Source of the DNA: Candidatus Multivoradales bacterium
Lineage (GTDB): Bacteria > Acidobacteriota > Thermoanaerobaculia > Multivoradales > JAHEKO01
Length of the DNA stretch: 64,000 nucleotides
Reading direction: 5' to 3'
Assembly: GCA_965223155.1 (NCBI GenBank)
Contig: CBDCVR010000013.1
Coordinates: 1-64,000 of the forward strand
The position numbers and the translations under genes are program-made. Shown here piece by piece: positions 1 through 64,000 of the stretch (position 1 is the first letter of the stretch; each line of letters begins with the position of its first letter). The notes beneath the pieces were generated by a model that had not been told where the DNA came from, searched no databases, and saw nothing but the letters and a program-made list of their open reading frames with translations.

Positions 1-328
1 TCGACGCCGCCGGATTCAGCCCAGACGATCGGCATCGGTTGTCTCCTTACGGGCGCGACGCGTGCTGTCGAGGTCGGTCGCGGCAGAGGCCACGGCTCGG
101 CGCCGGAGAGGGTTCCGTGCGGGATCTTTCTGACCGCTCTCCTTGAAGATCTCTAGCCGCTGGAACAACGCTGTGAAATCTTGGTTCGTGGTGCTGATGG
201 CGACTGGACCTGGCCTCTGCGGGGCTGCGAGGGAGGCTAGCACACGCTCCGGCTCGTCCAGTTTCGGAGTCGAGGGGACATCGGACGGTGGCGTCGAGCT
301 TCCGCTTGAGTCGTTCGTGCGCCTCGGA

Positions 329-2257
329 TCAGGAACCGGGTTCCAGCAGAGAAGCCAGGCGCTCGAAGGTCTCGAGCGAGTCGGCGAGTCCTCCAGGCCG
401 GTTCCGTTCGAGCCACAGAACGCGCCGCCTCGAGGCGAGCGCGCGGGCGCGCTCGGCGAGCTCGCTTCGGGGCCCTTCCGGCAGCGCCGGGATCGCTGCC
501 GTGGGCGCCTCCAGCCGCATTCGGCCCATCGTAGCCGCCAGCGCCACGGCGTCGGCGGTCCAGCCGATCTCCGCGCGGGTTTGGTTGATCTCGTTGGGGC
601 CCTGTTCGTCCTCCGAGCTCCCATCGCCCGGAGCCGCCGCGGCGGCGAGCTCGAGGGCGCGGACTGCGGCCCGTTCGAGACCGTCGCTCGTCATGCCGCG
701 GTAGCGAGGGTGGTCGAGGCCGTCGCCGGGCGAGCCGAGCAGGTGGAACAGGGCGGTTCCGTTCTTCTGGGTGGCGCCCGTCTCCCGGTAGAGGTCGCCC
801 AGCTCTAGGAGCAGGGATCCGAGTCCGGAACCGGCTTGGCCGAGTACGTAACGGTCCACCGCGGCTGCCCAGTCCGGTCGCTCGGCGCCGCCGGCGTGCG
901 CGCCGTTCCAGGCCTGGCCCGCCGCCGCGACCAGAGCCGGATACGAGCTCGACAACGTCTGGAGATGGCCGCGGTCGCCCCATTCGGTCAGGAGGTAGCC
1001 GGTGGCGCCGGCGGCGCTACCGGCCTGTGCCGCCTGTTCGAGATTGGCCAGGGCGTTGCCGGTCCGTCCGGCGAGGCTCAGCCAGGTGGACGTGCCCGGG
1101 CAGACGTAGAGCGGGTTGGGAAGCTCGGCCAGAGTTGCCGCTTCGTCTTCGAACGGATGCCCGTCCTCGTAGCCCCAGAGGCAGAGCGTCACGTCCGGGG
1201 CAAGGCTCTCCAGGATGTCGCGATGCTTGAGCGGCATGTCGGCCCAGATCTGGAGGCTCCGGCCGTGCCGCCGGGCGAGGCCGCGGATCTGGTTCAGGAA
1301 GTTGGTCCAGACCGTCCCCAGCCCCTCGCGCTGGCAGCGCTCCCGGGAGCGCCCCCGGCCGATCTCGAAGGTCTCATCGAAGCCGGCGTGGAGGCGCCGG
1401 CTCGAGAAGTTGGGCAGGAGCTCCTCGTAGAGAGCCGCCATGAACTCGACTGCGGCCGGGTCGGTGGGGCACAGGCTGAAAGGCTCGATGGCGTTGCTGA
1501 ACGGATGCTCGATGCCGTCCGGACATTCGGCCAGGTGCCGGTAGCGTTCGTGCCGGAGCCAGCGGTGCAGATGCCCGAAGCTGTTCTGGTTCGGCACGAG
1601 CTCGATGCCGTGGCTCCGGCAGAACGCATCCAGCCGCCGGATCTCGTCTCCGGTCAGGGGATCGGCGTCGCGCCACACGGTCTCGTGCTCGCGGTAGGCG
1701 AAGGTGTGCTCCATGTAGAGCTGGAGCTGGTTGTACTTGAGGTCGGCCAGGACCTCGACCAGGCGGAAGAGTGTCTCGAGGGTCGGGACCTTGTTGCGGC
1801 TGACGTCCAGGAGCAGGCCGCGCTCGGCGAAGTCCGGCCGGTCGCGGATCTCGACCCGGCCCACCGCCAGGGGCTCGGTGGCGGAGGTCGATTCGAGTGG
1901 CGCGCCGCCGGCGTCGGCGGGCGACCGGTGGAGGTCGATCCAATGGGCCAGGGTTACCGCGCCGTGCCGGAACCCGGCGGCGTCGGCGGCGCGCAGGCGG
2001 ACGTCCCCTTCGGTTACGGTGAGCTCATACCCCTGCTCGGGTTGCTCTGAGTCGAGGGTCAGCTCGAGCGTGGGAGCCGTTGCCGCGGCCTCGGCAGGCG
2101 CCCGGTAGCTCGCCAGCCGCCGCTCGGCTCCCTGGACTAGAGTCTCGGGCGCTCCGAGGACCGGGCGCAAGCCGGACAGGCGGAGCGTTCCTTGCCGGGG
2201 AACCGCTGTTCTGGGTCTAGGGACCAGCGCGCGGAGACGCTCGGTGGAGGCGGTCAA
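329..2257 (-). CDS. Glycoside hydrolase family 20 (beta-N-acetylhexosaminidase-like)
   Basis: RGLLLDVSR, YNQLQLYMEH, IELVPNQNSFGH and HAGFDE (catalytic DE pair) motifs. ORF track starts at 2488, but that overlaps the divergent gene; TTG at 2257 is a more plausible, uncertain start. Confidence 0.85.
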   Translation of the reverse strand: MTASTERLRALVPRPRTAVPRQGTLRLSGLRPVLGAPETLVQGAERRLASYRAPAEAAATAPTLELTLDSEQPEQGYELTVTEGDVRLRAADAAGFRHGAVTLAHWIDLHRSPADAGGAPLESTSATEPLAVGRVEIRDRPDFAERGLLLDVSRNKVPTLETLFRLVEVLADLKYNQLQLYMEHTFAYREHETVWRDADPLTGDEIRRLDAFCRSHGIELVPNQNSFGHLHRWLRHERYRHLAECPDGIEHPFSNAIEPFSLCPTDPAAVEFMAALYEELLPNFSSRRLHAGFDETFEIGRGRSRERCQREGLGTVWTNFLNQIRGLARRHGRSLQIWADMPLKHRDILESLAPDVTLCLWGYEDGHPFEDEAATLAELPNPLYVCPGTSTWLSLAGRTGNALANLEQAAQAGSAAGATGYLLTEWGDRGHLQTLSSSYPALVAAAGQAWNGAHAGGAERPDWAAAVDRYVLGQAGSGLGSLLLELGDLYRETGATQKNGTALFHLLGSPGDGLDHPRYRGMTSDGLERAAVRALELAAAAAPGDGSSEDEQGPNEINQTRAEIGWTADAVALAATMGRMRLEAPTAAIPALPEGPRSELAERARALASRRRVLWLERNRPGGLADSLETFERLASLLEPGS

Positions 2258-2366
2258 CGGCGAGGCACGGAGGAGGTGGCGCGGGCGCGGCCGGCCGCGA
2301 GCGGCGGGGCGTGGAACACGCTCGGAGCTTAGCAGTCGGGTCGTGGGAGTGCGGTAGTCTTGCCCC

Positions 2367-3719
2367 ATGTCCGAGCTTGTCCTGATCGTCGATGACGAAC
2401 CCGGCATCCTGACCTCGCTGGCCAACGTGCTGGGCGATGAAGGCTTCCGCACGGTATGCACGGCGAGTGGAGCCGAAGCGCTCGACATCTACCGGCGCGA
2501 GCGTCCGGACGTGGTCTTTCTGGACGTCTGGCTGCCGGACCGGGACGGGCTCGAGACCTTGCAGTCCCTGCGTCTGGAGGATCCCACCGCCGCGGTCATC
2601 ATGATGTCGGGCCACGGCACCGCCTCGACCGCGGTCAAGGCGATCAAGATGGGGGCGCTCGACTACGTCGAAAAGCCGCTCTCGTACAACCAGGCGGTGC
2701 GCTCGGTGCAGGGAGCGCTCGAGTACCGGAGCTCGCTGACCCGGGATCAATCGCTGCTGGCGGCCGAAAGCCGGCCCGACCAGCGGCTGGCCGGCGACCA
2801 TTCCTTCGATCCGCCCGACGTGCCCTTGCTCGAGACCACCGACGTGCCCCAGCGCACCATCGCCCAGAACACCGTGCTCTACGGCCTCGGGCTCCACTCG
2901 GGCTCCCGCACCGGGATGGTGATCCAACCCTTGCCCCCGGATTCGGGCATCCACTTCGTGACCCTGCCGACCGACGACCACATCCCCGCGTTCGTGGGCT
3001 CGGTGGCCGAGACCTCCTACGCCACGACCTTGAGCTCGAGCCAGGTCGAGATCAAGACGGTCGAGCACTTCCTGTCGGCGTGCCACGCCCTGGGAGTGAC
3101 CAACGTCTTGGTCAAGGTCCACGGCGAGCTGCCGGTGCTGGATGGTTCATCGATCGAGTTCTGCCGCACCCTGGCGGAAACCGGCCTGGTCGACCAGGGC
3201 GTCAACCGCCGGGAGGTGGTGATCGACCGGACCTACACGGTCGAAGGCGACGGCGGCAAGCTGCTGACACTCGAGCCCGCGGACGGCTTCTCGGTCTCCT
3301 ACCAGCTCGACTATCCGCCGCCGGTGGGGGAGCAGAGCTACGACTACGGACCGCTCGAAGCCGGGTCCTACGAGCGGGAGATCGCTCCCGCTCGCACCTT
3401 CGGCTTCGTCAAGGATCTGGAAATGATGCGCGAGCTGGGCTTGGGCACCGGCGGCCGCTTCGACAACTGCATCCTGGTAGGCGAAGACGACGTCATCAAC
3501 ACGGAACTGCGCTTCCCGGACGAGTTCGTGCGCCACAAGATTCTGGACGTCATCGGGGACCTGTTTCTGCTCGGCTACCCGGTGCGCGGCAAGGTGACGG
3601 CGCATCGCACCGGCCACCGCGACAACATCGAGATCCTGCGCCGGGTGCTGGCCGCCAACGGTGCCGTGCTCCAACCGGCCGGCGCCGCCGACGTCGAGAA
3701 CGCCCGCGAGGACGCCTGA
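2367..3719 (+). CDS. lpxC: Fusion of N-terminal response-regulator receiver domain and UDP-3-O-acyl-GlcNAc deacetylase LpxC
   Basis: Receiver motifs LIVDDE, FLDVWLPD, MMSGHG, EKP in aa ~1-120. LpxC motifs QRTI..GLGLHSG, TVEHFLSA, ELPVLDGSS, ARTFGF, RFPDEFVRHKILD and TGHRDN follow, with no stop between the domains. Confidence 0.92.
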   Translation: MSELVLIVDDEPGILTSLANVLGDEGFRTVCTASGAEALDIYRRERPDVVFLDVWLPDRDGLETLQSLRLEDPTAAVIMMSGHGTASTAVKAIKMGALDYVEKPLSYNQAVRSVQGALEYRSSLTRDQSLLAAESRPDQRLAGDHSFDPPDVPLLETTDVPQRTIAQNTVLYGLGLHSGSRTGMVIQPLPPDSGIHFVTLPTDDHIPAFVGSVAETSYATTLSSSQVEIKTVEHFLSACHALGVTNVLVKVHGELPVLDGSSIEFCRTLAETGLVDQGVNRREVVIDRTYTVEGDGGKLLTLEPADGFSVSYQLDYPPPVGEQSYDYGPLEAGSYEREIAPARTFGFVKDLEMMRELGLGTGGRFDNCILVGEDDVINTELRFPDEFVRHKILDVIGDLFLLGYPVRGKVTAHRTGHRDNIEILRRVLAANGAVLQPAGAADVENAREDA

Positions 3720-3722
3720 CCG

Positions 3723-6185
3723 ATGGAGGTGCGCAAGCAGGACCGGCCCGAGCCGGCCGCTCAGTTCACCGCCGAAAGCATCGTCGGCGACTACCGCCTG
3801 GCCGTGCGCAGCCGCGAGGCCAGCCTGCTCGGCCGGCGCGAGGTGTTCTCGGGCAAGGCCAAGTTCGGCATCTTTGGTGACGGCAAGGAAGTGGCCCAGG
3901 TGGCCCTGGCCCGCGCCTTTCGGCCGGGCGACGTCCGCAGCGGCTACTACCGGGACCAGACGCTGCTGATGGCCCTGGGCGTGCTCACCGTCGAGCAGCT
4001 CTTCGCCCAGCTGTACGCCGATCCCGACCCGAAGCGAGAGCCGGCCTCGGGCGGGCGTCAGATGACGGCCCATTTCGCCACCCACTTCCTGGACGAGACC
4101 GGCGCCTGGACCCGGCTGGTGGACGCGGTTCATTCCTCGGCGGACGTGTCGCCGACCGGATCCCAGATGCCGCGTCTGGTCGGACTGGCCCAGGCGTCGC
4201 GCCTCTACCGCGATCTCGAGGGGCTAGAGGACTTCGACGGCTTCTCGCGCAATGGCGACGAGATCGCCTTTGGCACCATCGGCAACGCCAGTTGCGCCGA
4301 GGGCTTGTTCTGGGAGTCGATCAACGCGGCCGGGGTCCTGCGGGCTCCGATGCTGCTGTCGATCTGGGACGACGGTTTCGGGATCTCGGTGCCCAACGAG
4401 CTTCAGGTCACCAAGGGCGATCTCTCGGAGTTGCTGCGTGGCTTCCGCCGCGGTCCGGGAGAGGCGTCCGGATTCGATCTCTATACCTGCAAGGGCTGGG
4501 ACTACGCGGCCCTGTGCGAGACCTATCTCAACGCCGCCGAGATCGTCCGGCGCGAGCATGTGCCGGCGATCGTTCACGTGCGCGAGGTCACCCAGCCGCA
4601 GGGACACTCGACCTCGGGCAGCCACGAGCGCTACAAGTCGCCCGAGCGGTTGGCCTGGGAAGACGAGTACGACTGCATCAAGCGCATGCGCGCCTGGATG
4701 ATCGAGCAGGGAATCGCCGGCGCCGACGCCCTTGACGAGGTCGAGGCCGAAGAGCGCAAGTCGGTCCGCGAGGCCCAGCGCCGGGCCTGGGACGCCTTCC
4801 GGTCCGAGGTCGAGACCGAGCGAGAGGAAGCGCTCTCGCTGGTGGTTCCGGTCCGGGAGGCGGCCGGCGACTCCGAGGCCCTGGCCTCGATCGAGACGGC
4901 ACTCCGGCGCCAGCCCAACCTGGCCCGCCGCGATCTCCTGAGCGCGGCCGCCGAGGTCCTGGTGTTGACCCAGGGCGACGCCGGCCCCGAGCGCGCCCGG
5001 CTGGCGGCGTGGCACCGGAGCCATCATCAGGCCGGGCTCGAGCGCTACGGCTCGGATCTCTACGCCGAGGGCGCGCGCTCCGCCCTGGCGGTGCCTCCGG
5101 TTGCCGCCGAGTATTCGGAACGGGGCGCCGAAGCGGGTGAAGCCGGTGGAGGCAGCGCCTCCGAGACCGCCCGTGAGGTCAACGGCTTCGAGATTCTGAA
5201 TGCCTGCTTCGACCAGGCCCTGGCCCGCTATCCCAACCTGGTGGCCTTCGGCGAGGACGTGGGCAAGCTGGGCGACGTCAACCAGGGCATGGCCGGCTTG
5301 CAGGAGAAGTACGGCGAGCTGCGCGTCGCGGACACCGGCATTCGCGAGGCCACGATCCTGGGCCAGGCCATCGGGCTGGCGATGCGGGGCTTTCGGCCCA
5401 TCGCCGAGATTCAGTACCTGGACTACCTGCTCTACGCGCTACAGATCCTGTCCGACGATCTGGCGACCCTGCGCTGGCGTACCCGGGCGCGGCAGTGCGC
5501 GCCGGTCATCGTGCGCACTCGCGGTCACCGGCTCGAGGGAATCTGGCACTCGGGCTCGGAGATGGGCGGCATCTTGAACCTCATCCGAGGCATGTACCTG
5601 TGCGTGCCGCGCAACATGACCCAAGCCGCGGGCATGTACAACACCCTGCTCCAGGCCGACGATCCGGCACTGGTGGTCGAGGTGCTGAACGGCTACCGGG
5701 CGAAGGAAGCCCTGCCGGCCAACGTGGGCGAGTTCACCGTGCCCCTGGGCGTGCCCGAGGTCCTGCGCGCCGGAAGCGATGTCACGCTGGTGACCTACGG
5801 TGCCTGCTGCAAGATCGCGCTGGCGGCGAGCTCTCTCTTGGAGCACGCGGGCATCGATGTCGAGGTGATCGACGTCCAGACCCTGCTGCCGTTCGATTGC
5901 GGCTCTGAGATCAAGACTTCGCTCGAGAAGACCGGGCACATCGTGTTCGTGGACGAGGACGTGCCGGGCGGCGCCACCGCCTACATGATGCAGCAGGCGC
6001 TGATCGAGCAGGGCGGATTCGACTGGCTGGACGCCGAGCCCGTACTGGTCTCCGGCAAGGCCCATCGTCCGCCCTACGGTTCGGACGGCGACTACTTCGC
6101 CAAGCCTAGCCGCGAGGCGATCTTCGAGGCCGTCTACGGCCTCATGCACCGGAGCGATCCGGCCCGGTTCCCCGAGTTTTCCTGA
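3723..6185 (+). CDS. 2-oxoacid (branched-chain type) dehydrogenase E1, fused alpha+beta subunits
   Basis: Alpha-like motifs GYYRDQ, GNASCAEG, GHSTSG; beta-like FGEDVG, DTGIRE, RPIAEIQY and transketolase C-terminal EVIDVQTL. Confidence 0.9.
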   Translation: MEVRKQDRPEPAAQFTAESIVGDYRLAVRSREASLLGRREVFSGKAKFGIFGDGKEVAQVALARAFRPGDVRSGYYRDQTLLMALGVLTVEQLFAQLYADPDPKREPASGGRQMTAHFATHFLDETGAWTRLVDAVHSSADVSPTGSQMPRLVGLAQASRLYRDLEGLEDFDGFSRNGDEIAFGTIGNASCAEGLFWESINAAGVLRAPMLLSIWDDGFGISVPNELQVTKGDLSELLRGFRRGPGEASGFDLYTCKGWDYAALCETYLNAAEIVRREHVPAIVHVREVTQPQGHSTSGSHERYKSPERLAWEDEYDCIKRMRAWMIEQGIAGADALDEVEAEERKSVREAQRRAWDAFRSEVETEREEALSLVVPVREAAGDSEALASIETALRRQPNLARRDLLSAAAEVLVLTQGDAGPERARLAAWHRSHHQAGLERYGSDLYAEGARSALAVPPVAAEYSERGAEAGEAGGGSASETAREVNGFEILNACFDQALARYPNLVAFGEDVGKLGDVNQGMAGLQEKYGELRVADTGIREATILGQAIGLAMRGFRPIAEIQYLDYLLYALQILSDDLATLRWRTRARQCAPVIVRTRGHRLEGIWHSGSEMGGILNLIRGMYLCVPRNMTQAAGMYNTLLQADDPALVVEVLNGYRAKEALPANVGEFTVPLGVPEVLRAGSDVTLVTYGACCKIALAASSLLEHAGIDVEVIDVQTLLPFDCGSEIKTSLEKTGHIVFVDEDVPGGATAYMMQQALIEQGGFDWLDAEPVLVSGKAHRPPYGSDGDYFAKPSREAIFEAVYGLMHRSDPARFPEFS

Positions 6186-6188
6186 AGG

Positions 6189-6731
6189 CTAGAGAAACCC
6201 GAGCTGGAGCTTGGCGGCTTCGGTCATCATGTTCTGGTTCCAGGGCGGATCCAGCACGATCTCGACGTTGGCCCGCTCTACGTCCGGAAGCTCTTCGATT
6301 CGGGTCACGACGTCGTGGGCCAGGACCGGACCCATGCCGCAGCCGGGCGCCGTCAAGGTCATCTTGACCGCGACCTTGGCCGCTTGCGCCGCGCTCTCGT
6401 CGATGGCGCAGTCGTAGACCAGGCCCAGGTCCACGATATTGACCGGAATCTCCGGGTCGTAGCAGCGCTTCATCTGCGCCCACACCCGATCTTCCAGCGG
6501 CCCCTCGGAGAGCTCTTCGGTCAGGTCCGGCGGCGGCTCCTTGCCGAGCGCGTCGGCGTTCTTCTGGTCGATGCGAAACATGGCGCCGCGATCGGTCATG
6601 ACCGTGTAGCTGCCGCCGAGCTGCTGGGTGATCCAGACCTCCTCGCCCTCGGGAATGACGATGTCGATGCCGTCCGGGATCTGGACGGCGTCGACCTCAC
6701 GATGGGTCCGGGTTCGTTCGTGCGAGTACAT
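6189..6731 (-). CDS. sufT: Putative Fe-S cluster assembly protein SufT (PaaD/DUF59 family)
   Basis: ITQQLGGSYTV N-terminal extension, CYDPEIPVNIVDLGLVY, MTLTAPGCGMG, DPPW. Confidence 0.9.
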   Translation of the reverse strand: MYSHERTRTHREVDAVQIPDGIDIVIPEGEEVWITQQLGGSYTVMTDRGAMFRIDQKNADALGKEPPPDLTEELSEGPLEDRVWAQMKRCYDPEIPVNIVDLGLVYDCAIDESAAQAAKVAVKMTLTAPGCGMGPVLAHDVVTRIEELPDVERANVEIVLDPPWNQNMMTEAAKLQLGFL

Positions 6732-6814
6732 GGCGTCTCCTGGAAGTTCGCCCGCCTGGACGGGGAGCGATTATAGCCAGCGCTTGGGGGACTCCGGCGC
6801 TTCCGGACCGGGTC

Positions 6815-8071
6815 CTACGGAGTGCTGGTGCGCCCCAGCGGCCGGGCCGGCTCTTCGTCGGCCTGGTAGCCCGATTCCCGAAGCGCGGACAAGATCTCTT
6901 CGACGTGCCGGCGATTCTTGGTGCCGAGGGTCAGCTCCGCCTCCACCTGCCAGACGGATTCGAGCGAGAAGGATCGCTCGTGGTGCACGCTCATGACGTT
7001 GGCCTCGAGCTCGCCGATCCGGGCGAGAAGGCCGGCGAGAGCGCCCGGGCGGTCGCCGATCGTGACTCGCAGCCGCACCAGGCGAGCCTCCCGGACCAGC
7101 GCCCGCTCCACGATGCGTTGGAGCACGTTGGGGTCGATGTTGCCGCCGCTGACGACCGCGACGACGCGGCTATCGGGCTCGAGCCCGGCGACGCGGCCGG
7201 CCAGCAAGGCGGCGAGGGTGGCCGCTCCGGCGCCTTCGGCCAGGAGCTTGGCCGAGGCCAGCAGGCTGTAGATTGCCTCTTCGATCTCGGCTTCGGTCAC
7301 CAGCACGACCTCGGAGACCAGCTCCTGGAGGATCGGGAAGGTCAAGCGTCCGGGATGCTTGATCGCGATGCCCTCGGCCAGAGTCGGCGCGCAAGTGACC
7401 GGCTGGATCGAGCCGGCCTCGAGACTGCTGTGCATCGAAGGCGCCGAAGCGGTCTGAACGCCCACGATCCGGGCCGTGGGGTTGGCGTGGGCGAGGGCGG
7501 TGGCGAGGCCGGCGATGAGGCCCCCACCGCCGATCGGCACCACCACGACGTCGGCGTTCGGGACCTGGTCGTGGATCTCCAGGCCGACCGTGCCCTGTCC
7601 GGCCATGACGTCGAGATCGTCAAAGGCCGAGACGAACTCGAGATCTCGCTCGGTGGCGAGCTCGAGGGCGCGCTGGTAGGCGTCGTGGAACGAAAGGCCC
7701 GCGCGGAGAACCTCTGCGCCCAGGTCGCGGGTGCGGGCGATCTTGACCCTGGGGGTGTCCTCGGGCATGACGATGGTTGCCGCCATGCCCACGTGGCGGG
7801 CGGCGTAGGCGATGCCCTGCGCGTGATTGCCCGCCGAGGCCGCGACCACGCCGGCCGACGGATTCTCGGCCTCGAGCCGGATCAGCCGGTTGAGCGCTCC
7901 GCGCGTCTTGAAGGATCCGGTCTCCTGCAGACTCTCGCACTTGAGGTAGAGCGAGCAGCCACAGCGCTGAGAAAGCTGCCGGGCCGGAAGGCACGGCGTG
8001 GCCTCAAGAACACCGGAGATCCGGTCCCGAGCGGCGGCGAGATCCGACCGTTCGAGTGACATGGAGGTCAC
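6815..8071 (-). CDS. ilvA: Threonine ammonia-lyase with C-terminal ACT domain
   Basis: TGSFKTRGA PLP-lysine motif, ASAGNHAQG, PIGGGGL, SGGNID, DRPGAL ACT motif; start 8071 (GTG) or 8062 (ATG). Confidence 0.9.
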   Translation of the reverse strand: MTSMSLERSDLAAARDRISGVLEATPCLPARQLSQRCGCSLYLKCESLQETGSFKTRGALNRLIRLEAENPSAGVVAASAGNHAQGIAYAARHVGMAATIVMPEDTPRVKIARTRDLGAEVLRAGLSFHDAYQRALELATERDLEFVSAFDDLDVMAGQGTVGLEIHDQVPNADVVVVPIGGGGLIAGLATALAHANPTARIVGVQTASAPSMHSSLEAGSIQPVTCAPTLAEGIAIKHPGRLTFPILQELVSEVVLVTEAEIEEAIYSLLASAKLLAEGAGAATLAALLAGRVAGLEPDSRVVAVVSGGNIDPNVLQRIVERALVREARLVRLRVTIGDRPGALAGLLARIGELEANVMSVHHERSFSLESVWQVEAELTLGTKNRRHVEEILSALRESGYQADEEPARPLGRTSTP

Positions 8072-8122
8072 ACCTCTCGAAAATTCTCGAAAGTTTTTGT
8101 CAGAAACCGGGTGCCGGCGGAA

Positions 8123-8128
8123 ATTATA
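8123..8128 (-). promoter_or_regulatory. Possible sigma70 -10 element for ilvA
   Basis: TATAAT on the minus strand in an AT-rich patch ~50 bp upstream of the ilvA start; no clear -35. Confidence 0.3.
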
Positions 8129-8152
8129 TAAGTGAAGAGCAGGAAAAATGGT

Positions 8153-8306
8153 GGTGCCGGGAGGTCCCGATCCCGGTTGGCTGAAACATCTGGTCTACCC
8201 CTGTAGAAGGGGAGCTTGGATAGATGTTTAAAGCGTGGTTGAGCTTCTCTCTCACGACGAGAGGGATGGGAAATGGTTGGTGGGCGAGACCTCCCGTTAA
8301 TGCACC
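8153..8306 (+). ncRNA. Candidate structured non-coding RNA (family not recognised)
   Basis: Intergenic. Closing stem GGTGC/CGGGAGGTC (8153-8166) pairs with GACCTCCCG/GCACC (8288-8306). Inner hairpins AAACATCT..CCCCT/AGGGG..AGATGTTT (8184-8229) and 8246-8266. G-U pairs favour the + strand. Confidence 0.45.
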
Positions 8307-8510
8307 TCAAAGAACCGCCGGAGTGATCGGTCGATCATCCCGTGGGCGAACTGTACCCTAAGTTCCAGCCAGGGCCAAGAAGAAATCGTTTGGTAACGCA
8401 CGGGCCCTCGGCGTGCGCCAGCCAGAGTCGGGATGAGACGCAGGAACCGCTTCGGCCTCGAGCCCGGTCGCGCCGCGCCGGCGAGACCTCGGGGTGTTCG
8501 CGGTACCTGC

Positions 8511-9254
8511 CTACGGCGCCCGGTGGACGTCTTTGTAGTAGAGGTAGGTCGCCGGCTCGGTGCCGGTGGCGGCGAACCACTGCGGGCAGTACGGGGCCAT
8601 CCAGATCGTGTCGCCCTCGGCCACCCGGTACCAGCTCTCGCTCAGCCGGTAGACACCCTCGCCCTCGAGAAAGGTCAGGCCGTGTTCCATGACATGGACC
8701 TCGACCAGGGGCAGGGTGGCGCCCGCTTGAAAGCTGAAGACGTTGACGGCCATGTCGAAGCGAGGCTCTTCCGGCAGGAGGGTCCGAAGCTGCGCCCGCG
8801 GATCTCCCTGGAACGGCTCCGGGGGGACCTCGGCAACCTGGCCCGCAAGGCGCTCGGGGGCGCTCTCGGGATCCGAGGGATCGGCCGCGTAGGGCCGCTC
8901 GAAAACGATCAGCGAGGCCGGCCCCTGGGCTTCGAGGGTGTCTCCCAGGTCCGGTGGCAGGTAGGCAAAGGCCCCCGGTCCCAGCTCGGTCGAGCCCTCG
9001 CCGGTGCGGACCAGCACCTCGCCGGAGCGGACGTAGGCGAAGCGTTCGACTCCCGGTCGGGCCGGGGCCGAAGCTCCACCCGCCTCCAGGTGGGCCAGGT
9101 ACTGCGAGAAGCCCGCTCCCATGGCCGGCGAGATAAGCACGATTCCTTGCGTGTCTCGCCAGCCGGGCAAGGGCGCTTCGACGTGGCTGTCGGGCCCGAT
9201 GAGAGCGTGGTCGTGCCGGATCCGGCTCCGGGTTTCTCCGGTCAAAGACGTCAT
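8511..9254 (-). CDS. allE: (S)-ureidoglycine aminohydrolase (bicupin, AllE/YlbA family)
   Basis: FSQYL, ERFAYV, EVHVMEHGL, GDTIWMAPYCPQW, YLYYKDV; start trimmed from the 10496 ORF to ATG 9254 (alternative 9263). Confidence 0.88.
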   Translation of the reverse strand: MTSLTGETRSRIRHDHALIGPDSHVEAPLPGWRDTQGIVLISPAMGAGFSQYLAHLEAGGASAPARPGVERFAYVRSGEVLVRTGEGSTELGPGAFAYLPPDLGDTLEAQGPASLIVFERPYAADPSDPESAPERLAGQVAEVPPEPFQGDPRAQLRTLLPEEPRFDMAVNVFSFQAGATLPLVEVHVMEHGLTFLEGEGVYRLSESWYRVAEGDTIWMAPYCPQWFAATGTEPATYLYYKDVHRAP

Positions 9255-9380
9255 GGCGAGCATTCTATTCGGACCCGGTCCCGGGGCGGCTCCAGGAGGG
9301 CCCCGATCGAGGCCGGCCGAGTGCGAGTCGAGTTGGGTATCAGGCCTTCCGGGCCGAGAACGGTGGTAGCCTGCCGGGCC

Positions 9381-10685
9381 ATGACTACGGCATGGCAACG
9401 TCGCTCGATCAAGAGTCGCTCTACTGGGCTTCAGGGGGGGCTTCAGGGGGGGCTTCGGGCCGTGGGGGGAGTTCTGGTCGCGAGCCTCTTCGGACTGGGA
9501 GCTTGCGCGCCCGGCGCGCCGGAGGAGGCGGCGGCGCCGGCTCCGGCCCCTGACGACGGGGCCGCGCCGTCGGCGGCCGAGCTGGCTCACGAGCTCGTCC
9601 TGATCGATACCCACATCGACGTGCCGTACCGCCTGGTCGAGGATCCGGGCGTGGACATCTCGCAACGAACCGAAGGCGGCGACTTCGATCATCCGCGCGC
9701 GGTGGCGGGCGGGCTCGACGTCGCCTTCATGTCCGTCTACATTCCGGCCAAGTACCAGGAGACGGGCGGAGCCAAGGAGCTCGCCGACGAGCTGGTGGAC
9801 ATGGTCGAGGGCTTTGCCACGTCCTGGCCCGAGAAGTTCCGGATCGTGCGCTCGGCCGAGGAGGCGGAGCTCCGCACGCCCGGCATCGTGGGGCTGGCCT
9901 TGGGCATGGAGAACGGCGAGCCCATCGAAGGCGATCTCGCCAACCTGCGGCACTACCACGACCGGGGCATCCGCTACGTCACGCTGACCCATTCCGAGAA
10001 CAACCACATCTCGGACTCGTCCTATTCGACCGAGCGCACCTGGGAGGGGTTGAGCCCGTTCGGTCGCGAGGTCGTGGCCGAGATGAACCGCTTGGGCATG
10101 ATGATCGACATTTCGCATCTTTCGGACGCCGCTGCCGAGCAGGTGCTGGAGCTCTCGGAGCAGCCGGTCATCGCCTCGCACTCCTCGCTGCGCGAGTTCA
10201 CCCCGGGTTTCGAGCGCAACTTGAGCGAAGATCTCCTGGTCAAGCTGGCCGCCAACGGCGGCGTCCTCCAGATCAATTTCGGTTCCGGCTTCTTGACCGA
10301 GGAATCCAACAAGGCGGGGCTCGCCACCTGGGCGGCGATGGACGCCTATGCCGAAGAGAACGATTTGGACTCCGACGCCCCCGAGCTCGAAGAGTTCGTC
10401 CGGCGCTACCGTCAGGAGAATCCGATGCCTCTGGCGGATCTGAATGACGTCCTCGATCACATCGATCGCGCGGTTGCCGTGGCCGGCATCGATCACGTCG
10501 GGCTGGGCTCGGATTTCGACGGCGTCGGTCCCTCTCTGCCGGACGGGTTGAAGGACGTCTCCCAGTATCCGAACCTGATCCAGGGCCTGCTGGATCGGGG
10601 CTACTCGAAGGACGAGATCGCCAAGGTCTGCGGCGGCAACCTCCTTCGGGTCTGGCGCGCGGTCGAGGCCGGCGCCGGTACCTGA
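9381..10685 (+). CDS. Membrane dipeptidase (peptidase M19), probable lipoprotein
   Basis: IDTHID, LGMENG, YVTLTHS, IDISHLS, IASHS, HVGLGSDFDG; hydrophobic stretch ending LGAC (lipobox-like); start trimmed from 8433. Confidence 0.88.
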   Translation: MTTAWQRRSIKSRSTGLQGGLQGGLRAVGGVLVASLFGLGACAPGAPEEAAAPAPAPDDGAAPSAAELAHELVLIDTHIDVPYRLVEDPGVDISQRTEGGDFDHPRAVAGGLDVAFMSVYIPAKYQETGGAKELADELVDMVEGFATSWPEKFRIVRSAEEAELRTPGIVGLALGMENGEPIEGDLANLRHYHDRGIRYVTLTHSENNHISDSSYSTERTWEGLSPFGREVVAEMNRLGMMIDISHLSDAAAEQVLELSEQPVIASHSSLREFTPGFERNLSEDLLVKLAANGGVLQINFGSGFLTEESNKAGLATWAAMDAYAEENDLDSDAPELEEFVRRYRQENPMPLADLNDVLDHIDRAVAVAGIDHVGLGSDFDGVGPSLPDGLKDVSQYPNLIQGLLDRGYSKDEIAKVCGGNLLRVWRAVEAGAGT

Positions 10686-10832
10686 GCGGCTGCCGACCGC
10701 CGGCCGTGGGGCGGTCTCCGGAGCGCCCCGGTCTTTCGACGACGCGCCGCTCGGCTACGGCCTGTGGCCGCAACCTGGGCGCGCGCGTCTCCCCGCGGAA
10801 CCGGGAAGAACGGGACCTTCCTTCCCGTCCGG

Positions 10833-11591
10833 CTAGCTAGGGTCTTCGGCGTAGTGCTCGCGCAGCGCCACGGGCTTGACCTTGGTCTTCCGCAGCCGCA
10901 GGTTGAGCATCTCCACGAAGATCGAAAAGCCCATGGCGAAGTAGATGTAGCCCTTGGGGATGTGGAAGTGGAGCCCGTCCGCCACCAGCGCGGTGCCGAT
11001 CAGGAGCAGGAAGGCCAGGGCCAGCATCTTGACCGTCGGGTGGCCCTCGACGAAGTCCGAGATGGACTTGGCGAAGATCATCATGAAGCCGATCGCGATC
11101 ACTACCGCCAGCACCATGACCGGGATGTCGTCGGCCATGCCCACGGCGGTGATCACCGAGTCGAGCGAAAAGACCAGATCCAAGAGAACGATCTGCACCA
11201 GGACGGCGCCGAAGGAGGCGATCGCTCCGGACGACTTCTCGCCGTGCACGCCTTCGAGCTTGTGATGGATCTCGTGGGTGGCCTTCGCCAGGAGGAAGAG
11301 TCCGCCCAGCAGCAGAATCAGATCGCGCCCCGAGATGCCGCGGCCCAGGACCGAGAAGATCGGTTCGGTCAACCGGACGATCCAGGCGATCGACAGGAGG
11401 AGCAGGATGCGCATGACCATCGCCAGCGTGAGCCCTACGAGCCGGCCCTTGGCCCGTTGCTCGGGACGGAGCTTGCCGGTGAGGATCGAGATGAAGACGA
11501 TGTTGTCGATACCCAGGACGATCTCGAGCGCGGTCAGAGTGACCAAAGCGATCCAGGCGTCCGGTTGATTGATCCAGTCGAGCATCGGCAT
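10833..11591 (-). CDS. TerC family integral membrane protein
   Basis: LEIVLGIDNIVFI, DLVFSLDSVITAVG, IPKGYIYFAMGFS. Confidence 0.92.
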   Translation of the reverse strand: MPMLDWINQPDAWIALVTLTALEIVLGIDNIVFISILTGKLRPEQRAKGRLVGLTLAMVMRILLLLSIAWIVRLTEPIFSVLGRGISGRDLILLLGGLFLLAKATHEIHHKLEGVHGEKSSGAIASFGAVLVQIVLLDLVFSLDSVITAVGMADDIPVMVLAVVIAIGFMMIFAKSISDFVEGHPTVKMLALAFLLLIGTALVADGLHFHIPKGYIYFAMGFSIFVEMLNLRLRKTKVKPVALREHYAEDPS

Positions 11592-11709
11592 GTACCTCCC
11601 GTCGGCGCGAGAGTATAGCTAGTTGGGGCGTCCCGGTTCGATGGGTGGGGTAACAGCCTACCCGCGGCTGCTTGTCATCCTGGGGGCGCGGCCGTAGTCT
11701 AGACCCATC

Positions 11710-12201
11710 GTGAAGACCGCACGCGCCCATGGAGTCCGCGGGGTGAGCCGTATGCTGGGAGCCGGCTTGGGTGCCGGCCTCGTTCTGCTGCACGCGGGTC
11801 TCCTCTGGCGGCGCCTGGCCGACGGCACGCTGCTCGATCCGCACGTCGCGGCTCAATGGGTAGCGACCACCTTGCTGGTGGCGGGTGCTTTGGTGCTCCG
11901 CCGTCGCGGCGGATCCTGGGTCCGGGGCCGGCGAGCCGCCGCCTTCTGGATCCTGCTCCTGCTGCTGCACGGCCTGGTCGCGCTTCCAGGCGGTCCGGGG
12001 TTTGCCGGATTGCTGCTGGCCGAGCCCTGGCTGGTGGCGGCGCCTCTGGGCACGACCCTGATCGTCGTGCTTCTGGTCTCGCTCCGGCTCTTCGGTCCGG
12101 CTCGCCGCCCGGCGGCTCAGGCCAGCCTCGTCCAGCCGGCCGGGGTCGTGCGGCTCTGGCGGCCGCTCGCGGCCGAGGCTCCTAGACCCCCGCCCGCCTA
12201 G
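11710..12201 (+). CDS. Hypothetical membrane protein
   Basis: Four hydrophobic segments; C-terminal PRPPP; fills the intergenic gap. Confidence 0.5.
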   Translation: MKTARAHGVRGVSRMLGAGLGAGLVLLHAGLLWRRLADGTLLDPHVAAQWVATTLLVAGALVLRRRGGSWVRGRRAAAFWILLLLLHGLVALPGGPGFAGLLLAEPWLVAAPLGTTLIVVLLVSLRLFGPARRPAAQASLVQPAGVVRLWRPLAAEAPRPPPA

Positions 12202-12329
12202 ACGCGCAATCCCGTCGCAAGGGAGCGCGGTCCGAGGGTCGGTTCGTCCGGCCGCCGGGCCCACAACCGACGCACCGGCCGTGAGCCGGCGGCGTTCCGG
12301 CACTCGGTGCCACGAGTCTAGGAGCCTTC

Positions 12330-13067
12330 ATGTTCGAAAACGAAATTCTGCGCGATCTCCATCAGATCGTGTTGCGCCTGCCGGCGCTTACCACGCTGTG
12401 CGCGGCCTGGTTCAGCTGGGAGCTGTTCTCCCGCTACCGGGCCAAGGGCGGCGGGCCGCATCTCCTCTGGTGGGGAATCGGAATGGTGACCTACGGCCTG
12501 GGCACGTTCACCGAAGCGTGGACGTCGTTTCTGGGCTGGCATCCCTTCGTCTTTCGATGCTGGTACGTGGTCGGGGCCTTCTTGGGCGGCTACCCGCTGG
12601 CCCAGGGATCGATCTATCTGTTGATGAACCGCAGGTTCGCGAACCTGTCGGCCTGGATCGTGTCGGGCGTCATCGCCCTCGCCTCGGTCTTCGTCTTCCT
12701 GACCCCGCTCGATACCACAGCCGCCGAGGCGCACCGGCTATCGGGAAGCGTCATCGAGTGGAGTTGGATCCGGGCCATCACGCCCTTCGTCAACATCTAC
12801 GCGCTGATCTTCCTGGTCGGCGGGGCGATCGTCTCCGCGGTCCGGTTTAGCAAGAGCGCGGCCCTGCGCCACCGCTACGTCGGCAACATCCTGATCGCCG
12901 TCGGCGCGCTCCTGCCGGGCATCGGAGGCACCTTGACCCGGGCCGGATACGTCGAGGCCCTGTACGTGACCGAGCTCATCGGTCTTCTCTTCATCTATTT
13001 CGGGTACCGCATGAACGTCGCGGGGAAGCCAGTTCCTTCGCGGCCGCGCGTTGCCCAAGAAATCTGA
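12330..13067 (+). CDS. Hypothetical ~7-TM membrane protein
   Basis: AGGAG RBS; about seven hydrophobic segments; typical high-GC codon use. Confidence 0.75.
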   Translation: MFENEILRDLHQIVLRLPALTTLCAAWFSWELFSRYRAKGGGPHLLWWGIGMVTYGLGTFTEAWTSFLGWHPFVFRCWYVVGAFLGGYPLAQGSIYLLMNRRFANLSAWIVSGVIALASVFVFLTPLDTTAAEAHRLSGSVIEWSWIRAITPFVNIYALIFLVGGAIVSAVRFSKSAALRHRYVGNILIAVGALLPGIGGTLTRAGYVEALYVTELIGLLFIYFGYRMNVAGKPVPSRPRVAQEI

Positions 13068-13091
13068 CCCTCTCCTCACGAGGAATTCATC

Positions 13092-15410
13092 ATGCTGCGA
13101 CAACTCACCAACCACTCCAAGCTGGACCTCGTCGTCCGGCACGTCCTGCTGCTCACGCTCGCTCTCCTGCTCGCTGTTGCCGGCGCCTCGGCGTCGTGGG
13201 CCGCGGGCGAGGAGGCCGAAACGGCTGGCCTATCTGATCCGGCCAATCCGACAGATCGTCCGGTCATCTTCGCCGAGACCACGGTGACCGCCACCGGTAC
13301 CGAGGTCGAGTCCTTCGAGATCGCAACCCCGGTCACGGTGCTCGACCAAACGGCGATCGAGCGGCTCATGCCGTCCAACGCGTCCGAGCTCTTGAAGTCC
13401 GAACCCGGCGTCGACATCAATGGCGTCGGCCCCAACCAGTCGCGTCCGGTCATCCGGGGCCAGCGCGGCCTTCGCGTTCTCTTTCTGGAGAACGGCCTGC
13501 GCATGAACAACGTTCGCCGGCAGACCGACTTTGGCGAGATTCCGGCCCTGGTCGATCTGGGCAGTGTCGAGGCCGTCGAAGTCGTGCGCGGTCCGGCATC
13601 GGTGCTCTACGGCAGCGACGCCATCGGCGGCGTTCTGAATCTCGTCACCAAGCGGCCGGTTCTGGCTTCCGGCTCCGGCATGACCGGCACCGTCGCCACC
13701 CGCTTCGGCACGGCCGGCGACACCCTCCGGTGGGAAGGCTCGCTGGCCCGCCAGGCGGCCAGGACGTCCTGGACGCTGGGCGGGTCCTGGCGGGATGCCG
13801 ATGCCTATGAGGCCCCGAGCGGCAGCTACGGCAACATCCGGCTCGAAGAGGATGTCGAGGTGACCGACACCGGCGTCGAAGACACGAGCCTGTTCGGAAC
13901 CGTGTCGCGCGCCTTGACGGACGGCCAGAGCCTCTTCCTGCGTTGGAACCACTACGAGGCGGAAGACACGGGCTTTGGCTTCGTCGAGCCTTCTCGCCTG
14001 ACGGGCGCCGAGAACTTCCGGATCCGGATCCTCTATCCCTTTCAGGACTTCGATCGCTGGACGCTGGGCTATGAAGGCTCGGCCTTCGACTCGGTCCTGG
14101 CCGATTCAGTCGAGCTCTACGCCTACGTCCAGAACAACGAGCGCCGTCTCGACAACGACATCGACATCAACATCGGTCCGATCTTCCCCGGAGCTCCCGA
14201 CTCGACGGTCGAGGCCGACACCCGCAACCTGACCGATCTTGAGACCTTCGGCTTGCGCTCCGAGAACGTCAAGGTCTTCGGCGACCGGCACCTCCTGACC
14301 TACGGTCTGGAGTACTTCCAAGACGATGTCGGCAACGAGGACTTCTCGACCACAACGACGACCATTCGGTTCCCGTTCCCGCCGTTTGCCGACGTCTCCG
14401 TGGCCACCGACGCCGTCGCCAACACACCCAACGCCGAACACGAGAGCCTGGGAGCGTTCGCTCAGGGCGAGCTGGCCCTGGGGGAGCGGATGACGGTGAC
14501 CGCCGGTGCCCGCTACCAGACGGTCAAGACCCGCGCGCGGCAAACGCCCGGCTGGGACGTCTCCGGCCTCGACTTCGACGAGAGCAGCGTCGTCGGCGCG
14601 CTCAACGCGCTCTACCGGCTGTCGCCCAACTGGCGCCTGTCGGCGGCTTATGGCACGGCCTTCCGGGCTCCGAATATCGTTGAACGGCTCTTCAATGGCC
14701 CGACTCCCGAGGGTGCTGGCTTCCAGCTTCTGAACCCGGCTCTCATGTCCGAGGAGAGCGAGAACGTGGATCTCGGCCTCAAGTATCGCAACGACCGGGT
14801 GCTGGTCGAGCTGGCGGCCTTCCGGAACGACATCGATGACGGTCTGATCCAGTACTTTCTGACGCCGCAGGAGGTGACGGCCTTGCCCGCTGAGCTCCAA
14901 GCGCGGATCCGCGAGAGCGGCGCCCGCTTCGTGGTCCAGCAGCGCAACGTGGATCGTCTGCGTTACGAGGGCATCGAGCTGCGGGTTGACGCCCGGGCCA
15001 GCGACGATTGGACGCTGGGCGGCAACTTCACCCATCTCGACGGCGAGCGCCTGGACAGCACCAACCCGCCGACCGGAGACACCGTCACCGACAAGTTCAA
15101 CCTCTTCGCCCGGTGGACTCCCGAGGCTCGTGACTACTGGCTCGAGTACCGGGTACGGCGCAACGGCGATGAGCGCGCCAATCTCGACCCCAACGAGCCG
15201 GTTCCGCCGATCGGTGAGATTCTGCCTGCGTTCACCGTGCACGCGCTGAGCGCCGGCTGGGTGTTCAAGACCTCGGGCGCGGGCAGCCACGAGTTGGGTC
15301 TTGTGGTGGATAACCTGACCGACGAGCTCTACGCCGAGTTCTCGAACGCGACCTTCTTCCGGCCGCAGCCGGGACGGAGCATCTGGGTGAGTTACCGCTT
15401 TCGCAGGTAG
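13092..15410 (+). CDS. TonB-dependent outer-membrane receptor
   Basis: Signal peptide, TVTAT TonB-box region, plug motif VEVVRGPASVLYGSDAIGGVLN, FRAP..NPAL, C-terminal PGRSIWVSYRF. Confidence 0.92.
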   Translation: MLRQLTNHSKLDLVVRHVLLLTLALLLAVAGASASWAAGEEAETAGLSDPANPTDRPVIFAETTVTATGTEVESFEIATPVTVLDQTAIERLMPSNASELLKSEPGVDINGVGPNQSRPVIRGQRGLRVLFLENGLRMNNVRRQTDFGEIPALVDLGSVEAVEVVRGPASVLYGSDAIGGVLNLVTKRPVLASGSGMTGTVATRFGTAGDTLRWEGSLARQAARTSWTLGGSWRDADAYEAPSGSYGNIRLEEDVEVTDTGVEDTSLFGTVSRALTDGQSLFLRWNHYEAEDTGFGFVEPSRLTGAENFRIRILYPFQDFDRWTLGYEGSAFDSVLADSVELYAYVQNNERRLDNDIDINIGPIFPGAPDSTVEADTRNLTDLETFGLRSENVKVFGDRHLLTYGLEYFQDDVGNEDFSTTTTTIRFPFPPFADVSVATDAVANTPNAEHESLGAFAQGELALGERMTVTAGARYQTVKTRARQTPGWDVSGLDFDESSVVGALNALYRLSPNWRLSAAYGTAFRAPNIVERLFNGPTPEGAGFQLLNPALMSEESENVDLGLKYRNDRVLVELAAFRNDIDDGLIQYFLTPQEVTALPAELQARIRESGARFVVQQRNVDRLRYEGIELRVDARASDDWTLGGNFTHLDGERLDSTNPPTGDTVTDKFNLFARWTPEARDYWLEYRVRRNGDERANLDPNEPVPPIGEILPAFTVHALSAGWVFKTSGAGSHELGLVVDNLTDELYAEFSNATFFRPQPGRSIWVSYRFRR

Positions 15411-15434
15411 GATCCGGCGCGGCGAGGGCTCGTC

Positions 15435-16163
15435 TTGACGCAGAGTGTTGTCACCCGCAGCTTGGGGAAACGGTTCGGTCCGAAGTGGGCCGTGGCCCAC
15501 GTCGATCTCGACCTGGACGCCGCCCAAGGGCTGCTCCTGGTCGGGGACAACGGCTCCGGCAAGACGACCCTGCTGCGCCTCCTGGCCGGGCTCTTCCGGC
15601 CGACTCTGGGTACGGTCGAGGTCTTCGGCCACCCGCCGCACAAGCCGGCGAGCCCGGCGCTCGGCCGGATGACCCTGGTCGCGCACCAGGGGTATCTCTA
15701 TGACGCGCTGACGCCCTTCGAGACTCTGCTGTTCTGGAGCCGGCTTCGAGGCGCCAAGCCCAGCGGGAAAGAGCTCGAGCGCTTGCTCGAAGAGGCCGGC
15801 CTGGCGGCCGATCGGGACACGCCGGTGCGGGGCTTCTCCGCGGGCATGCGCAAGCGCCTGAGTATCCTGCGCCTGCGGATCGAGCGGCCCGAGCTGGTGC
15901 TCCTGGACGAGCCCTTCGCCGCCCTGGACGCCGGCGGCCGCGCCTGGCTGTCGGGGGTGCTGGCCGACCTCAAGGGCGAAGGCTCGGCTCTGATCGTGGC
16001 CTCCCACGATCCCCGGCGAGCCGCGCCGCTTTGCGATCGGGCCGTGCGCATGAGTCGCGGCCAGCTGGTCTGGCAGGGGAGTCCGGCCGAGGCGGTGCCG
16101 GGGATGCCCGACCGAAACCACGGCCGCGACGATCCTCAGATCCCGACGGGCGGGCAGGCATGA
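15435..16163 (+). CDS. ccmA: Heme ABC exporter ATP-binding subunit
   Basis: Walker A GDNGSGKTT, FSAGMRKR, LLDEPF; first gene of the ccm run. Confidence 0.85.
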   Translation: MTQSVVTRSLGKRFGPKWAVAHVDLDLDAAQGLLLVGDNGSGKTTLLRLLAGLFRPTLGTVEVFGHPPHKPASPALGRMTLVAHQGYLYDALTPFETLLFWSRLRGAKPSGKELERLLEEAGLAADRDTPVRGFSAGMRKRLSILRLRIERPELVLLDEPFAALDAGGRAWLSGVLADLKGEGSALIVASHDPRRAAPLCDRAVRMSRGQLVWQGSPAEAVPGMPDRNHGRDDPQIPTGGQA

Positions 16164-16852
16164 GCGCGACCCGGTTCACCACCCAGGTGCTGTTGATCGC
16201 CCGCAAGGACTTGCTTCTGGGCTGGCGCGGCCGAACGCGGACCCTGGCCGTCGCCCTCTTCGGCATGGTGGCGCTGGTTCTGTTCTCGTTCGCCGTGGCC
16301 GCCGACGGCCAGGTGGGGGTCTCGGCCGCGGCCGGATTCCTGATCGTGGCCCTACTCTTGAGCTCGATCCTGGCGCTCGAGGAGAGCTTTCGGACCGAGG
16401 TTCAGGATCGCGCGCTTGAGGGACTCCAGCTCCTGCCGGCCGATCCGGTAGCGATCTACTACGGTAAGACGCTCGCCAATACCGTGCTGCTGTTGCTCTT
16501 GGGTCCGGTCCTGGTGCCGCTGACGGCGATCTTCTTCTCTCTCGAGCTGGACGGCGCCGGGACCCACCTCCAGATCGTGCTGCTCTGGGTTCTGGCCGCG
16601 GCCGGTATTGCCGCCCCGGGCACGCTCTACGCGGCCATGACCTCCCGGGTCACCGGCCGGGACGTGATCCTTCCGTTGCTTCTCTTTCCCCTCACGCTGC
16701 CTATCCTGATGACCGCGGTGCGCAGCTTTGACCTCATTTTGCGCGGCGACGCCATGGCCCAGTTGCCGTCCTGGCTGGCGCTCCTCGGGGCCTTCGATCT
16801 CATCTACTGGGTGCTCTGCGGGCTCCTCTTTTCACGTACACTGGAAGAATGA
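16160..16852 (+). CDS. ccmB: Heme exporter permease CcmB
   Basis: IARKDL, LPLLLFPL motifs; ATGA overlap with ccmA; start trimmed from 16031. Confidence 0.85.
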   Translation: MSATRFTTQVLLIARKDLLLGWRGRTRTLAVALFGMVALVLFSFAVAADGQVGVSAAAGFLIVALLLSSILALEESFRTEVQDRALEGLQLLPADPVAIYYGKTLANTVLLLLLGPVLVPLTAIFFSLELDGAGTHLQIVLLWVLAAAGIAAPGTLYAAMTSRVTGRDVILPLLLFPLTLPILMTAVRSFDLILRGDAMAQLPSWLALLGAFDLIYWVLCGLLFSRTLEE

Positions 16853-17535
16853 ACAAGAAGCTCATCGCGATCTTCGGGCTCCTGGGAGTAGCGCTTTTCC
16901 TGGTGGGCAGCTACATCGGGCTGGCGGTGGCGCCGCCCGAGCGCCACATGGGCGACGTCCAGCGGATCATGTACGTCCATCTGCCCAGCGCCTGGATGTC
17001 GCTTCTGACCCTGACCGCGGGCTTCGTCTTCGCGGTGCTCTATCTCTGGCGCGGTTCGATGCTCTGGGACGACTTGATGGTGGGTGCCCTCGAGGTCGGG
17101 GTCGTGCTTGGCGGGCTGCTCCTGGTTCAGGGCATGCTCTGGGGCCGGCCGACCTGGGGCATCTGGTGGACCTGGGACGTGCGCCTGACGACGTCTCTCA
17201 TCATGTTCTTGCTCTTTGCCGGCGTGCTGGCGCTTCGGGCCTTCGTCGAGGACCCCTTGCGCCGGGCCACCTGGTCGGCGGTCGCCACCGTGGTCGGCTA
17301 CGTGGACGTGCCGCTGGTCTATTTTTGCGTGCGCTGGTTCCGGAGCTTGCACCAGGTGCAGTCCTCGCCCGAGACCGTGGCCTCGGCGATGATCGTGCCG
17401 CTGCGGCTCAACTCGTTTGGCGTCCTGGCCATGGCGATCGCACTGGTGCTCTGGCGGGCGTCGATCGAGCGGCGCCGGCGAGGCCGGGGCGAAGCGCCCC
17501 CGGCGCGGTTGGAAATGGAGGCCGGGCATGCCTGA
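16849..17535 (+). CDS. ccmC: Heme exporter CcmC
   Basis: YVHLPSAW, WGRPTWGIWWTWD (WWD domain), SLHQ. Confidence 0.92.
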   Translation: MNKKLIAIFGLLGVALFLVGSYIGLAVAPPERHMGDVQRIMYVHLPSAWMSLLTLTAGFVFAVLYLWRGSMLWDDLMVGALEVGVVLGGLLLVQGMLWGRPTWGIWWTWDVRLTTSLIMFLLFAGVLALRAFVEDPLRRATWSAVATVVGYVDVPLVYFCVRWFRSLHQVQSSPETVASAMIVPLRLNSFGVLAMAIALVLWRASIERRRRGRGEAPPARLEMEAGHA

Positions 17536-17668
17536 AGGCGTCATCGTCGGAGGTTGGAACTTCGTCCTCGCGGCGTATTCGGTGACGTTTGTCGTGCTGA
17601 TCGGACACTTCGTCAGCATGTGGCGCCGCGAGCGGCAGCTCGAGCGGGAGGGGCGGCAAGATGACTAG
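17528..17668 (+). CDS. ccmD: Heme exporter CcmD-like small membrane protein
   Basis: 46 aa; WNFVLAAY plus one TM and a charged tail; sits between ccmC and ccmE. Confidence 0.7.
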   Translation: MPEGVIVGGWNFVLAAYSVTFVVLIGHFVSMWRRERQLEREGRQDD

Positions 17669-18122
17669 CTCGAGACGCCGTCTAGGCCTGGCCCTGGGGA
17701 TTGCCTTGGTCGCCGCGCTCCTGATCTTTCTCGCCGTCGGCGGCCTGGGCGAGAACCTCGTCTACTACTGGAGCCCGAGCGAGCTCGACAAGGCGGGCGC
17801 GGAGGCTCGGGACGCCACGGTTCGGCTCGGCGGCCTGGTCGCCCCCGGCTCGATAGAGCGGGGCGCGGACGGTCTCGAGCTCCGCTTCGCGGTCACCGAC
17901 GGCGAAGCGACGGTGCCGGTGCACGCGCGCACGGTGCCTCCGGCGATGTTTCGGGAGGGCATCGGCGTCCTGGTCGAGGGCCGCATGGGCGCCGACGGCG
18001 TCTTCGAGACCGAGCGGCTGATGGTCAAGCACGACAACCAGTACCAGGCTCCGGAGCAGGGTGACGAGCGCTCGATGGAGGAGCTCATCGAGAGCATGCA
18101 GTTCGAGGACGGAACCACTTGA
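17661..18122 (+). CDS. ccmE: Heme chaperone CcmE
   Basis: LVYY, VRLGGLV, PAMFREG, KHDNQY (HxxxY). Confidence 0.92.
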   Translation: MTSSRRRLGLALGIALVAALLIFLAVGGLGENLVYYWSPSELDKAGAEARDATVRLGGLVAPGSIERGADGLELRFAVTDGEATVPVHARTVPPAMFREGIGVLVEGRMGADGVFETERLMVKHDNQYQAPEQGDERSMEELIESMQFEDGTT

Positions 18123-20089
18123 CCTACGCCGTCAGCTATCTGGGCCAGGGGCTGGTCCTGGCCGCGCTCCTGGTGTGCGTGATCGGGGTGCCGGTGGGCT
18201 ACCTGGCCGGTGCACGGCGCTCGCTCGAAGGGCTGGCGCTTGCCCGCAGGCTGGCTTGGCTCTACTTCGGCGCGATGACCGCCGCCACCCTGGTCATGGA
18301 GTACGCCCTGCTCCGCCACGATTTCTCGGTTTCCTACGTGGCCAACGTCGGTTCCCGGGCGACGCCGCCCTGGATATCGATCGTCTCGCTCTGGTCGTCG
18401 CTCGAGGGCTCGATCCTGTTCTGGGGTTTCGTCCTGGCGGCGTTTACCCTGGCGGTGGCCGTGCTCCAGCGTCGCGGTCACGAGGACTACCTGGCCTATA
18501 CGCTGGCGACGCTGTTCGTGATCGGCGTTTTCTTCACCTTCCTGATCTCGGGTCCAGCCAACCCGTTCGCGCCGACGCCGGCGCCGATCCCGGCCGACGG
18601 CCCGGGACCGAATGCCCTGCTCCAAAATCACGCGCTCATGATCATCCATCCGCCGATGCTCTATTTGGGCTACGTCGGCATGTCGGTGCCGTTCGCGATG
18701 GCGGTGGCGGCGCTGTTGCGCGGCCAGCTCGGCGCGACCTGGCTCCTGCCGCTCCGCAACTGGCTCCTGGTTCCGACCGCCTTCCTGTCGCTCGGCATCA
18801 TGCTCGGCGGCTGGTGGTCGTACGAGGTCCTGGGGTGGGGCGGCTACTGGGCCTGGGATCCGGTCGAGAACGCCTCGTTCCTGCCCTGGCTGACCGCGAT
18901 CGCCGCCGTCCACTCGGCTCTGGTGCTGCAACGCCGCGGCTCGCTCAAGGCCTGGACCACGATCCTGGTGCTGGTGACCTTCCTGCTGACGATCCTGGGA
19001 ACCTTCTTGACGCGTTCCGGCGTGGTCAACTCGGTGCACTCGTTCACCCAGAGCCCGATCGGTCCGATGTTTCTGGGTTTTCTGGGCGCCTGTCTGGTGG
19101 CGGTCGTGGTTCTCCTGGCCTTGCGTATCGATAAGCTCGCCGCCGAGCCCAAGGAAGACTCCCTGCGCACGCGCGAGGGGGCCTTCCTGCTCAACAACCT
19201 GCTGTTGGTGAGCCTCACCTTCACGGTGCTGGTGGGGACCCTGTTTCCGATCGTGGCCGAGGCGGTGCGGGGCGTGAAGCTGAGCGTGGGCGAGCCCTAC
19301 TACAACCGACTCTCGGTGCCGGTGTTTCTGGGACTTCTGTTGCTTCTGGGACTCGGGCCCGCGCTGCCCTGGGGACGCACCGAGCCGGGCGTGGTGCGCC
19401 GCTCGTTGCTGCGGCCGCTGCCGGCGGCGCTCGCGGCCCTGGTTCTGGCGTTGGTACTGGGCGCGCGCGATCCCTATCTTCTGGCCACCTCGGCCTTTGC
19501 CGGCTACGCCCTGTGGGTGACCTTCGAGCGGGGCGGCGAGCCGCTCCGGCGCCGGCGGCGTTCGAGCCGGAAGGGCGGAAGCCCCTGGAGTTGGCTGCGC
19601 TCGTCGCGCATTCTGGGAGCCTTCATCGCCCACCTCGGCGTCATCGTCACCTTCGTGGCGATCGCCATCTCGGCCTCCTACCAGCAGCAAACGGAAGCCA
19701 CGGTTCGGCCCGGCGAGATCGTGCGCCTGGGCGCCTACGAGCTCACCTTCCAAGGGGTGCGAGCCGACCGCGAGCCGCATCGCGTCGCCCAGAAGGCTTC
19801 GGTGCTGGTGAGCCGCGGCGAGCGCCCGGTGACGACTCTCGAGCCGGCGCTCAACCACTACGCCACCATGCGCGAGCCGATCGGGACGCCGGACGTGCGC
19901 ACCGCCCTCGGGCACGATCTTTACCTGACTCTCATGAGCGTCGAGGGCGACGGCTCGGTCGGCCTCAAGGCCATCGTCACGCCGGCGGTCTTGTGGATCT
20001 GGATCGGGGTCTTCATCATCGTGGCCGGGACGCTGTTTTGCCTCGTGACGCGGCGGATCGAGCTGCCGGCGCAGGCGGGGGCTTCCTAG
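18119..20089 (+). CDS. ccmF: Cytochrome c heme lyase CcmF
   Basis: DFSVSYV, IHPPMLYLGY, WGGYWAWDPVENAS, TRSG..SVHSF. Confidence 0.95.
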   Translation: MTYAVSYLGQGLVLAALLVCVIGVPVGYLAGARRSLEGLALARRLAWLYFGAMTAATLVMEYALLRHDFSVSYVANVGSRATPPWISIVSLWSSLEGSILFWGFVLAAFTLAVAVLQRRGHEDYLAYTLATLFVIGVFFTFLISGPANPFAPTPAPIPADGPGPNALLQNHALMIIHPPMLYLGYVGMSVPFAMAVAALLRGQLGATWLLPLRNWLLVPTAFLSLGIMLGGWWSYEVLGWGGYWAWDPVENASFLPWLTAIAAVHSALVLQRRGSLKAWTTILVLVTFLLTILGTFLTRSGVVNSVHSFTQSPIGPMFLGFLGACLVAVVVLLALRIDKLAAEPKEDSLRTREGAFLLNNLLLVSLTFTVLVGTLFPIVAEAVRGVKLSVGEPYYNRLSVPVFLGLLLLLGLGPALPWGRTEPGVVRRSLLRPLPAALAALVLALVLGARDPYLLATSAFAGYALWVTFERGGEPLRRRRRSSRKGGSPWSWLRSSRILGAFIAHLGVIVTFVAIAISASYQQQTEATVRPGEIVRLGAYELTFQGVRADREPHRVAQKASVLVSRGERPVTTLEPALNHYATMREPIGTPDVRTALGHDLYLTLMSVEGDGSVGLKAIVTPAVLWIWIGVFIIVAGTLFCLVTRRIELPAQAGAS

Positions 20090-20135
20090 AGGACAAGGCG
20101 AGGCCCGGCCGCCGGGCGAGACACCGGAAAGAGAC

Positions 20136-20648
20136 ATGAATCGAACCGTCCTGATCGTGGGTGCCGCCATCGTCGCGCCGCTCCTGGTGCTGCTGGCGGT
20201 TTCCTTTCGTTTCAACCCACGCGAGATCCCGTCGCCGCTGGTCGGCACCCAGGCGCCGCCCTTCGTCCTCGAAGACCTGAACGGCGCGATGGTCGATCTC
20301 AACGCACTGCGCGGCAAACCCGTGGTCCTCAACTTCTGGGCCACCTGGTGCCAGCCGTGCGTGGTCGAGCACCCGGTGTTGCGCGAGGCCGCGTTCCGCT
20401 ATCGGGATCGGGCCGCGTTTCTCGGCATCATCTATCAGGACGAGCCCGAGGCCATCGCCCGGTTCCTGATCGAGCGGGGCGAATGGGGGCCGGCGTTGGT
20501 GGACCCGGGCAGCCGCACGGCGATCTCCTATGGCGTCTACGGGGCGCCCGAGACCTTCATCCTCGACCGCGATGGCGTGATCGTCGAGAAAGTCACCGGC
20601 ATTCTTTCGCCGCAATCGATCGATCGGCTGTTGGGGCCCCTGCTGTGA
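20136..20648 (+). CDS. ccmG: Thiol:disulfide oxidoreductase CcmG/DsbE
   Basis: LNFWATWCQPC, YGAPETF. Confidence 0.9.
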   Translation: MNRTVLIVGAAIVAPLLVLLAVSFRFNPREIPSPLVGTQAPPFVLEDLNGAMVDLNALRGKPVVLNFWATWCQPCVVEHPVLREAAFRYRDRAAFLGIIYQDEPEAIARFLIERGEWGPALVDPGSRTAISYGVYGAPETFILDRDGVIVEKVTGILSPQSIDRLLGPLL

Positions 20649-21340
20649 GACGGGGCGTGAGCGGGACTGTCAGCCGGCCGAGACGACGAGTGAAGCGGCT
20701 CCGAGGGCTGGCGCTTGCGGCCTTCTTGCTGACGCCTCTCGTCACCGCCGCCGTCGTGACGGCCCAGGACCTGACTCCGGAAACGACTCCGGCCCCGGAC
20801 AACCTGACGGCCCCCGAGTCCGCTCGGCTCCTGATCGGCGACGCAGAAGGCCGGCCCCTGGTGGGCGCCGAGCTGGAGGCCGTAACCGAAGACGTGGCGT
20901 CGCGCATGCGTTGTCCGGTCTGCCAGGGGTTGTCGGTGGCCGACTCGCCGACGCCGACCGCCCTGGCGATGCGCGAGGAGGTTCGGGATCTCTTGGCCGC
21001 CGGCTACGACCGGGACCAGGTGATGGCCTTCTTCGAACGGTCCTACGGCGAATTCATCCGGCTCGAGCCGAAGCCCGAGGGCTTCAACCTACTGGCCTGG
21101 ATCCTGCCCGTGCTGGCGCTGGTGGCCGGTGCTTTGGCGCTCTTCGGCCGGCGCGGGCGCGGCGCGGCGGGAGTCCCCGCCGAGCGGGAGGACGACGGTT
21201 CGAGCCAGGACGGTTCGATCCGAGACGGGTCGACCCGAGACGGCGCGGACGCCCCCGAATCCGAAGGCCTCCCCGGAGCCGGGATCGACCCGGACCTCGA
21301 GCCCTACCTCGAGCGGGTTCGCCGGGAGGTCGGAGCGTGA
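20645..21340 (+). CDS. ccmH: Cytochrome c biogenesis protein CcmH
   Basis: MRCPVCQGLSVADS, YGEFI; start uncertain (GTG 20645 overlapping the ccmG stop, or 20690). Confidence 0.85.
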   Translation: MRRGVSGTVSRPRRRVKRLRGLALAAFLLTPLVTAAVVTAQDLTPETTPAPDNLTAPESARLLIGDAEGRPLVGAELEAVTEDVASRMRCPVCQGLSVADSPTPTALAMREEVRDLLAAGYDRDQVMAFFERSYGEFIRLEPKPEGFNLLAWILPVLALVAGALALFGRRGRGAAGVPAEREDDGSSQDGSIRDGSTRDGADAPESEGLPGAGIDPDLEPYLERVRREVGA

Positions 21341-22815
21341 CGGGCGGACTCTGGCTTCCCAGCCTGGTCATCCTGGCCGCCGGCGCGCTGGTGGGCTGGT
21401 ACCTGAGCCGGCGCCTGGCTGGGGCAGCCGGCGGGCACGGCGGGTCGCGGCGCAAGACCGCCGAATCGGACACGGCGCCGGCGGACGCCCTGGCGACCGC
21501 CGATTTCCTGCATCTGCGCGATGAGCTCTACGGACGGCTGCGCGCGCCCGACCTCGACGCCGCCGAGCGGCGGCGCCTGGAGATCCGGGCGGCGAAGGTT
21601 CTCAAGGCTCTCGACGAGGCGGGCGCCCTGGATCGGCCGGTGGAGCAGGGCGGGCGAGGCGCGGACAAGGCGGACTCCGCGAGTCGGAAGCCCACCGGTC
21701 CGCCCGCTGCCCCGGACTCGCGGCGAGAGCCCGCGCCTGTCCACTCCGGCGCCCGGCACGCCCTGGGCGGCTTCGTCCTGGGCGGTGGCCTCGTGGCCTT
21801 GATCGCGGTTCTTATCTTCTGGGCGGGCCGGGATGCGCAGCCGCGACCGGCCGACCCGGGTATTGCGCCGATGGCGACGGGCTCCGGCGAGGGCCCGGCG
21901 CACCCGGAGGCGAGCCTGCCGCCCGAGGTTCAAGCCGAGGCCGAGAGCCTGCTCGCGGCGATCGAGGCCAACCCCGAAGACCTCGGGCCACGCAAGCGCC
22001 TGGCCTTGCTCTACCTCGCCAGCGACCAGTACGTGCCGGCCTTTCAGGAAGCGCGGGCGATCCAAGAGATCGCTCCGGACGACATCGATGCCATCTACGT
22101 CGAGGGCGTCGTGCGCATGACCATGGGGCAAGACCAGGAAGCGGCCGCCAGGCTCGATCGCGTGCTCGAGCTCTTTCCAGGCCACGTTCGCGCCATGACC
22201 GTCAAAGGCATCGTCCTGGCGCGCTCTGGAGATCTCGCCGGCGCTCGCTCGCTGTGGGAGACCGCCCTCGAGATCGGCGGCCCGCGGCCGGAGGTCCAGA
22301 ACCTGATCGCGATGCTGGACGCTCAGGAGGCCGGCGAGCTGCCGGCCGATCATCCCCAGGTCGCGGGCCAGGCGCCGCCCGCCGCCAATACCGGTGGCGG
22401 CAGAGATGGCGCCGGCGCCGGGCCTGGAGAGCCGATGCTTCGGGCAGGCTCGGCCGGAGACGTCGGCGAGACCGACGCCGTGGGACCGCGCGGCGCGGCC
22501 GGCTATCCCCTAGAGCTGCGCTGGAGCGGCGACGTGCCCGACGGCAGCGTGGTCTTCCTGGCCCTTCGAGGTGCCGCCGGCGGGCCGTCGATCGCGGTGC
22601 GCAGGATCGTGGATCCGCGCTTTCCGCTCCGGGCGATTCTGAGCTCGGCCGACAGCATGATGGGCGCCGAGCTGCCCGAGCAAGGCTTGCTCTCGGCCCG
22701 GCTGGACACCGACGGCAGTGCTTCGACCCGCGACCCCGGCGATCTGGCCGCCACGGCCGAGGTCGAGCTCGGCCGGCGGAGCGTTCTCGAGCTCGCGCCC
22801 GAAGCCAACCCGTAG
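21337..22815 (+). CDS. ccmI: CcmI/CycH-like TPR protein
   Basis: Two N-terminal TMs, TPR-like helices, C-terminal AVRR..FPL..LSSADSMMG..SARLD domain; GTGA overlap with ccmH. Confidence 0.75.
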   Translation: MTGGLWLPSLVILAAGALVGWYLSRRLAGAAGGHGGSRRKTAESDTAPADALATADFLHLRDELYGRLRAPDLDAAERRRLEIRAAKVLKALDEAGALDRPVEQGGRGADKADSASRKPTGPPAAPDSRREPAPVHSGARHALGGFVLGGGLVALIAVLIFWAGRDAQPRPADPGIAPMATGSGEGPAHPEASLPPEVQAEAESLLAAIEANPEDLGPRKRLALLYLASDQYVPAFQEARAIQEIAPDDIDAIYVEGVVRMTMGQDQEAAARLDRVLELFPGHVRAMTVKGIVLARSGDLAGARSLWETALEIGGPRPEVQNLIAMLDAQEAGELPADHPQVAGQAPPAANTGGGRDGAGAGPGEPMLRAGSAGDVGETDAVGPRGAAGYPLELRWSGDVPDGSVVFLALRGAAGGPSIAVRRIVDPRFPLRAILSSADSMMGAELPEQGLLSARLDTDGSASTRDPGDLAATAEVELGRRSVLELAPEANP

Positions 22816-23032
22816 CGCTTCAGCCCGGAACCTCGCTGGGAGTTAGTGGCTCGGCGCCCGAATCTGGTCCGACCCTGACTTGAACCTGGTCCCTGGCTCA
22901 GATGATGGCCCAGAGCTTGCCTCCCGGGCTGTCACCTGCCGAGCGAGACGATACGCGCCGGGACCTTCGACCGGCGAGAGCGGTCGTGGAACGGCACTGT
23001 GAGAGGATCGCCGCGTTCCCTGGAGACGTGTC

Positions 23033-23929
23033 GTGATGGTTATTGAAGCAGTCGCCCGAGTCCAACACTGTCGACTCCGTTTTCTGCCCGCGCCGGCTCG
23101 AAGCCGAGTTCTCGTTGCCGCGATGGCCGGGTTGCTTCTGACGGCGCCGAGCCTCCACGCCGACGAGGCCGCGCTCAATCAACATTGGGGTGGCGCCTGG
23201 GCGCTGACCAAGGCTGAGACTTCATCGGACTGCGCGGACCGGTACACCGACAACGAGGTTCGGGACGGGCGCATCACCTCGAAGGGCGCCCATCGCTTCG
23301 CTCCCGGCGAGCTGGTCCGGGTGGCTCGGATCGATGTCCACCGCAAGCAGATCGAGGTCTTCCTGGACGTGGCGGAGGCCCTGTTGGTCTCCCATCGGGA
23401 CGGACCGTTCACCCTCTTCGATGAGCGCCGGTGCAAGATCGAGCTCGAGATCCGGCTGCCGTCGAGCGGCCGGACGGATGCCGTTATCAACGCGGCGATC
23501 GAAGCCGTCCTGGATCGGTTCGGTGCCTCCGGGGAGGCGCTTGCCTCGGATTCCTGGAATGGCCGTGAGCGGGAGCCCTATCCCGAGGACTACGAGGCGA
23601 CGCTGGCCGAGTACGAGGTTTGGAAACTCGAACAGGTCAACTCCGCCGTAGCCGAGCGCATCGAAGACTCGATCGACGAAGCCCGCAGGATCCTGGACCG
23701 CCTGGACGACGACGCCGTATTCCTAGCCGGCTTCGCCGAAGGCATCGAAGACGCCCGCCGCCGCACCTGGCGGCGTGACTGCGAGGACCTCATCGATCTC
23801 CGGGAATCCAGCTTCTCGGAACGTCCGCCCTCGGGTCACAGCGACGACTGGGACGAAGGCTTCGACGAAGGCCAGGAACTCGTCTTCCACGTGGAGCTCG
23901 CCGACCGGCTCCACGACTGCTTCCGCTAG
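23033..23929 (+). CDS. Hypothetical secreted protein
   Basis: Signal-like LLLTAPSLHA; host-like codon use; true start may be ~23123. Confidence 0.65.
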   Translation: MMVIEAVARVQHCRLRFLPAPARSRVLVAAMAGLLLTAPSLHADEAALNQHWGGAWALTKAETSSDCADRYTDNEVRDGRITSKGAHRFAPGELVRVARIDVHRKQIEVFLDVAEALLVSHRDGPFTLFDERRCKIELEIRLPSSGRTDAVINAAIEAVLDRFGASGEALASDSWNGREREPYPEDYEATLAEYEVWKLEQVNSAVAERIEDSIDEARRILDRLDDDAVFLAGFAEGIEDARRRTWRRDCEDLIDLRESSFSERPPSGHSDDWDEGFDEGQELVFHVELADRLHDCFR

Positions 23930-23956
23930 GTTGCTCTCCGGCGGCTCAAGAACGCA

Positions 23957-24304
23957 ATGGCCGCAAACGTCGTCCTTGCGCTTGCCTTCGCCGGTAGCGC
24001 GGCGCTGGTCGCGGTTTTGGCGGTGCCGTCGATCGGCGGTCAAGTACCCAGGAATCGCTTGTATGGCGTTCGCTTCAAGAAAGCGTTCGAATCCGACGAG
24101 CACTGGTACGCGATCAACCGGTTCGGTGGCTGGCAGCTCCTGGGCTACGCGCTGTGCCTCGGAGTCCTGGCGGCTCTGCTAGCCGTCCTCCCCGGAGCGA
24201 AGCTTCAGCCCGGCACCTGGTACTTCTGGCCCGTCCTCCTCGCACCCGCTTGGCTCATCCTGCCCTGGACCTGGCGCATCGCGCGATTCTGCCGGCGTCT
24301 CTAG
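23957..24304 (+). CDS. SdpI/YhfL-family membrane protein
   Basis: PRNRLYGVRF..AFESDEHWYAINRFGG motif, three TMs. Confidence 0.75.
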   Translation: MAANVVLALAFAGSAALVAVLAVPSIGGQVPRNRLYGVRFKKAFESDEHWYAINRFGGWQLLGYALCLGVLAALLAVLPGAKLQPGTWYFWPVLLAPAWLILPWTWRIARFCRRL

Positions 24305-24316
24305 TGGCGCCCCAAT

Positions 24317-24371
24317 GCCGCCAAGAGCAGCCGCCAAGAGCCCCGCCGCCAAGAGCCCCGCCGACAAGAGC
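24317..24371. repeat. Short tandem repeat, 4x GCCG(C/A)CAAGAGC
   Basis: Copies at 24317, 24330, 24345 and 24360. Confidence 0.85.
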
Positions 24372-24586
24372 CTGGTACCTCTCGGCGCTGCAACCGGGGA
24401 GAGACCTGGTCTCGGCCCAAACTCCTGGCGAAACCGCAAGTCGAAGGTTTGCTGGTACTCGCAACCACGCCGAATGGGACCGGCCGATGCCGGGGGGCTC
24501 AGCACCTGCTCTACCGGCGCCGAACCGGGCCAGATATGGGATCGACGACGCTCTTCTACCGGTGCAGGCCGGCCAGATTGAAGTAA
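24372..24586 (+). pseudogene. 3' remnant of an Asp-box propeller gene
   Basis: Reads ..GETWSRPKLLAKPQVEGLLVLATTPNGTGRCRGAQHLLYRRRTGPDMGSTTLFYRCRPARLK*, homologous to the C-termini of the downstream copies; 5' part missing. Confidence 0.85.
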
Positions 24587-24610
24587 GGCCATTCAACAGG
24601 GGAGAACACG

Positions 24611-24937
24611 ATGGGAAATGGTGGACTCGACATAGCTTCTCGGAAGGCCGGGCCAAGGCGTTTGCATCCGCTCTTCGCGGGGCTCGTGATTCTTGCCGCC
24701 TCGGCTCTTGGACTGGTGTCCCCGGCGGCGGCGGCCAACGTCGCCCGGCCGGTGTACGACGCTCCGGACGATCTGCCGGACGACATGATGTGTGGCGATT
24801 CGGTGTCCGGGTACGTGCGGATGAAGAACAAGGGACAGCCCTGGAAGCGCCTGGCCGACGGTGGCGCCGGGCAGCGGCTGACGACGGCGGACTCTTGCCC
24901 GGTGCTAGCCTGCCTGGGACAAAGGAGGTCCGTATGA
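24611..24937 (+). CDS. Leader ORF copy L1: truncated N-terminus of the giant protein (signal peptide + partial Ig-like domain)
   Basis: First 94 aa nearly identical to 34394-34675; GGGGAG RBS; ATGA overlap with the next gene. Confidence 0.7.
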   Translation: MGNGGLDIASRKAGPRRLHPLFAGLVILAASALGLVSPAAAANVARPVYDAPDDLPDDMMCGDSVSGYVRMKNKGQPWKRLADGGAGQRLTTADSCPVLACLGQRRSV

Positions 24938-26172
24938 CCGATTGCCGAGCCCGCTGGTTGAGCGTTGGGGGTTTGTTGATGGTTTGTGTTCTGGCCTGGG
25001 GAACGTATCCCGCCGAGGCGGCCTGGACGAAGCCGCGACGCATCGGGCCGAGTGGTGGAAACCTAGTGCAGCCCGAGATCGCTGCGTCCGGTGCCTCCAT
25101 CCATGTGGTCTACCGGCCTGGGGGCGGAGGAGCAGTGCACGTGAGCAGCAGCGATTGTGGTGACACCTGGTCCGAAGTCAAGAACATACCGAGAACCATG
25201 CGCGGCAGCGGACATCAGGTCGCAGTTGTAGGTACGGTCGTGCATCTCGTCTGGACTCAATTCGAAGCGATTCGAGGCGTCGGGGGGACGCTCCAGGTCC
25301 TTTACAGACGAAGCGAGGATTCGGGAAGAACGTGGATGGCTAGGCAAAGGTTGTCGAGCACCGCGTGGCACAACGGTCTACCCTCACTCGCGGTACACGG
25401 TAACGATCTGTGGGTGGCATGGCCGCGTGGTGAAATTGTCCAGAATCGGTTTCGGGCCACGGGGGTGGTCGTCGCTCGAAGTCACAACCGAGGTCGGCGC
25501 TGGCGGCGACGTGCAGTGGTTGGGCACGCTCCCGGCGCCCGCCATCCTCGTATCGCGGTCGACCCCGATCTCCCGTCCGCGACGTCCCGACTGCATCTGG
25601 TCTGGGAACAAGAAGTTCCGGAGGAGGATCCGGAGTTCTTCAAGGAGCTCTTGCATCGCGAGAGCAGGGATGGCGGCCGTTCGTGGTCCGCTCCGGAACG
25701 CGTCAACGATCGACTTGGTCTCGAGGCGAGTGCTTTGATCGCTGTTGGAGGAGCCGCTCATGTGGCTCGACAGATCCTCCCGGGGTTTCCTAGGTCGCGA
25801 GCCGATGTCTTCTACTACCGAAAGCCTGGAGACGGAGCTTGGAGTCGGCAATGGCGTCTCAGCACACAGGATTTCGCCTCGGGTGCCAGGCTGGCAGGGG
25901 CTTCGGGCAGGCTATGGGCGGTATGGACGAATTTCTTGGGCCCCGCAGGGGGCGGCATCTCGGTACGCAGAAGTCGTAGCAACGGCGCGCGCTGGGCTCG
26001 GCCCCATGTCTTGCAGCCAGTCGAGGGTTCCTTCCCCGCGATCGCCATGCCTGTAGCCCCAGTCGGTTCATGTGCTGGGACCGCCCACCTGATCTATCAA
26101 GGCTTCGCGGAGGTGGATGGCGAGCAGGTCTTTGGGCTCGTCTACCAACGGAATCCGAGAAAGTTGCCTTAG
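24934..26172 (+). CDS. Secreted Asp-box (BNR)/sialidase-fold beta-propeller, divergent paralogue A (412 aa)
   Basis: AAGGAGG RBS; signal peptide ending AEA; Asp-boxes SSDCGDTW, SEDSGRTW, SRDGGRSW, SRSNGARW. Confidence 0.85.
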   Translation: MTDCRARWLSVGGLLMVCVLAWGTYPAEAAWTKPRRIGPSGGNLVQPEIAASGASIHVVYRPGGGGAVHVSSSDCGDTWSEVKNIPRTMRGSGHQVAVVGTVVHLVWTQFEAIRGVGGTLQVLYRRSEDSGRTWMARQRLSSTAWHNGLPSLAVHGNDLWVAWPRGEIVQNRFRATGVVVARSHNRGRRWRRRAVVGHAPGARHPRIAVDPDLPSATSRLHLVWEQEVPEEDPEFFKELLHRESRDGGRSWSAPERVNDRLGLEASALIAVGGAAHVARQILPGFPRSRADVFYYRKPGDGAWSRQWRLSTQDFASGARLAGASGRLWAVWTNFLGPAGGGISVRRSRSNGARWARPHVLQPVEGSFPAIAMPVAPVGSCAGTAHLIYQGFAEVDGEQVFGLVYQRNPRKLP

Positions 26173-26196
26173 TCGGGAACACAAGAGGAGCTTTGG

Positions 26197-26364
26197 ATGG
26201 GACCAAGCAAACGCATCGCGAACGCGGTCTTCATAGTCGGGATCACGGCGCTCATAGGCGCAGCGACTCCCACACTAGCCGCCAACAAGTCAGATGCTGT
26301 CGGCAACTCCCTCCCCTCCGAGATGATGTGTGGCGACCGTCAGGCCCTACGAAGAGCCACTTGA
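26197..26364 (+). pseudogene. Diverged leader relic (55 aa) of a second giant-protein paralogue
   Basis: GAGGAG RBS; MGPSKRIANAVFIVGITALIGAATPTLAANKSDAVGNSLPSEMMCGD.. matches the signal peptide + LPDDMMCGD pattern of the leaders. Confidence 0.6.
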
Positions 26365-26646
26365 CCTTGCGGCGTCATTTGCAATGTTTCGCCGCAAGAT
26401 CTAGGATCAATCTGCTGGTCCTCCCCTAGAGTCGGGACGCCGGGCTTGAGGCCCGGTCGAATCATGTGTAGGGAGGCTCATGTGTGGTGAGCGGAGGGAG
26501 ATGGGAACCTCATCCGATCGCGTACTGAGACAACTCGATCTGCGGCGCTCGGGCCGAACCACGGCCAGATGCGGCGGCACTGGACGGGGCTCTTCGACTC
26601 TTGGGACCTCGCCGGTCCTACCCTGCCTGGGACAAAGGAGGTCCGT

Positions 26647-27915
26647 ATGACCGATTGCCGATGGCACCGACGGTTGAGCGTTGGGGGGTTGTTGATGGTT
26701 TGTGTTCTGGCCTGGGGAACGTATCCCGCCGAGGCGGCCTGGAGTCGGCCGCAAGTCTTGCACAAGACAGTGTTTCTTGAAGATGGCGTGGCTCTTGCGG
26801 CGTCGGGAAATACGCTGCATGCCGTCTACTACGGAGAAGATCCGTCGCTCGAACAGAAGTCGATCATCTACTACCGCCGGAGCCGGGACTGCGGCACCAC
26901 GTGGAGTAGAGAGCAGCACGTAGCCGTCAACGAGTTCCACGGCGAGCTAGGGTTTGCCGCCGTCGGCGACGTGCTGCACCTGGCCTGGGCGGACCGAACA
27001 GTACGAGATCGCCGGAAGCGCTCGAAGCCGCGGGTCTTCTACGCCTCGAGCCGGGACGCCGGTCGCACCTGGAGCGAGCCGCGGTTGCTGTCTCCTCCGT
27101 CCTTCTACGCCGAGGCGCCGTCGTTGGCGGCATCGGGCGAGGAGGTCTACGTGGCCTATCGGCTCGGGGGAAAGGGGCCGAAACAGCGGTTCGAAAACCC
27201 ACGAATCGACCTTGCGGTGAGCACCGACGGGGGCGAGTCCTGGACTCGCCGGAGGGCAACACCGCGGGTGATAGCGAATGGCCCGCGGATCGCCTTGGCC
27301 GGACCACGGCCTGGCCTCGCTCCGCGTTTGCATCTGGTGTGGAGCGCCCACGACCCGCAAGGTCATGGTCCTCGCCATCAAGTCTCAGGAGACCGAGGCG
27401 CGACCTGGTCGAAGCAGCTGTTCTTGGATCAGAGCGGCCCAGAGACCGCCTCTTCGCATATCGAAGGCTTGGCGACTTCCGACGGGGACGTCCACACGGT
27501 TTGGCGAAGGCGTCCGGAAGGACCGTTTTCGGTTGAGGTCGTCTACGACAACAACGTCGGCGGTGGGTTTCATCCGGAAGGCCGGAAACTCAGTATCGAC
27601 CTGGACGCAGACATTCCGACCGCCCGTGCGGCGGCACTGGCAGTAGCGGGCCTGGCGGTCCACGTGGCCTGGTCGGAGGTCGGGCCGGCCGATGCTGCCC
27701 TGCTGTCTGTGCAAAGTGGCGATCGGGGGAGGACCTGGTCCCGGCCCAAGCTCTTGGCCAAGTCAAGAGTCGTTGGGGATACCGCCTTGGCAACGACACC
27801 CGATGGAGCCGGAGCGTGCCGGAGTGCCCAGCATTTGCTCTACCGGCGCCAACTCGGGTCCGGCCCAGGCTCGACGACGCTCTTCTACCGGCGCAGGCCG
27901 GCTAGATTGAAGTAG
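26647..27915 (+). CDS. Secreted Asp-box beta-propeller copy B1 (422 aa)
   Basis: RBS, signal peptide, Asp-boxes SRDCGTTW, SRDAGRTW, STDGGESW, SGDRGATW, SGDRGRTW. Confidence 0.88.
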   Translation: MTDCRWHRRLSVGGLLMVCVLAWGTYPAEAAWSRPQVLHKTVFLEDGVALAASGNTLHAVYYGEDPSLEQKSIIYYRRSRDCGTTWSREQHVAVNEFHGELGFAAVGDVLHLAWADRTVRDRRKRSKPRVFYASSRDAGRTWSEPRLLSPPSFYAEAPSLAASGEEVYVAYRLGGKGPKQRFENPRIDLAVSTDGGESWTRRRATPRVIANGPRIALAGPRPGLAPRLHLVWSAHDPQGHGPRHQVSGDRGATWSKQLFLDQSGPETASSHIEGLATSDGDVHTVWRRRPEGPFSVEVVYDNNVGGGFHPEGRKLSIDLDADIPTARAAALAVAGLAVHVAWSEVGPADAALLSVQSGDRGRTWSRPKLLAKSRVVGDTALATTPDGAGACRSAQHLLYRRQLGSGPGSTTLFYRRRPARLK

Positions 27916-27938
27916 GCCATTCAACAGGGGAGAACACG

Positions 27939-28265
27939 ATGGGAAATGGTGGACTCGACATAGCTTCTCGGAAGGCCGCGCCAAGACGATGGGGTACGTT
28001 CCTCGCTGGCTTCGTGATTCTTGCCGCCTCGGCTCTTGGACTGGTGTCCCCGGCGGCGGCGGCCAACGTCGCCCGGCCGGTGTACGACGCTCCGGACGAC
28101 CTGCCGGACGACATGATGTGTGGCGATTCGGTGTCCGGGTACGTGCGGATGAAGAACAAGGGGCAGCCCTGGAAGCGCCTGGCCGATGGTGGCGCCGGGC
28201 AGCGGCTGACGACGGCGGACTCTTGCCCGGTGCTAGCCTGCCTGGGACAAAGGAGGTCCGTATGA
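27939..28265 (+). CDS. Leader ORF copy L2
   Basis: As L1; carries the KAAPRRWGTF allele, same as the intact giant gene. Confidence 0.7.
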   Translation: MGNGGLDIASRKAAPRRWGTFLAGFVILAASALGLVSPAAAANVARPVYDAPDDLPDDMMCGDSVSGYVRMKNKGQPWKRLADGGAGQRLTTADSCPVLACLGQRRSV

Positions 28266-29527
28266 CCGATTGCCGAGCCCGCTGGTTGAGCGTTGGGGGT
28301 TTGTTGATGGTTTGTGTTCTGGCCTGGGGAACGTATCCCGCCGAGGCGGCCTGGAGTCGGCCGCAGAGGTTTCACACGACGAATCACGTATCGCAGGGAG
28401 CGGCCCTGGGCGCATCTGGGGACACTGTGCATGCCGTGTACTACGGGGAGGCTTCGCTCGAGCCTCTCGTGACGGCCATCTACTACCGACGCAGTCTGGA
28501 TTGCGGGTTGACGTGGGGCGGCGAGCGAGCGGTGGCATTCGATGCGCTCTACGGGTCCGTCAGCCTTGCCGCCGTCGGTGACGTGCTGCACCTGGCCTGG
28601 GCGGACCGAACGATACGGGATCGCCGGAAGCGCACGAAGCCGCGGGTCTTCTACGCTTCGAGCCGGGACGCCGGTCGCACCTGGAGCGATCCGAGGTTGC
28701 TGTCTCCTCCGTCCTTCTACGCCGAGGCGCCGTCGTTGGCGGCATCGGGCGACGAGGTCTACGTGGCCTACCGGCTCGGGGGAAAGGGGCCGAAACAGCG
28801 GTTCGAAAACCCACGAATCGACCTTGCGGTGAGCACCGACGGGGGCGAGTCCTGGACTCGCCGGAGGGCAACACCGCGGGTGATAGCGAATGGTCCGCGG
28901 ATCGCCTTGGCCGGACCACGGCCTGGCCTCGCTCCGCGTTTGCATCTGGTGTGGAGCGCCCACGACCCGCAAGGTCATGGTCCTCGCCATCAAGTCTCAG
29001 GAGACCGAGGCGCGACCTGGTCGAAGCAGCTGTTCTTGGATCCGAGCGGCCCAGAGACCTTCTCTTCGCATATCGAGGGCCTAGCGACATCCGGAAGCGA
29101 TGTCCATACGGTTTGGCGGAGATTCCCAGAGGAACCGGTTTCGATTGAGGTCGTTTACGACAACAACGTCGGCGGTGGGTTTCACTCAGAAGGCCGGAAA
29201 CTCAGTATCGACCTGGACGCAGACATTCCAACCGCCCGTGCGGCGGCACTGGCAGTAGCGGGCCTGGCGGTCCACGTGGCCTGGTCGGAGGTCGGGCCGG
29301 CCGATGCCGCCCTGCTGTCTGTGCGAAGTGGCGATCGAGGAGAGACTTGGTCCCGGCCCAAACTCTTGGCGAAATCAGCGGTGTTCGGGGATATCTCTTT
29401 GGCTACGACATCCGACGGAGTCGGGGCGTGTCGTGGCGCGCAGCACTTGATGTACCGGCGCAGAGGTGGCCCTCGTCCGGGCTCAACCAACCTTCTTTAC
29501 CGGCGCAGGCCGGCCAAATTGAAGTAG
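28262..29527 (+). CDS. Secreted Asp-box beta-propeller copy B2 (421 aa)
   Basis: As B1, with different allele blocks. Confidence 0.88.
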   Translation: MTDCRARWLSVGGLLMVCVLAWGTYPAEAAWSRPQRFHTTNHVSQGAALGASGDTVHAVYYGEASLEPLVTAIYYRRSLDCGLTWGGERAVAFDALYGSVSLAAVGDVLHLAWADRTIRDRRKRTKPRVFYASSRDAGRTWSDPRLLSPPSFYAEAPSLAASGDEVYVAYRLGGKGPKQRFENPRIDLAVSTDGGESWTRRRATPRVIANGPRIALAGPRPGLAPRLHLVWSAHDPQGHGPRHQVSGDRGATWSKQLFLDPSGPETFSSHIEGLATSGSDVHTVWRRFPEEPVSIEVVYDNNVGGGFHSEGRKLSIDLDADIPTARAAALAVAGLAVHVAWSEVGPADAALLSVRSGDRGETWSRPKLLAKSAVFGDISLATTSDGVGACRGAQHLMYRRRGGPRPGSTNLLYRRRPAKLK

Positions 29528-29553
29528 GGCAATCCAAGACAGGGGAGAACACG

Positions 29554-29880
29554 ATGGGAAATGGTGGACTCGACATAGCTTCTCGGAAGGCCGGGCCAAG
29601 GCGTTTGCATCCGCTCTTCGCGGGGCTCGTGATTCTTGCCGCCTCGGCTCTTGGACTGGTGTCCCCGGCGGCGGCGGCCAACGTCGCCCGGCCGGTGTAC
29701 GACGCTCCGGACGATCTGCCGGACGACATGATGTGTGGCGATTCGGTGTCCGGGTACGTGCGGATGAAGAACAAGGGGCAGCCCTGGAAGCGCCTGGCCG
29801 ATGGTGGCGCCGGGCAGCGGCTGACGACGGCGGACTCTTGCCCGGTGCTAGCCTGCCTGGGACAAAGGAGGTGCGTATGA
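29554..29880 (+). CDS. Leader ORF copy L3
   Basis: As L1. Confidence 0.7.
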   Translation: MGNGGLDIASRKAGPRRLHPLFAGLVILAASALGLVSPAAAANVARPVYDAPDDLPDDMMCGDSVSGYVRMKNKGQPWKRLADGGAGQRLTTADSCPVLACLGQRRCV

Positions 29881-31142
29881 CCGATTGCCGAGCCCGATGG
29901 TTGAGCGTTGGGGGTTTGTTGATGGTTTGTGTTCTGGCCTGGGGAACGTATCCCGCCGAGGCGGCCTGGAGTCGGCCGCAAGTCTTGCACAAGACAGTGT
30001 TTCTTGAAGATGGCGTGGCTCTTGCGGCGTCGGGAAATACGCTGCATGCCGTCTACTACGGAGAAGATCCGTCGCTCGAACAGAAGTCGATCATCTACTA
30101 CCGCCGGAGCCGGGACTGCGGCACCACGTGGAGTAGAGAGCAGCACGTAGCCGTCAACGAGTTCCACGGCGAGCTAGGGTTTGCCGCCGTCGGCGACGTG
30201 CTGCACCTGGCCTGGGCGGACCGAACAGTACGAGATCGACGGAAGCGCTCGAAGCCGCGGGTCTTCTACGCTTCGAGCCGGGACGCCGGTCGCACCTGGA
30301 GCGAGCCGCGGTTGCTGTCTCCTCCGTCCTTCTACGCAGAGGCGCCGTCGCTGGCGGCATCGGGCGAGGAGGTCTACGTGGCCTATCGGCTCGGGGGAAA
30401 GGGGCCGAAACAGCGGTTCGAAAACCCACGAATCGACCTTGCGGTGAGCACCGACGGGGGCGAGTCCTGGACTCGCCGGAGGGCAACACCGCGGGTGATA
30501 GCGAATGGCCCGCGGATCGCCTTGGCCGGACCACGGCCTGGCCTCGCTCCGCGTTTGCATCTGGTGTGGAGCGCCCACGACCCGCAAGGTCATGGTCCTC
30601 GCCATCAAGTCTCAGGAGACCGAGGCGCGACCTGGTCGAAGCAGCTGTTCTTGGATCAGAGCGGCCCAGAGACCTTCTCTTCGCATATCGAGGGCCTAGC
30701 GACTTCCGGCGGCGATGTCCATACGGTTTGGCGGAGATTCCCAGAGGAGCCGGTTGCGATCGAAGTCGTTTACGACAACAACGTCGGCGGTGGGTTTCAT
30801 CCAGAAGGGCGGAAACTCAGTATCGACCTGGACGCAGACATTCCAATCGCCCGTGCGGCGGCACTGGCAGTAGCGGGCCTGGCGGTCCACGTGGCCTGGT
30901 CGGAAGACGGGCCTCTGTCCACAGTCTTGTTGTCGGTGCGGAGCGGCGATCGGGGGAGGACCTGGTCCCGGCCCAAGCTCTTGGCCAAGTCAAGAGTCGT
31001 TGGGGATACCGCCTTGGCAACGACACCCGATGGAGCCGGAGCGTGCCGGAGTGCCCAGCACTTGCTCTACCGGCGCCAACTCGGGTCCGGCCCAGGTTCG
31101 ACGACGCTCTTCTACCGGCGCAGGCCGGCCAGATTGAAGTAA
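29877..31142 (+). CDS. Secreted Asp-box beta-propeller copy B3 (421 aa)
   Basis: As B1. Confidence 0.88.
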   Translation: MTDCRARWLSVGGLLMVCVLAWGTYPAEAAWSRPQVLHKTVFLEDGVALAASGNTLHAVYYGEDPSLEQKSIIYYRRSRDCGTTWSREQHVAVNEFHGELGFAAVGDVLHLAWADRTVRDRRKRSKPRVFYASSRDAGRTWSEPRLLSPPSFYAEAPSLAASGEEVYVAYRLGGKGPKQRFENPRIDLAVSTDGGESWTRRRATPRVIANGPRIALAGPRPGLAPRLHLVWSAHDPQGHGPRHQVSGDRGATWSKQLFLDQSGPETFSSHIEGLATSGGDVHTVWRRFPEEPVAIEVVYDNNVGGGFHPEGRKLSIDLDADIPIARAAALAVAGLAVHVAWSEDGPLSTVLLSVRSGDRGRTWSRPKLLAKSRVVGDTALATTPDGAGACRSAQHLLYRRQLGSGPGSTTLFYRRRPARLK

Positions 31143-31166
31143 GACCAGTTAACAGGGGAGAACACG

Positions 31167-31490
31167 ATGGGAAATGGTGGACTCGACATAGCTTCTCGGA
31201 AGGCCGGGCCAAGGCGTTTGCATCCGCTCTTCGCGGGGCTCGTGATTCTTGCCGCCTCGGCTCTTGGACTGGTGTCCCCGGCGGCGGCCAACGTCGCCCG
31301 GCCGGTGTACGACGCTCCGGACGACCTGCCGGACGACATGATGTGTGGCGATTCGGTGTCCGGGTACGTGCGGATGAAGAACAAGGGACAGCCCTGGAAG
31401 CGCCTGGCCGACGGCGGCGCCGGCCAGCGGCTGACGACTGCGGACTCTTGCCCGATGCTAGCCTGCCTGGGACAAAGGAGGTCCGTATGA
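31167..31490 (+). CDS. Leader ORF copy L4
   Basis: As L1, one Ala codon shorter. Confidence 0.7.
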   Translation: MGNGGLDIASRKAGPRRLHPLFAGLVILAASALGLVSPAAANVARPVYDAPDDLPDDMMCGDSVSGYVRMKNKGQPWKRLADGGAGQRLTTADSCPMLACLGQRRSV

Positions 31491-32752
31491 CCGATTGCCG
31501 AGCCCGATGGTTGAGCGTTGGGGGGTTGTTGATGGTTTGTGTTCTGGCCTGGGGAACGTATCCCGCCGAGGCGGCCTGGAGTCGGCCGCAGAGGTTTCAC
31601 ACGACCAATCACGTATCGCACGGAGCGGCCCTGGGCGCATCCGGGGACACTGTCCATGCCGTGTACTACGGGGAGGCTTCGCTCGAGCCTCTCGTGACGG
31701 CCATCTACTATCGACGCAGTCTGGATTGCGGGCTGACGTGGGGTCGCGAGCGAGCGGTGGCATTCGACGCGCTCTACGGGTCCGTCAGCCTTGCCGTGGT
31801 CGGCGACGTGCTGCACCTGGCTTGGGCGGACCGAACAGTACGAGATCGCCGGAAGCATCGGAAGCCGCGGGTCTTCTACGCCTCGAGCCGGGACGCCGGT
31901 CGCACCTGGAGCGAGCCGCGGTTGCTGTCTCCGCCGTCCTTCTACGCCGAGGCGCCGTCGTTAGCGGCATCGGGCGAGGAGGTCTACGTGGCCTATCGGC
32001 TCGGGGGAAAGGGGCCGAAACAGCGGTTCGAAAACCCACGAATCGACCTTGCGGTGAGCACCGACGGGGGCGAGTCCTGGACTCGCCGAAAGGCAACATC
32101 GCGAGTTACGGCGAATGGCCCGCGGATCGCCTTGGCCGAATCGCCGCCTGGTCTCGCTCCGCGTTTGCATCTGGTGTGGAGCGCCCACGACCCGCAAGGT
32201 CATGGTCCTCGCCATCAAGTCTCAGGGGACCGAGGCGCGACCTGGTCGAAGCAGCTGTTCTTGGATCAGAGCGGCCCAGAGACCGCCTCTTCGCATATCG
32301 AAGGCTTGGCGACTTCCGACGGGGACGTCCACACGGTTTGGCGAAGGCGTCCGGAAGGACCGTTTTCGGTTGAGGTCGTCTACGACAACAACGTCGGCGG
32401 TGGGTTTCATCCAGAAGGCCGGAAACTCAGTATCGACCTGGACGCAGACATTCCGACCGCCCGTGCGGCGGCACTGGCAGTAGCGGGCCTGGCGGTCCAC
32501 GTGGCCTGGTCGGAGGTCGGGCCGGCCGATGCCGCCCTGCTGTCGGTGCGAAGTGGCGATCGAGGAGAGACTTGGTCCCGGCCCAAACTCTTGGCGAAAT
32601 CAGCGGTGTTCGGGGATATCTCTTTGGCTACGACATCCGACGGAGTCGGGGCGTGTCGTGGCGCGCAGCACTTGATGTACCGGCGCAGAGGTGGCCCTCG
32701 TCCGGGCTCAACCAACCTTCTTTACCGGCGCAGGCCGGCCAAATTGAAGTAG
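31487..32752 (+). CDS. Secreted Asp-box beta-propeller copy B4 (421 aa)
   Basis: As B1. Confidence 0.88.
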   Translation: MTDCRARWLSVGGLLMVCVLAWGTYPAEAAWSRPQRFHTTNHVSHGAALGASGDTVHAVYYGEASLEPLVTAIYYRRSLDCGLTWGRERAVAFDALYGSVSLAVVGDVLHLAWADRTVRDRRKHRKPRVFYASSRDAGRTWSEPRLLSPPSFYAEAPSLAASGEEVYVAYRLGGKGPKQRFENPRIDLAVSTDGGESWTRRKATSRVTANGPRIALAESPPGLAPRLHLVWSAHDPQGHGPRHQVSGDRGATWSKQLFLDQSGPETASSHIEGLATSDGDVHTVWRRRPEGPFSVEVVYDNNVGGGFHPEGRKLSIDLDADIPTARAAALAVAGLAVHVAWSEVGPADAALLSVRSGDRGETWSRPKLLAKSAVFGDISLATTSDGVGACRGAQHLMYRRRGGPRPGSTNLLYRRRPAKLK

Positions 32753-32778
32753 GGCAATCCAAGACAGGGGAGAACACG

Positions 32779-33105
32779 ATGGGAAATGGTGGACTCGACA
32801 TAGCTTCTCGGAAGGCCGGGCCAAGGCGGTTGCATCCGCTCTTCGCGGGGTTCGTGATTCTTGCCGCCTCGGCCCTTGGACTGGCCTCCCCGGCGGCAGC
32901 AGCCAACGTCGCCCGGCCGGTGTACGACGCTCCGGACGACCTGCCGGACGACATGATGTGTGGCGATTCGGTGTCCGGGTACGTGCGGATGAAGAACAAG
33001 GGACAGCCCTGGAAGCGCCTGGCCGACGGCGGCGCCGGGCAGCGGCTGACGACTGCGGACACTTGCCCGGTGCTACGCTGCCGGGAACGAAGGAGGTCCG
33101 TATGA
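32779..33105 (+). CDS. Leader ORF copy L5
   Basis: As L1, with several private substitutions (tail TCPVLRCRERRRSV). Confidence 0.7.
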   Translation: MGNGGLDIASRKAGPRRLHPLFAGFVILAASALGLASPAAAANVARPVYDAPDDLPDDMMCGDSVSGYVRMKNKGQPWKRLADGGAGQRLTTADTCPVLRCRERRRSV

Positions 33106-34367
33106 CCGATTGCCGAGCCCGATGGTTGAGCGTTGGGGGACTGTTGATGGTCTGTGTTCTGGCCTGGGGGGCATATCCCGCCGAGGCGGCCTGGAGTCGG
33201 CCGCAGAGGTTTCACACGACCAATCACGCATCGCGCGGAGCGGCCCTGGGCGCATCCGGGGACACTGTCCATGCCGTGTACTACGGGGAGGCTTCGCTCG
33301 AGCCTCTCGTGACGGCCATCTACTATCGACGCAGTCTGGATTGCGGGCTGACGTGGGGTCGCGAGCGAGCGGTGGCATTCGACGCGCTCTACGGGTCCGT
33401 CAGCCTTGCCGTGGTCGGCGACGTGCTGCACCTGGCTTGGGCGGACCGAACAGTACGAGATCGCCGGAAGCATCGGAAGCCGCGGGTCTTCTACGCCTCG
33501 AGCCGGGACGCCGGTCGCACCTGGAGCGAGCCGCGGTTGCTGTCTCCGCCGTCCTTCTACGCCGAGGCGCCGTCGTTGGCGGCATCGGGCGAGGAGGTCT
33601 ACGTGGCCTATCGGCTCGGGGGAAAGGGGCCGAAACAGCGGTTCGAAAACCCACGAATCGACCTTGCGGTGAGCACCGACGGGGGCGAGTCCTGGACTCG
33701 CCGGAGGGCAACACCGCGGGTGATAGCGAATGGTCCGCGGATCGCCTTGGCCGGACCACGGCCTGGCCTCGCTCCGCGTTTGCATCTGGTGTGGAGCGCC
33801 CACGACCCGCAAGGTCATGGTCCTCGCCATCAAGTCTCAGGAGACCGAGGCGCGACCTGGTCGAAGCAGCTGTTCTTGGATCAGAGCGGCCCAGAGACCT
33901 TCTCTTCGCATATCGAGGGCCTAGCGACATCCGGAAGCGATGTCCATACGGTTTGGCGGAGATTCCCAGAGGAACCGGTTTCGATTGAGGTCGTTTACGA
34001 CAACAACGTCGGCGGTGGGTTTCACTCAGAAGGCCGGAAACTCAGTATCGACCTGGACGCAGACATTCCAACCGCCCGTGCGGCGGCACTGGCAGTAGCG
34101 GGCCTGGCGGTCCACGTGGCCTGGTCGGAGGTCGGGCCGGCCGATGCCGCCCTGCTGTCTGTGCGAAGTGGCGATCGAGGAGAGACTTGGTCCCGGCCCA
34201 AACTCTTGGCGAAATCAGCGGTGTTCGGGGATATCTCTTTGGCTACGACATCCGACGGAGTCGGGGCGTGTCGTGGCGCGCAGCACTTGATGTACCGGCG
34301 CAGAGGTGGCCCTCGTCCGGGCTCAACCAACCTTCTTTACCGGCGCAGGCCGGCCAAATTGAAGTAG
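33102..34367 (+). CDS. Secreted Asp-box beta-propeller copy B5 (421 aa)
   Basis: As B1. Confidence 0.88.
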   Translation: MTDCRARWLSVGGLLMVCVLAWGAYPAEAAWSRPQRFHTTNHASRGAALGASGDTVHAVYYGEASLEPLVTAIYYRRSLDCGLTWGRERAVAFDALYGSVSLAVVGDVLHLAWADRTVRDRRKHRKPRVFYASSRDAGRTWSEPRLLSPPSFYAEAPSLAASGEEVYVAYRLGGKGPKQRFENPRIDLAVSTDGGESWTRRRATPRVIANGPRIALAGPRPGLAPRLHLVWSAHDPQGHGPRHQVSGDRGATWSKQLFLDQSGPETFSSHIEGLATSGSDVHTVWRRFPEEPVSIEVVYDNNVGGGFHSEGRKLSIDLDADIPTARAAALAVAGLAVHVAWSEVGPADAALLSVRSGDRGETWSRPKLLAKSAVFGDISLATTSDGVGACRGAQHLMYRRRGGPRPGSTNLLYRRRPAKLK

Positions 34368-34393
34368 GGCAATCCAAGACAGGGGAGAACACG

Positions 34394-37300
34394 ATGGGAA
34401 ATGGTGGACTCGACATAGCTTCTCGGAAGGCCGCGCCAAGACGATGGGGTACGTTCCTCGCTGGCTTCGTGATTCTTGCCGCCTCGGCTCTTGGACTGGT
34501 GTCCCCGGCGGCGGCGGCCAACGTCGCCCGGCCGGTGTACGACGCTCCGGACGATCTGCCGGACGACATGATGTGTGGCGATTCGGTGTCCGGGTACGTG
34601 CGGATGAAGAACAAGGGGCAGCCTTGGAAGCGCCTGGCGGACGGCGGCGCCGGCCAGCGGCTGACGACGGCGGACAACCCCCTGGTCAAGGCCGGAACCC
34701 GTGTGTACAAGCTCAAGGCGGGGACCACGGTTCGGAGAGGCAAGGTCTACGATTTTCCGGTCACTCTCACGGCACCTGAACATTCAAACTACACGACCTT
34801 TGTCGAGTACACCGCAGTCTGGGAGATGGGCCTCCCAGACGGATCGACCTTTCCGCATCCCTACGAACACACGGTGCGGGTGTGGTGTCCGAGGCGCACC
34901 CAGAACAACGCGATTGTCGTCGGGCATAACCTCCCCGGCTCAGTGCCTTGTGGCGAGACGGTCGGAGAGTCCGGCGATCTTTGGGTGGAGATGAAGAACG
35001 TCGGAGGCCGCACTTGGAGGCCAAGACGGAAGAAGGGGGATGGCCAGCACCTGTACACGCCTGACAATCCGTTCCATCCCGAAGTCTCGATTCCGCTACC
35101 GGTGAATACGACCGTCCAACCCCTGGAGACCCATCGATTCCCGGTGCGGCTGACGGCTCCGGAAGCCTATGGCGTCCACGACGTCACGTTCCGAATGCGA
35201 CCGCACAAGGGAAAACCCTTCGGCGAAGAGCTGCCGTGGACCCTCACTTCGCAGTGCGCCAATAACGATGCCCAGTTCGTGGAGACCAAGACGACGGTCC
35301 CCGCGACCATGAGCTGCGGTGCGGAGGGCGACTACCACGTCGCATTCCTCAATACCGGCGACACTCGCTGGAAGAAGGGCAAGTACTCTCTTCGTCTGTT
35401 CGACGGCCCCTTCGGGACCAAGAATCTCAAGGTTCGAGGGCAAGACGTTCGTCCAACCCGGGATCGGCGATTCCCGGTACGCCTTGTGGCTCCGAGCGAG
35501 AACGGGACGCATACGACGACCTGGCGGATGCACACAGGCGCGGGAGTGCCGTTCGGGGAGGCCACGACGTTGTCGATCGACGTCACGGATTGCCAGGAGC
35601 CGGAGCCGCTGGACGCGGCGCCCGTTCCAAGCGGTATCGACTTCCCATCCACGATGCAGTGCGGCTCGACCTACCCCGCTACCTTGACGATGAGAAATAC
35701 CGGCACCAAGAACTGGAAAGAGAGAAAGCCGCACCACCGTCTGCGCCCCGTGGCGGGGAAGAACGACCGGTTCTGGCGAAGGATCCGTATGGTTAAGCTT
35801 CCCGACGGTGTCGTCGTCGGTGAGAACGGCACCCATCCGTTCGAAATGACCCTCTCGGCTCCGATCTTGGACCCGTCGGAGCCCGAGGTTATGAATCTCT
35901 CTACCAGTTGGACCATGGTCGAGGTTCGAGAGGACGAGACCGAGGCTTTTGGGACGCCCTACGGACAGGACATCGAAGTTGTTTGTCTGGACTACGATTC
36001 CGAGGAGGTGAAGAAGAACGCCTCGGTTCAGGTGGCGCCGGGAGGGTCCATCCGCTTTGTCATCGAGGTCAAGAACAGCGGACGGCGCAACTGGGTGACT
36101 CCCGAGCTGCGAGACATTAGCGGTACGTTCGTGAAGAGGTCGTACGGTGGGACGGTGGCTTCGCAGGGAAGCCATGTCTTTGGCTTCACGCGAACTGCCC
36201 CGTCGGCGATAGGTACCTACGCGACCCAGTGGCAGATCTGGGAACCAACTGCGGGCCTCTTCGGCGCGGTCATCTCGATTCAAGTCACGGTCTCGGAGGG
36301 CTCGTCTGAAGTGGGCTCGTGCACCGGCGGAGGCTCCGCGGCCAAGCTGCCGCGCCTGGGCATTCTGGGGTTCAATCCGCGCTATCTGACACAGGACGGA
36401 AACGCCGCCTATGTCCTGACCGGAGCCCATAGCTGGAGCGTGGTGCAGAAGCACGAGCGAATGAACAAGCTCGAAGGCTACATGAGCAAGCTACGCGGCA
36501 AAGGCCACAATTTCACCCGGGGATGGTACTGGGAGGACTGTTTCTACGACCCCATTCCGTATAGCGCAAGCCAGTACAAGTGCATGGATCCCGGCAAGAG
36601 CTTTTTGCCGACGGCGGATGAGCCTGGGAATGGTTACAACCAGGCGTACGCAGATCTCCTCAAGGCCCGTCTCAACGAGGCCGCCGACAACGACCTCTAC
36701 ATGAGCACGATGCTCTTCCAGGGGTGGAGTCTGCCCATTAGCTTACGGAAGGAAGAGGGTGGAGTCGATGGTTGGGCCCGGAATCCGTATCGTAAGGAAT
36801 TCGCGGACGGCAGGGCACTCCACTCCGACGGGATTCTTGACGAGCAGATCTACTACGCCAACTACATCCTGAACCAGACCAAGGGCTGCACCAACACCTT
36901 CTTTGAAGTTTCGAACGAGAGCGTCGTGACCGGCCAGGTGGCTGGGGAGAAGTGGCAGAGGCTAGTTGTCACCGAGATCAAGAAAAAGATCTGCGGTCAG
37001 AAACCCTGCCTGGCCTGGGCCTCCTGCTGGTTCGGGGCGTCCAACACCGCTCTGATCGGCACGGGCGCGGATCTGGTCTCCTTTTGCGGGAACGATCCGG
37101 ATTCGCCTGACTGGGCCGGCGGCGATGCGGTCCTCATCTTTGACACGGACCATGTTGACGCCGAGAATCCGAATCCGAAGCGGGCGTGGAAAGCGTTCCT
37201 ACGAGGGCAGCACCCGATCCTGATGGATCTCGAGACCGAGGACCTGGTCTGGTACAAGCCGGGCCAGAACTTTCCCAACCAAACTCAGAAGAACGGTTCC

Positions 37301-40300
37301 CGGGACTATGGACTTGCGCTCGGAGAGATCCAAGCGATCATCGACAAGATCAATGACAATGGCGACTACGTCCAAGGCAGTGAGGGGATCGCCAGGTCCA
37401 AGAGCCGGCTCAAGCACCTGGCGCCGGTTGCTCCCGCCCAAGAAGGCATCGTCGGCTCGAGCTCGCCGAACTTTGCGCTGTTCTCCAGCGGGACTCCGTG
37501 TCCCGGGTTCTCGGCGAACCAGAAGTGCGGACTTGCTGCTCCAAACGGCAAGGAGTTCGTTGTGTACGCTGAACAGGGTGTCCAAGTCTGTTCGCTGACC
37601 GTGGGCTCGTCGTACCTGGCCTCTTGGAAGAATCCGTTTGCGAACGGGTACTTTCTCGAAGACATCAAGCGGGACGGCGTTTCCAACTGTGAGACCTTCG
37701 GCTACCCGCAGGCGGCGGGAGACTTCGCGGTCCTGCATTTGACCCGCCTCGAGAATCCGCCTTCAGCTTCGATCGCAGCGTTCCGGGCCGGGCAAGAGCT
37801 TCCGGCTCCGGTCAAGATCTCCACCCGCCAGCAACTGGATCTCTACGGTAGCGATTCGACGACCGATCCGTTGACCTATGCTTGGGAGTTTGGCGACGGA
37901 CACGCGGGCCCGGCCGAAGAGCAAGTGGATCACATCTACGAAGAGCCAGGTGTGTACGTGGTCGAGCTCGAGGTAACCGATGACGATGGCCAGACCGCTT
38001 TCGCCGAGCTAGAGATCACCGCGGTCGATGGTCCGGTCGCGACCTTCGTCACGAGTCCGCGGGCGGAAGGGGGGGTGGTTACGGTGCTCGACGGCGATGA
38101 GGTGGGCTTTGACGCGACGTACTCGACGAGCGATCCGCTGCACCCGATCGTCTCCTACGAGTGGGATTTTGGTGACGGAACGGCAGCTGACGGTGCGGCG
38201 CTGGCGGAGACGACACATACTTTCGTCGTCGGACCGGGTGTGAGCGAGACGAGCTATACGGTGGGATTGAGGGTCCGAGACGACTTGGATGCGGCCTCCG
38301 ATCTGGAGACGGTCGTCGTGCGAGTCCAGCTGGCCCCGGCAATCGTTGTCCAGCCGCAGGACGCTACGGCCACCGAGGGCGAAACAGTGAGCCTCTCGTG
38401 TGTTGCGACTGGCGCGCCGCCGCTCGTCTATCGGTGGCTGAAGAATGATGAAGAACTCTTGGATGGTGTCGGGGTCTCGGGCGCGGGTACCGCGACGTTG
38501 ACGCTAAGCGCGCTCGAAGAGCCAGACTCCGGACGATACCGGTGCCGCGTCGAGAACCCCGTTGGCGAAGCCGAGTCCGAGGAAGCTGAGATGTCCGTCG
38601 GTGCTGCGCCTACGATCGTCACTTCGCCGGTCACGATCGAGACGAACCGGGGTGGAGAGGCCGATCTCCGCTGCTGGGTCGAGGCGGCCGAACCGCTGAC
38701 CTGGCAGTGGTACAAGGACTCTGCAGCCGCTGCCGACGGAGGTCCGATCGCGGGAGTTGACAGTCAGACCCTTCGGATTACGAACGCCGATGGGCTGGAG
38801 GCCGGCGAGTACTACTGCTCCGTCTCGAACCCACTAGGATCCATGACGTCCGGGATCTTTACCGTTCGCCACATTCCCTGGAAGGCCTACCCGATCGCGA
38901 CGATCTCTTCCGAAGGCTTCACCAACACGGCCGAGACCGAGCCGATTCACGAGGCGCTGAACGACCAGGAGAATCTGGCGACATCGACCGCCGATGACGG
39001 CGTGTTGGATTCGCTCCGGGTGGGGATGGCCGCGGTGGACGATCCGAACACCGACTACGGTCACGAGGTCTATGTCTGGGGCAACGCGCTCGATGCGGCG
39101 ACGTGTGCCATCGAGGTGAGGCTCTCTCAAGGCTCGATCGAGCTGGCCTCGGGGAGTCTGGTGCTGGAGGACGAGGCCACGAGCGAGGACGGTTGGGTGC
39201 GGTTGGAGGTCCCGGCCGAGGCCGCGGCCAACATCAGCGACTACGGCGACGTCCAGATCGAGGTCGAGAAGATCCACGATCCGGCCAATGTCTGCCGGGC
39301 CGAGCTCGAGCGCATCGTCTTCCGGGTGCCGCCGTCGCCGACGCCGGTGGAGATCGCCGTGCCGGTGGCTACGGAGTCGAACGAAGGCTTCAGCGCAGAG
39401 CCGATTCATGAACAACTGGACGACGCGGACAACGTCGCGACGTCCACGGTCGCGGACGGTACGTTGGATGCCTTCGTGGTGCGGATGGGCGCGGTGAGCG
39501 ATCCGGGGGTGGATGAGGGGCATGTGGTCAGGGTGTGGGGCGCGGCTCTCGATGCGGAGCCTGTGGAGGTTCGGCTGAGCCTCTATCAGGGGCCGGCGCT
39601 TCTGGCGACTCTGGATGTCTCGTTCCCCTCGTGGACGAAGGTGGTACGGATCGAGTTACCGACGGCGCTCGCGGCGCTGATTACCGACTACACGGATCTA
39701 AGGCTGGGTGTCGAGAAGACCCACGCCGGCGTCAACGGCTCGGACCGGCGCGTCGAGATCCGGAAGATCGAGTTCGAGGTGCCGATTCCGCCGGCGATCA
39801 CGCAGCACCCTTCGGGTCAGACGATCGGGGTGGGGCAGACGGCCAACTTCACTTGTGCCGCCTCCGGTTCGGAGTCGCTGGTCTACCAGTGGCAGAAGGA
39901 CGGCGTGGATCTGGTGGACGGCGGCTCGATCTCGGGTGCCGAGACCGAGAGTCTCACCATCACGAACGCCCAGCTTGCCGATGCCGGCGCCTACCGGTGC
40001 GTGGCGATGGAAAGCGATGCTTCGGCGTACTCGGACGAGGCTGTCCTGGACGTGGGCGTGCCGCCGGCGATTACGGCCGATCCGGAGCCCGCGACGGCGC
40101 CGCTGGGAGGTCAGGCCAGTTTCTCGTGCTCGGCGACGGGCAGCGGTACGTTGGCGTACTTGTGGTTCCAGGATGGGGTCGGTCTGGTGGATTCGGCCCG
40201 GATCTCGGGAGCCTCGACGCCGACGGTGACGATGACCGATCTCGAGGCCGGGGATGTGGGTGAGTACTCGTGCCAGGTGGCGAGCCCGTACGGCTCGGCC

Positions 40301-42484
40301 GTTTCGGCGACTGCGAGTCTCTCGGCCGGGGCCGCCCCGACGATCACTCAGCAGCCGGCCGCGACGTCGGTCATCGCCGGCGGGGACGTCGGGTTCGCGT
40401 GCGCGGCAACCGAGGACGCCGGCGGGACGATCGCGTACCAGTGGCAGAAGGATGGCGTGGATCTGGTGGACGGCGGGTTGATCTCGGGGGCGACGACGGC
40501 GTCGCTTGCGATCGTCAACTCGGATGCCTCGGTCGAAGGCGACTACGCCTGCGTGGCGACGGGGACGTTTGGTTCGACGGCTTCGGATGCCGCGGCGCTG
40601 ACCTTCGAATGGTGGCGGGCGTATCCGATCGCGAAGATCTCATCGTCGAACTTCCACCCGTCGCCCCAGGACGAGCAGTTGGATGACCTGACGAACATCG
40701 TCTGGACCCGGGACTATGTCGGACAGACGAGTAGCTGGGGCGAGGGTTTTACGGTTCGGATGGCTCCGTTGCCCGATCCGGACACGGACCTGGGCCACGA
40801 GGTCTGGATGTTGGCGCGCTGGCTGAAGTCGGCAACCAGTGTTCAGGTGAAGCTAGTGCAGAACGGTTCGTCGATCGGCTGGAAGTACGTCAATCTGGGG
40901 AGCTCGTTTACCTGGGTCAAGTGGTCGGTGCCGGCCCAGACGGCAGCCAACATCACGGACTACTCGGATCTTCAGCTTCAGGTCAACAAGTACCACTGCT
41001 GTGGGCCCAACTCCTATGCCGACAGCCGTGTCGAGATCAAGGCCCTGGAACTGCGGATCCCACAGCAAACGGATCCCGTGCAGCGAGTCCTGCCGATCGC
41101 GACAACGGCCAACGACGGGTTCTCTCCGACGCCGCTCCACGAGAACCTACAAGACGAGGGCGCGGGAGTCACGAGCACGACGAGTAACGGCACCCGCGAC
41201 TATTTCAATGTCCGGATGGCCCCGATGGTGGATCCGATGACGGATTCTGGTCACGTGCTCCGGATTACGGCGAAAGCCGTCCACAAGGAGCCCGTGACCG
41301 TGCGCGTCAAGCTCATCGCCGGAGGCGTGACCACGGGACTTGGTAACTATCCGTTCAATTTCGCTCCGTCGGTCTTGCGTATCGCGGTGCCGGCTTCGGC
41401 CGCCGCGACGATCACCGACTACTCGGACGTGGTCGTCCAGGTGTACAAGTTTCATGAGATCTATGGCAACAACTGGGACCGGGCGCCGGAGATTCAGAAG
41501 ATCGAGTTCGAGGTGCCGTATCCGGACCTGACGATCACGCAGCATCCCACCGGGCAGACGGTGGGTTTGGGTGAGACGATCTCGATGAGCTGCTCGGCGG
41601 CGAGCGCCTGGCCGGTGAGCTACGCGTGGAAGAAGGACGCAGCGCTCCTGGGCGGCGGCGGCCGGATCGCCGGGGTCGCGACCCAGACGCTGACGATTAC
41701 GGACAGCCAGGTCGGCGATACCGGCTCCTACACCTGTGTCGCGACCGATCAGTCCGGCTCGGTCGAGTCGAATCCGGCGCTGGTGTGGTCGGGCACGGCG
41801 CCTCCGGGATCGTGCGGCGCGACCACGGGCATCGTCTCGTGGCTGGTCGGGGACCGCGGCATCACGAGCTCGGCCGGCGACGTCTCGCTTTGGGGCGATC
41901 AGTCGAGCCTGGGCAACGACGCGAGCCAGCCGGCTTCCGGGGTCCAGCCTTCGGTAGGTGCGGCCCTCAACGGACGCGGTACGGTGTTCTTCGATGGGAC
42001 GGATGAGTATCTGGATCTCCCGGCAATGGCCAGTCACTTCACCAACGGTGGCGAGCTGTTCGTTGTCATGAAACATGCGAGCGCGGCGCCTTCGCAGCCA
42101 AAGTCCCTGTTTCCTGTCGACCTCAACTCAGGAAATTTCATCCCGCACTTTGTCTGGTCGAACGGATACGCGTACGACGGCTTCCTGTCGACCGTTCGAA
42201 AGGTCCCGGGGAATCCTACTCACGACATCAGCCAATGGCGGGTCGTCAACATTCGCTCTCAAGACGGCGAGTATGCCTTTGAGATTGACGGGAGTGTTCT
42301 GCATGCGACAGCAACGAACACCTTTGCGGTCCCGAGGACGGCGGCACGAATCGGTCGCGGTGGGTACCATTCGAACTACTACTTCAACGGCAACCTGGCC
42401 GAGATCTGCCTCTTCAACCGGGTCCTGACCGCCGGGGAGCGGGCCGCGACGCTCGGGTATCTCCAGAGTGAGTGGGGGCTCTAG
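34394..42484 (+). CDS. Giant secreted multidomain protein (2696 aa): 5x NBR1-Ig-like, glycoside-hydrolase-like (DUF6298-like) barrel, 2x PKD, 6x Ig I-set, 4x unassigned repeat, C-terminal LamG/ConA-like
   Basis: Signal peptide; repeated M(K/R)NxGxxxW..L.AP..FG; NPRYL..GAHSW..FEVSNE..DTDH..WKAFLRG; WEFGDG/WDFGDG; C..W.K.G..D.G.Y.C Ig motifs; FNGNLAEICLFNRVLT. Start trimmed from 34187 to the RBS-supported ATG. Confidence 0.9.
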   Translation: MGNGGLDIASRKAAPRRWGTFLAGFVILAASALGLVSPAAAANVARPVYDAPDDLPDDMMCGDSVSGYVRMKNKGQPWKRLADGGAGQRLTTADNPLVKAGTRVYKLKAGTTVRRGKVYDFPVTLTAPEHSNYTTFVEYTAVWEMGLPDGSTFPHPYEHTVRVWCPRRTQNNAIVVGHNLPGSVPCGETVGESGDLWVEMKNVGGRTWRPRRKKGDGQHLYTPDNPFHPEVSIPLPVNTTVQPLETHRFPVRLTAPEAYGVHDVTFRMRPHKGKPFGEELPWTLTSQCANNDAQFVETKTTVPATMSCGAEGDYHVAFLNTGDTRWKKGKYSLRLFDGPFGTKNLKVRGQDVRPTRDRRFPVRLVAPSENGTHTTTWRMHTGAGVPFGEATTLSIDVTDCQEPEPLDAAPVPSGIDFPSTMQCGSTYPATLTMRNTGTKNWKERKPHHRLRPVAGKNDRFWRRIRMVKLPDGVVVGENGTHPFEMTLSAPILDPSEPEVMNLSTSWTMVEVREDETEAFGTPYGQDIEVVCLDYDSEEVKKNASVQVAPGGSIRFVIEVKNSGRRNWVTPELRDISGTFVKRSYGGTVASQGSHVFGFTRTAPSAIGTYATQWQIWEPTAGLFGAVISIQVTVSEGSSEVGSCTGGGSAAKLPRLGILGFNPRYLTQDGNAAYVLTGAHSWSVVQKHERMNKLEGYMSKLRGKGHNFTRGWYWEDCFYDPIPYSASQYKCMDPGKSFLPTADEPGNGYNQAYADLLKARLNEAADNDLYMSTMLFQGWSLPISLRKEEGGVDGWARNPYRKEFADGRALHSDGILDEQIYYANYILNQTKGCTNTFFEVSNESVVTGQVAGEKWQRLVVTEIKKKICGQKPCLAWASCWFGASNTALIGTGADLVSFCGNDPDSPDWAGGDAVLIFDTDHVDAENPNPKRAWKAFLRGQHPILMDLETEDLVWYKPGQNFPNQTQKNGSRDYGLALGEIQAIIDKINDNGDYVQGSEGIARSKSRLKHLAPVAPAQEGIVGSSSPNFALFSSGTPCPGFSANQKCGLAAPNGKEFVVYAEQGVQVCSLTVGSSYLASWKNPFANGYFLEDIKRDGVSNCETFGYPQAAGDFAVLHLTRLENPPSASIAAFRAGQELPAPVKISTRQQLDLYGSDSTTDPLTYAWEFGDGHAGPAEEQVDHIYEEPGVYVVELEVTDDDGQTAFAELEITAVDGPVATFVTSPRAEGGVVTVLDGDEVGFDATYSTSDPLHPIVSYEWDFGDGTAADGAALAETTHTFVVGPGVSETSYTVGLRVRDDLDAASDLETVVVRVQLAPAIVVQPQDATATEGETVSLSCVATGAPPLVYRWLKNDEELLDGVGVSGAGTATLTLSALEEPDSGRYRCRVENPVGEAESEEAEMSVGAAPTIVTSPVTIETNRGGEADLRCWVEAAEPLTWQWYKDSAAAADGGPIAGVDSQTLRITNADGLEAGEYYCSVSNPLGSMTSGIFTVRHIPWKAYPIATISSEGFTNTAETEPIHEALNDQENLATSTADDGVLDSLRVGMAAVDDPNTDYGHEVYVWGNALDAATCAIEVRLSQGSIELASGSLVLEDEATSEDGWVRLEVPAEAAANISDYGDVQIEVEKIHDPANVCRAELERIVFRVPPSPTPVEIAVPVATESNEGFSAEPIHEQLDDADNVATSTVADGTLDAFVVRMGAVSDPGVDEGHVVRVWGAALDAEPVEVRLSLYQGPALLATLDVSFPSWTKVVRIELPTALAALITDYTDLRLGVEKTHAGVNGSDRRVEIRKIEFEVPIPPAITQHPSGQTIGVGQTANFTCAASGSESLVYQWQKDGVDLVDGGSISGAETESLTITNAQLADAGAYRCVAMESDASAYSDEAVLDVGVPPAITADPEPATAPLGGQASFSCSATGSGTLAYLWFQDGVGLVDSARISGASTPTVTMTDLEAGDVGEYSCQVASPYGSAVSATASLSAGAAPTITQQPAATSVIAGGDVGFACAATEDAGGTIAYQWQKDGVDLVDGGLISGATTASLAIVNSDASVEGDYACVATGTFGSTASDAAALTFEWWRAYPIAKISSSNFHPSPQDEQLDDLTNIVWTRDYVGQTSSWGEGFTVRMAPLPDPDTDLGHEVWMLARWLKSATSVQVKLVQNGSSIGWKYVNLGSSFTWVKWSVPAQTAANITDYSDLQLQVNKYHCCGPNSYADSRVEIKALELRIPQQTDPVQRVLPIATTANDGFSPTPLHENLQDEGAGVTSTTSNGTRDYFNVRMAPMVDPMTDSGHVLRITAKAVHKEPVTVRVKLIAGGVTTGLGNYPFNFAPSVLRIAVPASAAATITDYSDVVVQVYKFHEIYGNNWDRAPEIQKIEFEVPYPDLTITQHPTGQTVGLGETISMSCSAASAWPVSYAWKKDAALLGGGGRIAGVATQTLTITDSQVGDTGSYTCVATDQSGSVESNPALVWSGTAPPGSCGATTGIVSWLVGDRGITSSAGDVSLWGDQSSLGNDASQPASGVQPSVGAALNGRGTVFFDGTDEYLDLPAMASHFTNGGELFVVMKHASAAPSQPKSLFPVDLNSGNFIPHFVWSNGYAYDGFLSTVRKVPGNPTHDISQWRVVNIRSQDGEYAFEIDGSVLHATATNTFAVPRTAARIGRGGYHSNYYFNGNLAEICLFNRVLTAGERAATLGYLQSEWGL

Positions 42485-42643
42485 CCCGGACGTCTCACGT
42501 CGTCAGGCTCAGGAAGCCGTGGGGCACCGCATCTGCTGCGGTATCCAGGCGCTGCGCTCCTCAACGTAGCTTTCGCCGGCCTGCGATGCTCACGCCTGGA
42601 TGCCCTGCATCTTCAGCCTGATGGGGTGAGACGTGCAGGCTAG
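42481..42643. repeat. Palindromic REP/MITE-like element
   Basis: Nested inverted repeats: CTAGCC/GGCTAG, ACGTCTCAC/GTGAGACGT, TCAGGCT/AGCCTGA, GGTATCCAGGCG/CGCCTGGATGCC; lies between convergent genes. Confidence 0.65.
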
Positions 42644-42705
42644 CGGACGTTCTCGGCAGGGTTTGGGTCGCAGGCGATGGCGTCGGACCGGTCCCGTGCC
42701 GCCCG

Positions 42706-44256
42706 CTATCTGAGCGCCCGCTTCAGGATCTTGCCGGTCGGCCCTTTGGGGAGCTCGTCTAGGATCTCGACCAGGCGCGGGTATTTGTAGGCGGCGAGGC
42801 GCTCCTTGCAGTAGGCGACGAGGTCGTCGGCGCTCGGCCGCTCGCCGTCCCTGAAGGCGACGACCGCTTTGACCTCCTCGCCCAGCCGGTCGTCGGGCGC
42901 GCCGATGACGGCGGCTTCGAGGATGGCGGGGTGGGCGTAAAGGATCTCTTCGATCTCGCGCGGGTAGACGTTGAAGCCGCCCCGGATAATCATGTCTTTC
43001 TTGCGATCCACGATGAAGTAGTAGCCGTCCTCGTCCCGGGTGGCGATGTCGCCGGTGTGGAACCAGCCGTCCACGATGGACTCGGCGTTGGCCTCGGGCC
43101 GGTTGAAGTAGCCCTTCATGACGTTGTGGCCCTTGATCAGGATCTCGCCGGGCGTGTCGATTTCCTCGACGATCGAGCCGTCGTCGGCCTCCAGCCGGAA
43201 CTCGACGCCGTGGATCGGGATGCCGACCGAGCCGGCCTTCTTGGGGCGGTCCAGAACGTTGAACGAGGCCACCGGCGAGGTCTCGGACAGGCCATAGCCT
43301 TCGAGGATGTTGACGCCGTATTTCTCGTCAAACGCGGTCATCACCTCGACCGGCATAGCCGCGCCTCCCGAGATACAGAACTGGAGGCTCGAGAGATCGT
43401 AGCTGTCGGCCTCCGGATGATGGAGGAGAGCGAAGTACATGGTCGGCACGCCGCCGAAGAAAGTCACCCGGTGCTCTTGCATCAGCTCCAGCGCCGCGGT
43501 GGGATCGAAGCGCGGCAGCAGAATGACCGTGCCGCCGACCGCGAGGGTGGCGGTCAGGATGACGCTCTGGCCGAAGCTGTGAAAGAGGGGCAGGGCCGCC
43601 AGGGCGACGGTGTCCTCGGGCAAGGGCAAGAGCTTGGTCGAGGTGTAGTAGGCGTTGAAGAAGGAGTTGAAGTGGGTGAGCTCGGCACCCTTGGGACGCC
43701 CCGTGGTGCCCGACGTATAGAGGATGACGGCGGTGTCGTCGGGCATGGTGGGTTCGATCTCGGTGAGCGGGTCGGCCTCGGCCAGGAGGGTCGAGAAGTC
43801 CTCGGTGGTCTCCGGGGGCTGAGACCCGGCACCGGCATCCGCGCCCGCGGGCTCGCCCTGGGGGCGGACGGCGACCAAGAGCCGGCAACCGTCCGCGTCC
43901 GCGACCGCCTCCGATGCCGGCTCGAGGCAGTCGAGCCAGGCGACCAGCGCCACGGCCTGGGAGTCTTCCAGGTGGTAGTGGATCTCCTCGGCCTTGAGGA
44001 GGACGTTGAGGGGCACCACGACCGCGCCGGCGTAGAGAATCCCGTAGTAGGCGATCGCGAATTGGGGCACGTTCGGCACCAGGAGAGCTACGTGGTCGCC
44101 GGGCGCGACCCCCCGCTGCCGTAGCGCTCCCGCGAAGGCTTGGGCCGAGCCGTGGAGCTCGCGGTAGGACAGCCGCGCGTCACCGAGAACGATGGCGGTC
44201 TTGTCCGGAACCCGATGGGCCGAGTCGCGGAGCAGTTGGGCCAGGTTGAGACTCAT
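42706..44256 (-). CDS. Long-chain fatty-acid--CoA ligase (FadD-like)
   Basis: YTSGTTGRPKG, EGYGLSET, FHTGD, DRKKDMI, PKGPTGKILK. Confidence 0.93.
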   Translation of the reverse strand: MSLNLAQLLRDSAHRVPDKTAIVLGDARLSYRELHGSAQAFAGALRQRGVAPGDHVALLVPNVPQFAIAYYGILYAGAVVVPLNVLLKAEEIHYHLEDSQAVALVAWLDCLEPASEAVADADGCRLLVAVRPQGEPAGADAGAGSQPPETTEDFSTLLAEADPLTEIEPTMPDDTAVILYTSGTTGRPKGAELTHFNSFFNAYYTSTKLLPLPEDTVALAALPLFHSFGQSVILTATLAVGGTVILLPRFDPTAALELMQEHRVTFFGGVPTMYFALLHHPEADSYDLSSLQFCISGGAAMPVEVMTAFDEKYGVNILEGYGLSETSPVASFNVLDRPKKAGSVGIPIHGVEFRLEADDGSIVEEIDTPGEILIKGHNVMKGYFNRPEANAESIVDGWFHTGDIATRDEDGYYFIVDRKKDMIIRGGFNVYPREIEEILYAHPAILEAAVIGAPDDRLGEEVKAVVAFRDGERPSADDLVAYCKERLAAYKYPRLVEILDELPKGPTGKILKRALR

Positions 44257-44322
44257 GACATGCCTCCCGGCGGGTCCGGTCTCGGAGAACGGGACGCGCG
44301 GCGCCCCGTCGCTGTTGTTTCC

Positions 44323-44952
44323 CTAAGCTCCAGCCCCGCTTTGAGCGCGGTTTCGATACAAGTCGGGATCGACTACGGTCGCCATTTTGTCAACATCCAG
44401 GTCCAGCGCCAAGAAGTCACGAATCCTGCGCGCCTGGGCCAGGGGATCGGCCAGGACGTCCGAATAGCGCACCTCGATCCACTCGAAATGGGGCTGGCGC
44501 CGAAGCTGGTACTGGGCCCGCCACAGATCGCTCTCGAAGAGCTCCTTCATGCGCTCGTCCTCAGTGGTGGAATCCTCGCCGCGCCGGTCCAGCATCTTGG
44601 CCTGAGAGGCGAGCACTTCATCCAGCTCGCGGCGCATGAAGACCACCCGATAGTTGTTGTCGGCGGGAAGCGAGCGCAGCAGATTCGAGATGACCTTGAT
44701 GCCCTGGCCCCTGCTGGCTCGCACCCAGGCCTTGTCCTCCATGTTGTGGAGGTCCTTGACGCGCTCGTCCTCGTAGTAGCCCTTGGGATTGTCCTCGTCG
44801 GCCGAGCGCAGGCCGTCGGTGATGAGCGGCAGGCCGCCGGCCTCGAGCATCTTCATGGTCATCGAGGTGCCGGATCGGGGCAGGCCCGAGACCACGACGA
44901 CCGGTTTCCCGTACCGGATCGCCCGGTAGATCTTCTGGAAAAAATTAGGCAT
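44323..44952 (-). CDS. Sulfotransferase family protein
   Basis: VVSGLPRSGTSM (PAPS-binding P-loop), NPKGYYE, FMRR..EVLASQ; start trimmed from 44991. Confidence 0.82.
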   Translation of the reverse strand: MPNFFQKIYRAIRYGKPVVVVSGLPRSGTSMTMKMLEAGGLPLITDGLRSADEDNPKGYYEDERVKDLHNMEDKAWVRASRGQGIKVISNLLRSLPADNNYRVVFMRRELDEVLASQAKMLDRRGEDSTTEDERMKELFESDLWRAQYQLRRQPHFEWIEVRYSDVLADPLAQARRIRDFLALDLDVDKMATVVDPDLYRNRAQSGAGA

Positions 44953-45135
44953 TTTCAGTTTTCCCGAGTCGGTATAAGATTTTGGTTGCACGCGGGGCGA
45001 TCGATCGAGTCGCTGCTACCGAGTCCCGGGTGCGAACCCCCGAACATCTCGATCCGCACATCCCGGCTCGCATCATCTAAGGCCGATCGCGAGCTCCGCC
45101 CCGAATTGCGAAGACTATCCCGAGTCCCTGTGAGA

Positions 45136-47391
45136 ATGAAGACACCGAACCATCCCGAAGCCGAGAAATCCCCGATTCCGGCGGCCGGCCCTGACCGCGG
45201 CCGCCGAGCCCGAGTCTCCGCGCGGAACCTGGCGTCCGCGGCGGCCGTTCTGGGCACGCTGAGCACGCTGAGCGCGGCCGGCCCGGCGGCGGCTTACGTC
45301 GGCCCGGGGGCCGGCTTCGCGCTGGCGTCGTCCTTCTTCGCGGTCTTCCTGACCGTGGTCATCGTGATCGCGGTTCTTCTGGTCTGGCCGTTTCGCAAGC
45401 TCTTCCACCTCGCGAAGTACGGCCGCAAGCCCAAGGGACGCATCAAGCGGCTGGTGGTCGTGGGCCTCGACGGGCAGGACCCGCGCCTGACCGACAAGTT
45501 CCTGGTCGAGGGCAAGCTGCCCAACTTCCAGAAGCTGGCCGACGAGGGCTGCTACCACCGCATCGGCACCACCTATCCGGCGGTCTCGCCGGTGGCCTGG
45601 TCTTCGTTCTCGACCGGCACCCATCCGGCCAAGCACAACATCTTCGACTTTTTGAGCCGGGACAAGAAGACCTACCTGCCGCTTCTGTCCTCGGCCGACA
45701 TCGGCGGCGTCGAGAAGTTCCTGGAGCTGGGCAAGTTCCGGCTGCCGATGCACAAGCCCGAGATCCGGCTGCTGCGCAAGTCCAAGCCCTTCTGGACGCT
45801 CCTGGGCGAGAAGCGCATCTGGAGCACCGTGCTGCGCGTGCCGATCACCTTCCCGCCGGACCGGTTCTACGGCGCCGAGCTCTCGGCCATGTCGGTGCCG
45901 GATCTCCTGGGCACTCAGGGGACGTTTCTGCTCTTTACCACCCGGCCCGCGGACGAAGCCTTCAAGGAAGGCGGCCTCCGGGTGGAATTGGCAAGGAATG
46001 GCTCGGGACTGGGCGCGACGGTCGAGGGCCCAGAGAACATCTTTCTGCGAGACGGCCGGCCGATGGAGCTGCCGGTCAAGGTCACGCCGGCGTCCGACGG
46101 CGCTTCGGCCGAGGTGTCGCTCAACGGTGAGACGGTCGAGGTCCGGCGCGGCGAGCTCTCGGACTGGGTGCCGCTGTCGTTCCCGGCGGCTTTCGGCGTC
46201 AAGGCGTCGGGCATCTGCCGGCTGCTCTTGCTCGAGGCCGGCGAGCACACCACGCTCTACATGACCCCGATCAGCCTCGATCCCGAAAAGCCCGCGATGC
46301 CGGTGTCCCACCCGAGCTACTACTCGACCTATCTGGCCAAGCAGATCGGCCCGTTCTCGACCATGGGCCTCGCCGAAGACACCTGGGCGCTCAACGAGGA
46401 CATCGTGGACGACGGGGCCTTTCTGAAGATGTCCTACGACATCGACCAGGAGCGCCAGGAGATGTTCTTCTCCAGCCTCGACCGGGTGCGGGAAGGCTCG
46501 GTGGTCTGCGTCTTCGACGGCACCGACCGGATCCAGCACATGTTCTGGCGCTATATGGAGGACGGGCACCCGGCCGCCGAGGGCCGCGATCCCGGCGAGC
46601 ACAAGGACGCCATCGAAGCCCTCTACGAGCACAACGACAAGTTGATCGGCCGGGTGATGGAAAAGCTCCGGGACGGGGATCTGCTGATGGTGCTCTCGGA
46701 CCACGGTTTTACCTCCTTCCGGCGCGGCATCAACTTGAACGCCTGGCTGCTGGAGAACGGCTACCTCGCGCTCAAGGATGGAGCCGACGGCAGCTCCGAC
46801 TGGCTGCGCGACGTGGACTGGTCGAAGACCCGGGCCTACGCTCTGGGCCTGACCGGCATGTACTTGAACCTCAAGGGGCGCGAGGCCGAGGGCATCGTCG
46901 AGCCCGGCGAGGAAGCGGCCGCGCTCAAGGCCGAGCTCATCGAGCGCATGGGCGGGCTGGTGGATCCCGAGACCGGGGAGACCGCGATCAACGCGCTCTT
47001 CGATACCGCCGAGCTCTACCAGGGTCCCTATCTGACCAACGCCCAAGATCTGGTCGTGGGCTACAACCACGGCTACCGGATCTCCTGGGAGGGCGCCACC
47101 GGAGTGATCTCGGGGCCGATCTGGGAAGACAACGTCAAGGCCTGGAGCGGCGACCACGGAGTCGATCCGCGGATTGTGCCGGGAGTGTTCTTCTGCAACC
47201 ACGAGCTCGACCGCGAGGATCCACATCTGGTGGACATCGCGCCCACGGTGCTCGAGCTTTTCGGCCTCGAGCCGCCCGCCCACATGGACGGCAAGCCGCT
47301 CTTTGCGGCCGGGCGCGGTTTCGAGGCGGGGTCGCCGCAGGCGGCGTCGGAAGAACCGGGGGAAAACTCGCAGGAGGCGTCTGCGGCATGA
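45136..47391 (+). CDS. Alkaline phosphatase superfamily (nucleotide pyrophosphatase/phosphodiesterase-like) membrane protein
   Basis: GLDG, SPVAWSSF, DRIQHMFW, SDHGF, SGDH; N-terminal AYVGPGAG + TM; start trimmed from 44140 (uncertain). Confidence 0.88.
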   Translation: MKTPNHPEAEKSPIPAAGPDRGRRARVSARNLASAAAVLGTLSTLSAAGPAAAYVGPGAGFALASSFFAVFLTVVIVIAVLLVWPFRKLFHLAKYGRKPKGRIKRLVVVGLDGQDPRLTDKFLVEGKLPNFQKLADEGCYHRIGTTYPAVSPVAWSSFSTGTHPAKHNIFDFLSRDKKTYLPLLSSADIGGVEKFLELGKFRLPMHKPEIRLLRKSKPFWTLLGEKRIWSTVLRVPITFPPDRFYGAELSAMSVPDLLGTQGTFLLFTTRPADEAFKEGGLRVELARNGSGLGATVEGPENIFLRDGRPMELPVKVTPASDGASAEVSLNGETVEVRRGELSDWVPLSFPAAFGVKASGICRLLLLEAGEHTTLYMTPISLDPEKPAMPVSHPSYYSTYLAKQIGPFSTMGLAEDTWALNEDIVDDGAFLKMSYDIDQERQEMFFSSLDRVREGSVVCVFDGTDRIQHMFWRYMEDGHPAAEGRDPGEHKDAIEALYEHNDKLIGRVMEKLRDGDLLMVLSDHGFTSFRRGINLNAWLLENGYLALKDGADGSSDWLRDVDWSKTRAYALGLTGMYLNLKGREAEGIVEPGEEAAALKAELIERMGGLVDPETGETAINALFDTAELYQGPYLTNAQDLVVGYNHGYRISWEGATGVISGPIWEDNVKAWSGDHGVDPRIVPGVFFCNHELDREDPHLVDIAPTVLELFGLEPPAHMDGKPLFAAGRGFEAGSPQAASEEPGENSQEASAA

Positions 47392-49304
47392 GCAAACGCT
47401 TCGGAATCGTCCTGGTGGCCATGGCCGTCGCCGGCTTGTCGGTCTTCGCCTCGTGCGCGGGCCGCTGGCAGGGGCAGCCGGTGATCGTCCTGGGCTTCGA
47501 CGGCATGGACTATTCGCTTACCCGGCGTTACATGGACGAGGGACGGATGCCCAACTTCTCGCGCCTCGAGAAGGAAGGCCGGTTCTCGTCGCTGGGCACC
47601 GCGATTCCGCCCCAGAGCCCGGTGGCCTGGTCGAACTTCATCAGCGGCTCCGACTCGGCGGTTCACGGGCTCTATGACTTTCTGCACCGCGAGCCCGAGA
47701 CCGCCATGCCGTACCTGTCAATGAGCAAGGACGAAGAGCCCAAGAAGCTCAAGCTCGGCAAGTTCGAGATTCCGCTCTGGGGCGGCGGCCTCAAGCTGCT
47801 GCGTCACGGTCCCGAGTTCTGGGAAACCCTCGAGTCGCGCGGCGTCCAGACCCACATCTACCGGATGCCGGCCAACTACCCGCCCTCGGGCACCGCCACC
47901 CGGGAGCTCTCGGGCATGGGGACGCCCGACATCCTGGGCTCGCCCGGGACCTTCTCCTTCTACACCTCGGACATTTTCGTCAACGAGCGCAACGTGGACG
48001 GCGGCCAGATCAAGGCGCTCGATCTCTGGAACGGCGAGGCCGAGGGCAAGCTGGCCGGTCCGGAAGGGCTGGAGGCCAGCTTCAAGGCGTATCTGGATCC
48101 CGACGAGCCCTGGGTGCGCCTGGTCGTGGGCGAGGTCGAGGCCATCGTCGGCGTCGGCGAATGGAGCGACTGGCTGCCGATCGACTTCGAGATGGGGCCG
48201 ATGTCGGCGTTGCGCGGCATGGCCCGCTTCCAGGTGCGCCAGACCACCCCGGAGCTCGAGATCTATGTGACTCCCATCAACATCGACCCGGCCAAGCCGG
48301 CCAAGCCGATCTCGACCCCGGAGAACTACGCCGCTCGCCTGGCGAAAGAGACCGGCCGCTTCTATACCCAGGGCATGCCCGAGGACACCAAGGCCCTGTC
48401 GGCCGAGATCTTTGACTACGCGGCCTTCCTGGATCAGGCCGAGGTCACCGGCCGGGAGATTCGCGAGCAGTACCGCTGGGTGCTCGACCGCTTCGACGGG
48501 GATTTCCTCTTCTACTACTTCGGCAACCTGGATCAGATCTCGCACATGATGATGCGGACGATCGATCCCGAGCATCCCGCCTACAACCCCGAGGTGGACG
48601 GCCCCTACGCCGGCACCATCCCGGGGATCTACGCCGAGTTCGACGAGATCGTCGGCGAGACCCTGGCCGGAATGCCGGAGAACACCAAGCTGGTGGTCAT
48701 GTCCGACCACGGATTCGCCAGCTGGCGCCGCCAGTTCCACCTCAACCGGTGGCTGGTGGAGAAAGGCTATCTGGTCCTGAAGACCACCGGCAAGGCCAAG
48801 CCGAATCTGATCGAGGACACCGACTGGAGCCGCACCCGCGCCTACGGACTGGGACTGAACGGTCTCTACGTCAACCTCGCCGGCCGCGAGGCCAACGGCA
48901 TCGTCCAGCCTGGCGAGTACGACGCTCTGCTGGACGAGATCTCGCGCGAGCTCCTGGCGACGATCGATCCGGCGACCGGCGCCCAGGCCGTGACCAAGGC
49001 CTACAAGCGCGATCAGACCTACGGCGAAGGCGACTACCTGTACCTGGGTCCGGACCTTCAGGTGGGCTACGCCAAGGGCGTGCGCTGCTCGGGCGACTCT
49101 GCCCTGGGCGACGTCAACGAGACGGTGCTCGAGGACAACACCGGCGCCTGGAGCGGCGACCACTGCATGGACCATGACTCCGTTCCGGGGATTCTCCTGA
49201 CCAACTTCGAACCGGCCGTCCAGGCCGCGAACCTGAGCCAACTGACCGACGCGATTCTGGCCGAATTCGGTGCTGGCTCGGATGCCTCTGCTGGCTCCCA
49301 ATAA
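47388..49304 (+). CDS. Second alkaline phosphatase superfamily (NPP-like) protein
   Basis: GFDG, SPVAWSNF, DQISH, SDHGF, SGDH; N-terminal signal with possible lipobox FASC; ATGA overlap. Confidence 0.88.
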   Translation: MSKRFGIVLVAMAVAGLSVFASCAGRWQGQPVIVLGFDGMDYSLTRRYMDEGRMPNFSRLEKEGRFSSLGTAIPPQSPVAWSNFISGSDSAVHGLYDFLHREPETAMPYLSMSKDEEPKKLKLGKFEIPLWGGGLKLLRHGPEFWETLESRGVQTHIYRMPANYPPSGTATRELSGMGTPDILGSPGTFSFYTSDIFVNERNVDGGQIKALDLWNGEAEGKLAGPEGLEASFKAYLDPDEPWVRLVVGEVEAIVGVGEWSDWLPIDFEMGPMSALRGMARFQVRQTTPELEIYVTPINIDPAKPAKPISTPENYAARLAKETGRFYTQGMPEDTKALSAEIFDYAAFLDQAEVTGREIREQYRWVLDRFDGDFLFYYFGNLDQISHMMMRTIDPEHPAYNPEVDGPYAGTIPGIYAEFDEIVGETLAGMPENTKLVVMSDHGFASWRRQFHLNRWLVEKGYLVLKTTGKAKPNLIEDTDWSRTRAYGLGLNGLYVNLAGREANGIVQPGEYDALLDEISRELLATIDPATGAQAVTKAYKRDQTYGEGDYLYLGPDLQVGYAKGVRCSGDSALGDVNETVLEDNTGAWSGDHCMDHDSVPGILLTNFEPAVQAANLSQLTDAILAEFGAGSDASAGSQ

Positions 49305-49342
49305 CCAGGCCCGCCTCGGCAGGCTTCCAAGAGGAATCAACC

Positions 49343-49537
49343 ATGGGTGGAACCACCAAAGTCAAACTAGAAAAAGAGCTGGTCGCCAAGATCAAGCGCT
49401 ACGCCGACATCGCGGGCTACTCGTCACCCGAGGAGTTCATCACCCACGCGCTCGAAAAGGAGCTCTCGAAGCTCGCCGACGCCGGCTCCGAGGAAGAGAT
49501 CCGCAAGCGCCTCCAAGGGCTGGGCTACATCTCCTAG
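49343..49537 (+). CDS. Small protein (64 aa), ribbon-helix-helix-like N-terminus with RLxxLGY C-terminal motif
   Basis: GAGG RBS; host-like codons; KVKLEKELVAKIK..GYSSPEEFI..EEEIRKRLQGLGYIS. Confidence 0.8.
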   Translation: MGGTTKVKLEKELVAKIKRYADIAGYSSPEEFITHALEKELSKLADAGSEEEIRKRLQGLGYIS

Positions 49538-49603
49538 AGCCGAGACCGGGATTCCGGGCGAGACCGCCCGGCACGGCCTGGAACCGAACCTGAAGACGAT
49601 CTG

Positions 49604-50452
49604 ATGACCGCTCTCAACCGTGCCCTGCGCTGGGCCTTCGATCTGCTGCACCGCCCCTTCGAGGGCATGTCCGCCTGGGTGGGGCTGACCGTGGTGTCGC
49701 TCCTTTCGGCGGTCGTCGCGCTCCTGGTCTTCAAGCGGGTCTCGAACCAGGACGGCATCGACCGCATCAAGCGCAAGATGCAGGCCTCGCTCTTCGAGAT
49801 CCGGCTCTTCAACAACGACCTGCGGGCGATCTTCAAGGCCCAGTGGGCGTTTCTCATCGCCAACTTCAAGTACCTGGGGCTGATGCTGGTGCCGCTTCTG
49901 TGGCTCCTGATTCCGTTCGTCCTGGCCTACGTGCATCTCGACGGTCGGTATCGGTATGAGGGCCCGGAGGTGGGCCAGGACTTCGTCTTGAACGTGCGCC
50001 TGGCCGGCGAGGACGAAACCGGCGCCGGCGACAAGCCGGCTATTGATCTCGAGACCCCGAGCGGGGTCGAGGCGACCTCGCCCTCGGTCTGGAGCGCTCT
50101 CGACCGAACCATGTCCTGGCGCCTCCGCGCCGACGAGCCCGGCCTCCACCGGCTGACCGTGCGCCACGCCGGCCACGAGCTGGTCAAGGAAGTGGCCCCC
50201 GGCCCCAAGGCGCTGGCTCGATCGCCAGACCGTCCCGCTGCGGGCTTCTTGGCCCAGATCGACCGGCCGCTCGAACCGCCCCTGCCGGCCGACTCCGGCG
50301 TCGAAGAGATCACCGTCCGCTACGAGGAGCGCTCCTGGGGCGAGCTCTCCCTGGCCGCCCTCCAGATCCCGCTTGCCTGGTGGTTCTGGTGGCTCGTCCT
50401 CATGGTCGTCCTGGGCTACGCCTTGAGCCGGCCGCTCGGCGTCAAGATTTAG
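49604..50452 (+). CDS. Membrane protein resembling DUF106/EMC3/TMCO1 topology
   Basis: TM, basic helical hairpin, TM, soluble insert, C-terminal TM ending in GVKI; family assignment is tentative. Confidence 0.6.
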   Translation: MTALNRALRWAFDLLHRPFEGMSAWVGLTVVSLLSAVVALLVFKRVSNQDGIDRIKRKMQASLFEIRLFNNDLRAIFKAQWAFLIANFKYLGLMLVPLLWLLIPFVLAYVHLDGRYRYEGPEVGQDFVLNVRLAGEDETGAGDKPAIDLETPSGVEATSPSVWSALDRTMSWRLRADEPGLHRLTVRHAGHELVKEVAPGPKALARSPDRPAAGFLAQIDRPLEPPLPADSGVEEITVRYEERSWGELSLAALQIPLAWWFWWLVLMVVLGYALSRPLGVKI

Positions 50453-50504
50453 GATCGGGGCGCAGGCCGGCCGATCGGCAGGCTTCGGGCCTCGAAGAAC
50501 CTGC

Positions 50505-50966
50505 CTACAGATCCAGCCGAAAGCAGCGGATCAGGCCCACGTCTTCAAAGCCCAGGGCGCGGTGGGCGGCGGCGCTGAGGGTGTTGTCTGCTGCGGTGTC
50601 GGAGGCGAATTCGGTGAGGCCCTGGCCGCGCGCCCAGTCGAGGGCGGCGTCGACGAGGGCCCGGCCGACGCCTTGACGGCGGGCGTCGGGAAGGACGTAC
50701 CAGCCTTCGAGGTAGCCGACGCGCTCGCTGGAGCAGCCTTCGGCGTAGGGATGGATGGAGAGCTCGCAGAAGCCGATCGGTGTGCTGGCCGGATCGACTG
50801 CGACCAGGACGGTTAGCGATTCTCGGGCCTTGCCCGCGAAATAGGCGTCGAGCTCGGCGCGGTGTTCGGCTTCGGGTCCGTCCGGCCATAGGTCGCGCCG
50901 GAAGGCGACCAGGGCCTCGCGGTCGCCGGTGTGAGCAGGCCGCACGGTCGCCCGAATTCGGTTCAT
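50505..50966 (-). CDS. GNAT acetyltransferase, AAC(6')-I-like
   Basis: LWP, YAEGC..VGYLEGWYV, RRQGVG, EFASD, HRALGF. Confidence 0.82.
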   Translation of the reverse strand: MNRIRATVRPAHTGDREALVAFRRDLWPDGPEAEHRAELDAYFAGKARESLTVLVAVDPASTPIGFCELSIHPYAEGCSSERVGYLEGWYVLPDARRQGVGRALVDAALDWARGQGLTEFASDTAADNTLSAAAHRALGFEDVGLIRCFRLDL

Positions 50967-51105
50967 CGTGGTCCATTGTCGGGGAGGTCGTGCCGTCGTT
51001 CAAGTCGAGGGATGAGTAGACTCGGGCGGAACCGTGTGAACTCGGGTTCCCGGGCTCGTCGGAGAACCTGGGAAGCCTCGAGAGGCAACGAGAAAGGACG
51101 ACTTC

Positions 51106-51663
51106 ATGAGACAAGACTTCGCTCGAAACAAGGTGATCGCGCTGCCGGCGCTACTGGCTCTGCCGGCTGTGCTCGCTCTCATTGCTTCGCCGGCTCCGGC
51201 AACCGCGCAGGAGCCGGAGGCGGCGGCCCTGGGGCCGACCCAGCTGGCCGAGAGGTTCTTCGAGCAGGTCGCGGCCGGGGAACACGCGCGGGCGATTGAT
51301 GAGCTCTATTCGTCAAACCAGTGGGTATCTTCGATCTCCGATCAGGTCGGAAAGCTGCGGGCGCAGTTCGTCGGATTGAACGACTTGGTTGGTGGCTACC
51401 TGGGGAGTGAGGCCGTAGGCGACAGCGCCATCTCGTCGCGCTTTGTGTATCTCTGGTACATCGGCTACTTTGAGCGTCAGCCTCTTCAGTTTCATTTCAG
51501 CTTCTATCGGGCCAAGGATCAGTGGCGCGTCTATTCGTTTTCGTACGACGAGGGCATGGATGCCGTTGTGAAGGAGCTCGCCAAGATGGAGTTGGCCTAC
51601 GGGGTGTCGATGTCGCCGCCGGGGGCGGCTCGCGAGGCCGCGCTCGGCGTCCAGTCTCCCTAG
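51106..51663 (+). CDS. Hypothetical secreted protein
   Basis: AAGGA RBS; signal peptide ending PATA. Confidence 0.7.
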   Translation: MRQDFARNKVIALPALLALPAVLALIASPAPATAQEPEAAALGPTQLAERFFEQVAAGEHARAIDELYSSNQWVSSISDQVGKLRAQFVGLNDLVGGYLGSEAVGDSAISSRFVYLWYIGYFERQPLQFHFSFYRAKDQWRVYSFSYDEGMDAVVKELAKMELAYGVSMSPPGAAREAALGVQSP

Positions 51664-51799
51664 GCTCGAGGCCCGGCGTCGAGCCGGGTCGTCGCGCGTC
51701 GCCGCCCCGCCCTCCTATGTAGCGAGGGCTCCCGTTGGCCCGTGCTACGCTGCCGTGGTTCGAGCCGATTGTTTTGGGCTGCTGGCCCGGGAGGTGCCG

Positions 51800-52579
51800 A
51801 TGTTTTCTTCGATCCTGACGCGTCTGCGCGTTCCACTGGCTCTGTTGCTGGCAGTTGCCACGCTCGGAACGGCGGTGCCGGCCACGGCATCTGAGCCGGC
51901 CGGCGAGCCGCCCGGAGCGGCTACGCCCGAGGCCCTGATTGACCGCATGATGGCCGCCGCCGAAGCCGGCGACATGGCTGAGATGGCCGCCTGCATGGTT
52001 CCCGAGGAGCGGGCCGAGATGACCGCGATGATGGTGGCGATGGCGGGCATGATGGTCGCCTTCATGGACATGGGCGGCGCGATGGCGGCCGAGCTGGGTG
52101 AGGGACTGGCCGAGGCTTTCGGGGAGGGTGACATGACGGCGGAGGAGCAAGCGGAGCAGGATGCCGAGCGCGAGGCGGCTGAGGCCGAGGCCGCCAAGGA
52201 GGTCGCCGCGGTGACTCAGCAGTATCAGGAGATCCTGAGCCGGCATGGCTTGGAGGACCTGATGGCGGCCGAGGAGGCCGGTGACGACGTGGATCTGGAC
52301 GCTCTTCTGGGAGACGTCGATCAGGTGGCCCTGTTGCGCGATCTGATGGGCTTTCTCGAGGAGATCGGCGATGAAGAAGAGGGCGCCACGGCAGGCGGAG
52401 CGGAGATGCCGGATGAGATCACGGATCTCCAGGTGGACGGCTCGCAGGCCACGGCCAAGGCCGGCGACGAGACGCTCGAGCTCGTGGAAATCGACGGCCG
52501 CTGGTACTTCAAGTCCCCGCAGCCGGAGCCGTCCGAAGAGGACGAGATCGAGGACGAAGTCGAGGACGAGATCGAGTAG
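51800..52579 (+). CDS. Hypothetical secreted acidic protein
   Basis: GGAGG RBS; signal peptide; C-terminal LVEIDGRWYF. Confidence 0.75.
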   Translation: MFSSILTRLRVPLALLLAVATLGTAVPATASEPAGEPPGAATPEALIDRMMAAAEAGDMAEMAACMVPEERAEMTAMMVAMAGMMVAFMDMGGAMAAELGEGLAEAFGEGDMTAEEQAEQDAEREAAEAEAAKEVAAVTQQYQEILSRHGLEDLMAAEEAGDDVDLDALLGDVDQVALLRDLMGFLEEIGDEEEGATAGGAEMPDEITDLQVDGSQATAKAGDETLELVEIDGRWYFKSPQPEPSEEDEIEDEVEDEIE

Positions 52580-52621
52580 CTTGGCCGGATCGCCGGCCCG
52601 GGCTGCGCCGGTCGTCGCTCG

Positions 52622-53092
52622 TCAGCGCTTGCGCCGGACGTAGACGACTTTTTCGACGCGGGCGACGGTGTTGCCGTCGCCGTCGAGGACCTCGGCGTGA
52701 AAGATCGGCTCGGTCTTGCCGCTTGCGTCCGCGGCCGCTCGGATCTCTTGGGCGCGATCGCGCGAGATCTCGAAGCGGGCGCGCACCGTGCCCCGGCCCG
52801 GAGCCACGAATTCGATGCGGGCCGCCTTGTCCCAGACGATGTAGTCGCGCCCCAGCATCTGGGTCAGGATCAAGGTGAAGAAGGGGTCGCACATCGAGTA
52901 GAGCGACCCGCCGAAGTGGGTGCCGAAGAAGTTGTTGTTGTAGAAGCCGTGGCGCATCTCGACCTCGAAAAGGCCGTTGGCTGGATCGGCCCGGGGTACC
53001 CGAATGCCGGCGCCGAGAAAGGGCGGGTAAAAGCTCAGGTGGTGAAGCCACCAGCGCTGGAACCTGCGGTTCAGTTTCTTGAAGAGGCTCAT
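52622..53092 (-). CDS. Hotdog-fold thioesterase (DUF4442-like)
   Basis: YPPFLGAGIRV, GTHFGGSLYSMCDPF, VWDKAARIEF. Confidence 0.85.
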   Translation of the reverse strand: MSLFKKLNRRFQRWWLHHLSFYPPFLGAGIRVPRADPANGLFEVEMRHGFYNNNFFGTHFGGSLYSMCDPFFTLILTQMLGRDYIVWDKAARIEFVAPGRGTVRARFEISRDRAQEIRAAADASGKTEPIFHAEVLDGDGNTVARVEKVVYVRRKR

Positions 53093-53173
53093 GCCTGAGG
53101 ATACGGGTGCGACTCGAGTCCGGCCGGGGCTCGGTTCGTCCCGGAGTGCAAACGCGAGCTCCGGCCTTGGCTG

Positions 53174-54112
53174 CTACCGGGTCCGGCGGAACCAGACCGA
53201 GCCGAAGTGGGTGTCGTAGTCCTTCGGGATGGTAGCGCGGTAGCCGGGCAGGGTCCGGGCCAGGAAGTCCGGGTCGAAGTGTCTGAGCATCGGTGCCGAG
53301 TAGGTGATCTTGAAGCGGTCGTTGTAGGCGAGAAACGCCTGGAGGATCATCGACTCGGTCCAGACTTGAGGCCACTTGGTGCCGAAGACGTACTGCTCGG
53401 CCGGATGCGGCACGTTGTACGGGAAGTGGATGTCGTGGGCGTGAATGGTGACGCCCGGGTTCAAACGCGGCACGATCTCGAGATAGAGGTAGGCGACGTC
53501 GCCGCCGACCTTGAGGACGTGGGTCGTGTCGATGAAGAAAACGTCTCCGTCCTGGAGCTCGTCGAAGTACGAAAGTGGCACGTCTTGGACGAAGCTCACG
53601 GTCAGATCGATGCCGTCCAGGGTCTTGAGTTTGTCGCGCGGGTACGGATCGACGACCTTGAAGGACGATTCGCGCCCCTCCTCGCGATTCTTGTTGATCG
53701 CCATCCAGGCGTAGTAGGTCGAGAAGCCCGAGCCGATCTCGATGTAGCGCTTCGGCTTGAGGTGCCGGAGCATCATGTAGAGCGTCTGGGCGTCGATCTC
53801 GGTGAAGCCCGGTCCCATGCCCAGCTTCTTGTTCTCCTGGTAGGGCGTCAGGGCCTGGTACTCGTCGCCGAAGGCCTCCACCATCTCTCCCGCCAGCGCC
53901 TTCATCGAGTCGAGGTCGTAGTCGACGCCGACCATCTCGGAAGGCACGTCCCACTGTTCTCGGGTTCGTTCGAGCTCAGAGAGGACCGGGATCGGGGAGT
54001 AGAAATCGCGCGATGGGTAGACCTCCCAGCCTAGGGCCGAGACGGTCTTGCGCATCCAGTAGTGGAGCTTTCGATAGATCGCGCGGAGGGTGGAGTAGAC
54101 GGGGTTCGCCAT
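53174..54112 (-). CDS. Class I SAM-dependent methyltransferase (Methyltransf_24-like)
   Basis: FYSPIP, IEIGSGFST, FFIDTTH, HAHDIHFP. Confidence 0.85.
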   Translation of the reverse strand: MANPVYSTLRAIYRKLHYWMRKTVSALGWEVYPSRDFYSPIPVLSELERTREQWDVPSEMVGVDYDLDSMKALAGEMVEAFGDEYQALTPYQENKKLGMGPGFTEIDAQTLYMMLRHLKPKRYIEIGSGFSTYYAWMAINKNREEGRESSFKVVDPYPRDKLKTLDGIDLTVSFVQDVPLSYFDELQDGDVFFIDTTHVLKVGGDVAYLYLEIVPRLNPGVTIHAHDIHFPYNVPHPAEQYVFGTKWPQVWTESMILQAFLAYNDRFKITYSAPMLRHFDPDFLARTLPGYRATIPKDYDTHFGSVWFRRTR

Positions 54113-54418
54113 CAGATTAGATCGCTTTCGGGACGAGTTTCGGGGCTGGGGCCGGGGGGACCGAGCGCTCTGCTAGGCTTCGAACGGCCGCTCGAGCCTT
54201 CCGGAATCGTCGTTCATGTTGTCGGATTCGAGATTTGTTGCGTCCCGCCGGCCCGGCTTCGAGGTCGGGATCCGTAGCCCCGGACGGTGGCGCCGGGCGC
54301 CGGCCGCGGACGTTCGCGCGAGTCTAGCAGGCCGTGGTCGAAGTCGAGGCGGTGGGACGGCAGGTGGGCCATCGTTGGAATGCCGGCCAAAGCGCCCTCG
54401 GGAAGTTGGAGGCGAGTG

Positions 54419-55417
54419 GTGACGGCGGCTGGTTCGTCCGTGGGTAGCCCGGGCCGGGTGCTCTTGACCGGTGCCCGCGGCTTTCTGGGCCGGGCGGTCC
54501 TGGAGCGGCTGGTCGCGGGTGGTTGGCAGGTCGATGCCGTGACCTCAACTCCCGACGGTACCGACATCGGCGAGTCCGAGACCCCGTGCGGAGACGGGAC
54601 CCGGGTCTGCTGGCACCGGACGGATCTCCTCGAGCCGGGCGCCGGCCGGCGACTGATGGAGCAGAGCGGCGCCGAGGCGCTCATCCATCTGGCTTGGGCG
54701 CCCAACCGGGGCGTCTACGAGTCTCCGGCGAACCTAACGTGGATGCGGGCATCGATGGAACTGGTCGAAGCCTTTGCCGAGTCCGGAGGACGCCGGGCCG
54801 TCCTGGCCGGAAGCTCGGCGGAGTATGACTGGCGTCACGGGGTCTGCAGCGAGGGTCGGACGCCGCTCGCCGGAGGCGGCGTGTACGGTGCGACCAAGCG
54901 AGCGTTGGGCGAGTGGTTCGCCGCCGCCAGCCGCGTCCACGAGCTGTCCGGCGCCTGGGCGCGGACCTTCTTTCTCTTCGGCCCGCACGAGCCGGGCGGG
55001 AGGCTGGTGGCGTCGGTGGCTCGGTCGCTTCTGGCCGGGGACACCGCTCGCTGCTCCTCCGGCGTCCAGGTGCGCGACTACCTGTACGTCGGTGATGCCG
55101 CCGACGCTCTGGTGCGCCTCTTGGAATCGGAGCTCACCGGCCCGGTCAACGTCGGGTCGGGACGGCCGCGCAGGGTGCGCGACCTGGTTACCGCCCTGGC
55201 CGAGCGTTGCCAGGCCGCCGGTGGAACCGGCAGGGTAGAGTTGGGAGCGCTCGAAGCGGTCGCCGGCGAGGCGCCTCTCGTCCTGGCCGACGTCGGCAGA
55301 CTCCGAGACGAGCTCGGCTGGTCGCCGCCGGTGGGATTCTCCGCCGGCCTGGATCGAACCGTCACATGGTGGCAGAACCAACTCGCTACGAGCCGTACTA
55401 CGAAGTCGTCCGCTTGA
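54419..55417 (+). CDS. NAD-dependent epimerase/dehydratase
   Basis: LTGARGFLG, HLAW, YGATK (YxxxK), RDYLYVGD; start uncertain. Confidence 0.85.
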   Translation: MTAAGSSVGSPGRVLLTGARGFLGRAVLERLVAGGWQVDAVTSTPDGTDIGESETPCGDGTRVCWHRTDLLEPGAGRRLMEQSGAEALIHLAWAPNRGVYESPANLTWMRASMELVEAFAESGGRRAVLAGSSAEYDWRHGVCSEGRTPLAGGGVYGATKRALGEWFAAASRVHELSGAWARTFFLFGPHEPGGRLVASVARSLLAGDTARCSSGVQVRDYLYVGDAADALVRLLESELTGPVNVGSGRPRRVRDLVTALAERCQAAGGTGRVELGALEAVAGEAPLVLADVGRLRDELGWSPPVGFSAGLDRTVTWWQNQLATSRTTKSSA

Positions 55418-55737
55418 TCCCGGAGGGCAGGGTCGCCACCTATGGGCAGGTGGCGTTTCTGGCCGGGCGGCCCGGACGAGCACGTCACGTGGGTCGAGCT
55501 CTGCGCAGCCTGCCGGAGGAGCACGACGTGCCCTGGCATCGGGTGCTGAACGCCCAGGGCCGGATCAGTCAGCGAGGCCTTGGCGACAGCGAGCACCTGC
55601 AACGGATCCTGCTCGAGGGGGAAGGCGTGCGTTTCAGCGATGCCGGCATCGTCAGCCTGAAGCGCTTCCGATGGGAGCCGCGGAGACAGCGATCCGCGGG
55701 CCGTTCGGCGGCCAGAAACGGGAGGGGCGAGCCTTGA
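55366..55737 (+). CDS. Alkyltransferase-like (ATL) DNA base-flipping protein, MGMT family
   Basis: IPEGRVATYGQVA, PWHRV (Trp replaces the catalytic Cys), LLEGEG. Confidence 0.85.
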   Translation: MVAEPTRYEPYYEVVRLIPEGRVATYGQVAFLAGRPGRARHVGRALRSLPEEHDVPWHRVLNAQGRISQRGLGDSEHLQRILLEGEGVRFSDAGIVSLKRFRWEPRRQRSAGRSAARNGRGEP

Positions 55738-56738
55738 GGTCGCGCTGGGGTTTCGTTGCTGTTTCGGTCGCGGCGGCCCTGGCCGTCGCGGCGCCAGCCC
55801 GCTCCTTCGAAACCGATCAATTTCTCGCGCTCACGGCCGAGATTGAGGATTCGGCGCCGGTCCTGAACGAGTTCCTGAACGCGGAGCTGGCCGCGCTCCT
55901 GGCTCAGGAGAAGACGGCGGATCTGCCGTGTACCGGGGTCACGAGCCGCTACTTCCGGCGGCTTTTTCAGGGCCTCCACGCTTCGCGCTTTCAGCGGTTC
56001 TTGAAGAGCGAGCCGGCGGTGGATCTCTTCCCCGACGACCTCGGTTACTGGGAGCACCTTCGCCGTAGCATCTATCGGGATCCCGCGTTTCCATTCGTCT
56101 TGCCGCTGTCGCCCACGATTCGGGTCGGTGAGGTGCGCTTCGGCCTTGACAAGTTCGGGCATCTATTCGGCTTTGGGCGCCGGTACTACCAGCGGTATCT
56201 GGAGCTCCGCCGGCGCGGTCTGACGGAGGAGGAGGCCTTGCGCAAAGTGGTGGTGCGCGGCATCCGCCAGGAGCGTTTCTTCCTCGGCGGGATCGCCGAC
56301 GGCGTCTTCTCCTACGCCGACCTCGAGGCCAACTACCAAGGGCTGGTCATGGCTCGCTCGTTTTGCGAGGCGGATCCCGAGGTCGAGACCGAACCGCTCC
56401 TCACGCGGGTCGATGGCGGTTGGAGGGCGGCGCGAGACCTGGATCTTCGCCGTTTCGTCACCCCCAGCTTCGACGAGTCGTTCAATACGAACCACTACAC
56501 CTGGATGCGGCGAAGCAACGTGCGCCGGATTCTTACGGTCGAGCACTGCGGTCCCTGGGCGTCGGAGGTCGTGCAAGAGCGATTCACGCGGTATCGACGG
56601 CTCGACCGCCCCAGCTTGGCCCGGGACGTGGTGGCCGAGTACTTCGCGCGCCGGAACTCGGCGATGCAGCAGGAGCAGGCGATGGAGACGATCTGCGGCG
56701 GAGGCGGCGAGAAGACGACTGTGCCGTCCGCCAGGTAG
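55734..56738 (+). CDS. Hypothetical secreted protein
   Basis: Signal peptide followed by FETDQF; GLDKFGHLF and FSYADLEANYQG segments; TTG start overlapping the upstream stop. Confidence 0.7.
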   Translation: MRSRWGFVAVSVAAALAVAAPARSFETDQFLALTAEIEDSAPVLNEFLNAELAALLAQEKTADLPCTGVTSRYFRRLFQGLHASRFQRFLKSEPAVDLFPDDLGYWEHLRRSIYRDPAFPFVLPLSPTIRVGEVRFGLDKFGHLFGFGRRYYQRYLELRRRGLTEEEALRKVVVRGIRQERFFLGGIADGVFSYADLEANYQGLVMARSFCEADPEVETEPLLTRVDGGWRAARDLDLRRFVTPSFDESFNTNHYTWMRRSNVRRILTVEHCGPWASEVVQERFTRYRRLDRPSLARDVVAEYFARRNSAMQQEQAMETICGGGGEKTTVPSAR

Positions 56739-56834
56739 GCACCGCGGTCAAGATCGAGTGCCCGCCGCCTGCAAGGCGAGAATCGGGCGACCTGGTGGGG
56801 CGTGTCGAAGTCCAGGCCGCTGTAGACTTCGCTG

Positions 56835-57821
56835 ATGAACTTCGGCTCGCCGTCTCGCTCCACTTGTCTCGCTGTCTTCCTTGTACTCGTCCTTGGGGTC
56901 GCCTGCGCTCCGGGCCCGCCCGAGGCATCCACCGATGGATCGACCGATGGGTCCAATGGCGCCGCGGCCGAGGCTCGGCCTTCCGAAGTCGACGCCGAGC
57001 ATGTCGCCGCGGTCGAGGCGTGGCGAGCCAAGCGAGACGCCAGCCTGCGGAAGGAAGATGGCTGGTTGAGTCTGGTGGGGCTCTTCTGGCTGGACGAGGG
57101 CGCCAACTCCTTCGGCTCCGGTCCGGACAACGATTTGGTGTTTCCCGCCGGGACGATCGCGGAGGCCGCGGGCGTGTTGCGCCGCACCGGACAGACCGTG
57201 GAGCTCGAGCCGGCCGAGGGCGTCGAATTGACGGTGGACGGCGAGGCGGTCGAGGGTTCGCGCGAGCTGGTCTCCGACGTCGCGGGTGCGGACTACTCCC
57301 GAGTCGAGCACGGTTCGCTCCTCTTCTATGTCATCGAGCGGGGTGAGCTCGTGGGCATTCGATTGAAGGACAGCCAGAGCCGGGCGCTTGCCGAGTTCAC
57401 GGGCATGGAGAGTTTCCCGATCGACCCGAGCTGGAGAATCGAAGCCGACTACGAGCCTTATGACGAGCCCAGGAGCCTGCGAATCCCGAACATCCTGGGG
57501 ACCTCATCCGAGGCCGAGATCCTGGGCGCGGTTTCGTTCGAGCGAGACGGCCAGCGCTACGTGCTCCAGGGCACGGGCAGCCCGGAGACGTGGTTCTTCC
57601 TGGTTTTCGGTGACGAGACCAACGGGGTCGAGACCTATGGAGCCGGCCGGTTCGTCTATACCGAGCCGGTGCGCGAGGACGGCAAAGTCATGGTGGATTT
57701 CAACGTTGCCTACAACCCGCCGTGTGTCTTCACGCCGTTCGCGACCTGTCCGCTGCCGCCGCCCGAGAACAAGCTGCCGATCCGGATCGAGGCGGGCGAG
57801 ACGTCGTATCAGGGCCACTGA
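56835..57821 (+). CDS. DUF1684 domain protein, probable lipoprotein
   Basis: GWLSLVGLFWL, DETNGVETYGAGRF, DFNVAYNPPCVFTPFATCP; lipobox-like GVAC. Confidence 0.88.
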   Translation: MNFGSPSRSTCLAVFLVLVLGVACAPGPPEASTDGSTDGSNGAAAEARPSEVDAEHVAAVEAWRAKRDASLRKEDGWLSLVGLFWLDEGANSFGSGPDNDLVFPAGTIAEAAGVLRRTGQTVELEPAEGVELTVDGEAVEGSRELVSDVAGADYSRVEHGSLLFYVIERGELVGIRLKDSQSRALAEFTGMESFPIDPSWRIEADYEPYDEPRSLRIPNILGTSSEAEILGAVSFERDGQRYVLQGTGSPETWFFLVFGDETNGVETYGAGRFVYTEPVREDGKVMVDFNVAYNPPCVFTPFATCPLPPPENKLPIRIEAGETSYQGH

Positions 57822-58011
57822 CCAGGCCGCTGGCCAAGAGTTGGCCTCCAAGGCATGACGCTGGGTTCGCCGGCCCCGAGGGCCCGTTTTCGGACCGTCC
57901 TGGACGGTGCCGAAGCTCGGGAGCCGGCGGCCAATTCTTGATAGCCTTCGGCCGGCCGCCACGCGGCGGCTCGAGCATCACCACCTCGAACTTCGCAATC
58001 CACCCCCTGTT

Positions 58012-59340
58012 ATGCCGGAGAGACAAGACGTCGTCCTAGGTGGAGGCTTGGCCGGTCTCTCGGCCGCCTACACGCTCCAGACTTCCGGTCAGGAGGGTTG
58101 GCAGATCTACGAGCGCGAGGAGCGGGTCGGTGGGCTGGCGCGTACCCAGGTGGTGGACGGCTACCGGTTCGACTACGGGCCGCACATCCTGTTCACCATC
58201 GACGAGGAGATGCGCGAGCTGATTCAGGATCTTCTGGGCGAGAACTTCCACGCTCAGGAGCGCGAGGCGTACATCTATCACCGGGCCCACGATCTCTACA
58301 CGCGGTTTCCGTTTCAGGCCCACCTCTACGGCTTGCCGGTTCCGATCGTGCGCGAGTGCCTGGTGGGCCTGGTGGACGCGGTTCAGGCGCAGGCCCGTGG
58401 CGAGTTCGAGCCGGCCAATTACGAGGAGTGGATGTCCGGGTTCTTCGGCGAGGGCATCGCCAAGCACCTGATGATGCCCTACGCCAGAAAGATCTGGACG
58501 GTCGAGCCGTCGAGCATGGATTTCAGCTGGATCGGGCGCCGGGTGCCGACGCCCAATGTCGAGCGGATCCTCCAGGGCGCGCTTACCGACGAGGTCGATC
58601 AGGTCGGCGCGACCTCCAAGTTCTGGTACACGAAGCGCGGCGGCATCGAGCCTCTACCTAAGGCATTGGGCGAGCGGGTCTCGAACATCCATCTCGAACG
58701 CGCCGCGGTCAAGATCGAGCTGCCGGAAAAGCAGGTGGTCTTCGCCGACGGCGAGGTCGTCCGTTTCGATCGGATGATCTACACGCTGCCGCTTCCCTTC
58801 CTGCCGCGCTTCGTGGACAACCTGCCACCTGAGGTCGAACGGGCGTGCGACGGACTTCGCTACCAGGGAATCTACTGCGTCAACCTGGGCATCGATCGCG
58901 AGAAGATCTCGGACAAGCACTGGATCTACTACTACGAAGACGAGTTTCCGTTTCACCGGCTGTCCTTGCCGGCGAACTTCAGCCCCGACACCGTGCCCGC
59001 CGGCAAGAGCTCGATCTCCACCGAGGTCGCGTTCTCGGACGTTCGTCCCCTGGACCGCGACACCGCGGTCGAGCAGACCATCGCCGGGCTCAAGGCCGCC
59101 CGGCTCATCGATGACGGTGACACAATCGAATTGGTCCATACGGAGGAGATCTATCCGGCGTATGTGATCTACGATCTGGATCACAGCCGGAACGTGGAGA
59201 CGATTCGAACGTGGCTGCGCCAGCACGACATCTGGAACGTCGGACGCTTCGGAGAATGGCAGTACTTCAACATGGATCACTCGATGCGGAGCGGGCGGCG
59301 CGCGGCCGAAGAGATCCTTGGAGTGGGGGCCTCGGGCTGA
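58012..59340 (+). CDS. FAD-dependent oxidoreductase, UDP-galactopyranose mutase/protoporphyrinogen oxidase-like
   Basis: GGGLAGL, VGGLART, DYGPHILF, PYARKIW, GRFGEWQYFNMDHS; start trimmed from 57907. Confidence 0.8.
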   Translation: MPERQDVVLGGGLAGLSAAYTLQTSGQEGWQIYEREERVGGLARTQVVDGYRFDYGPHILFTIDEEMRELIQDLLGENFHAQEREAYIYHRAHDLYTRFPFQAHLYGLPVPIVRECLVGLVDAVQAQARGEFEPANYEEWMSGFFGEGIAKHLMMPYARKIWTVEPSSMDFSWIGRRVPTPNVERILQGALTDEVDQVGATSKFWYTKRGGIEPLPKALGERVSNIHLERAAVKIELPEKQVVFADGEVVRFDRMIYTLPLPFLPRFVDNLPPEVERACDGLRYQGIYCVNLGIDREKISDKHWIYYYEDEFPFHRLSLPANFSPDTVPAGKSSISTEVAFSDVRPLDRDTAVEQTIAGLKAARLIDDGDTIELVHTEEIYPAYVIYDLDHSRNVETIRTWLRQHDIWNVGRFGEWQYFNMDHSMRSGRRAAEEILGVGASG

Positions 59341-59344
59341 GGCC

Positions 59345-60352
59345 ATGGCGGGCGCGCGCCCGGGGCGCCGAACGGTGACCGGCGGGCGCCACCCGGAGGG
59401 CGAGAGGTCGGGACCGAGCACGAGAGGCCAGGTCCCTGCCGCGGTTGCGGTCATCCTCGTCAACTGGAACAACTCCGAGGACAGCTTGCACGTTCTCGCT
59501 CAGCTCGACGGCGTCGGGCTGGCGCCGGGCCGGGAGCTGCGCCACGTGGTGGTCGACAACGCCTCGACCGACGGTTCGGCCGAACGAATTCGTGCCGAGC
59601 GTCCCGACGTTCGCCTGATCGAGGCCGGAGCCAACGACGGCTTCGCCGCCGGTAACGTGATCGGCATCCGGGAGGCCGTTCGCGAGCCCGGCGTCGGCTG
59701 GGTTCTCATCATCAACAGCGACGTGACCGTGTCGCCTGATTTCTTGGAGCCCTTGATCGAAGCCTGTAGCGAGCCAGAAGTAGCCGCGGCGTCGCCCAGG
59801 ATCTACTACGAGGAACCGAAAGATCGGCTCTGGGCCGCCGGAGGCCTGCTGCGCCTGCGGGAAACCGTGACTCGCGAGCTGGGTCGGGATCGACCGGACG
59901 GGCCGCCTTTCGACCGGCCGCGAGACGTGACGTATCTCACCACTTGTTGCCTCTTGGTCTCGGTCGAAGCTCTCGAAACCGTGGGTCTCTTTGATCCGCT
60001 GTACTTCATCTGCGTGGAAGACGCCGACTGGTGCCGGCGCGCGGCTTTGGCCGGATACCGGCTCCGATACGTTCCCGAGAGCCGGATCTGGCACCGGGTG
60101 TCGGCGTCGACCGGAGGCGGCTATACCCCGCTGCGCACGTACCACACGGCCCGTTCGAACGCCCTCTTCGTGCGTCGCCACCACGGCGCGGCGGGCCTGG
60201 CGTACTTTGTGGCCGTGTGTCTGGCGGCACTGCCGGTAGCTTTCGTGCGCGAGCTCTTTCACGGCAACACCCGCGCGGTCTGGGCCAAGGCACGCGGCCT
60301 TTGGCGGGGGCTGCGCGATCCTCTGACGCAGCCGCCGCCGCTGTCGGAGTAG
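59345..60352 (+). CDS. Glycosyltransferase family 2
   Basis: VILVNWN, VVDNASTDGS, NDGFAAGN, INSD, EDADWC. Confidence 0.9.
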   Translation: MAGARPGRRTVTGGRHPEGERSGPSTRGQVPAAVAVILVNWNNSEDSLHVLAQLDGVGLAPGRELRHVVVDNASTDGSAERIRAERPDVRLIEAGANDGFAAGNVIGIREAVREPGVGWVLIINSDVTVSPDFLEPLIEACSEPEVAAASPRIYYEEPKDRLWAAGGLLRLRETVTRELGRDRPDGPPFDRPRDVTYLTTCCLLVSVEALETVGLFDPLYFICVEDADWCRRAALAGYRLRYVPESRIWHRVSASTGGGYTPLRTYHTARSNALFVRRHHGAAGLAYFVAVCLAALPVAFVRELFHGNTRAVWAKARGLWRGLRDPLTQPPPLSE

Positions 60353-60401
60353 CAGCGTTTCAACAGATTTCGCGAGTCTCCGCGGTGTCCAGCGATCAGG
60401 A

Positions 60402-60980
60402 TCAGTCCGGGCTCTCGATGGGAGGCGAATCGGGCTCTGCCGGGGAAGACTCGGCAGCCGAGGACTCCAGCGGCCGGCTGGTTGCCGGAGCGCCGACCGC
60501 TAGGGAGTTCGCCGGAACATCCGAGGTGACCACCGCGTTGGCGGCGATGAAGGAATCGTCACCGATCCGGATGCCGCCGAGGAGCTTGGCGCCTGCACCG
60601 ACGGTGACGCGGTTGCCCAGGGTCGGACAGGAGGTTTCGCTAAAGCGGGCTTCGCCCAGGGTGACGCCTTGCAACAGCGTGCAGTCGCTTCCCAGGATGG
60701 ACTCGCCGCCAATGACGATGCCGACGCCGTGTGGGATGTAGAGGCCAGGTCCGATCTGGGCTTGGGGCAGGATGTCGATGCCGCTCAGGCCGATCGCGCA
60801 GCGTCGGCACACCGCCGGCAACAGAGGAATTCCCCAGCGCTTCAGCGTCGCGGCCAGGCGGTGGGCCAGGATTGCCTGGAAGCCGGCGTCCAAGAGGCCG
60901 GCATCGAAGAACGTCCGCCAGAAGCCCCAGCCCTTGATCTCGCGGAGTCTGCGAAAGTCCCGGCTGAGGTTAGGCCACAT
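60402..60980 (-). CDS. Serine O-acetyltransferase-like hexapeptide acetyltransferase
   Basis: IGPGLYIPHGVGIVIG, QGVTLG, GAGAKLLG, AANAVV. Confidence 0.85.
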   Translation of the reverse strand: MWPNLSRDFRRLREIKGWGFWRTFFDAGLLDAGFQAILAHRLAATLKRWGIPLLPAVCRRCAIGLSGIDILPQAQIGPGLYIPHGVGIVIGGESILGSDCTLLQGVTLGEARFSETSCPTLGNRVTVGAGAKLLGGIRIGDDSFIAANAVVTSDVPANSLAVGAPATSRPLESSAAESSPAEPDSPPIESPD

Positions 60981-61776
60981 GAGGTTTCGATCGAAGCGAC
61001 CGCAGTGATTGCAGAAGGCCCAGGCGCGGCAGACGCCGCCACAGGTGGTACCAGCCCGTGGCCTGAAGCCTGAATTCTACCCGGCTGGCTCCGGCCACCA
61101 CGACCGCTCGGGGCAGCGCGTAGGGTCGGCCGCGACCTACTCCCGGCTGGCCGTAGACGCTGACCGCGCCCCGGTAGCCGGCCTCGTCGCAGGCGGCTCG
61201 GGCCTCGGGCCCGAAGTGCCCGTAGGGATAGCAGAAGGTCTCGACGGGATCGCCGACCGCGCTCTCGAGTGCCTGCTTGGCATCGCGGATCTCGCGGTCG
61301 AGGGCGTCCGGAGCCGCCTGGCCGAGGTCGAGGTGGCTCGCCGAGTGGCAGCCGATCTCGAAGCCCTCCGCTGCCAGGGTGCGAAGCTCGGAAGCATCGA
61401 GGAGTTCTTCGGGCCGCTCGCCGCATTCCTGGTCCCAGCGGTTGGAACCGCCCAGCTCGTCAGTAACGGCGAAGAGTGTCGCGGTCATGCCCCGACGCTC
61501 GAGCTCTGGCAGGGCATGTTCGAGAAAGCACTTGCAGCCGTCGTCGAAGGTGAGGACGACTTGGCGCCCGGATGCTGCGGGATCCGATCCCGAGCGCCAG
61601 GCCCTGAGAGCCCGCGCGAGGGTGACGGTCTCGATGCGGTGGGCTTGGAGCCAGTCGAGCTGGCCGGCGAACTCGGACCGGCCGAGATAGCCGCCGGTGT
61701 GAACCGGCGCCGGGTCGAGCGGGCGCGGCTCGACGTGGTGGTACATGAGGATGGGGACGCGCAGGGGGCCGCTCAT
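60970..61776 (-). CDS. Polysaccharide deacetylase (NodB/IcaB-like)
   Basis: PILMYHHV, LTFDDG, GCHSASH, FCYPYG; start trimmed to ATG 61776. Confidence 0.88.
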   Translation of the reverse strand: MSGPLRVPILMYHHVEPRPLDPAPVHTGGYLGRSEFAGQLDWLQAHRIETVTLARALRAWRSGSDPAASGRQVVLTFDDGCKCFLEHALPELERRGMTATLFAVTDELGGSNRWDQECGERPEELLDASELRTLAAEGFEIGCHSASHLDLGQAAPDALDREIRDAKQALESAVGDPVETFCYPYGHFGPEARAACDEAGYRGAVSVYGQPGVGRGRPYALPRAVVVAGASRVEFRLQATGWYHLWRRLPRLGLLQSLRSLRSKPHVA

Positions 61777-62930
61777 GACGCCGCCACCATCGATCGAAAG
61801 AGCCGCGCGTAGGCGTCGGCGGTGCGTTCGAAGGAGAAGCCCTCGGCCCGCCGCCTCGGAACGTCGTGCCATTGGCGTCGAAGAGCCTGCTCGAGACTCT
61901 CGGCGTAGGCATCGAGGTCTCCCGGCGGGAAGTAGGTCCCGGCCTCGCCGATCACCTCGCGGCGCACCGCGTCGTCGGGAGCCACGCAGGGCGTGTTGGC
62001 GGCGAGGGCTTCCAGATACACTAGGCCGAAGGCTTCGGTCTTGGAGGCCAACGTACAGCAGTCGGCGTGGGCATACCAGGCCGGCAGCTGGGCGCGAGGG
62101 ACCTGGAGACGGAGGTACCGGTCGGGTCCGAGAAGCTCGGCCGCAAGCTCATCCATGGCCCCTTGCAGCGGACCGTCGCCCAGAGCGACGAGGGTGCCGC
62201 GGCCGAGTCGAGCCATGGCTCCGATGGTGTGGTCCAGTTGCTTGTGTCCGTCGATGTGCCCCACGTAGAGGACGATCGGCCGCTCGAGTCCGGCGAGGCG
62301 GACCGGGGGAGAGGTCTCGGGCGTAAAGAGGTCTAGATCGACGCCGTGGGGGATCACCTCGATCGGCGCCCCGGGCGCGAGCTCGGCCAGCGTGCCCGCG
62401 AAAGTCTGTGTGAAGACGACAGTACGGTCGGGCTGGTTGCGGGCGAAGGCGCCCTCCCACTTGGCGCTGAGACCATGGGCGATGTCGACGAACGGCGTGC
62501 CGTGGCGCCGGCGCAGGGAGCGCGCGATCCAGCCACCGACGAGGCCGCCTTCCATCACGACGAGATCGTAGCGCCCACGAGCGAGCTTGGGCCACGCGTT
62601 GAGAGCGGCCGTCGCCCACTCGGTGTTGATCGGGTCCAGGAACAGGGTGTCGAGCGCCTTGCGCTTGAAGCTGAGGTTTCGATACGGCCACCAGATGAGC
62701 GGCGCGTCTCGGGGCAAGGCATGGATGCGCTGGTGGGGGATGTCGACCGCGCCGCGGCAGAGGAGCGTCGGGTCGATGCCGCGCCCCGGCAATGCACGGC
62801 AGAGCTCGAGGACGAAAGCCTCGGCTCCGCGGTGAACGACTCCGGCTCCGGGCATGACGAATGCCACGCGCAGGCGCTCTTCTTGCGGCTCGGTGGGACG
62901 CATCGGGTTCGGTGGGGCTGGCGGCGTCAT
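61773..62930 (-). CDS. Glycosyltransferase family 4
   Basis: GAEAF, IPHGVDL, EAFGLVYLEALA. Confidence 0.88.
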   Translation of the reverse strand: MTPPAPPNPMRPTEPQEERLRVAFVMPGAGVVHRGAEAFVLELCRALPGRGIDPTLLCRGAVDIPHQRIHALPRDAPLIWWPYRNLSFKRKALDTLFLDPINTEWATAALNAWPKLARGRYDLVVMEGGLVGGWIARSLRRRHGTPFVDIAHGLSAKWEGAFARNQPDRTVVFTQTFAGTLAELAPGAPIEVIPHGVDLDLFTPETSPPVRLAGLERPIVLYVGHIDGHKQLDHTIGAMARLGRGTLVALGDGPLQGAMDELAAELLGPDRYLRLQVPRAQLPAWYAHADCCTLASKTEAFGLVYLEALAANTPCVAPDDAVRREVIGEAGTYFPPGDLDAYAESLEQALRRQWHDVPRRRAEGFSFERTADAYARLFRSMVAAS

Positions 62931-64000
62931 GGTACCGGCGGCGCCCCGTCGGTCAGACCGTCTCCTCCCAGATCGCTCCGGAAGAACGTGCGGAACGGGC
63001 CGGCGAAGCGTTTGAGATAGATCGCGCCGGCGAGGGCCACGACCGCCAGCGAAGCGAAGAATCGCGGCCAGGTCTCAGCCGGGAAGACGACCGTCAGCGC
63101 CCAGAAGAAGGGCAGCGGCAGGAGGTAGATGAAGAGGAGATCCCGCGTCAGCCGGAAGAACTCGGGTCCGCAGATCTTCCAAACCCGCCAAGCCATCAAG
63201 AGGTTGCCCAGGAGCAGGTAGTGCGCCCAGGCCATGCCGCGGGTGCCGAGGCCGTTGCTGAGCAAGAGGCCGAAACCGAGCAGGCAGGCGAAGTTCGCGA
63301 TCACTACGGCCAGCCAAATCCGGTCCTTCCGAAGCACTTTGAGGAGCTCGCCGCCCAGCCGGCTGAACGGATCGACCAAGGGCAGGAAGCAGAGGATCTT
63401 GACCAAGCCGACGGCCGGGAGCCAGTTGCGGCCCAAGACGATCTCCAGGATGACGATCTCGGTGTTGAAGTAGAGGAAGTAGGCCACCAGTACCTCGACC
63501 GCCAGGATGGCCACGGTGCCTAGCCGGTAGGCGGACACCAGCCGGGGGCGATCGTTGACGTAGGCCACGAGCGCCGGATAGAGGGCTCGCACCAAGGCGG
63601 GGACGATCAGAATCTGCGCCCGGAGCGACCAAAGCAAGGCCTTCTCGTACTGTCCGACCATCTCGGTGGACTCGCGAAACTTGACGACGTAGCGTCCGAT
63701 GAAGGGCATGGTGTTGCCCAGAAGAGCGATCAGAAAGAGAAGAGAGCTGCGGCGCAGGAGATCCGGAACCAGGCTCCAGTTGAAGACCAGTGGAATCTCG
63801 GCGCGCGCCCGCAGCCACAGGAAACCGGCGTAGCAGAACATGGCCACGAGCTCTCCGGCGATCAGGCTCCAGACCCCGAAGCCGGCGAGCGCCAGCCCGA
63901 TCGATACCGAGGCCATGACGAAGCTGCGGGCGATCTCGGGGACAACGAGCTGGGTAACCCGAAGGTTGCGCTCGAAGAACACCCGAGGTACCACCGAGAG
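62927..64000 (-). CDS. Oligosaccharide flippase (Wzx/PST family), 5'-truncated by the window edge
   Basis: Multiple TMs, GFGVWSLIAG, VGQY, ALYPAL; located within a polysaccharide gene cluster. Confidence 0.78.
   Translation of the reverse strand, partial: LSVVPRVFFERNLRVTQLVVPEIARSFVMASVSIGLALAGFGVWSLIAGELVAMFCYAGFLWLRARAEIPLVFNWSLVPDLLRRSSLLFLIALLGNTMPFIGRYVVKFRESTEMVGQYEKALLWSLRAQILIVPALVRALYPALVAYVNDRPRLVSAYRLGTVAILAVEVLVAYFLYFNTEIVILEIVLGRNWLPAVGLVKILCFLPLVDPFSRLGGELLKVLRKDRIWLAVVIANFACLLGFGLLLSNGLGTRGMAWAHYLLLGNLLMAWRVWKICGPEFFRLTRDLLFIYLLPLPFFWALTVVFPAETWPRFFASLAVVALAGAIYLKRFAGPFRTFFRSDLGGDGLTDGAPPVP

What the first reader, a model, noticed from the sequence alone, without database searches (positions are those of the whole stretch)
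2367..3719. Receiver domain fused to LpxC: possible phosphorylation control of lipid A synthesis
Seen: one ORF joins a receiver domain with its acidic pocket (DD), phospho-acceptor Asp (FLDVW), Ser and Lys (EKP) to an LpxC with its Zn/catalytic motifs (EH, HKILD, GH). Known: LpxC catalyses the committed step of lipid A synthesis and in model bacteria is controlled by FtsH/LapB/PbgA proteolysis, not by a receiver. Inference: two-component phosphorylation may gate LPS synthesis directly. No cognate kinase gene is adjacent.
Basis: partly seen in the sequence, partly recalled or inferred. Interest (0 to 1): 0.72.

Follow-up and report, generated by a model that had tools for sequence, protein, structure and literature searches.

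The report
Receiver-fused LpxC wired to NtrY kinase
This bacterium's only LpxC, the enzyme that commits the cell to making lipid A, carries an intact phospho-receiver domain derived from an NtrX-type regulator, so an envelope-linked kinase probably controls outer-membrane lipid synthesis directly at the enzyme rather than through gene expression.

Summary
Window 2367-3719 (+) is one 450-aa ORF with a receiver domain (residues 5-111) and LpxC (162-428), and it is the only LpxC in a 98.7%-complete genome. It is not an artefact: in-frame fusions occur in 57 loci from several phyla. All phospho-site and zinc/catalytic residues are invariant in 64 aligned proteins.

New here:
- The receiver is NtrX-like.
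- Unfused relatives of the same order and class carry a sigma54-promoter / lpxC / DUF4390 (PlrP) / NtrY-kinase / NtrX operon: 16 of 17 have the regulator next to the kinase, and 17 of 17 have a sigma54 element before lpxC.
- In fused genomes the DUF4390-NtrY pair is orphaned (regulator adjacent in 1 of 49), and the sigma54 element is at background (5 of 56).
- REC-(decayed AAA+)-LpxC proteins look like intermediates.
- In some genomes an NtrY kinase lies directly upstream of the fusion.

Best reading: direct phosphorylation of the enzyme has replaced sigma54/NtrX transcriptional control of lpxC. The likely kinase is the orphan NtrY-type kinase at G000:C13:1.232 Mb.

The biochemistry is untested. 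Six full-text searches found no description of this fusion. I rate it a new variant of a known kind, of high interest.

The parts
2367..3719 (+). REC-LpxC gene (450 aa plus stop), the only lpxC of the genome
2379..2699 (+). Receiver (REC) domain, residues 5-111, NtrX-like. Acidic pocket D9/D10 (nt 2391-2396), phospho-acceptor D53 (nt 2523-2525), W55, S81 (nt 2607-2609), K103-P104 (nt 2673-2678).
   Evidence: Pfam match. Best NCBIfam receiver match is NtrX. Invariance. Signatures shared with NtrX. Coordinates.
2700..2849 (+). Linker, residues 112-161. It is an extension of helix alpha5 (model helix 107-126, then 129-134) followed by a low-confidence stretch of about 20 residues. It occupies the position held by a decayed AAA+ module in the REC-AAA-LpxC relatives.
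   Evidence: AF2 model. Alignment. Triple fusions.
2850..3650 (+). LpxC deacetylase domain, residues 162-428. E233-H234 (nt 3063-3068), H390/K391/D394/D398 (nt 3534-3560), H417 (nt 3615-3617).
3651..3716 (+). C-terminal tail, residues 429-450. It is not conserved (most relatives end near residue 433) and residues 439-450 have pLDDT below 50. No conserved C-terminal degron is evident.

Best explanation
The gene encodes a response regulator whose output domain is LpxC, the committed enzyme of lipid A synthesis.

Shown:
- The receiver is complete and NtrX-type, and the enzyme domain is complete.
- The protein is the cell's only LpxC.
- The fused type is a distinct LpxC lineage shared across phyla.
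- Unfused relatives in the same order and class instead have a sigma54-type promoter, then lpxC, DUF4390 (PlrP-like), an NtrY-type kinase, and NtrX (a sigma54 activator with GAFTGA).
- In fused genomes the lpxC, the NtrX gene and the sigma54 element are absent from the kinase locus, while DUF4390 and the kinase persist as an orphan pair with an unchanged H-box.

Inferred:
- The orphan NtrY-type kinase (G000:C13:1232405-1234576, preceded by DUF4390 at 1231908-1232327, outside the window) phosphorylates D53 of REC-LpxC. A periplasm-facing sensor would then tune lipid A flux post-translationally.
- Sigma54 promoters are off without their phosphorylated activator, so the ancestral logic is 'phosphorylation = lpxC on'. 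I therefore predict that the unphosphorylated receiver restrains LpxC and that phosphorylation relieves this, as in CheB (the CheB mechanism is recalled, not from a call).
- The fusion probably arose from a kinase / NtrX / lpxC gene order by loss of the HTH and stop codon, giving REC-AAA-LpxC, followed by decay and deletion of the AAA+ module. It then displaced the native lpxC and ntrX.
For: 1. Domains and residues.

2. Sole LpxC:
- 1 match in G000.
- All 23 fused genomes of 301 sampled in the phylum have exactly 1 LpxC-grade match.
- LpxB, LpxA C-terminal domain and LpxK are present.

3. NtrX affinity of the receiver:
- The best NCBIfam receiver match is NtrX.
- The best REC-only genomic matches are the kinase-adjacent NtrX genes of G027 and G031 (113 and 107 bits, against 93 bits or less for all others).
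- Mean identity is 46.5% fused-to-NtrX against 35.1% fused-to-G000 paralogs.
- Shared signatures (DEG at the end of alpha1, LD[IV]W, SGH, D[FY]xEKP) are missing in 8 of 8 G000 NtrC-type paralogs.
- In the REC tree, fused, triple and NtrX receivers fall in one 52-row group with SH-aLRT 91.

4. Gene-order contrast:
- A regulator lies directly downstream of the NtrY kinase in 16 of 17 unfused genomes but in 1 of 49 fused genomes.
- lpxC lies upstream of the kinase locus in 16 of 17 unfused genomes and 0 of 51 fused genomes.
- Within-family contrasts go the same way: f4 (G027 against G038) and f17 (G180 against G202).

5. The kinase H-box AHEIKNPLTPIxLxAER is the same in both groups. The kinase ORF is intact in 72 of 73 genomes.

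6. Direct adjacency elsewhere:
- An NtrY-type kinase lies immediately upstream of REC-LpxC in L053 and of REC-AAA-LpxC in L063.
- L069 has REC / LpxC / DUF4390 / NtrY / NtrX.

7. Sigma54 element (score 12 or more) upstream of lpxC:
- 17 of 17 unfused operons.
- 5 of 56 fused genes.
- 8.4% of 2000 random windows.
The orphan DUF4390-kinase operons score 7 of 42.

8. NtrX of G031 and G027 keep Walker A, GAFTGA and Walker B. All 4 of 4 triple fusions lost GAFTGA and the Walker B DE.

9. LpxC tree and tests:
- 37 fused plus triple rows split from 31 unfused rows at SH-aLRT 100.
- The AU test rejects a single clade of same-class fused plus unfused rows (delta lnL 326.8, p 1.5e-39).
- It also rejects a single clade of all Acidobacteriota rows (p 1.1e-8).

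10. Literature (passages read):
- NtrYX affects lpxC transcript levels in R. sphaeroides and C. crescentus (PMC12444477, PMC7240162).
- A sigma54-type regulator, DVU2934, targets lpxC in D. vulgaris (PMC3333781).
- DUF4390/PlrP is a periplasmic third component of NtrYX-family systems (PMC13001219).
Against: - No phosphotransfer or enzyme data exist.
- In G000 the kinase and REC-lpxC lie about 1.23 Mb apart on contig C13, so the pairing rests on comparative inference.
- A second orphan sigma54 regulator (L122, G000:C13:245310-246644) is as close to NtrX receivers as the fusion is (48.3% against 46.5%). It lies in the same unresolved REC polytomy and could be the kinase's partner instead or as well. 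It does have separate orthologs in unfused genomes and lacks the W55 and DEG signatures.
- Exceptions to the gene-order pattern: G291 is fused but keeps kinase plus NtrX, and G146 is unfused but has an orphan kinase.
- The f54 clade has only 27-31% identical kinase matches, mostly without a detectable DUF4390. A different kinase plus NtrC-type pair lies next to REC-lpxC there.
- Related genomes are not independent, so the 16/17 against 1/49 contrast reflects few evolutionary events.
- In Desulfopila (G334) and a Nitrospirota MAG (G338) the fused gene coexists with a canonical LpxC, so its role there may differ.
- In R. sphaeroides loss of NtrYX raises lpxC mRNA 8.8-fold, and indirectly (PMC7240162, passages). 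This is the opposite sign to my prediction that phosphorylation switches LpxC on.
- The trees are 'quick' searches. The clade groups for the AU tests were named after the tree had been seen.
- The sigma54 scan uses a home-made weighted consensus, not a trained model.
Confidence: 0.6

Rival explanations
1. The receiver is phosphorylated but controls LpxC abundance or assembly rather than catalysis. For example, it could gate proteolysis, in the way LpxC turnover is the control point in E. coli, or drive dimerisation through the alpha4-beta5-alpha5 face and the extended alpha5 helix.
For: The phospho-site is intact. Helix alpha5 is extended (107-126) as in NtrC-family receivers that dimerise (the dimerisation behaviour is recalled). 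The review passages in PMC12444477 describe proteolysis as the main LpxC control in proteobacteria. No LapB zinc-ribbon match was found in G000, but that 28-position model also hit 10 of 14 control genomes including Gram-positives, so this is weak.
Against: Nothing here discriminates catalysis from stability. The C-terminal tail is not conserved. The model's pTM of 0.87 hints at a fixed REC-LpxC packing, which fits direct control, but no error map or coordinates were available.
Confidence: 0.2
2. The receiver is served by another kinase or by acetyl phosphate. The orphan DUF4390-NtrY kinase signals to the orphan sigma54 regulator L122, which lies next to a DegP-like protease gene, and not to REC-LpxC.
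For: L122 has no adjacent kinase. It is the closest paralog of NtrX in G000 (49% over the full length; receiver 48.3%). G000 has at least 14 kinase-like matches. In the f54 clade a different kinase-regulator pair lies beside REC-lpxC.
Against: L122 orthologs coexist with kinase-adjacent NtrX in unfused genomes, so L122 is not the displaced NtrX. L122 lacks the W55, DEG and SGH signatures that the fusion shares with NtrX. NtrY-type kinases lie directly upstream of fused genes in L053 and L063. The orphan kinase operons show no consistent sigma54 promoter that an L122-type activator would need for autoregulation.
Confidence: 0.15
3. The receiver is a phosphorylation-independent (pseudo-receiver) structural appendage and the enzyme is constitutive.
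For: No kinase is adjacent in this genome. Pseudo-receivers exist in other families (recalled).
Against: D9, D10, D53, K103 and P104 are invariant and S81 is at least 90% conserved in 64 of 64 proteins spanning 37-100% identity and several phyla. Pseudo-receivers typically lose these residues (recalled).
Confidence: 0.04
4. The fusion is an assembly or gene-calling artefact that joins two separate genes.
For: None found. Two relatives show breaks: G024 matches in two overlapping pieces and L054 in two HSPs. L069 has a true stop between a stand-alone REC and LpxC.
Against: 57 loci have a stop-free frame. 120 of 120 top database homologs carry both domains. Public contigs match the window without indels across the junction.
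Confidence: 0.01

Closest known systems
NtrY/NtrX (PlrP-PlrS-PlrR) two- or three-component systems
   Same: The receiver has NtrX-type signatures. The genome keeps the DUF4390 (PlrP-like) protein and the NtrY-type kinase (NtrY_N, HAMP, PAS, HisKA, HATPase_c). NtrYX is linked to lpxC expression and envelope composition in alphaproteobacteria (PMC12444477, PMC7240162, PMC13001219; passages read).
   Different: There is no sigma54 AAA+ domain and no HTH. The output is the enzyme itself rather than transcription. The kinase gene is unlinked to the receiver gene in this genome.
CheB and other response regulators with enzymatic outputs (PleD, RpfG)
   Same: An N-terminal receiver, a flexible linker and a C-terminal catalytic domain. 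The expected logic is that the unphosphorylated receiver restrains the enzyme (recalled for CheB).
   Different: The output is a zinc amidase of an essential biosynthetic pathway, not a signalling or adaptation enzyme. Six full-text searches found no described example with LpxC.
Canonical LpxC regulated by FtsH/LapB/PbgA proteolysis (E. coli), or by Lon or transcription in other proteobacteria
   Same: The same enzyme, fold and catalytic residues, and the same position as the committed, regulated step.
   Different: It carries an N-terminal receiver, has no conserved C-terminal tail, and belongs to a separate LpxC lineage.
DVU2934, a sigma54-dependent response regulator whose single mapped target is lpxC in Desulfovibrio vulgaris (PMC3333781, passages read)
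   Same: A two-component receiver of the NtrC class dedicated to lpxC. The unfused relatives here have the matching layout, with a sigma54 element before lpxC and the activator in the same operon.
   Different: That control is transcriptional and acts in trans. Here the receiver is covalently joined to the enzyme.
Bifunctional LpxC-FabZ fusion (NCBIfam NF009667)
   Same: LpxC as one domain of a fusion protein. NF009667 matched only through the LpxC part (195 bits against a cut-off of 465).
   Different: There the partner is a pathway enzyme at the C-terminus, not an N-terminal signalling domain. This protein is not a member, because the score is far below the cut-off.

Membership tests
LpxC (UDP-3-O-acyl-GlcNAc deacetylase) | Family profile match above the curated cut-off | tested here: met
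   PF03331 scores 279 bits against a cut-off of 27. TIGR00325 equivalog scores 237 bits against 187.
LpxC (UDP-3-O-acyl-GlcNAc deacetylase) | Zinc ligands (His, His, Asp) and catalytic Glu/His. E. coli numbering H79, H238, D242, E78, H265 is recalled. | tested here: met
   E233-H234, H390, D394 and H417, plus K391 and D398, are invariant in 64 of 64 proteins. They align with identical columns of P. aeruginosa LpxC 6mo5.
LpxC (UDP-3-O-acyl-GlcNAc deacetylase) | LpxC two-layer beta-alpha-alpha-beta fold | tested here: met
   AF2 model with pLDDT 89.3. Foldseek matches to solved LpxC give target-normalised TM 0.84-0.95 and rmsd 1.3-2.5 A.
LpxC (UDP-3-O-acyl-GlcNAc deacetylase) | Acts in a lipid A pathway: the other Raetz-pathway genes are present and there is no other LpxC | tested here: met
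   1 PF03331 match. LpxB, LpxA C-terminal domain and LpxK are present in G000.
LpxC (UDP-3-O-acyl-GlcNAc deacetylase) | Deacetylase activity on UDP-3-O-acyl-GlcNAc | not testable with these tools
   Needs an enzyme assay.
Phosphorylatable CheY-like receiver domain | Profile match and (beta-alpha)5 fold | tested here: met
   PF00072 scores 101.6 bits against a cut-off of 30.2. The model has five alternating strands and helices over residues 4-126.
Phosphorylatable CheY-like receiver domain | Acidic pair, phospho-acceptor Asp, Thr/Ser switch, conserved Lys | tested here: met
   D9, D10, D53 and K103 are invariant and S81 is at least 90% conserved in 64 proteins.
Phosphorylatable CheY-like receiver domain | Cognate histidine kinase and demonstrated phosphotransfer | tested here: inconclusive
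   The candidate is the orphan DUF4390-NtrY kinase. The rival partner L122 is not excluded. Phosphotransfer cannot be tested here.
NtrX/NtrC-type sigma54 enhancer-binding response regulator | Receiver with NtrX-type sequence signatures | tested here: met
NtrX/NtrC-type sigma54 enhancer-binding response regulator | Sigma54-interaction AAA+ domain (Walker A/B, GAFTGA) | tested here: not met
   Pfam finds only Response_reg and LpxC. It is therefore not a member, only a derivative. Relatives L062, L063, L065 and L066 retain a decayed AAA+ module.
NtrX/NtrC-type sigma54 enhancer-binding response regulator | C-terminal HTH_8 (Fis-type) DNA-binding domain | tested here: not met
   No HTH_8 match.
PlrP-PlrS-PlrR / NtrYX-family system (as the signalling pathway) | DUF4390 protein encoded directly upstream of an NtrY-type kinase | tested here: met
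   In G000, DUF4390 at C13:1231908-1232327 and the kinase at 1232405-1234576 carry PF14334 and NtrY_N/HAMP/PAS/HisKA/HATPase_c. These lie outside the window.
PlrP-PlrS-PlrR / NtrYX-family system (as the signalling pathway) | NtrX-type regulator encoded next to the kinase | tested here: not met
   yqeY and selB follow the kinase in G000. No NtrX-grade ortholog was found in G000 or G001.

The most novel reading that the evidence does not exclude
REC-LpxC is the terminal output of a three-part envelope-sensing pathway: periplasmic DUF4390/PlrP, the NtrY kinase, and the receiver on LpxC. This pathway sets lipid A flux within seconds by phosphorylating the committed enzyme itself.

It evolved from an NtrX sigma54 activator that originally switched on lpxC transcription, passing through REC-(dead AAA+)-LpxC intermediates. 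It then spread between phyla and displaced both the native lpxC and ntrX.

On this reading, control of lpxC is a core, ancient function of NtrYX-family systems. That would offer an explanation for their envelope phenotypes, and possibly their essentiality, in other bacteria.
Probability: 0.4. Interest if true: 0.85.

Novelty: new variant of a known kind. Interest (0 to 1): 0.76.

Why it matters
LpxC is the committed and most tightly regulated step of lipid A synthesis, and it is an antibiotic target. The known controls are proteolysis (FtsH/LapB/PbgA, Lon) and, in a few species, transcription. A receiver domain fused to the only LpxC of whole bacterial lineages would be a third mode: direct phosphorylation-dependent control by a two-component kinase.

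The comparative series found here runs from a sigma54/NtrX-driven lpxC operon, through REC-deadAAA-LpxC, to REC-LpxC with an orphaned PlrP-NtrY sensor. It does three things:
- It names the probable kinase.
- It gives a natural 'Rosetta stone' linking NtrYX-family systems to lipid A homeostasis.
- It suggests that sigma54-dependent lpxC transcription is common outside the Proteobacteria.

It also makes an open question testable with simple biochemistry: what do NtrY/PlrS-type sensors monitor, and why do their mutants have envelope defects?

Tried and rejected
- Complex prediction with the LpxC domain (155-435) against REC (1-135), both as alignments. Verdict 'no answer' (score 0.00, controls not run). 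This is neither for nor against binding.
- The look-up of sequencing runs listed no RNA holder, so there is no information on expression. One X2 contig suggested a 67-nt skip (2399 to 2467) with only 21 nt on one side. I treated it as noise or another organism.
- The LapB zinc-ribbon family PF18073 was not found in G000. The same search hit 10 of 14 control genomes, including Gram-positives, so it is uninformative.
- Neighbour conservation: the downstream E1 dehydrogenase follows REC-lpxC only in close kin (L003-L007, L012, and at a distance in L033 and L051). I rejected it as a functional partner.
pTM 0.87 is only a hint.
- The REC tree did not resolve fused receivers as sister to NtrX receivers exclusively. 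L122, L127 and L069u share the polytomy.
- L044 and L054 look fused but failed my one-HSP, no-stop filter and are not counted. L056 and L067 are truncated by contig ends and were left out of alignment A1.
- For the downstream-RR count in the tally I dropped G002 and G016 (fused group) and G009 (fragment-only group), which have under 600 nt downstream of the kinase. G021 (no kinase match; 61% complete) and G319 (only a paralog-grade kinase match) have no kinase locus and were dropped from all counts.
- Supplementary files of papers were not consulted because they are closed. Table S9 of PMC3333781 (DVU2934 orthologs and motifs) and the data sets of PMC7240162 could bear on the link between sigma54/NtrX and lpxC.

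Unpublished genomes:
- G005 (fused) and G063 (unfused; loci L032 and L158) are part of the tallies and of the trees.
- G063, G088 and G189 are part of the phylum tally.
- No conclusion depends on them alone.
Full report
**1. The observation**

Window 2367-3719 (+) is a single 450-aa ORF starting MSELVLIVDDEP. Pfam finds Response_reg at residues 5-111 (E 3.6e-29) and LpxC at 162-428 (E 4.3e-83). The NCBIfam lpxC equivalog TIGR00325 scores 237 bits against a cut-off of 187, and the best receiver-type match is NtrX (NF051870, E 7.3e-31).

No kinase is adjacent. Upstream, on the minus strand, lies a GH20 hydrolase. Downstream, 3 nt after the stop, lies an 820-aa fused E1 dehydrogenase.

The gene is the only PF03331 match in the window's genome (G000: 4.0 Mb, 15 contigs, 98.66% complete). 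That genome also has LpxB, the LpxA C-terminal domain and LpxK.

**2. It is not an artefact and not a one-off**

- All 120 listed database homologs (64-100% identity) carry both Pfam domains. Their sources name them plain LpxC of Thermoanaerobaculia or Acidobacteriota MAGs.
- Among the 41 closest genomes, 34 have a near-full-length match and 4 have fragments or split matches (G007, G009, G021, G024). Two have an unfused LpxC (G027, G031) and one has no LpxC-grade match (G036).
- Among 301 genomes sampled across the phylum, 23 have the full-length fusion, each with exactly one LpxC-grade match. 264 have LpxC-only-grade matches (best E between about 1e-65 and 1e-39), and 14 have none at E <= 1e-35.
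- A scan of species-representative genomes found the fusion outside the phylum. It occurs in records labelled Thermodesulfobacteriota, Syntrophorhabdus, Desulfopila sp. IMCC35006, Desulfocapsaceae, Myxococcota, Oligoflexales, Leptospirales, Nitrospirota and Holophagae.
- My script classified 121 loci as 57 REC-LpxC (stop-free, window included), 4 REC-AAA-LpxC and 60 LpxC only.
- Public Logan contigs of four runs (three samples, one study) match the window without substitutions or indels. One contig covers 2624-4200 and other pieces cross 2637-2924. The best holder may be the source sample.

**3. Both domains look functional**

In an alignment of 64 fused proteins (37-100% identical to the window protein) these residues are invariant:
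- Receiver: D9, D10, D53, W55, G82, H83, E102, K103, P104. S81 is at least 90% conserved.
- LpxC: E233, H234, H390, K391, D394, D398, H417, N420.

The LpxC part aligns end to end with solved P. aeruginosa, E. coli and A. aeolicus LpxC (E 2e-54 to 1e-46). The receiver's solved relatives include NtrX (4d6x, 5m7n) and NtrC-family receivers.

The AF2 model on this alignment has pLDDT 89.3 and pTM 0.87. It shows a (beta-alpha)5 receiver, an extended alpha5 helix (107-126), a low-confidence linker (about 135-154) and a disordered tail (439-450). The LpxC part superposes on solved LpxC at target-normalised TM 0.84-0.95. The equivalence to E. coli residue numbers is recalled and does not come from a call.

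**4. Where the receiver comes from, and the missing kinase**

The best REC-only genomic matches to the protein were 455-aa ORFs lying 3-4 kb from the unfused lpxC of G027 and G031. They scored 113 and 107 bits at 48% and 45% identity, and every other receiver scored 93 bits or less.

Those loci read lpxC, DUF4390, a roughly 745-aa HAMP-PAS-HisKA-HATPase kinase, and a REC-Sigma54_activat-HTH_8 regulator.

G000 has exactly one DUF4390 gene (C13:1231908-1232327). It is followed by the ortholog of that kinase (C13:1232405-1234576), which is 47% identical over its full length and has an NtrY_N match. After the kinase come yqeY and selB, not a regulator.

The best G000 match to the NtrX-type regulator is L122 (C13:245310-246644, 49%). 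L122 has its own orthologs at other loci in unfused genomes (56-71% identity), distinct from their kinase-adjacent NtrX (49-52%). The fused same-genus genome G001 has no NtrX-grade match. So an NtrX ortholog was not found in the fused genomes examined, while its kinase persists.

**5. Systematic test across 73 genomes**

The kinase ortholog was found in 72 of 73 genomes.

| Feature | Unfused genomes | Fused genomes |
|---|---|---|
| Regulator directly downstream of the kinase | 16 of 17 (exception G146) | 1 of 49 (G291) |
| lpxC upstream in the kinase locus | 16 of 17 | 0 of 51 |

Within-family contrasts go the same way: f4 (G027 unfused against G038 fused) and f17 (G180 against G202). These genomes are related, so the counts reflect few events.

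The kinase H-box/DHp helix (AHEIKNPLTPIxLxAER) is the same in both groups.

The receivers of fused proteins and of kinase-adjacent NtrX share several features: DEG at the end of alpha1, LD[IV]W, SGH and D[FY]xEKP. These lie in or beside the regions that contact kinases (which residues make those contacts is recalled). All 8 other NtrC-type regulators of G000 lack the combination. Mean identity is 46.5% fused-to-NtrX against 35.1% fused-to-paralogs.

In the REC tree, fused, triple and NtrX receivers fall in one 52-row group (SH-aLRT 91). L122, L127 and one other neighbour share the unresolved base of that group, and 6 of 8 G000 paralogs fall outside it.

**6. Linkage elsewhere and intermediates**

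- L053 (a MAG labelled Deltaproteobacteria) has an NtrY-type kinase immediately upstream of REC-LpxC.
- L063 has such a kinase 23 nt upstream of a 743-aa REC-Sigma54_activat-lid-LpxC protein without an HTH.
- L062, L065 and L066 have the same three-domain ORF.
- L069 has a stand-alone REC (a true stop follows it), then LpxC, DUF4390, the NtrY kinase and NtrX.

The NtrX proteins of G031 and G027 keep Walker A, GAFTGA and Walker B. All four triple fusions have lost GAFTGA and the Walker B DE. Their AAA+ module is therefore vestigial, as expected for intermediates between an NtrX-lpxC gene pair and REC-LpxC.

**7. Transcriptional control in unfused relatives**

I scanned the 300 nt upstream with a weighted sigma54 -24/-12 consensus (GG and GC required).

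| Set scanned | Score >= 12 | Score >= 13 |
|---|---|---|
| Unfused lpxC-DUF4390-ntrY-ntrX operons | 17 of 17 | 13 of 17 |
| Fused genes (window best 11.5) | 5 of 56 | 1 of 56 |
| Triple fusions | 1 of 4 | 0 of 4 |
| 2000 random windows | 8.4% | 1.4% |

The 17 operons span six family codes plus L089.

The elements lie 38-111 nt before the QRT codon, with start codons about 15-35 nt downstream of the element.

The orphan DUF4390-kinase operons score >= 12 in 7 of 42, and G000 scores 11.

Among other unfused lpxC genes, 22 of 41 score >= 12. These include Vicinamibacterales, Myxococcota, Nitrospirota and Methylomirabilota, but not Burkholderiaceae.

This fits published work (passages read). A sigma54-type regulator, DVU2934, has lpxC as its single mapped target in D. 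vulgaris (PMC3333781). A sigma54 promoter is predicted before lpxC in Leptospira (PMC12655853).

**8. Two LpxC lineages**

In a 68-row LpxC-domain tree, all 37 fused and triple rows sit on one side of a branch (SH-aLRT 100) and all 31 unfused rows on the other. The unfused side includes LpxC from the same order and class. The triple fusions nest inside the fused side.

AU tests reject a single clade of same-class fused plus unfused rows (delta lnL 326.8, p 1.5e-39). They also reject a single clade of all Acidobacteriota rows (delta lnL 153.6, p 1.1e-8). The groups were named after the tree had been seen.

So the fused type either replaced the native lpxC or is an old paralog that was differentially retained.

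The fused or triple gene is the only LpxC match in G335, G336 and G337. It coexists with a canonical LpxC in Desulfopila (G334) and a Nitrospirota MAG (G338). Those two belong to the most divergent fused subclade.

**9. Mechanism**

Shown:
- An intact NtrX-type receiver is covalently attached to an intact, sole LpxC.
- A conserved kinase has lost its adjacent regulator.
- The sigma54 element upstream of lpxC, present in unfused relatives, is at background upstream of the fused gene.

Inferred:
- The DUF4390/NtrY sensor phosphorylates D53.
- Phosphorylation switches the enzyme on, by continuity with activator-dependent sigma54 transcription and by analogy with CheB (recalled).

Uncertainty on the sign: in R. 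sphaeroides, loss of NtrYX raises lpxC mRNA 8.8-fold, and indirectly (PMC7240162, passages read).

Alternatives are control of stability or oligomerisation, another kinase (with the NtrY-type kinase serving L122 instead), or a pseudo-receiver.

**10. Comparison and novelty**

The JBC 2025 review of lipid A regulation (PMC12444477) describes NtrYX and ChvGI acting on lpxC transcription. It contains no occurrence of 'receiver' or 'fusion'.

DUF4390/PlrP was proposed in 2026 as a periplasmic third component of NtrYX-family systems (PMC13001219, passages read).

Six full-text searches found no paper describing a receiver-LpxC protein. The library lacks most subscription journals, and the architecture is visible in precomputed Pfam annotations. 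It is therefore undescribed rather than unseen.

It is a response regulator with a new kind of enzymatic output and a new mode of LpxC control: a new variant of known kinds.

**Verdict**

- Observation: confirmed.
- Interpretation: supported as far as sequence can go.
- Candidate kinase and evolutionary route: identified.
- Biochemical proof: outstanding.

Noticed in passing
L062:759-2975, L063:3786-6014, L065:4690-6822, L066:4711-6831: Single ORFs of 707-743 aa with REC, a sigma54-type AAA+ domain plus lid, and LpxC, but no HTH. GAFTGA and the Walker B DE are lost in all four. L063 has an NtrY-type kinase 23 nt upstream.
   Followed up: yes
Upstream of unfused lpxC in L073, L075, L076, L078, L091, L092, L102, L107, L109 and others: Sigma54-type -24/-12 elements (TGGCAC-N5-TTGC-like) lie 40-145 nt before lpxC in many Vicinamibacterales, Myxococcota, Nitrospirota and Methylomirabilota records (22 of 41 score 12 or more against 8.4% background), but not in Burkholderiaceae. 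Sigma54-dependent lpxC transcription may be widespread.
   Followed up: partly
G000:C13:245310-246644 (locus L122), outside the window: An orphan sigma54 response regulator (REC-AAA-HTH_8), the closest paralog of NtrX. It is flanked by a DegP/HtrA-like protease (Trypsin_2 plus PDZ) and a phosphoribosyltransferase, with no kinase adjacent. It is conserved in both fused and unfused relatives.
   Followed up: partly
G036 (8.0 Mb, 94% complete), kinase locus L155: No LpxC-grade match with the fused protein as query (best E 1.2e-21, receiver only), although the DUF4390-NtrY pair is present and orphaned. This is either an assembly gap or a lineage without LpxC.
   Followed up: no
G291 (L028, L191) and G146 (L172): Exceptions to the pattern. 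G291 has the fusion but still keeps NtrX next to the kinase, a possible transitional or branched state. G146 has an unfused LpxC but an orphan DUF4390-kinase pair.
   Followed up: partly
G024:C1:71515-72820 and L054:6460-7276: The REC-LpxC match is broken into two overlapping or adjacent pieces in these assemblies. This is a possible frameshift, pseudogene or sequencing error.
   Followed up: no
L057-L061, L064, L067, L068 (fused subclade); genomes G334 and G338: This divergent fused subclade has an insertion of about 10 residues after the position of window residue 216 and AGI instead of GTx after SGH. In the two genomes checked it coexists with a canonical LpxC, so it may be an accessory paralog with a different role.
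   Followed up: partly
L062 (record labelled Promethearchaeota archaeon) and L055 (labelled uncultured Enterobacteriaceae): Short contigs (3.2 and 4.4 kb) carry bacterial fused-type LpxC genes that group with Thermodesulfobacteriota and Deltaproteobacteria rows in the tree. They are probably mis-binned contigs.
   Followed up: no
window 3723-6185 (+): An 820-aa protein fusing E1 dehydrogenase alpha-like (E1_dh) and beta-like (Transket_pyr, Transketolase_C) parts. It starts 3 nt after the lpxC stop. It follows REC-lpxC only in close relatives.
   Followed up: partly
window 329-2488 (-): The longest ORF of the divergent GH20 hexosaminidase overlaps the start of REC-lpxC by about 120 nt. The Pfam match starts at residue 88, so the true start is probably further downstream, leaving a divergent intergenic region.
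   Followed up: no
L014, L016, L017, L019 (f54 clade): A different, shorter kinase plus an NtrC-type regulator lie about 1.4 kb upstream of REC-lpxC on the same strand. This is an alternative local two-component partner in that clade.
   Followed up: partly

What the first reader, a model, noticed from the sequence alone, without database searches (positions are those of the whole stretch)
24372..42484. Candidate new system: expandable array of variable secreted beta-propeller cassettes feeding into a giant surface-protein gene
Seen: six intact Asp-box propeller genes plus one remnant lie head-to-tail. Each is followed within ~25 bp by the start of a giant-protein gene, which is truncated each time except the last (2696 aa). 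The unit is ~1613 bp, all on one strand, tightly coupled, with no terminator, transposase, integrase or RT noticed. Known: orphan-module arrays (CDI/Rhs) and antigenic-variation cassettes use repeated gene fragments as recombination arms, but these typically repeat toxin C-termini. Here the N-terminus is repeated and the variable part is the partner gene. Inference: a homologous-recombination accordion that varies the number and sequence of secreted propellers accompanying an adhesin/glycan-active protein. Caveat: near-identical tandem units can be assembly artefacts.
Basis: partly seen in the sequence, partly recalled or inferred. Interest (0 to 1): 0.9.

Follow-up and report, generated by a model that had tools for sequence, protein, structure and literature searches.

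The report
Shuffled propeller array before swappable giant
Six intact, block-shuffled genes for a predicted secreted propeller protein, each trailed by the start of a giant surface-protein gene, stand in front of one full giant gene whose front half appears to be exchanged between strains, and the propellers are likely kept as partner (possibly immunity-like) proteins, a mirror-image variant of known toxin-immunity gene arrays.

Summary
The array is real. Six intact propeller genes and one remnant are each followed 23-26 nt later by a giant-gene start. Corrections: five stubs share one 3-nt junction at codon 94/95, so they descend from one duplication; propeller 1 is only ~34% identical and is followed by a different giant start. 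Units are block mosaics (p<1e-4), propellers are under purifying selection (dN/dS 0.17-0.35), and stubs are not decaying (11 synonymous, 1 non-synonymous codon). New: the giant is polymorphic too. A second public contig carries these stubs, other propeller mosaics and a giant ~40% identical up to residue 1637 and ~97% after; contigs from sequencing runs break at that point. The propeller is predicted seven-bladed, not a sialidase; the giant holds a GH140-like domain. Five paralogous gene pairs in this genome look like polymorphic toxin-immunity pairs. The mechanism resembles esaG/tipC paralogue arrays and Vibrio immunity arrays, with reversed polarity. Function is untested, propeller-giant covariation is mixed, and the pairing was not found in other species. 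The scan had not noted it on other DNA.

The parts
24316..24382 (.). Left border: short 15-bp tandem repeat where the array is cut off, just behind an SdpI/YfhL-family gene (23957-24304)
24383..24586 (+). Propeller remnant (last blade, own allele, no start codon)
24611..24937 (+). Stub 1: giant codons 1-94 (signal peptide plus start of first NBR1-type Ig domain) and 14 unrelated codons; stop overlaps next ATG
24934..26172 (+). Propeller 1, 412 aa, divergent (33-34% identical to copies 2-6), same signal peptide
26197..26364 (+). Divergent stub, 55 aa: start of another giant type (signal peptide and MMCGD motif)
26340..26646 (+). Unique non-coding leader of propeller 2; holds the donor side of the GAC junction and a weak promoter-like pair (by eye, below scan threshold)
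26647..27915 (+). Propeller 2, 422 aa
27939..28265 (+). Stub, 108 aa, same signal-peptide allele as the full giant
28262..29527 (+). Propeller 3, 421 aa
29554..29880 (+). Stub, 108 aa, second signal-peptide allele
29877..31142 (+). Propeller 4, 421 aa; carries a blade-6 block also seen in the second contig's propellers
31167..31490 (+). Stub, 107 aa (one codon shorter, frame kept)
31487..32752 (+). Propeller 5, 421 aa
32779..33105 (+). Stub, 108 aa
33102..34367 (+). Propeller 6, 421 aa; predicted seven-bladed Asp-box beta-propeller with Sec-type signal peptide (read by eye)
34394..39301 (+). Giant, exchangeable N-terminal half (aa 1-1636): signal peptide, NBR1-type Ig repeats, GH140/DUF6298-like domain (about aa 656-1122), two PKD, Ig domains, first unnamed 'X' domain
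39302..42484 (+). Giant, conserved C-terminal arm (aa 1637-2696): three more X domains, Ig I-set domains, LamG-like end; switch point at 39302-39305

Best explanation
The locus is a tandem array of block-mosaic propeller genes in front of a giant surface-protein gene, and it likely works as a mirror-image polymorphic module: a unit of 'propeller plus front half of the giant' is likely swapped in by recombination anchored in the giant's conserved C-terminal arm, and displaced propellers are likely kept as binding or immunity-like partners of the giant's predicted glycoside hydrolase. Steps: (1) shown: one microhomology junction (GAC, codon 94/95) joins the giant's start to the propeller leader in five units, and a second, different junction cuts another giant type behind propeller 1; (2) shown: units are mosaics of a few old alleles; inferred: unequal crossing-over and gene conversion by the general RecA pathway expand, contract and shuffle them; (3) shown: stub variation is almost all synonymous; inferred: stubs pass through the full-length position; (4) shown for proteins of a second contig, gene order unseen: the giant's N-terminal 1636 residues are exchanged at a fixed point; (5) inferred from the ATGA overlaps and intact frames: all propellers can be translated from one transcript and exported by Sec; (6) untested: the propellers bind and neutralise or accompany the hydrolase domain.
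For: Single shared junction and ATGA overlap in 5 of 5 window-type stubs. 190 informative sites among units 2-6, 6246 of 17955 site pairs incompatible, clustering exceeded in 0 of 10000 permutations; blocks are either 93-100% or 54-83% identical between units, with different partners per block. dN/dS 0.17-0.35 in 10 of 10 pairs, dS up to 0.8-1.5 in variable blocks. Stub codons 26-94: 11 synonymous, 1 non-synonymous variable codon, p about 4e-6 against a neutral share of 0.73. Proteins sharing one 25,234-bp ENA contig length: two window-type stubs, two intact new propeller mosaics, a broken or noisy third, a giant 25-51% identical per 100 aa up to about aa 1600 and 97-100% over aa 1701-2100, and a 536-aa truncated copy of that other giant. 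In runs X1 and X3 contigs end or begin at window 39301-39330 and depth rises to the right, while one X2 contig runs through unbroken; this is the switch point of that other giant. Five paralogous A-B gene pairs in the genome share the giant's NBR1-Ig arm and Ig/X arm; A C-termini and B N-termini covary in 5 of 5, three A ends resemble murein endopeptidase M74 (E 2e-3 to 2e-5, below the curated cut-off). The X domain also sits in an Rhs protein with an orphan array in genome G027. RecA present, no reverse transcriptase. Same logic described for Vibrio immunity arrays and esaG/tipC arrays.
Against: Strict cognate pairing is not seen: the second contig's giant front half is about 40% identical, yet its intact propellers are 77-97% identical to window copies and no divergent propeller from that contig appeared (that search scored only the top 8000 candidates). 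The hydrolase family mostly occurs without such a partner: 4 of 80 loci had any Asp-box propeller in the fetched flanks, so it is not a toxin by default. No toxin activity is known for the domain. Variation is only weakly biased to the propeller's top face: 33 of 91 against 23 of 85 loop positions, p=0.20; 59 of 147 against 35 of 141 with a wider definition, p=0.006. dN/dS below 1 gives no sign of diversifying selection. The pairing was not found in any other species searched. The second contig's gene order is unseen and it looks error-prone. No outer-membrane export partner was seen in the 27 flanking ORFs scanned.
Confidence: 0.5

Rival explanations
1. Same genetics, but the propellers are lectin-like or glycan-active surface proteins diversified for binding host, biofilm or food glycans (or to escape phage), and the giant is an adhesin-hydrolase, with no toxin-immunity relation.
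For: Nearest folds include 7-bladed lectins and polysaccharide lyases (6gxr Z 28.8, 7esk Z 29.4, 5mum Z 30.4). The hydrolase domain's relatives are mostly stand-alone secreted proteins. Propeller homologues occur singly without a giant in 4 of 60 relatives. Many alleles precede one giant type.
Against: No invariant catalytic residue outside the Asp-boxes in 20 aligned sequences. The giant's two arms are shared with covarying A-B pairs and with an Rhs protein. Propeller 1 changes together with the giant start behind it.
Confidence: 0.27
2. A recent, largely neutral or dosage-driven amplification: one accidental duplication grew by unequal crossing-over, and the mosaic only reflects conversion by DNA from neighbouring strains.
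For: One junction explains five units. Not seen in other species. No dN/dS above 1. Recently amplified copies would be intact without selection for the array.
Against: At least three old alleles per several blocks and a divergent propeller with its own giant start are stored. A second contig with another giant keeps the same stubs and other mosaics. The genome has three other kinds of variable arrays.
Confidence: 0.15
3. Assembly artefact: alleles from co-existing strains were strung into a false tandem.
For: Strain variation exists at this locus (extra variants). No laid contig spans the array. The genome holds small contigs that are variants of its other arrays.
Against: The stub-to-leader junction cannot arise by stringing intact operons; a second contig has the same stubs and at least three propellers; repeat-internal contigs are deeper than flanks; contigs are 1.2-1.3 Mb with no N.
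Confidence: 0.05
4. A dedicated enzyme (integrase, invertase or reverse transcriptase) acting in trans rearranges the cassettes at a specific site.
For: The junction is identical in five units; seven tyrosine recombinases exist elsewhere in the genome.
Against: No RT; no recombinase near; all units share orientation; exchange points are scattered through conserved stretches; the second junction at 26340 shares no motif with the first.
Confidence: 0.03

Closest known systems
Tandem paralogue arrays of T7SS immunity genes esaG and tipC, and lpl lipoproteins (Garrett et al. 2022, PMC9484751; 12 passages read)
   Same: Head-to-tail non-identical paralogues; homology blocks separated by variable blocks; recombination gives mosaic genes and gain or loss of copies; arms can include neighbouring non-paralogue DNA.
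   Different: Here the array lies upstream of the large gene, each unit carries a translated stub of that gene, the proteins are Asp-box propellers, and no immunity function is shown.
Vibrio cholerae T6SS immunity arrays by sequential displacement (Kirchberger et al. 2017, PMC5361080; 8 passages read)
   Same: A new module is proposed to enter by homology at one end and an illegitimate join at the other, leaving the old small partner gene intact beside a fragment of the old large gene.
   Different: Polarity is reversed: anchor at the 3' end of the large gene, variable N-terminal half, retained partners and N-terminal stubs upstream. No T6SS gene seen nearby; five of the units come from duplication rather than successive displacement.
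Rhs/CDI orphan toxin-immunity arrays (general features recalled; mentioned in passages; two such arrays are in this genome)
   Same: One full-length large gene plus truncated copies that serve as recombination arms, no dedicated recombinase.
   Different: Orphans repeat C-termini with different toxins downstream; here stubs repeat the N-terminus and carry no payload.
GH140 apiosidase fold / DUF6298 (PDB 8t9w, 5msy; PF19815)
   Same: Predicted TIM barrel plus beta-sandwich, TM 0.57-0.63; 10 of 20 listed relatives carry PF19815.
   Different: 12-14% identity; no direct Pfam hit; embedded in a 2696-aa Ig chain; substrate unknown.
Seven-bladed Asp-box/BNR propellers (CylK 7ron, 5mum, PL42 lyase 7esk, lectin 6gxr)
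   Same: Fold: Z 35.2 (rmsd 3.1, 342 aligned), 30.4 (3.4, 343), 29.4 (3.5, 353), 28.8 (3.0, 317).
   Different: 7-13% identity; no shared catalytic residues shown; a shared fold shows no function.

Membership tests
GH33 sialidase | Six-bladed propeller (feature recalled) | tested here: not met
   Model has seven four-stranded blades by its strand list; best structural matches are seven-bladed, sialidases rank lower, Z 22.9-24.0.
GH33 sialidase | RIP motif and conserved Arg triad/Tyr nucleophile (recalled) | tested here: not met
   No RIP in 6 of 6 window propellers or P0003; invariant columns of a 20-sequence alignment are Asp-box S, G, W only.
GH33 sialidase | Asp-box repeats | tested here: met
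   4-5 Asp-box motifs per copy; BNR_2 over cut-off.
esaG/tipC-type tandem paralogue array | Homology blocks flanking variable blocks, mosaic paralogues | tested here: met
esaG/tipC-type tandem paralogue array | Copy number and content differ between strains | tested here: inconclusive
   Second contig has other mosaics, but its DNA and gene order could not be read.
esaG/tipC-type tandem paralogue array | Paralogues neutralise a cognate toxin | not testable with these tools
   Needs bench work; covariation is mixed.
Sequential-displacement immunity array (Vibrio T6SS) | Old small partner kept intact beside a fragment of the displaced large gene | tested here: met
   Propeller 1 plus divergent 55-aa giant start, then a new leader.
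Sequential-displacement immunity array (Vibrio T6SS) | Linked to T6SS genes, partners downstream of the effector | tested here: not met
   Array is upstream; no T6SS family among 27 flanking ORFs scanned (not every ORF of the window was scanned).
Rhs/CDI orphan array | Constant N-terminal carrier, variable C-terminal toxin, orphan C-termini downstream | tested here: not met
   C-terminal arm is the constant part, N-terminal half varies; no Rhs or CdiA family in the giant.
Diversity-generating retroelement | Reverse transcriptase in the genome | tested here: not met
   0 matches to PF00078 in a 98.7% complete genome; control rang in 3 of 14.
Integron or shufflon | Adjacent tyrosine recombinase | tested here: not met
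   7 matches to PF00589, none within the window. Serine recombinases and attC sites were not searched.
GH140 / DUF6298 glycoside hydrolase | TIM barrel plus C-terminal beta-sandwich | tested here: met
   (model pLDDT 78, pTM 0.85)
GH140 / DUF6298 glycoside hydrolase | Family profile score and catalytic acids in GH140 positions | tested here: inconclusive
   No Pfam hit for the domain; it keeps the residues invariant among 20 relatives (N-E after strand 4, D-x-D-H), but these were not superposed on a solved active site.

The most novel reading that the evidence does not exclude
This locus and the five A-B pairs form an undescribed family of Sec-exported, Ig-chain polymorphic conflict systems in Acidobacteriota, built from an NBR1-Ig arm and an Ig/X arm. 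The window's member runs in reverse: a glycoside hydrolase payload in a swappable N-terminal half, a constant C-terminal anchor, and an upstream, translationally coupled archive of propeller immunity alleles that recombination reshuffles blade by blade.
Probability: 0.3. Interest if true: 0.8.

Novelty: new variant of a known kind. Interest (0 to 1): 0.58.

Why it matters
If the partner reading holds, it adds a polymorphic system with reversed polarity, a glycoside-hydrolase-like payload and a seven-bladed Asp-box partner, in a phylum where such systems are hardly described in the library searched. It also gives a compact natural test of how blade-wise shuffling changes binding: five alleles differ in defined blocks. 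If the propellers are lectins or passengers, it is a clear but ordinary case of tandem paralogue recombination.

Tried and rejected
Complex prediction of propeller with the hydrolase domain: tool not available, so no verdict. RNA evidence: no RNA holder listed. Rfam, 22.0-44.5 kb: 0 matches at E<=0.5. Metagenome scans: prop6 found 71 pattern matches, none confirmed; the C-arm found 39 loci, 0 of 39 with propeller, hydrolase, NBR1 or X. Genome scans: giant N-terminal 640 aa in 1 of 44 family genomes, a short stand-alone protein; propeller profile in 29 of 400 class genomes, weak and mostly single, but only 4 candidates per genome were scored so arrays cannot be counted; 0 of 29 of those loci (1.5-kb flanks) held hydrolase or NBR1; 13 NBR1-Ig regions from 11 of the 42 matching genomes held no propeller, hydrolase or X. 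Flank synteny in three genus genomes was uninformative: short contigs, no island genes near. Tli3: 3 of 20 aligned homologues hit PF24316, propeller 6 did not, and the Tle3/Tli3 paper has 0 occurrences of 'propeller' (PMC9860674, term search only), so this lead was dropped. PMC9846239 (12 passages) gave nothing decisive. Atlas searches gave only BNR-like or unnamed clusters at low recognition. A second structural look at the hydrolase model did not run. The X domain was not folded. Long overlapping ORFs in other frames were taken as shadows of GC-rich genes and not pursued. Literature searches with 0 hits: NBR1 + Ig-like + polymorphic toxin, Thermoanaerobaculia + Rhs + tandem (77), N-terminal toxin/upstream immunity/glycoside hydrolase (83), DUF6298 (104); two searches listed only unrelated papers. 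The library lacks most subscription journals; no supplements were read.
Full report
Observation. Self-comparison shows a direct-repeat block from 24395 to 34676. Six intact ORFs of 412-422 aa begin at 24934, 26647, 28262, 29877, 31487 and 33102, a remnant ends at 24586, and the giant runs 34394-42484, 2696 aa. In 7 of 7 cases a giant-type start follows after 23-26 nt. Units 2-6 are 86-96% identical. tblastn finds the propeller only at this locus in the 4.0-Mb genome. The organism is probably an acidobacterium: named homologues are Acidobacteriota or Thermoanaerobaculia, and earlier notes say the same; I did not test this with a marker gene.

Anatomy of the repeat. Five stubs (107-108 aa) follow the giant to codon 94 and then switch, at a shared GAC, into the leader that also lies in front of propeller 2; their stop overlaps the propeller ATG in 5 of 5. 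One microhomology junction copied along explains this. Propeller 1 shares the stub, ribosome site and signal peptide but is 33-34% identical beyond that. It is followed by a 55-aa start of a different giant type and by about 300 unique bases. That arrangement is what a displaced older module would look like (inference).

Is it an artefact? Contigs from four runs (two samples, one study, library type not on record) match 22500-24615, 24998-25838, 26205-26651 and 34594-36500 with 0 differences; pieces inside the repeats have depth 8-21 against about 3-4 on flanks; some pieces carry variants absent from the assembly. None spans the array, the tool warns that depth is no copy number, and the runs may be the assembly's source. 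Separately, proteins that share a contig length of 25,234 bp in ENA include two window-type stubs (P0046, P0080), two intact propellers with new block combinations (P0003, P0228) and pieces of a third (P0224-P0226).

Recombination and selection. Among units 2-6, 6246 of 17955 pairs of 190 informative sites are incompatible and compatible sites cluster beyond all 10000 permutations. Each block groups the units differently. dN/dS is 0.17-0.35 in 10 of 10 pairs; variable blocks reach dS 0.8-1.5 while blades 2-4 are near 0.05, so old alleles were recombined, not freshly mutated. In stub codons 26-94, 11 variable codons are synonymous and 1 is not (p about 4e-6; codon bias was not modelled). This fits stubs that exchange with functional giant starts. 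RecA is present, reverse transcriptase is not, no tyrosine recombinase lies in the window. GC3 of the propellers is 0.65-0.73 against 0.89-0.90 for two flanking housekeeping genes.

The giant is polymorphic. The switch is at residue 1637/1638, window 39302-39305. In runs X1 and X3 contigs end or begin at 39301-39330 and depth rises to the right; in X2 one contig runs through. I read this as two front halves joining one arm in sample S1. P0074 equals P0218 for 474 residues and then leaves the frame: a second kind of stub or a read error.

Proteins. The propeller model (pLDDT 85.7, pTM 0.86) has seven blades; best matches are CylK, 5mum, a PL42 lyase and a lectin. It has Asp-boxes but no RIP motif and no invariant polar residue outside them, so it is not a GH33 sialidase. 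The giant has NBR1-type Ig, PKD, I-set Ig and a weak LamG-like end. Residues 656-1122 fold like GH140 (TM 0.57-0.63) and 10 of 20 listed relatives carry DUF6298. Four copies of an unnamed 150-aa 'X' domain have no Pfam match.

Context that favours a conflict role. Five A-B gene pairs elsewhere in the genome use the same arms: A has NBR1-Ig repeats (95-99% identical over 460 aa) and a variable end; B has a variable start and Ig/X end (93-100% among four complete copies). A1-A3 are 59% and B1-B3 56% identical; A4 34% and B4 25-29%; A2-A5 44% and B2-B5 41%; no match across the two groups. Three A ends resemble M74 murein endopeptidase, two DUF3238; B starts are propeller-like or HEAT (most hits are under the curated cut-off). 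The X domain also occurs in an Rhs protein heading an orphan array in G027. Two ordinary Rhs orphan arrays are in this genome.

Evidence against the partner reading. The second contig's propellers stay 77-97% identical while its giant's front half is about 40% identical. Only 4 of 80 hydrolase loci had an Asp-box propeller nearby and 0 of 80 an NBR1-Ig gene. Single propeller homologues in 4 of 60 relatives had no giant in the fetched flanks, two of them on short or cut contigs. 0 of 13 other NBR1-Ig regions held a propeller. Top-face bias of variation is significant only with the wider of two definitions. No binding or expression evidence was obtained.

Comparison with what is known. Garrett et al. 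2022 (PMC9484751, passages) describe homology blocks, mosaics and copy changes in esaG, tipC and lpl arrays. Kirchberger et al. 2017 (PMC5361080, passages) propose displacement by homology-facilitated illegitimate recombination that keeps the old immunity gene. This locus works like both genetically, but fails membership in the T6SS and Rhs/CDI kinds on polarity and linkage, and immunity is untested. Searches found no paper on this gene combination; the library is partial.

Verdict. Real feature; genetics well supported (about 0.75 for a recombining array with an exchangeable giant half); partner or immunity function likely but untested, hence 0.5 for the whole explanation. New variant of a known kind, seen so far in one species-level population. 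Interest 0.58.

Noticed in passing
G000:C14:741668-765053 (L032-L034), C14:1325392-1331880 (L037), C15:1153342-1160195 (L036): Five A-B gene pairs: NBR1-Ig protein with variable C-terminus (M74-like or DUF3238-like) followed by a secreted protein with covarying N-terminus (propeller-like or HEAT) fused to Ig/X repeats; looks like an undescribed polymorphic toxin-immunity family with immunity domains on an Ig stalk.
   Followed up: partly
G000:C14:155372-183000 and C15:950000-982300: Two Rhs arrays with orphan modules; small contigs C1, C2 and C9 are 86-98% identical variants of them, which suggests strain-level rearrangement.
   Followed up: partly
window 23957-24304: SdpI/YfhL-family gene (a family that includes a peptide-toxin immunity protein, recalled) directly upstream of the array on the same strand.
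   Followed up: no
window 42485-42650: Long imperfect inverted repeat between the convergent giant and acyl-CoA synthetase genes; no other copy in the genome.
   Followed up: no
L176 / L178 (G027:C4 about 1.38-1.41 Mb and 2.23-2.24 Mb): X domain with Ig and PKD inserted in an Rhs protein, and a nearby small gene with a signal-like start fused to an Rhs core end, in decayed tandem copies.
   Followed up: partly
G000:C13:690700-692226 (L035): Stand-alone secreted paralogue of the giant's hydrolase domain, 508 aa, no propeller hit beside it.
   Followed up: partly
L266:677-9212 (G215:C1): Two 93%-identical 2.6-kb copies, each with a secreted 413-450 aa gene, downstream of an NBR1-Ig protein; possibly another duplicated partner array.
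   Followed up: no
L258-L259 (G049:C28): Three tandem units of an NBR1-Ig protein plus a roughly 1000-aa kinase-like gene (judged from the N-terminus only), 9-kb period, about 70% identical; the same pair occurs singly in L263 and L268.
   Followed up: no
G000:C13:167216-171170, 185188-199174, 855707-866715: Further local direct-repeat clusters on the window's contig, not examined.
   Followed up: no

Follow-up and report, generated by a model that had tools for sequence, protein, structure and literature searches.

Organization of the locus

Within the window, that is the whole 64,000-nucleotide stretch of DNA analysed here, a series of propeller genes alternates with short open reading frames, referred to below as leaders, and runs into a giant gene, all of them on the + strand. 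The giant gene (34394..42484, +) encodes 2696 aa, a protein identical to one already recorded for the same contig, and its domain make-up according to Pfam is a signal peptide, Ig-like repeats of the N_BRCA1_IG type, PKD, six Ig_3/I-set domains and a C-terminal LamG-like domain. On its left side the array ends with a propeller-gene remnant (24383..24583, +), which keeps the last ~67 codons without a start and, at 69% aa identity, matches propeller P2 over residues 355-421. Leader L1 (24611..24937, +; 108 aa) consists of giant codons 1-94 plus a 14-codon tail, and its TGA overlaps the ATG of propeller P0 (24934..26172, +; 412 aa; Pfam BNR_2, E 8e-13), a divergent paralogue with 37% aa identity to P2, whose near-identity to the other units is confined to its first ~95 nt. 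A decayed sixth leader, L0 (26197..26646, +), precedes the A-type propeller P1 (26647..27915, +; 422 aa; BNR_2, E 6e-19). The array then continues with L2 (27939..28265, +; 108 aa) and the B-type propeller P2 (28262..29527, +; 421 aa), L3 (29554..29880, +; 108 aa) and the A-type P3 (29877..31142, +; 421 aa), with an N-terminal block shared with P1 at 99% identity, L4 (31167..31490, +; 107 aa), with an in-frame 3-nt deletion in the c-region of the signal peptide, and P4 (31487..32752, +; 421 aa), B-type with A-like middle blocks, and finally L5 (32779..33105, +; 108 aa), the most diverged leader, and the B-type P5 (33102..34367, +; 421 aa).

The units are head-to-tail direct repeats of constant period, with leader start-to-start spacings of 3328, 1615, 1610, 1615 and 1615, the double-length 3328 interval being the one that contains P0 and L0; TRF cannot detect this 1.6-kb period. 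The dead leader L0 and the propeller remnant at the left edge are new relative to the sequence-only reading that preceded this analysis, which had counted five truncated copies: the five intact ones stand, and the sixth, decayed one had been overlooked. The same reading had ascribed to the leaders a role as spacers, and this is nearly trivial, since the gap between a propeller stop and the next leader ATG is merely 23-26 nt.

For P0, P1 and P2 the match to PF13088 (BNR_2) scored 48.8-68.9 bits, above the curated cut-off of 31.4, which places them in this family; profile matches to solved sialidases were weak (E 7.5e-6 and weaker), and the propellers had no match in NCBIfam. Synonymous divergence between units is 0.07-0.29, with blocks near synonymous saturation between the two propeller types, and the propeller pN/pS is 0.17-0.34.

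Reality of the array and search for relatives

Near-identical 1.6-kb repeats are difficult to assemble, so an artefact of assembly, in the array itself or in its copy number, has to be considered. We regard it as very improbable. The copies differ at many sites and in a structured way, the genome is in 15 contigs, and the one carrying the array is 1.24 Mb long. Moreover, contigs from four short-read runs (at most three samples of one study, possibly the assembly's own source) contain the junction, two tail types and both propeller types, and span the passage from leader codon 94 through the tail to the propeller start; their word depths are about 10-35 in the repeats and about 3-5 in the unique part of the giant gene, values that reflect low coverage and are not copy numbers. 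A second assembly has a 25,234-nt contig with three further intact leaders together with the giant C-terminus, and, judging by the equal length of their contigs, the proteins P0001, P0002, P0040 and P0041 all appear to lie on this one contig.

Searches for related loci gave nothing by which the substitutions could be polarised. The propeller query matched 10 of 41 related genomes (own included), with a best foreign identity of 33-38% and no array, and the propeller homologue in one of the genomes (G003) is solitary, without an adjoining giant gene. Genomes of the same genus are only remotely related, with 45-50% aa identity in a flanking gene, and show no synteny in the flank; when 11 window proteins were compared by tblastn with two loci, the query gene alone matched. 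With the giant N-terminus as query, residues 1-98 were matched in the five leaders only, all other matches beginning from residue 165 onward. Searches for the locus in metagenome contigs and in genome contigs gave 142 and 47 pattern matches, respectively, none of them confirmed. No homologue of giant residues 1-181 was found among proteins of 318-2000 aa, nor of residues 1-220 among proteins of 1482-4718 aa. Among 33 matches in a representative-protein search, only P0001 and P0002 were leader-like, and since the giant protein itself does not appear among the matches, long orthologues may be invisible there.

The leaders as open reading frames

The segment copied in the leaders corresponds to positions 34394-34675 of the giant gene. 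A search of the 4.0-Mb genome with this 282-nt 5' segment gave six matches and no more, each of them at this locus, with identities of 100, 98, 94, 94, 93 and 92% (E 1e-115 to 1e-145; 98% in L2, 94% in L1 and 92% in L5), a resemblance far beyond chance. As the sequence-only reading had noticed, all five intact leaders match the giant protein up to ..QRLTTAD (codon 94) and then change to the 14-aa tail, and the AAGGAGG within the tail and the ATGA overlap of leader TGA with propeller ATG were likewise borne out in 5/5. Also in agreement with that reading, the alignment shows all five leaders open, the sole indel within them being the in-frame deletion of L4, which sits in a CGG/GCG run (alignment columns 113-115).

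Upstream of codons 1-94, which bring the ATG and the signal peptide, the leaders also copy the ribosome-binding site (GGGGAG) of the giant gene. None of the six copies varies in the 15 nt upstream of the ATG or in codons 1-13, while the remainder of the gap is variable. Residues 26-94 are those of the giant protein apart from a V-to-A change in L5 and the alanine lost in L4, and only the signal-peptide block differs; judged by eye in the leader translations, the three or four different N-termini all look like signal peptides, with a charged n-region, a hydrophobic h-region and an A-x-A site. The leader includes approximately the first 40 of the ~110 residues of an Ig-like domain, and Pfam and NCBIfam searches with the leader itself gave no match. 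Complex prediction for leader peptide and propeller gave no answer (score 0.02, mark 0.32) and speaks neither for nor against binding.

The sequence-only reading had taken the leaders for translational couplers. In a related explanation they would be kept merely as open translated bridges of irrelevant amino-acid sequence, with ribosomes covering the ~330 nt between propellers, avoiding transcriptional polarity on an operon of ~18 kb and reinitiating at the ATGA. This would agree with the tight chain of ORFs, with its 23-26 nt gaps and constant ATGA overlap, with the sole indel being in frame and with the lack of any terminator-like hairpin on the + strand inside a leader (a terminator consensus scan gave nine matches, one on the + strand, at 29893, and eight on the - strand). 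A bridge, however, predicts only that stops and frameshifts are absent, not the near-absence of missense changes described below, and every propeller has its own strong AAGGAGG, 5 nt from its ATG. P1 keeps this site and remains an intact gene, with the N-terminal block that it shares with P3, behind the dead L0 and a 280-nt untranslated stretch; both features speak indirectly against propeller translation depending on that of the leader. We therefore consider bridges to be quite unlikely, and the coupling role is unsupported as stated: a leader that did nothing but couple would be selected to keep its frame open and would be free to take up missense changes, and ATGA is one of three frame outcomes of the junction. 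A programmed frameshift joining leader to propeller was rejected, since the propeller already starts on its own and brings a signal peptide with it. A promoter scan gave nothing usable (1 match vs 0.8 expected).

Amino-acid changes are avoided in the leaders

The leaders were aligned and a dN/dS-type test was applied, a check that the sequence-only reading had suggested, and the outcome was unexpected. Codons 26-94 carry 13 changes, and all but one of these are synonymous (12 of 13, binomial 1.5e-5); among the leaders only, pN/pS is ~0.03 at a pS of 0.09 (0.092). In the tail, all 8 changes are non-synonymous, and the two regions differ clearly (12:1 vs 0:8, Fisher 4e-5), so that constraint ends exactly at the homology boundary and the tail drifts neutrally. 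Selection on the upstream frame of the propeller was rejected as a source of this pattern, the variable sites being third positions of the leader frame.

These results raise the possibility that the leader ORFs are themselves under selection, as a small gene family born at the duplication junction whose members would each be translated from the start signals of the giant gene, sent out by way of its signal peptide and released as a putative peptide of ~65 aa; the part that matters would then be the giant-derived 52 residues, an acidic stretch and the first Ig-like strands. Several observations point in this direction. The pN/pS of ~0.03 is below the 0.17-0.34 of the propellers, the synonymous bias in codons 26-94 is strong, the initiation region is invariant next to a variable gap, and the different N-termini have all stayed signal-peptide-like. 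Among the known leader copies 8 of 9 are intact (five here and three in the other assembly, L0 being the exception), and residues 58-94 of these eight contain one amino-acid change. In addition, in a toy simulation with six copies, unbiased conversion and constraint on the giant copy alone, leader pN/pS came out at 0.94-1.04 at the observed pS, so that exchange within the genome alone cannot yield the observed 0.03. The simulation was calibrated at a conversion rate about 11 times the mutation rate, which implies that a bad leader copied into the giant gene costs very little; for second-order selection to act, the effective population would then have to be very large. Against selection on the leaders themselves, the tail, which would be about one fifth of the mature peptide, is neutral, ~40 of ~110 Ig-like residues would not be expected to fold alone, L0 was allowed to die, and no family, relative or stand-alone homologue was found outside the lineage. 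We thus see the leaders as a gene family in its own right as a possible explanation, on the unlikely side. A secreted ~65-aa peptide had already been suggested in the sequence-only reading; the synonymous bias agrees with it, but the neutral tail, the dead L0 and the tract-like variation would also suit other explanations. The associated idea, in which the putative peptide mimics the giant surface protein at its N-terminal end and one is made for each copy of the propeller that its ORF overlaps, is similarly tentative.

Exchange between copies and the dead leader

Exchange between leaders and with the 5' end of the giant gene is real. Four-gamete testing of 136 pairs of informative sites in the leaders gave violations in 53. 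L2 and the giant gene share a haplotype block of 13 sites in codons 14-25, though they are 6.4 kb apart and lie behind different propeller types, and the propellers form a mosaic, in which the sharing of blocks does not follow the order of neighbouring copies. P0001, from the other assembly, has an L4-type 5' part and an L5-type tail, as a crossover between L4 and L5 would give, and P0002 combines an L0-type start with an L4-type tail. The private changes of L5, which cluster in columns 51-123 with six further ones in the tail, look like transferred tracts reaching, at the second place, into the 5' end of P5, and not like scattered mutations. The sequence-only reading had proposed that, when a leader and the giant 5' end cross over, the number of propellers changes and the giant gene stays intact; this is supported, and it holds for any tandem duplication.

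L0 has a stop at 26362-26364 and ~140 nt of additional sequence. Its start is different, signal-peptide-like, and continues up to an MMCGD motif, its 3' part is strongly diverged, and at its end the last ~35 nt are retained, with the same junction and tail and an intact AAGGAGG ahead of P1. L0 no longer resembles the giant gene and is decayed, and its type of N-terminus occurs intact in P0002. The long antisense ORFs and a 119-aa ORF in the L0 spacer had no Pfam match and were treated as high-G+C noise.

The leaders as proposed duplication scars

We propose that the leaders are junction scars left by one old tandem duplication. The same junction is present in all copies (5/5 intact ones, and recognisable in L0), which argues that they are by-products of a single event. 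The left breakpoint would lie ~41 nt upstream of a BNR-propeller gene and the right one after codon 94 of the giant surface-protein gene, next after the propeller in the same operon, so that each later unit would consist of propeller, 23-26 nt, giant codons 1-94 and tail. Because such a unit brings along the Shine-Dalgarno site, ATG and signal peptide of the giant gene, each leader is a complete, translatable ORF, and the junction would by chance have set the reading frame to end at the TGA within ATGA. The synonymous divergence between units and the near-saturated blocks between the two propeller types suggest that the array is old. Since then unequal crossover and gene conversion, both between units and with the giant 5' end, would have turned it into a mosaic, probably also with tracts imported from related strains. 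Constraint would reach the leaders via their link to the giant gene, in tracts that had evolved in functional giant alleles (we assume import from such alleles of array-free strains) and with an additional cost when a damaged leader recombines into the giant gene. Translation of the leaders, with ribosomes passed on to the propeller start, would be a side effect. In favour of this preferred account are the single junction, the regular spacing, the mosaic blocks, the end of constraint at the homology boundary, the decay of an L0 no longer like the giant gene, the tract-like changes of L5, the recombinant leaders of the other assembly and the short-read contigs across the junction. Against it count the outcome of the simulation, the very low cost that its calibration implies, and the failure of the above searches to find a relative from which tracts could have been imported. 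In addition, tail divergence (0.076) is close to leader pS (0.092), which fits an equal age of all parts with missense changes removed within the leaders. Taken as a whole, we place the account of duplication scars, constrained through their link to the giant gene and not through a peptide function, midway between acceptance and doubt.

Comparison with known systems

No large mutation is commoner in bacteria than tandem duplication, but such duplications usually do not last long, and the truncated ORFs formed at their junctions are regarded as debris. In this array the debris is still intact and has kept the amino acids of its parent over ~0.09 synonymous divergence; next to it, the tail serves as an internal neutral control and L0 as an example of a copy that died. 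If the constraint is the leaders' own, this would be a clean gene birth at a duplication junction, and a dated bacterial case in which a 5' gene fragment and recruited non-coding sequence together formed a new secreted protein; if it is inherited via recombination, a functional gene would be holding its own fragments in shape. Chimeric ORFs from partial gene duplication, in which a 5' fragment is joined to formerly non-coding sequence and inherits expression signals, have the same make-up, although in the leaders the new part is without constraint and a peptide function is putative. Genes coupled by an ATGA stop/start overlap are a known phenomenon and the overlap is likewise found here in every intact leader, but it was made by the junction, and a strong ribosome-binding site belongs to the downstream gene itself. 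Leader peptides of the attenuation-type uORF kind are unlike these ORFs of 107-108 codons, which have no + strand terminator-like hairpin inside.

Orphan modules of Rhs/CdiA systems are 3' fragments carrying an alternative module. Like them, and like silent cassettes, the leaders are fragments beside an expressed gene with a common homology block (282 nt, 92-98% identity) through which recombination is possible. They are, however, upstream 5' fragments that bring no alternative module and encode the giant's own mature amino acids, so that recombination changes the number of propellers and not the giant protein. A further difference is that orphan fragments are reported to be without initiation and export signals of their own (PMC3967940), whereas the leaders do have the giant's GGGGAG, ATG and signal peptide.

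The locus also resembles the tandem duplication and amplification arrays with a novel join point that grow and shrink by RecA-dependent unequal crossover. These likewise have regularly spaced units in head-to-tail order, a single junction and exchanged blocks that make up a mosaic, and in them crossover between units changes copy number while the flanking genes stay intact. For one region, RecA is reported to mediate both duplication and resolution, so that its copy number is dynamic (PMC9946442); PMC1428787 and PMC11111574 bear on the same theme, as does a preprint on microhomology-mediated tandem duplication (10.64898/2026.02.28.708716). In contrast to transient amplifications, the present array appears old, with its divergence between units and its two diverged propeller types, and the junction lies inside the neighbouring gene, so that each unit carries a truncated, start-bearing ORF that is poor in missense changes. 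On present evidence, the locus is a well-dissected case of a known process.

Structure of the leader-propeller array

A chain of ORFs runs along the + strand from 24.3 to 34.7 kb of the window, the opening 64 kb of a 1.24-Mb contig in a genome of 4.0 Mb and 15 contigs. The order is propeller remnant-L1-P0-L0-P1-L2-P2-L3-P3-L4-P4-L5-P5-giant gene, where L denotes the leaders and P the BNR-propeller genes. The five intact leaders, all on the + strand, are L1 (24611-24937), L2 (27939-28265), L3 (29554-29880), L4 (31167-31490) and L5 (32779-33105); each has 107-108 codons and repeats codons 1-94 of the giant gene, which starts at 34394 and has a product of 2696 aa. After ..QRLTTAD, each leader continues for 14 further codons, with AAGGAGG among them and a TGA that overlaps the propeller ATG. 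L4 is one codon shorter, inside a CGG/GCG run, the sole indel among the five. The sequence-only reading had these features right: the five ORFs, the switch at codon 94, the 14-codon tail, the ATGA and the in-frame indel of L4. The 282-nt 5' segment of the giant gene is found at six places genome-wide, all at the array locus and at 92-100% identity.

The repeat unit is nearly all coding: a propeller stop is followed by 23-26 nt (with GGGGAG six nt upstream of the leader ATG), the leader, a 4-nt overlap and the next propeller. A Pfam scan covering three of the six propellers placed P0 (24934-26172), P1 (26647-27915) and P2 (28262-29527) in BNR_2 above the cut-off; P3 (29877-31142), P4 (31487-32752) and P5 (33102-34367) are 85-97% identical to P2, and all six are on the + strand. 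P0 is the divergent member, with 37% aa identity to P2. The others form two types, P1/P3 and P2/P4/P5, between which the N- and C-terminal blocks are only 58-71% identical in DNA and other blocks 96-100%.

Two elements had been overlooked. P0 and P1 are separated by a 475-nt 'spacer' that proves to be another leader, the sixth, now dead (L0). Its ATG lies 24 nt downstream of the P0 stop and is followed by a different signal-peptide-like sequence, the common MMCGD motif and a stop codon at 26362-26364. Some 140 nt of additional sequence come next, then a 3' part that has diverged badly, and finally the common junction and tail with AAGGAGG intact. Upstream of L1, a propeller remnant (24383-24583) holds the last ~67 codons without the 5' part. 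A 15-nt tandem repeat of 3.9 copies (24317-24372), lies exactly between the SdpI-like gene and this remnant, on the left border of the array, and may record the event, a deletion or an insertion, by which the first unit was truncated.

Independent support and genomic context

Contigs of four short-read runs (X1-X4; at most three samples of one study, possibly including the source sample) were compared with positions 33102-36500. For X1 and X3, one contig links 34676 back to 33102 via an L5-type tail, and X1, X3 and X4 have contigs with loose ends bearing an L4-type or L5-type tail. Both propeller types are present in the short-read contigs, and the leader variants that differ between copies recur in them. 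Another assembly independently contains three intact leader ORFs (P0001, P0002 and P0041) and the C-terminal 394 aa of a giant protein that differs slightly; each of them is recorded on one contig of 25,234 nt. There the last 394 aa form a separate ORF (P0040) with an internal GTG-equivalent start, and the giant gene on this contig may be interrupted or mis-assembled. No relative carrying the array locus was found in the searched genome, metagenome-contig, genome-contig and protein collections.

The G+C content across the array and the giant gene (24000-42000) is 0.60-0.655, against 0.66-0.72 in the flanks, which is island-like; at the edges of this low-G+C region no tRNA (ARAGORN) or integrase (ORF listing) was seen. 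ARAGORN called a tRNA-Trp (cca) at 39409-39484 (+) within the giant ORF, probably a spurious hit in coding sequence rich in G+C. The left flank carries cytochrome c maturation genes and the SdpI-like gene, and the right flank an acyl-CoA-ligase-like gene (named from sequence alone) and phosphodiesterase genes. Among the ORFs there, 44140-47391 (+) matches the Pfam type I phosphodiesterase/nucleotide pyrophosphatase family and shares a 4-nt stop/start overlap with 47388-49304 (+), a putative paralogue judged by translation only.

The encoded proteins

The giant protein begins with a signal peptide and carries N_BRCA1_IG-type Ig-like repeats, two PKD domains, six Ig_3/I-set domains and, at its end, a LamG-like domain (Pfam); it is most likely secreted or exposed at the surface. 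Its residues ~700-1140 (36500-37800) are a stretch of about 440 residues without a Pfam match, non-repetitive by eye, which may represent an enzymatic or binding module not yet characterised. The first Ig-like domain aligns to the second at 38% identity (E 6e-10), and by this alignment about 40 of the domain's roughly 110 residues precede the junction. The product of a leader would thus consist of a signal peptide, an acidic stretch and the first third or so of an Ig-like fold, and probably could not fold by itself. The propellers belong to the BNR/Asp-box proteins, start with signal-peptide-like sequences of their own and are weakly similar to solved sialidases. The Ig-like repeats of the giant protein also occur in five or more additional ORFs (1245-1314 aa), with 34-36% identity to its residues 170-533 (sites G000:C14:747103-764900, C14:1325527-1327029 and C15:1153495-1154991; three within 18 kb on C14).

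Origin of the leaders and exchange between copies

The switch from giant gene to tail falls at the identical base in all leaders, L0 included, which means a single founding event. This was a tandem duplication that broke some 41 nt before a propeller ATG on one side and past codon 94 of the giant gene on the other; the tail is what once lay upstream of the propeller, and it still precedes P1 behind L0. Of the three frames of the tail, one gives the 14 codons actually present, with ATGA at the end, another stops at a TAG after 5 codons, and the third fuses in frame to the propeller. Since ATGA is one of these three outcomes, the overlap requires no design.

The copies have exchanged sequence. 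Among 17 informative sites in the leaders, all four combinations occur in 53 of 136 pairs, and L2 and the giant gene have a 13-site block in common despite different preceding propeller types and gap sequences. In the other assembly, P0001 combines the L4-type deletion with an L5-type tail, as expected if L4 and L5 had crossed over with the loss of one unit. P0002 begins like L0, continues with the standard mature part and ends in an L4-type tail, and P0041 has a private tail variant. It had been proposed that crossover between a leader and the giant gene changes the number of units and always leaves the giant gene intact, which holds, but the same is true of every tandem duplication.

Constraint on the leaders

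We counted variable sites by region across the six copies (L1-L5 and the giant gene). Codons 1-13 have none, and codons 14-25 (the n/h region of the signal peptide, with two haplotypes) have 5 synonymous and 8 non-synonymous sites. Codons 26-41 have 4 and 1, codons 42-94 have 8 and 0, and the tail has 0 and 8. In codons 26-94, 12 of 13 sites are therefore synonymous against about a third expected (binomial 1.5e-5), and the contrast with the tail is strong (Fisher 4e-5). Across the eight intact leaders, residues 58-94 show one change (P to T, in P0002), and the tails differ at seven positions. When only the five leaders are compared, mean pS is 0.092 and pN 0.0027, with a raw divergence of 0.076 in the tail. 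Propellers have pS of 0.07-0.13 within types (dN/dS 0.17-0.24) and 0.24-0.29 between types, so the leaders are as old as the surrounding units, and missense changes are avoided more strictly in leaders than in propellers. The state of these junction ORFs is unusual, being old, intact and missense-free beside a neutral tail and a dead sibling; their origin is ordinary.

Exchange with a constrained giant gene does not by itself account for this signature in a toy model of six copies with unbiased conversion, in which non-synonymous alleles were excluded from the giant position only: at the observed pS, its leaders have pN/pS of 0.94-1.04. It is improbable that the leaders are purely a bridge for ribosomes, a coupling role suggested by the sequence-only reading, since this does not predict missense avoidance and is weakened by P1, intact behind the dead L0. 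That the leaders were themselves selected as translated, exported peptides is possible but doubtful; if true, they would be a junction-born family of secreted peptides.

Two further accounts, taken jointly, have about an even chance of explaining the constraint. One is second-order selection, in which damage to a leader would carry a cost through its possible transfer into the giant gene by recombination. Such selection predicts a constraint ending exactly at the homology boundary, as observed, and the decay of L0 after it lost its resemblance to the giant gene, but conversion at only ~11 times the mutation rate (calibrated from pS) would make the cost very small. The other is that the differences were not made in place but evolved elsewhere, in functional giant alleles, and were brought in as tracts. 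Several features look like tracts: the private changes of L5 are clustered (columns 51-123, then the tail and the 5' end of P5), the codon 14-25 block and the N-termini of L0 and P0002 are too divergent for local mutation, and the propeller blocks are sharp-edged, with synonymous differences per synonymous site near saturation. No donor of such tracts was found.

Comparison with known systems

The locus is in kind a tandem gene array with its join point inside a neighbouring gene, and it works like the RecA-driven duplications of many bacteria (PMC9946442). Compared with the orphan fragments of rhs loci (PMC3967940), the leaders are similar solely in being gene fragments able to recombine with a main gene. 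They differ from that class in two of its defining features, since they possess signals for initiation and export and do not supply an alternative module.
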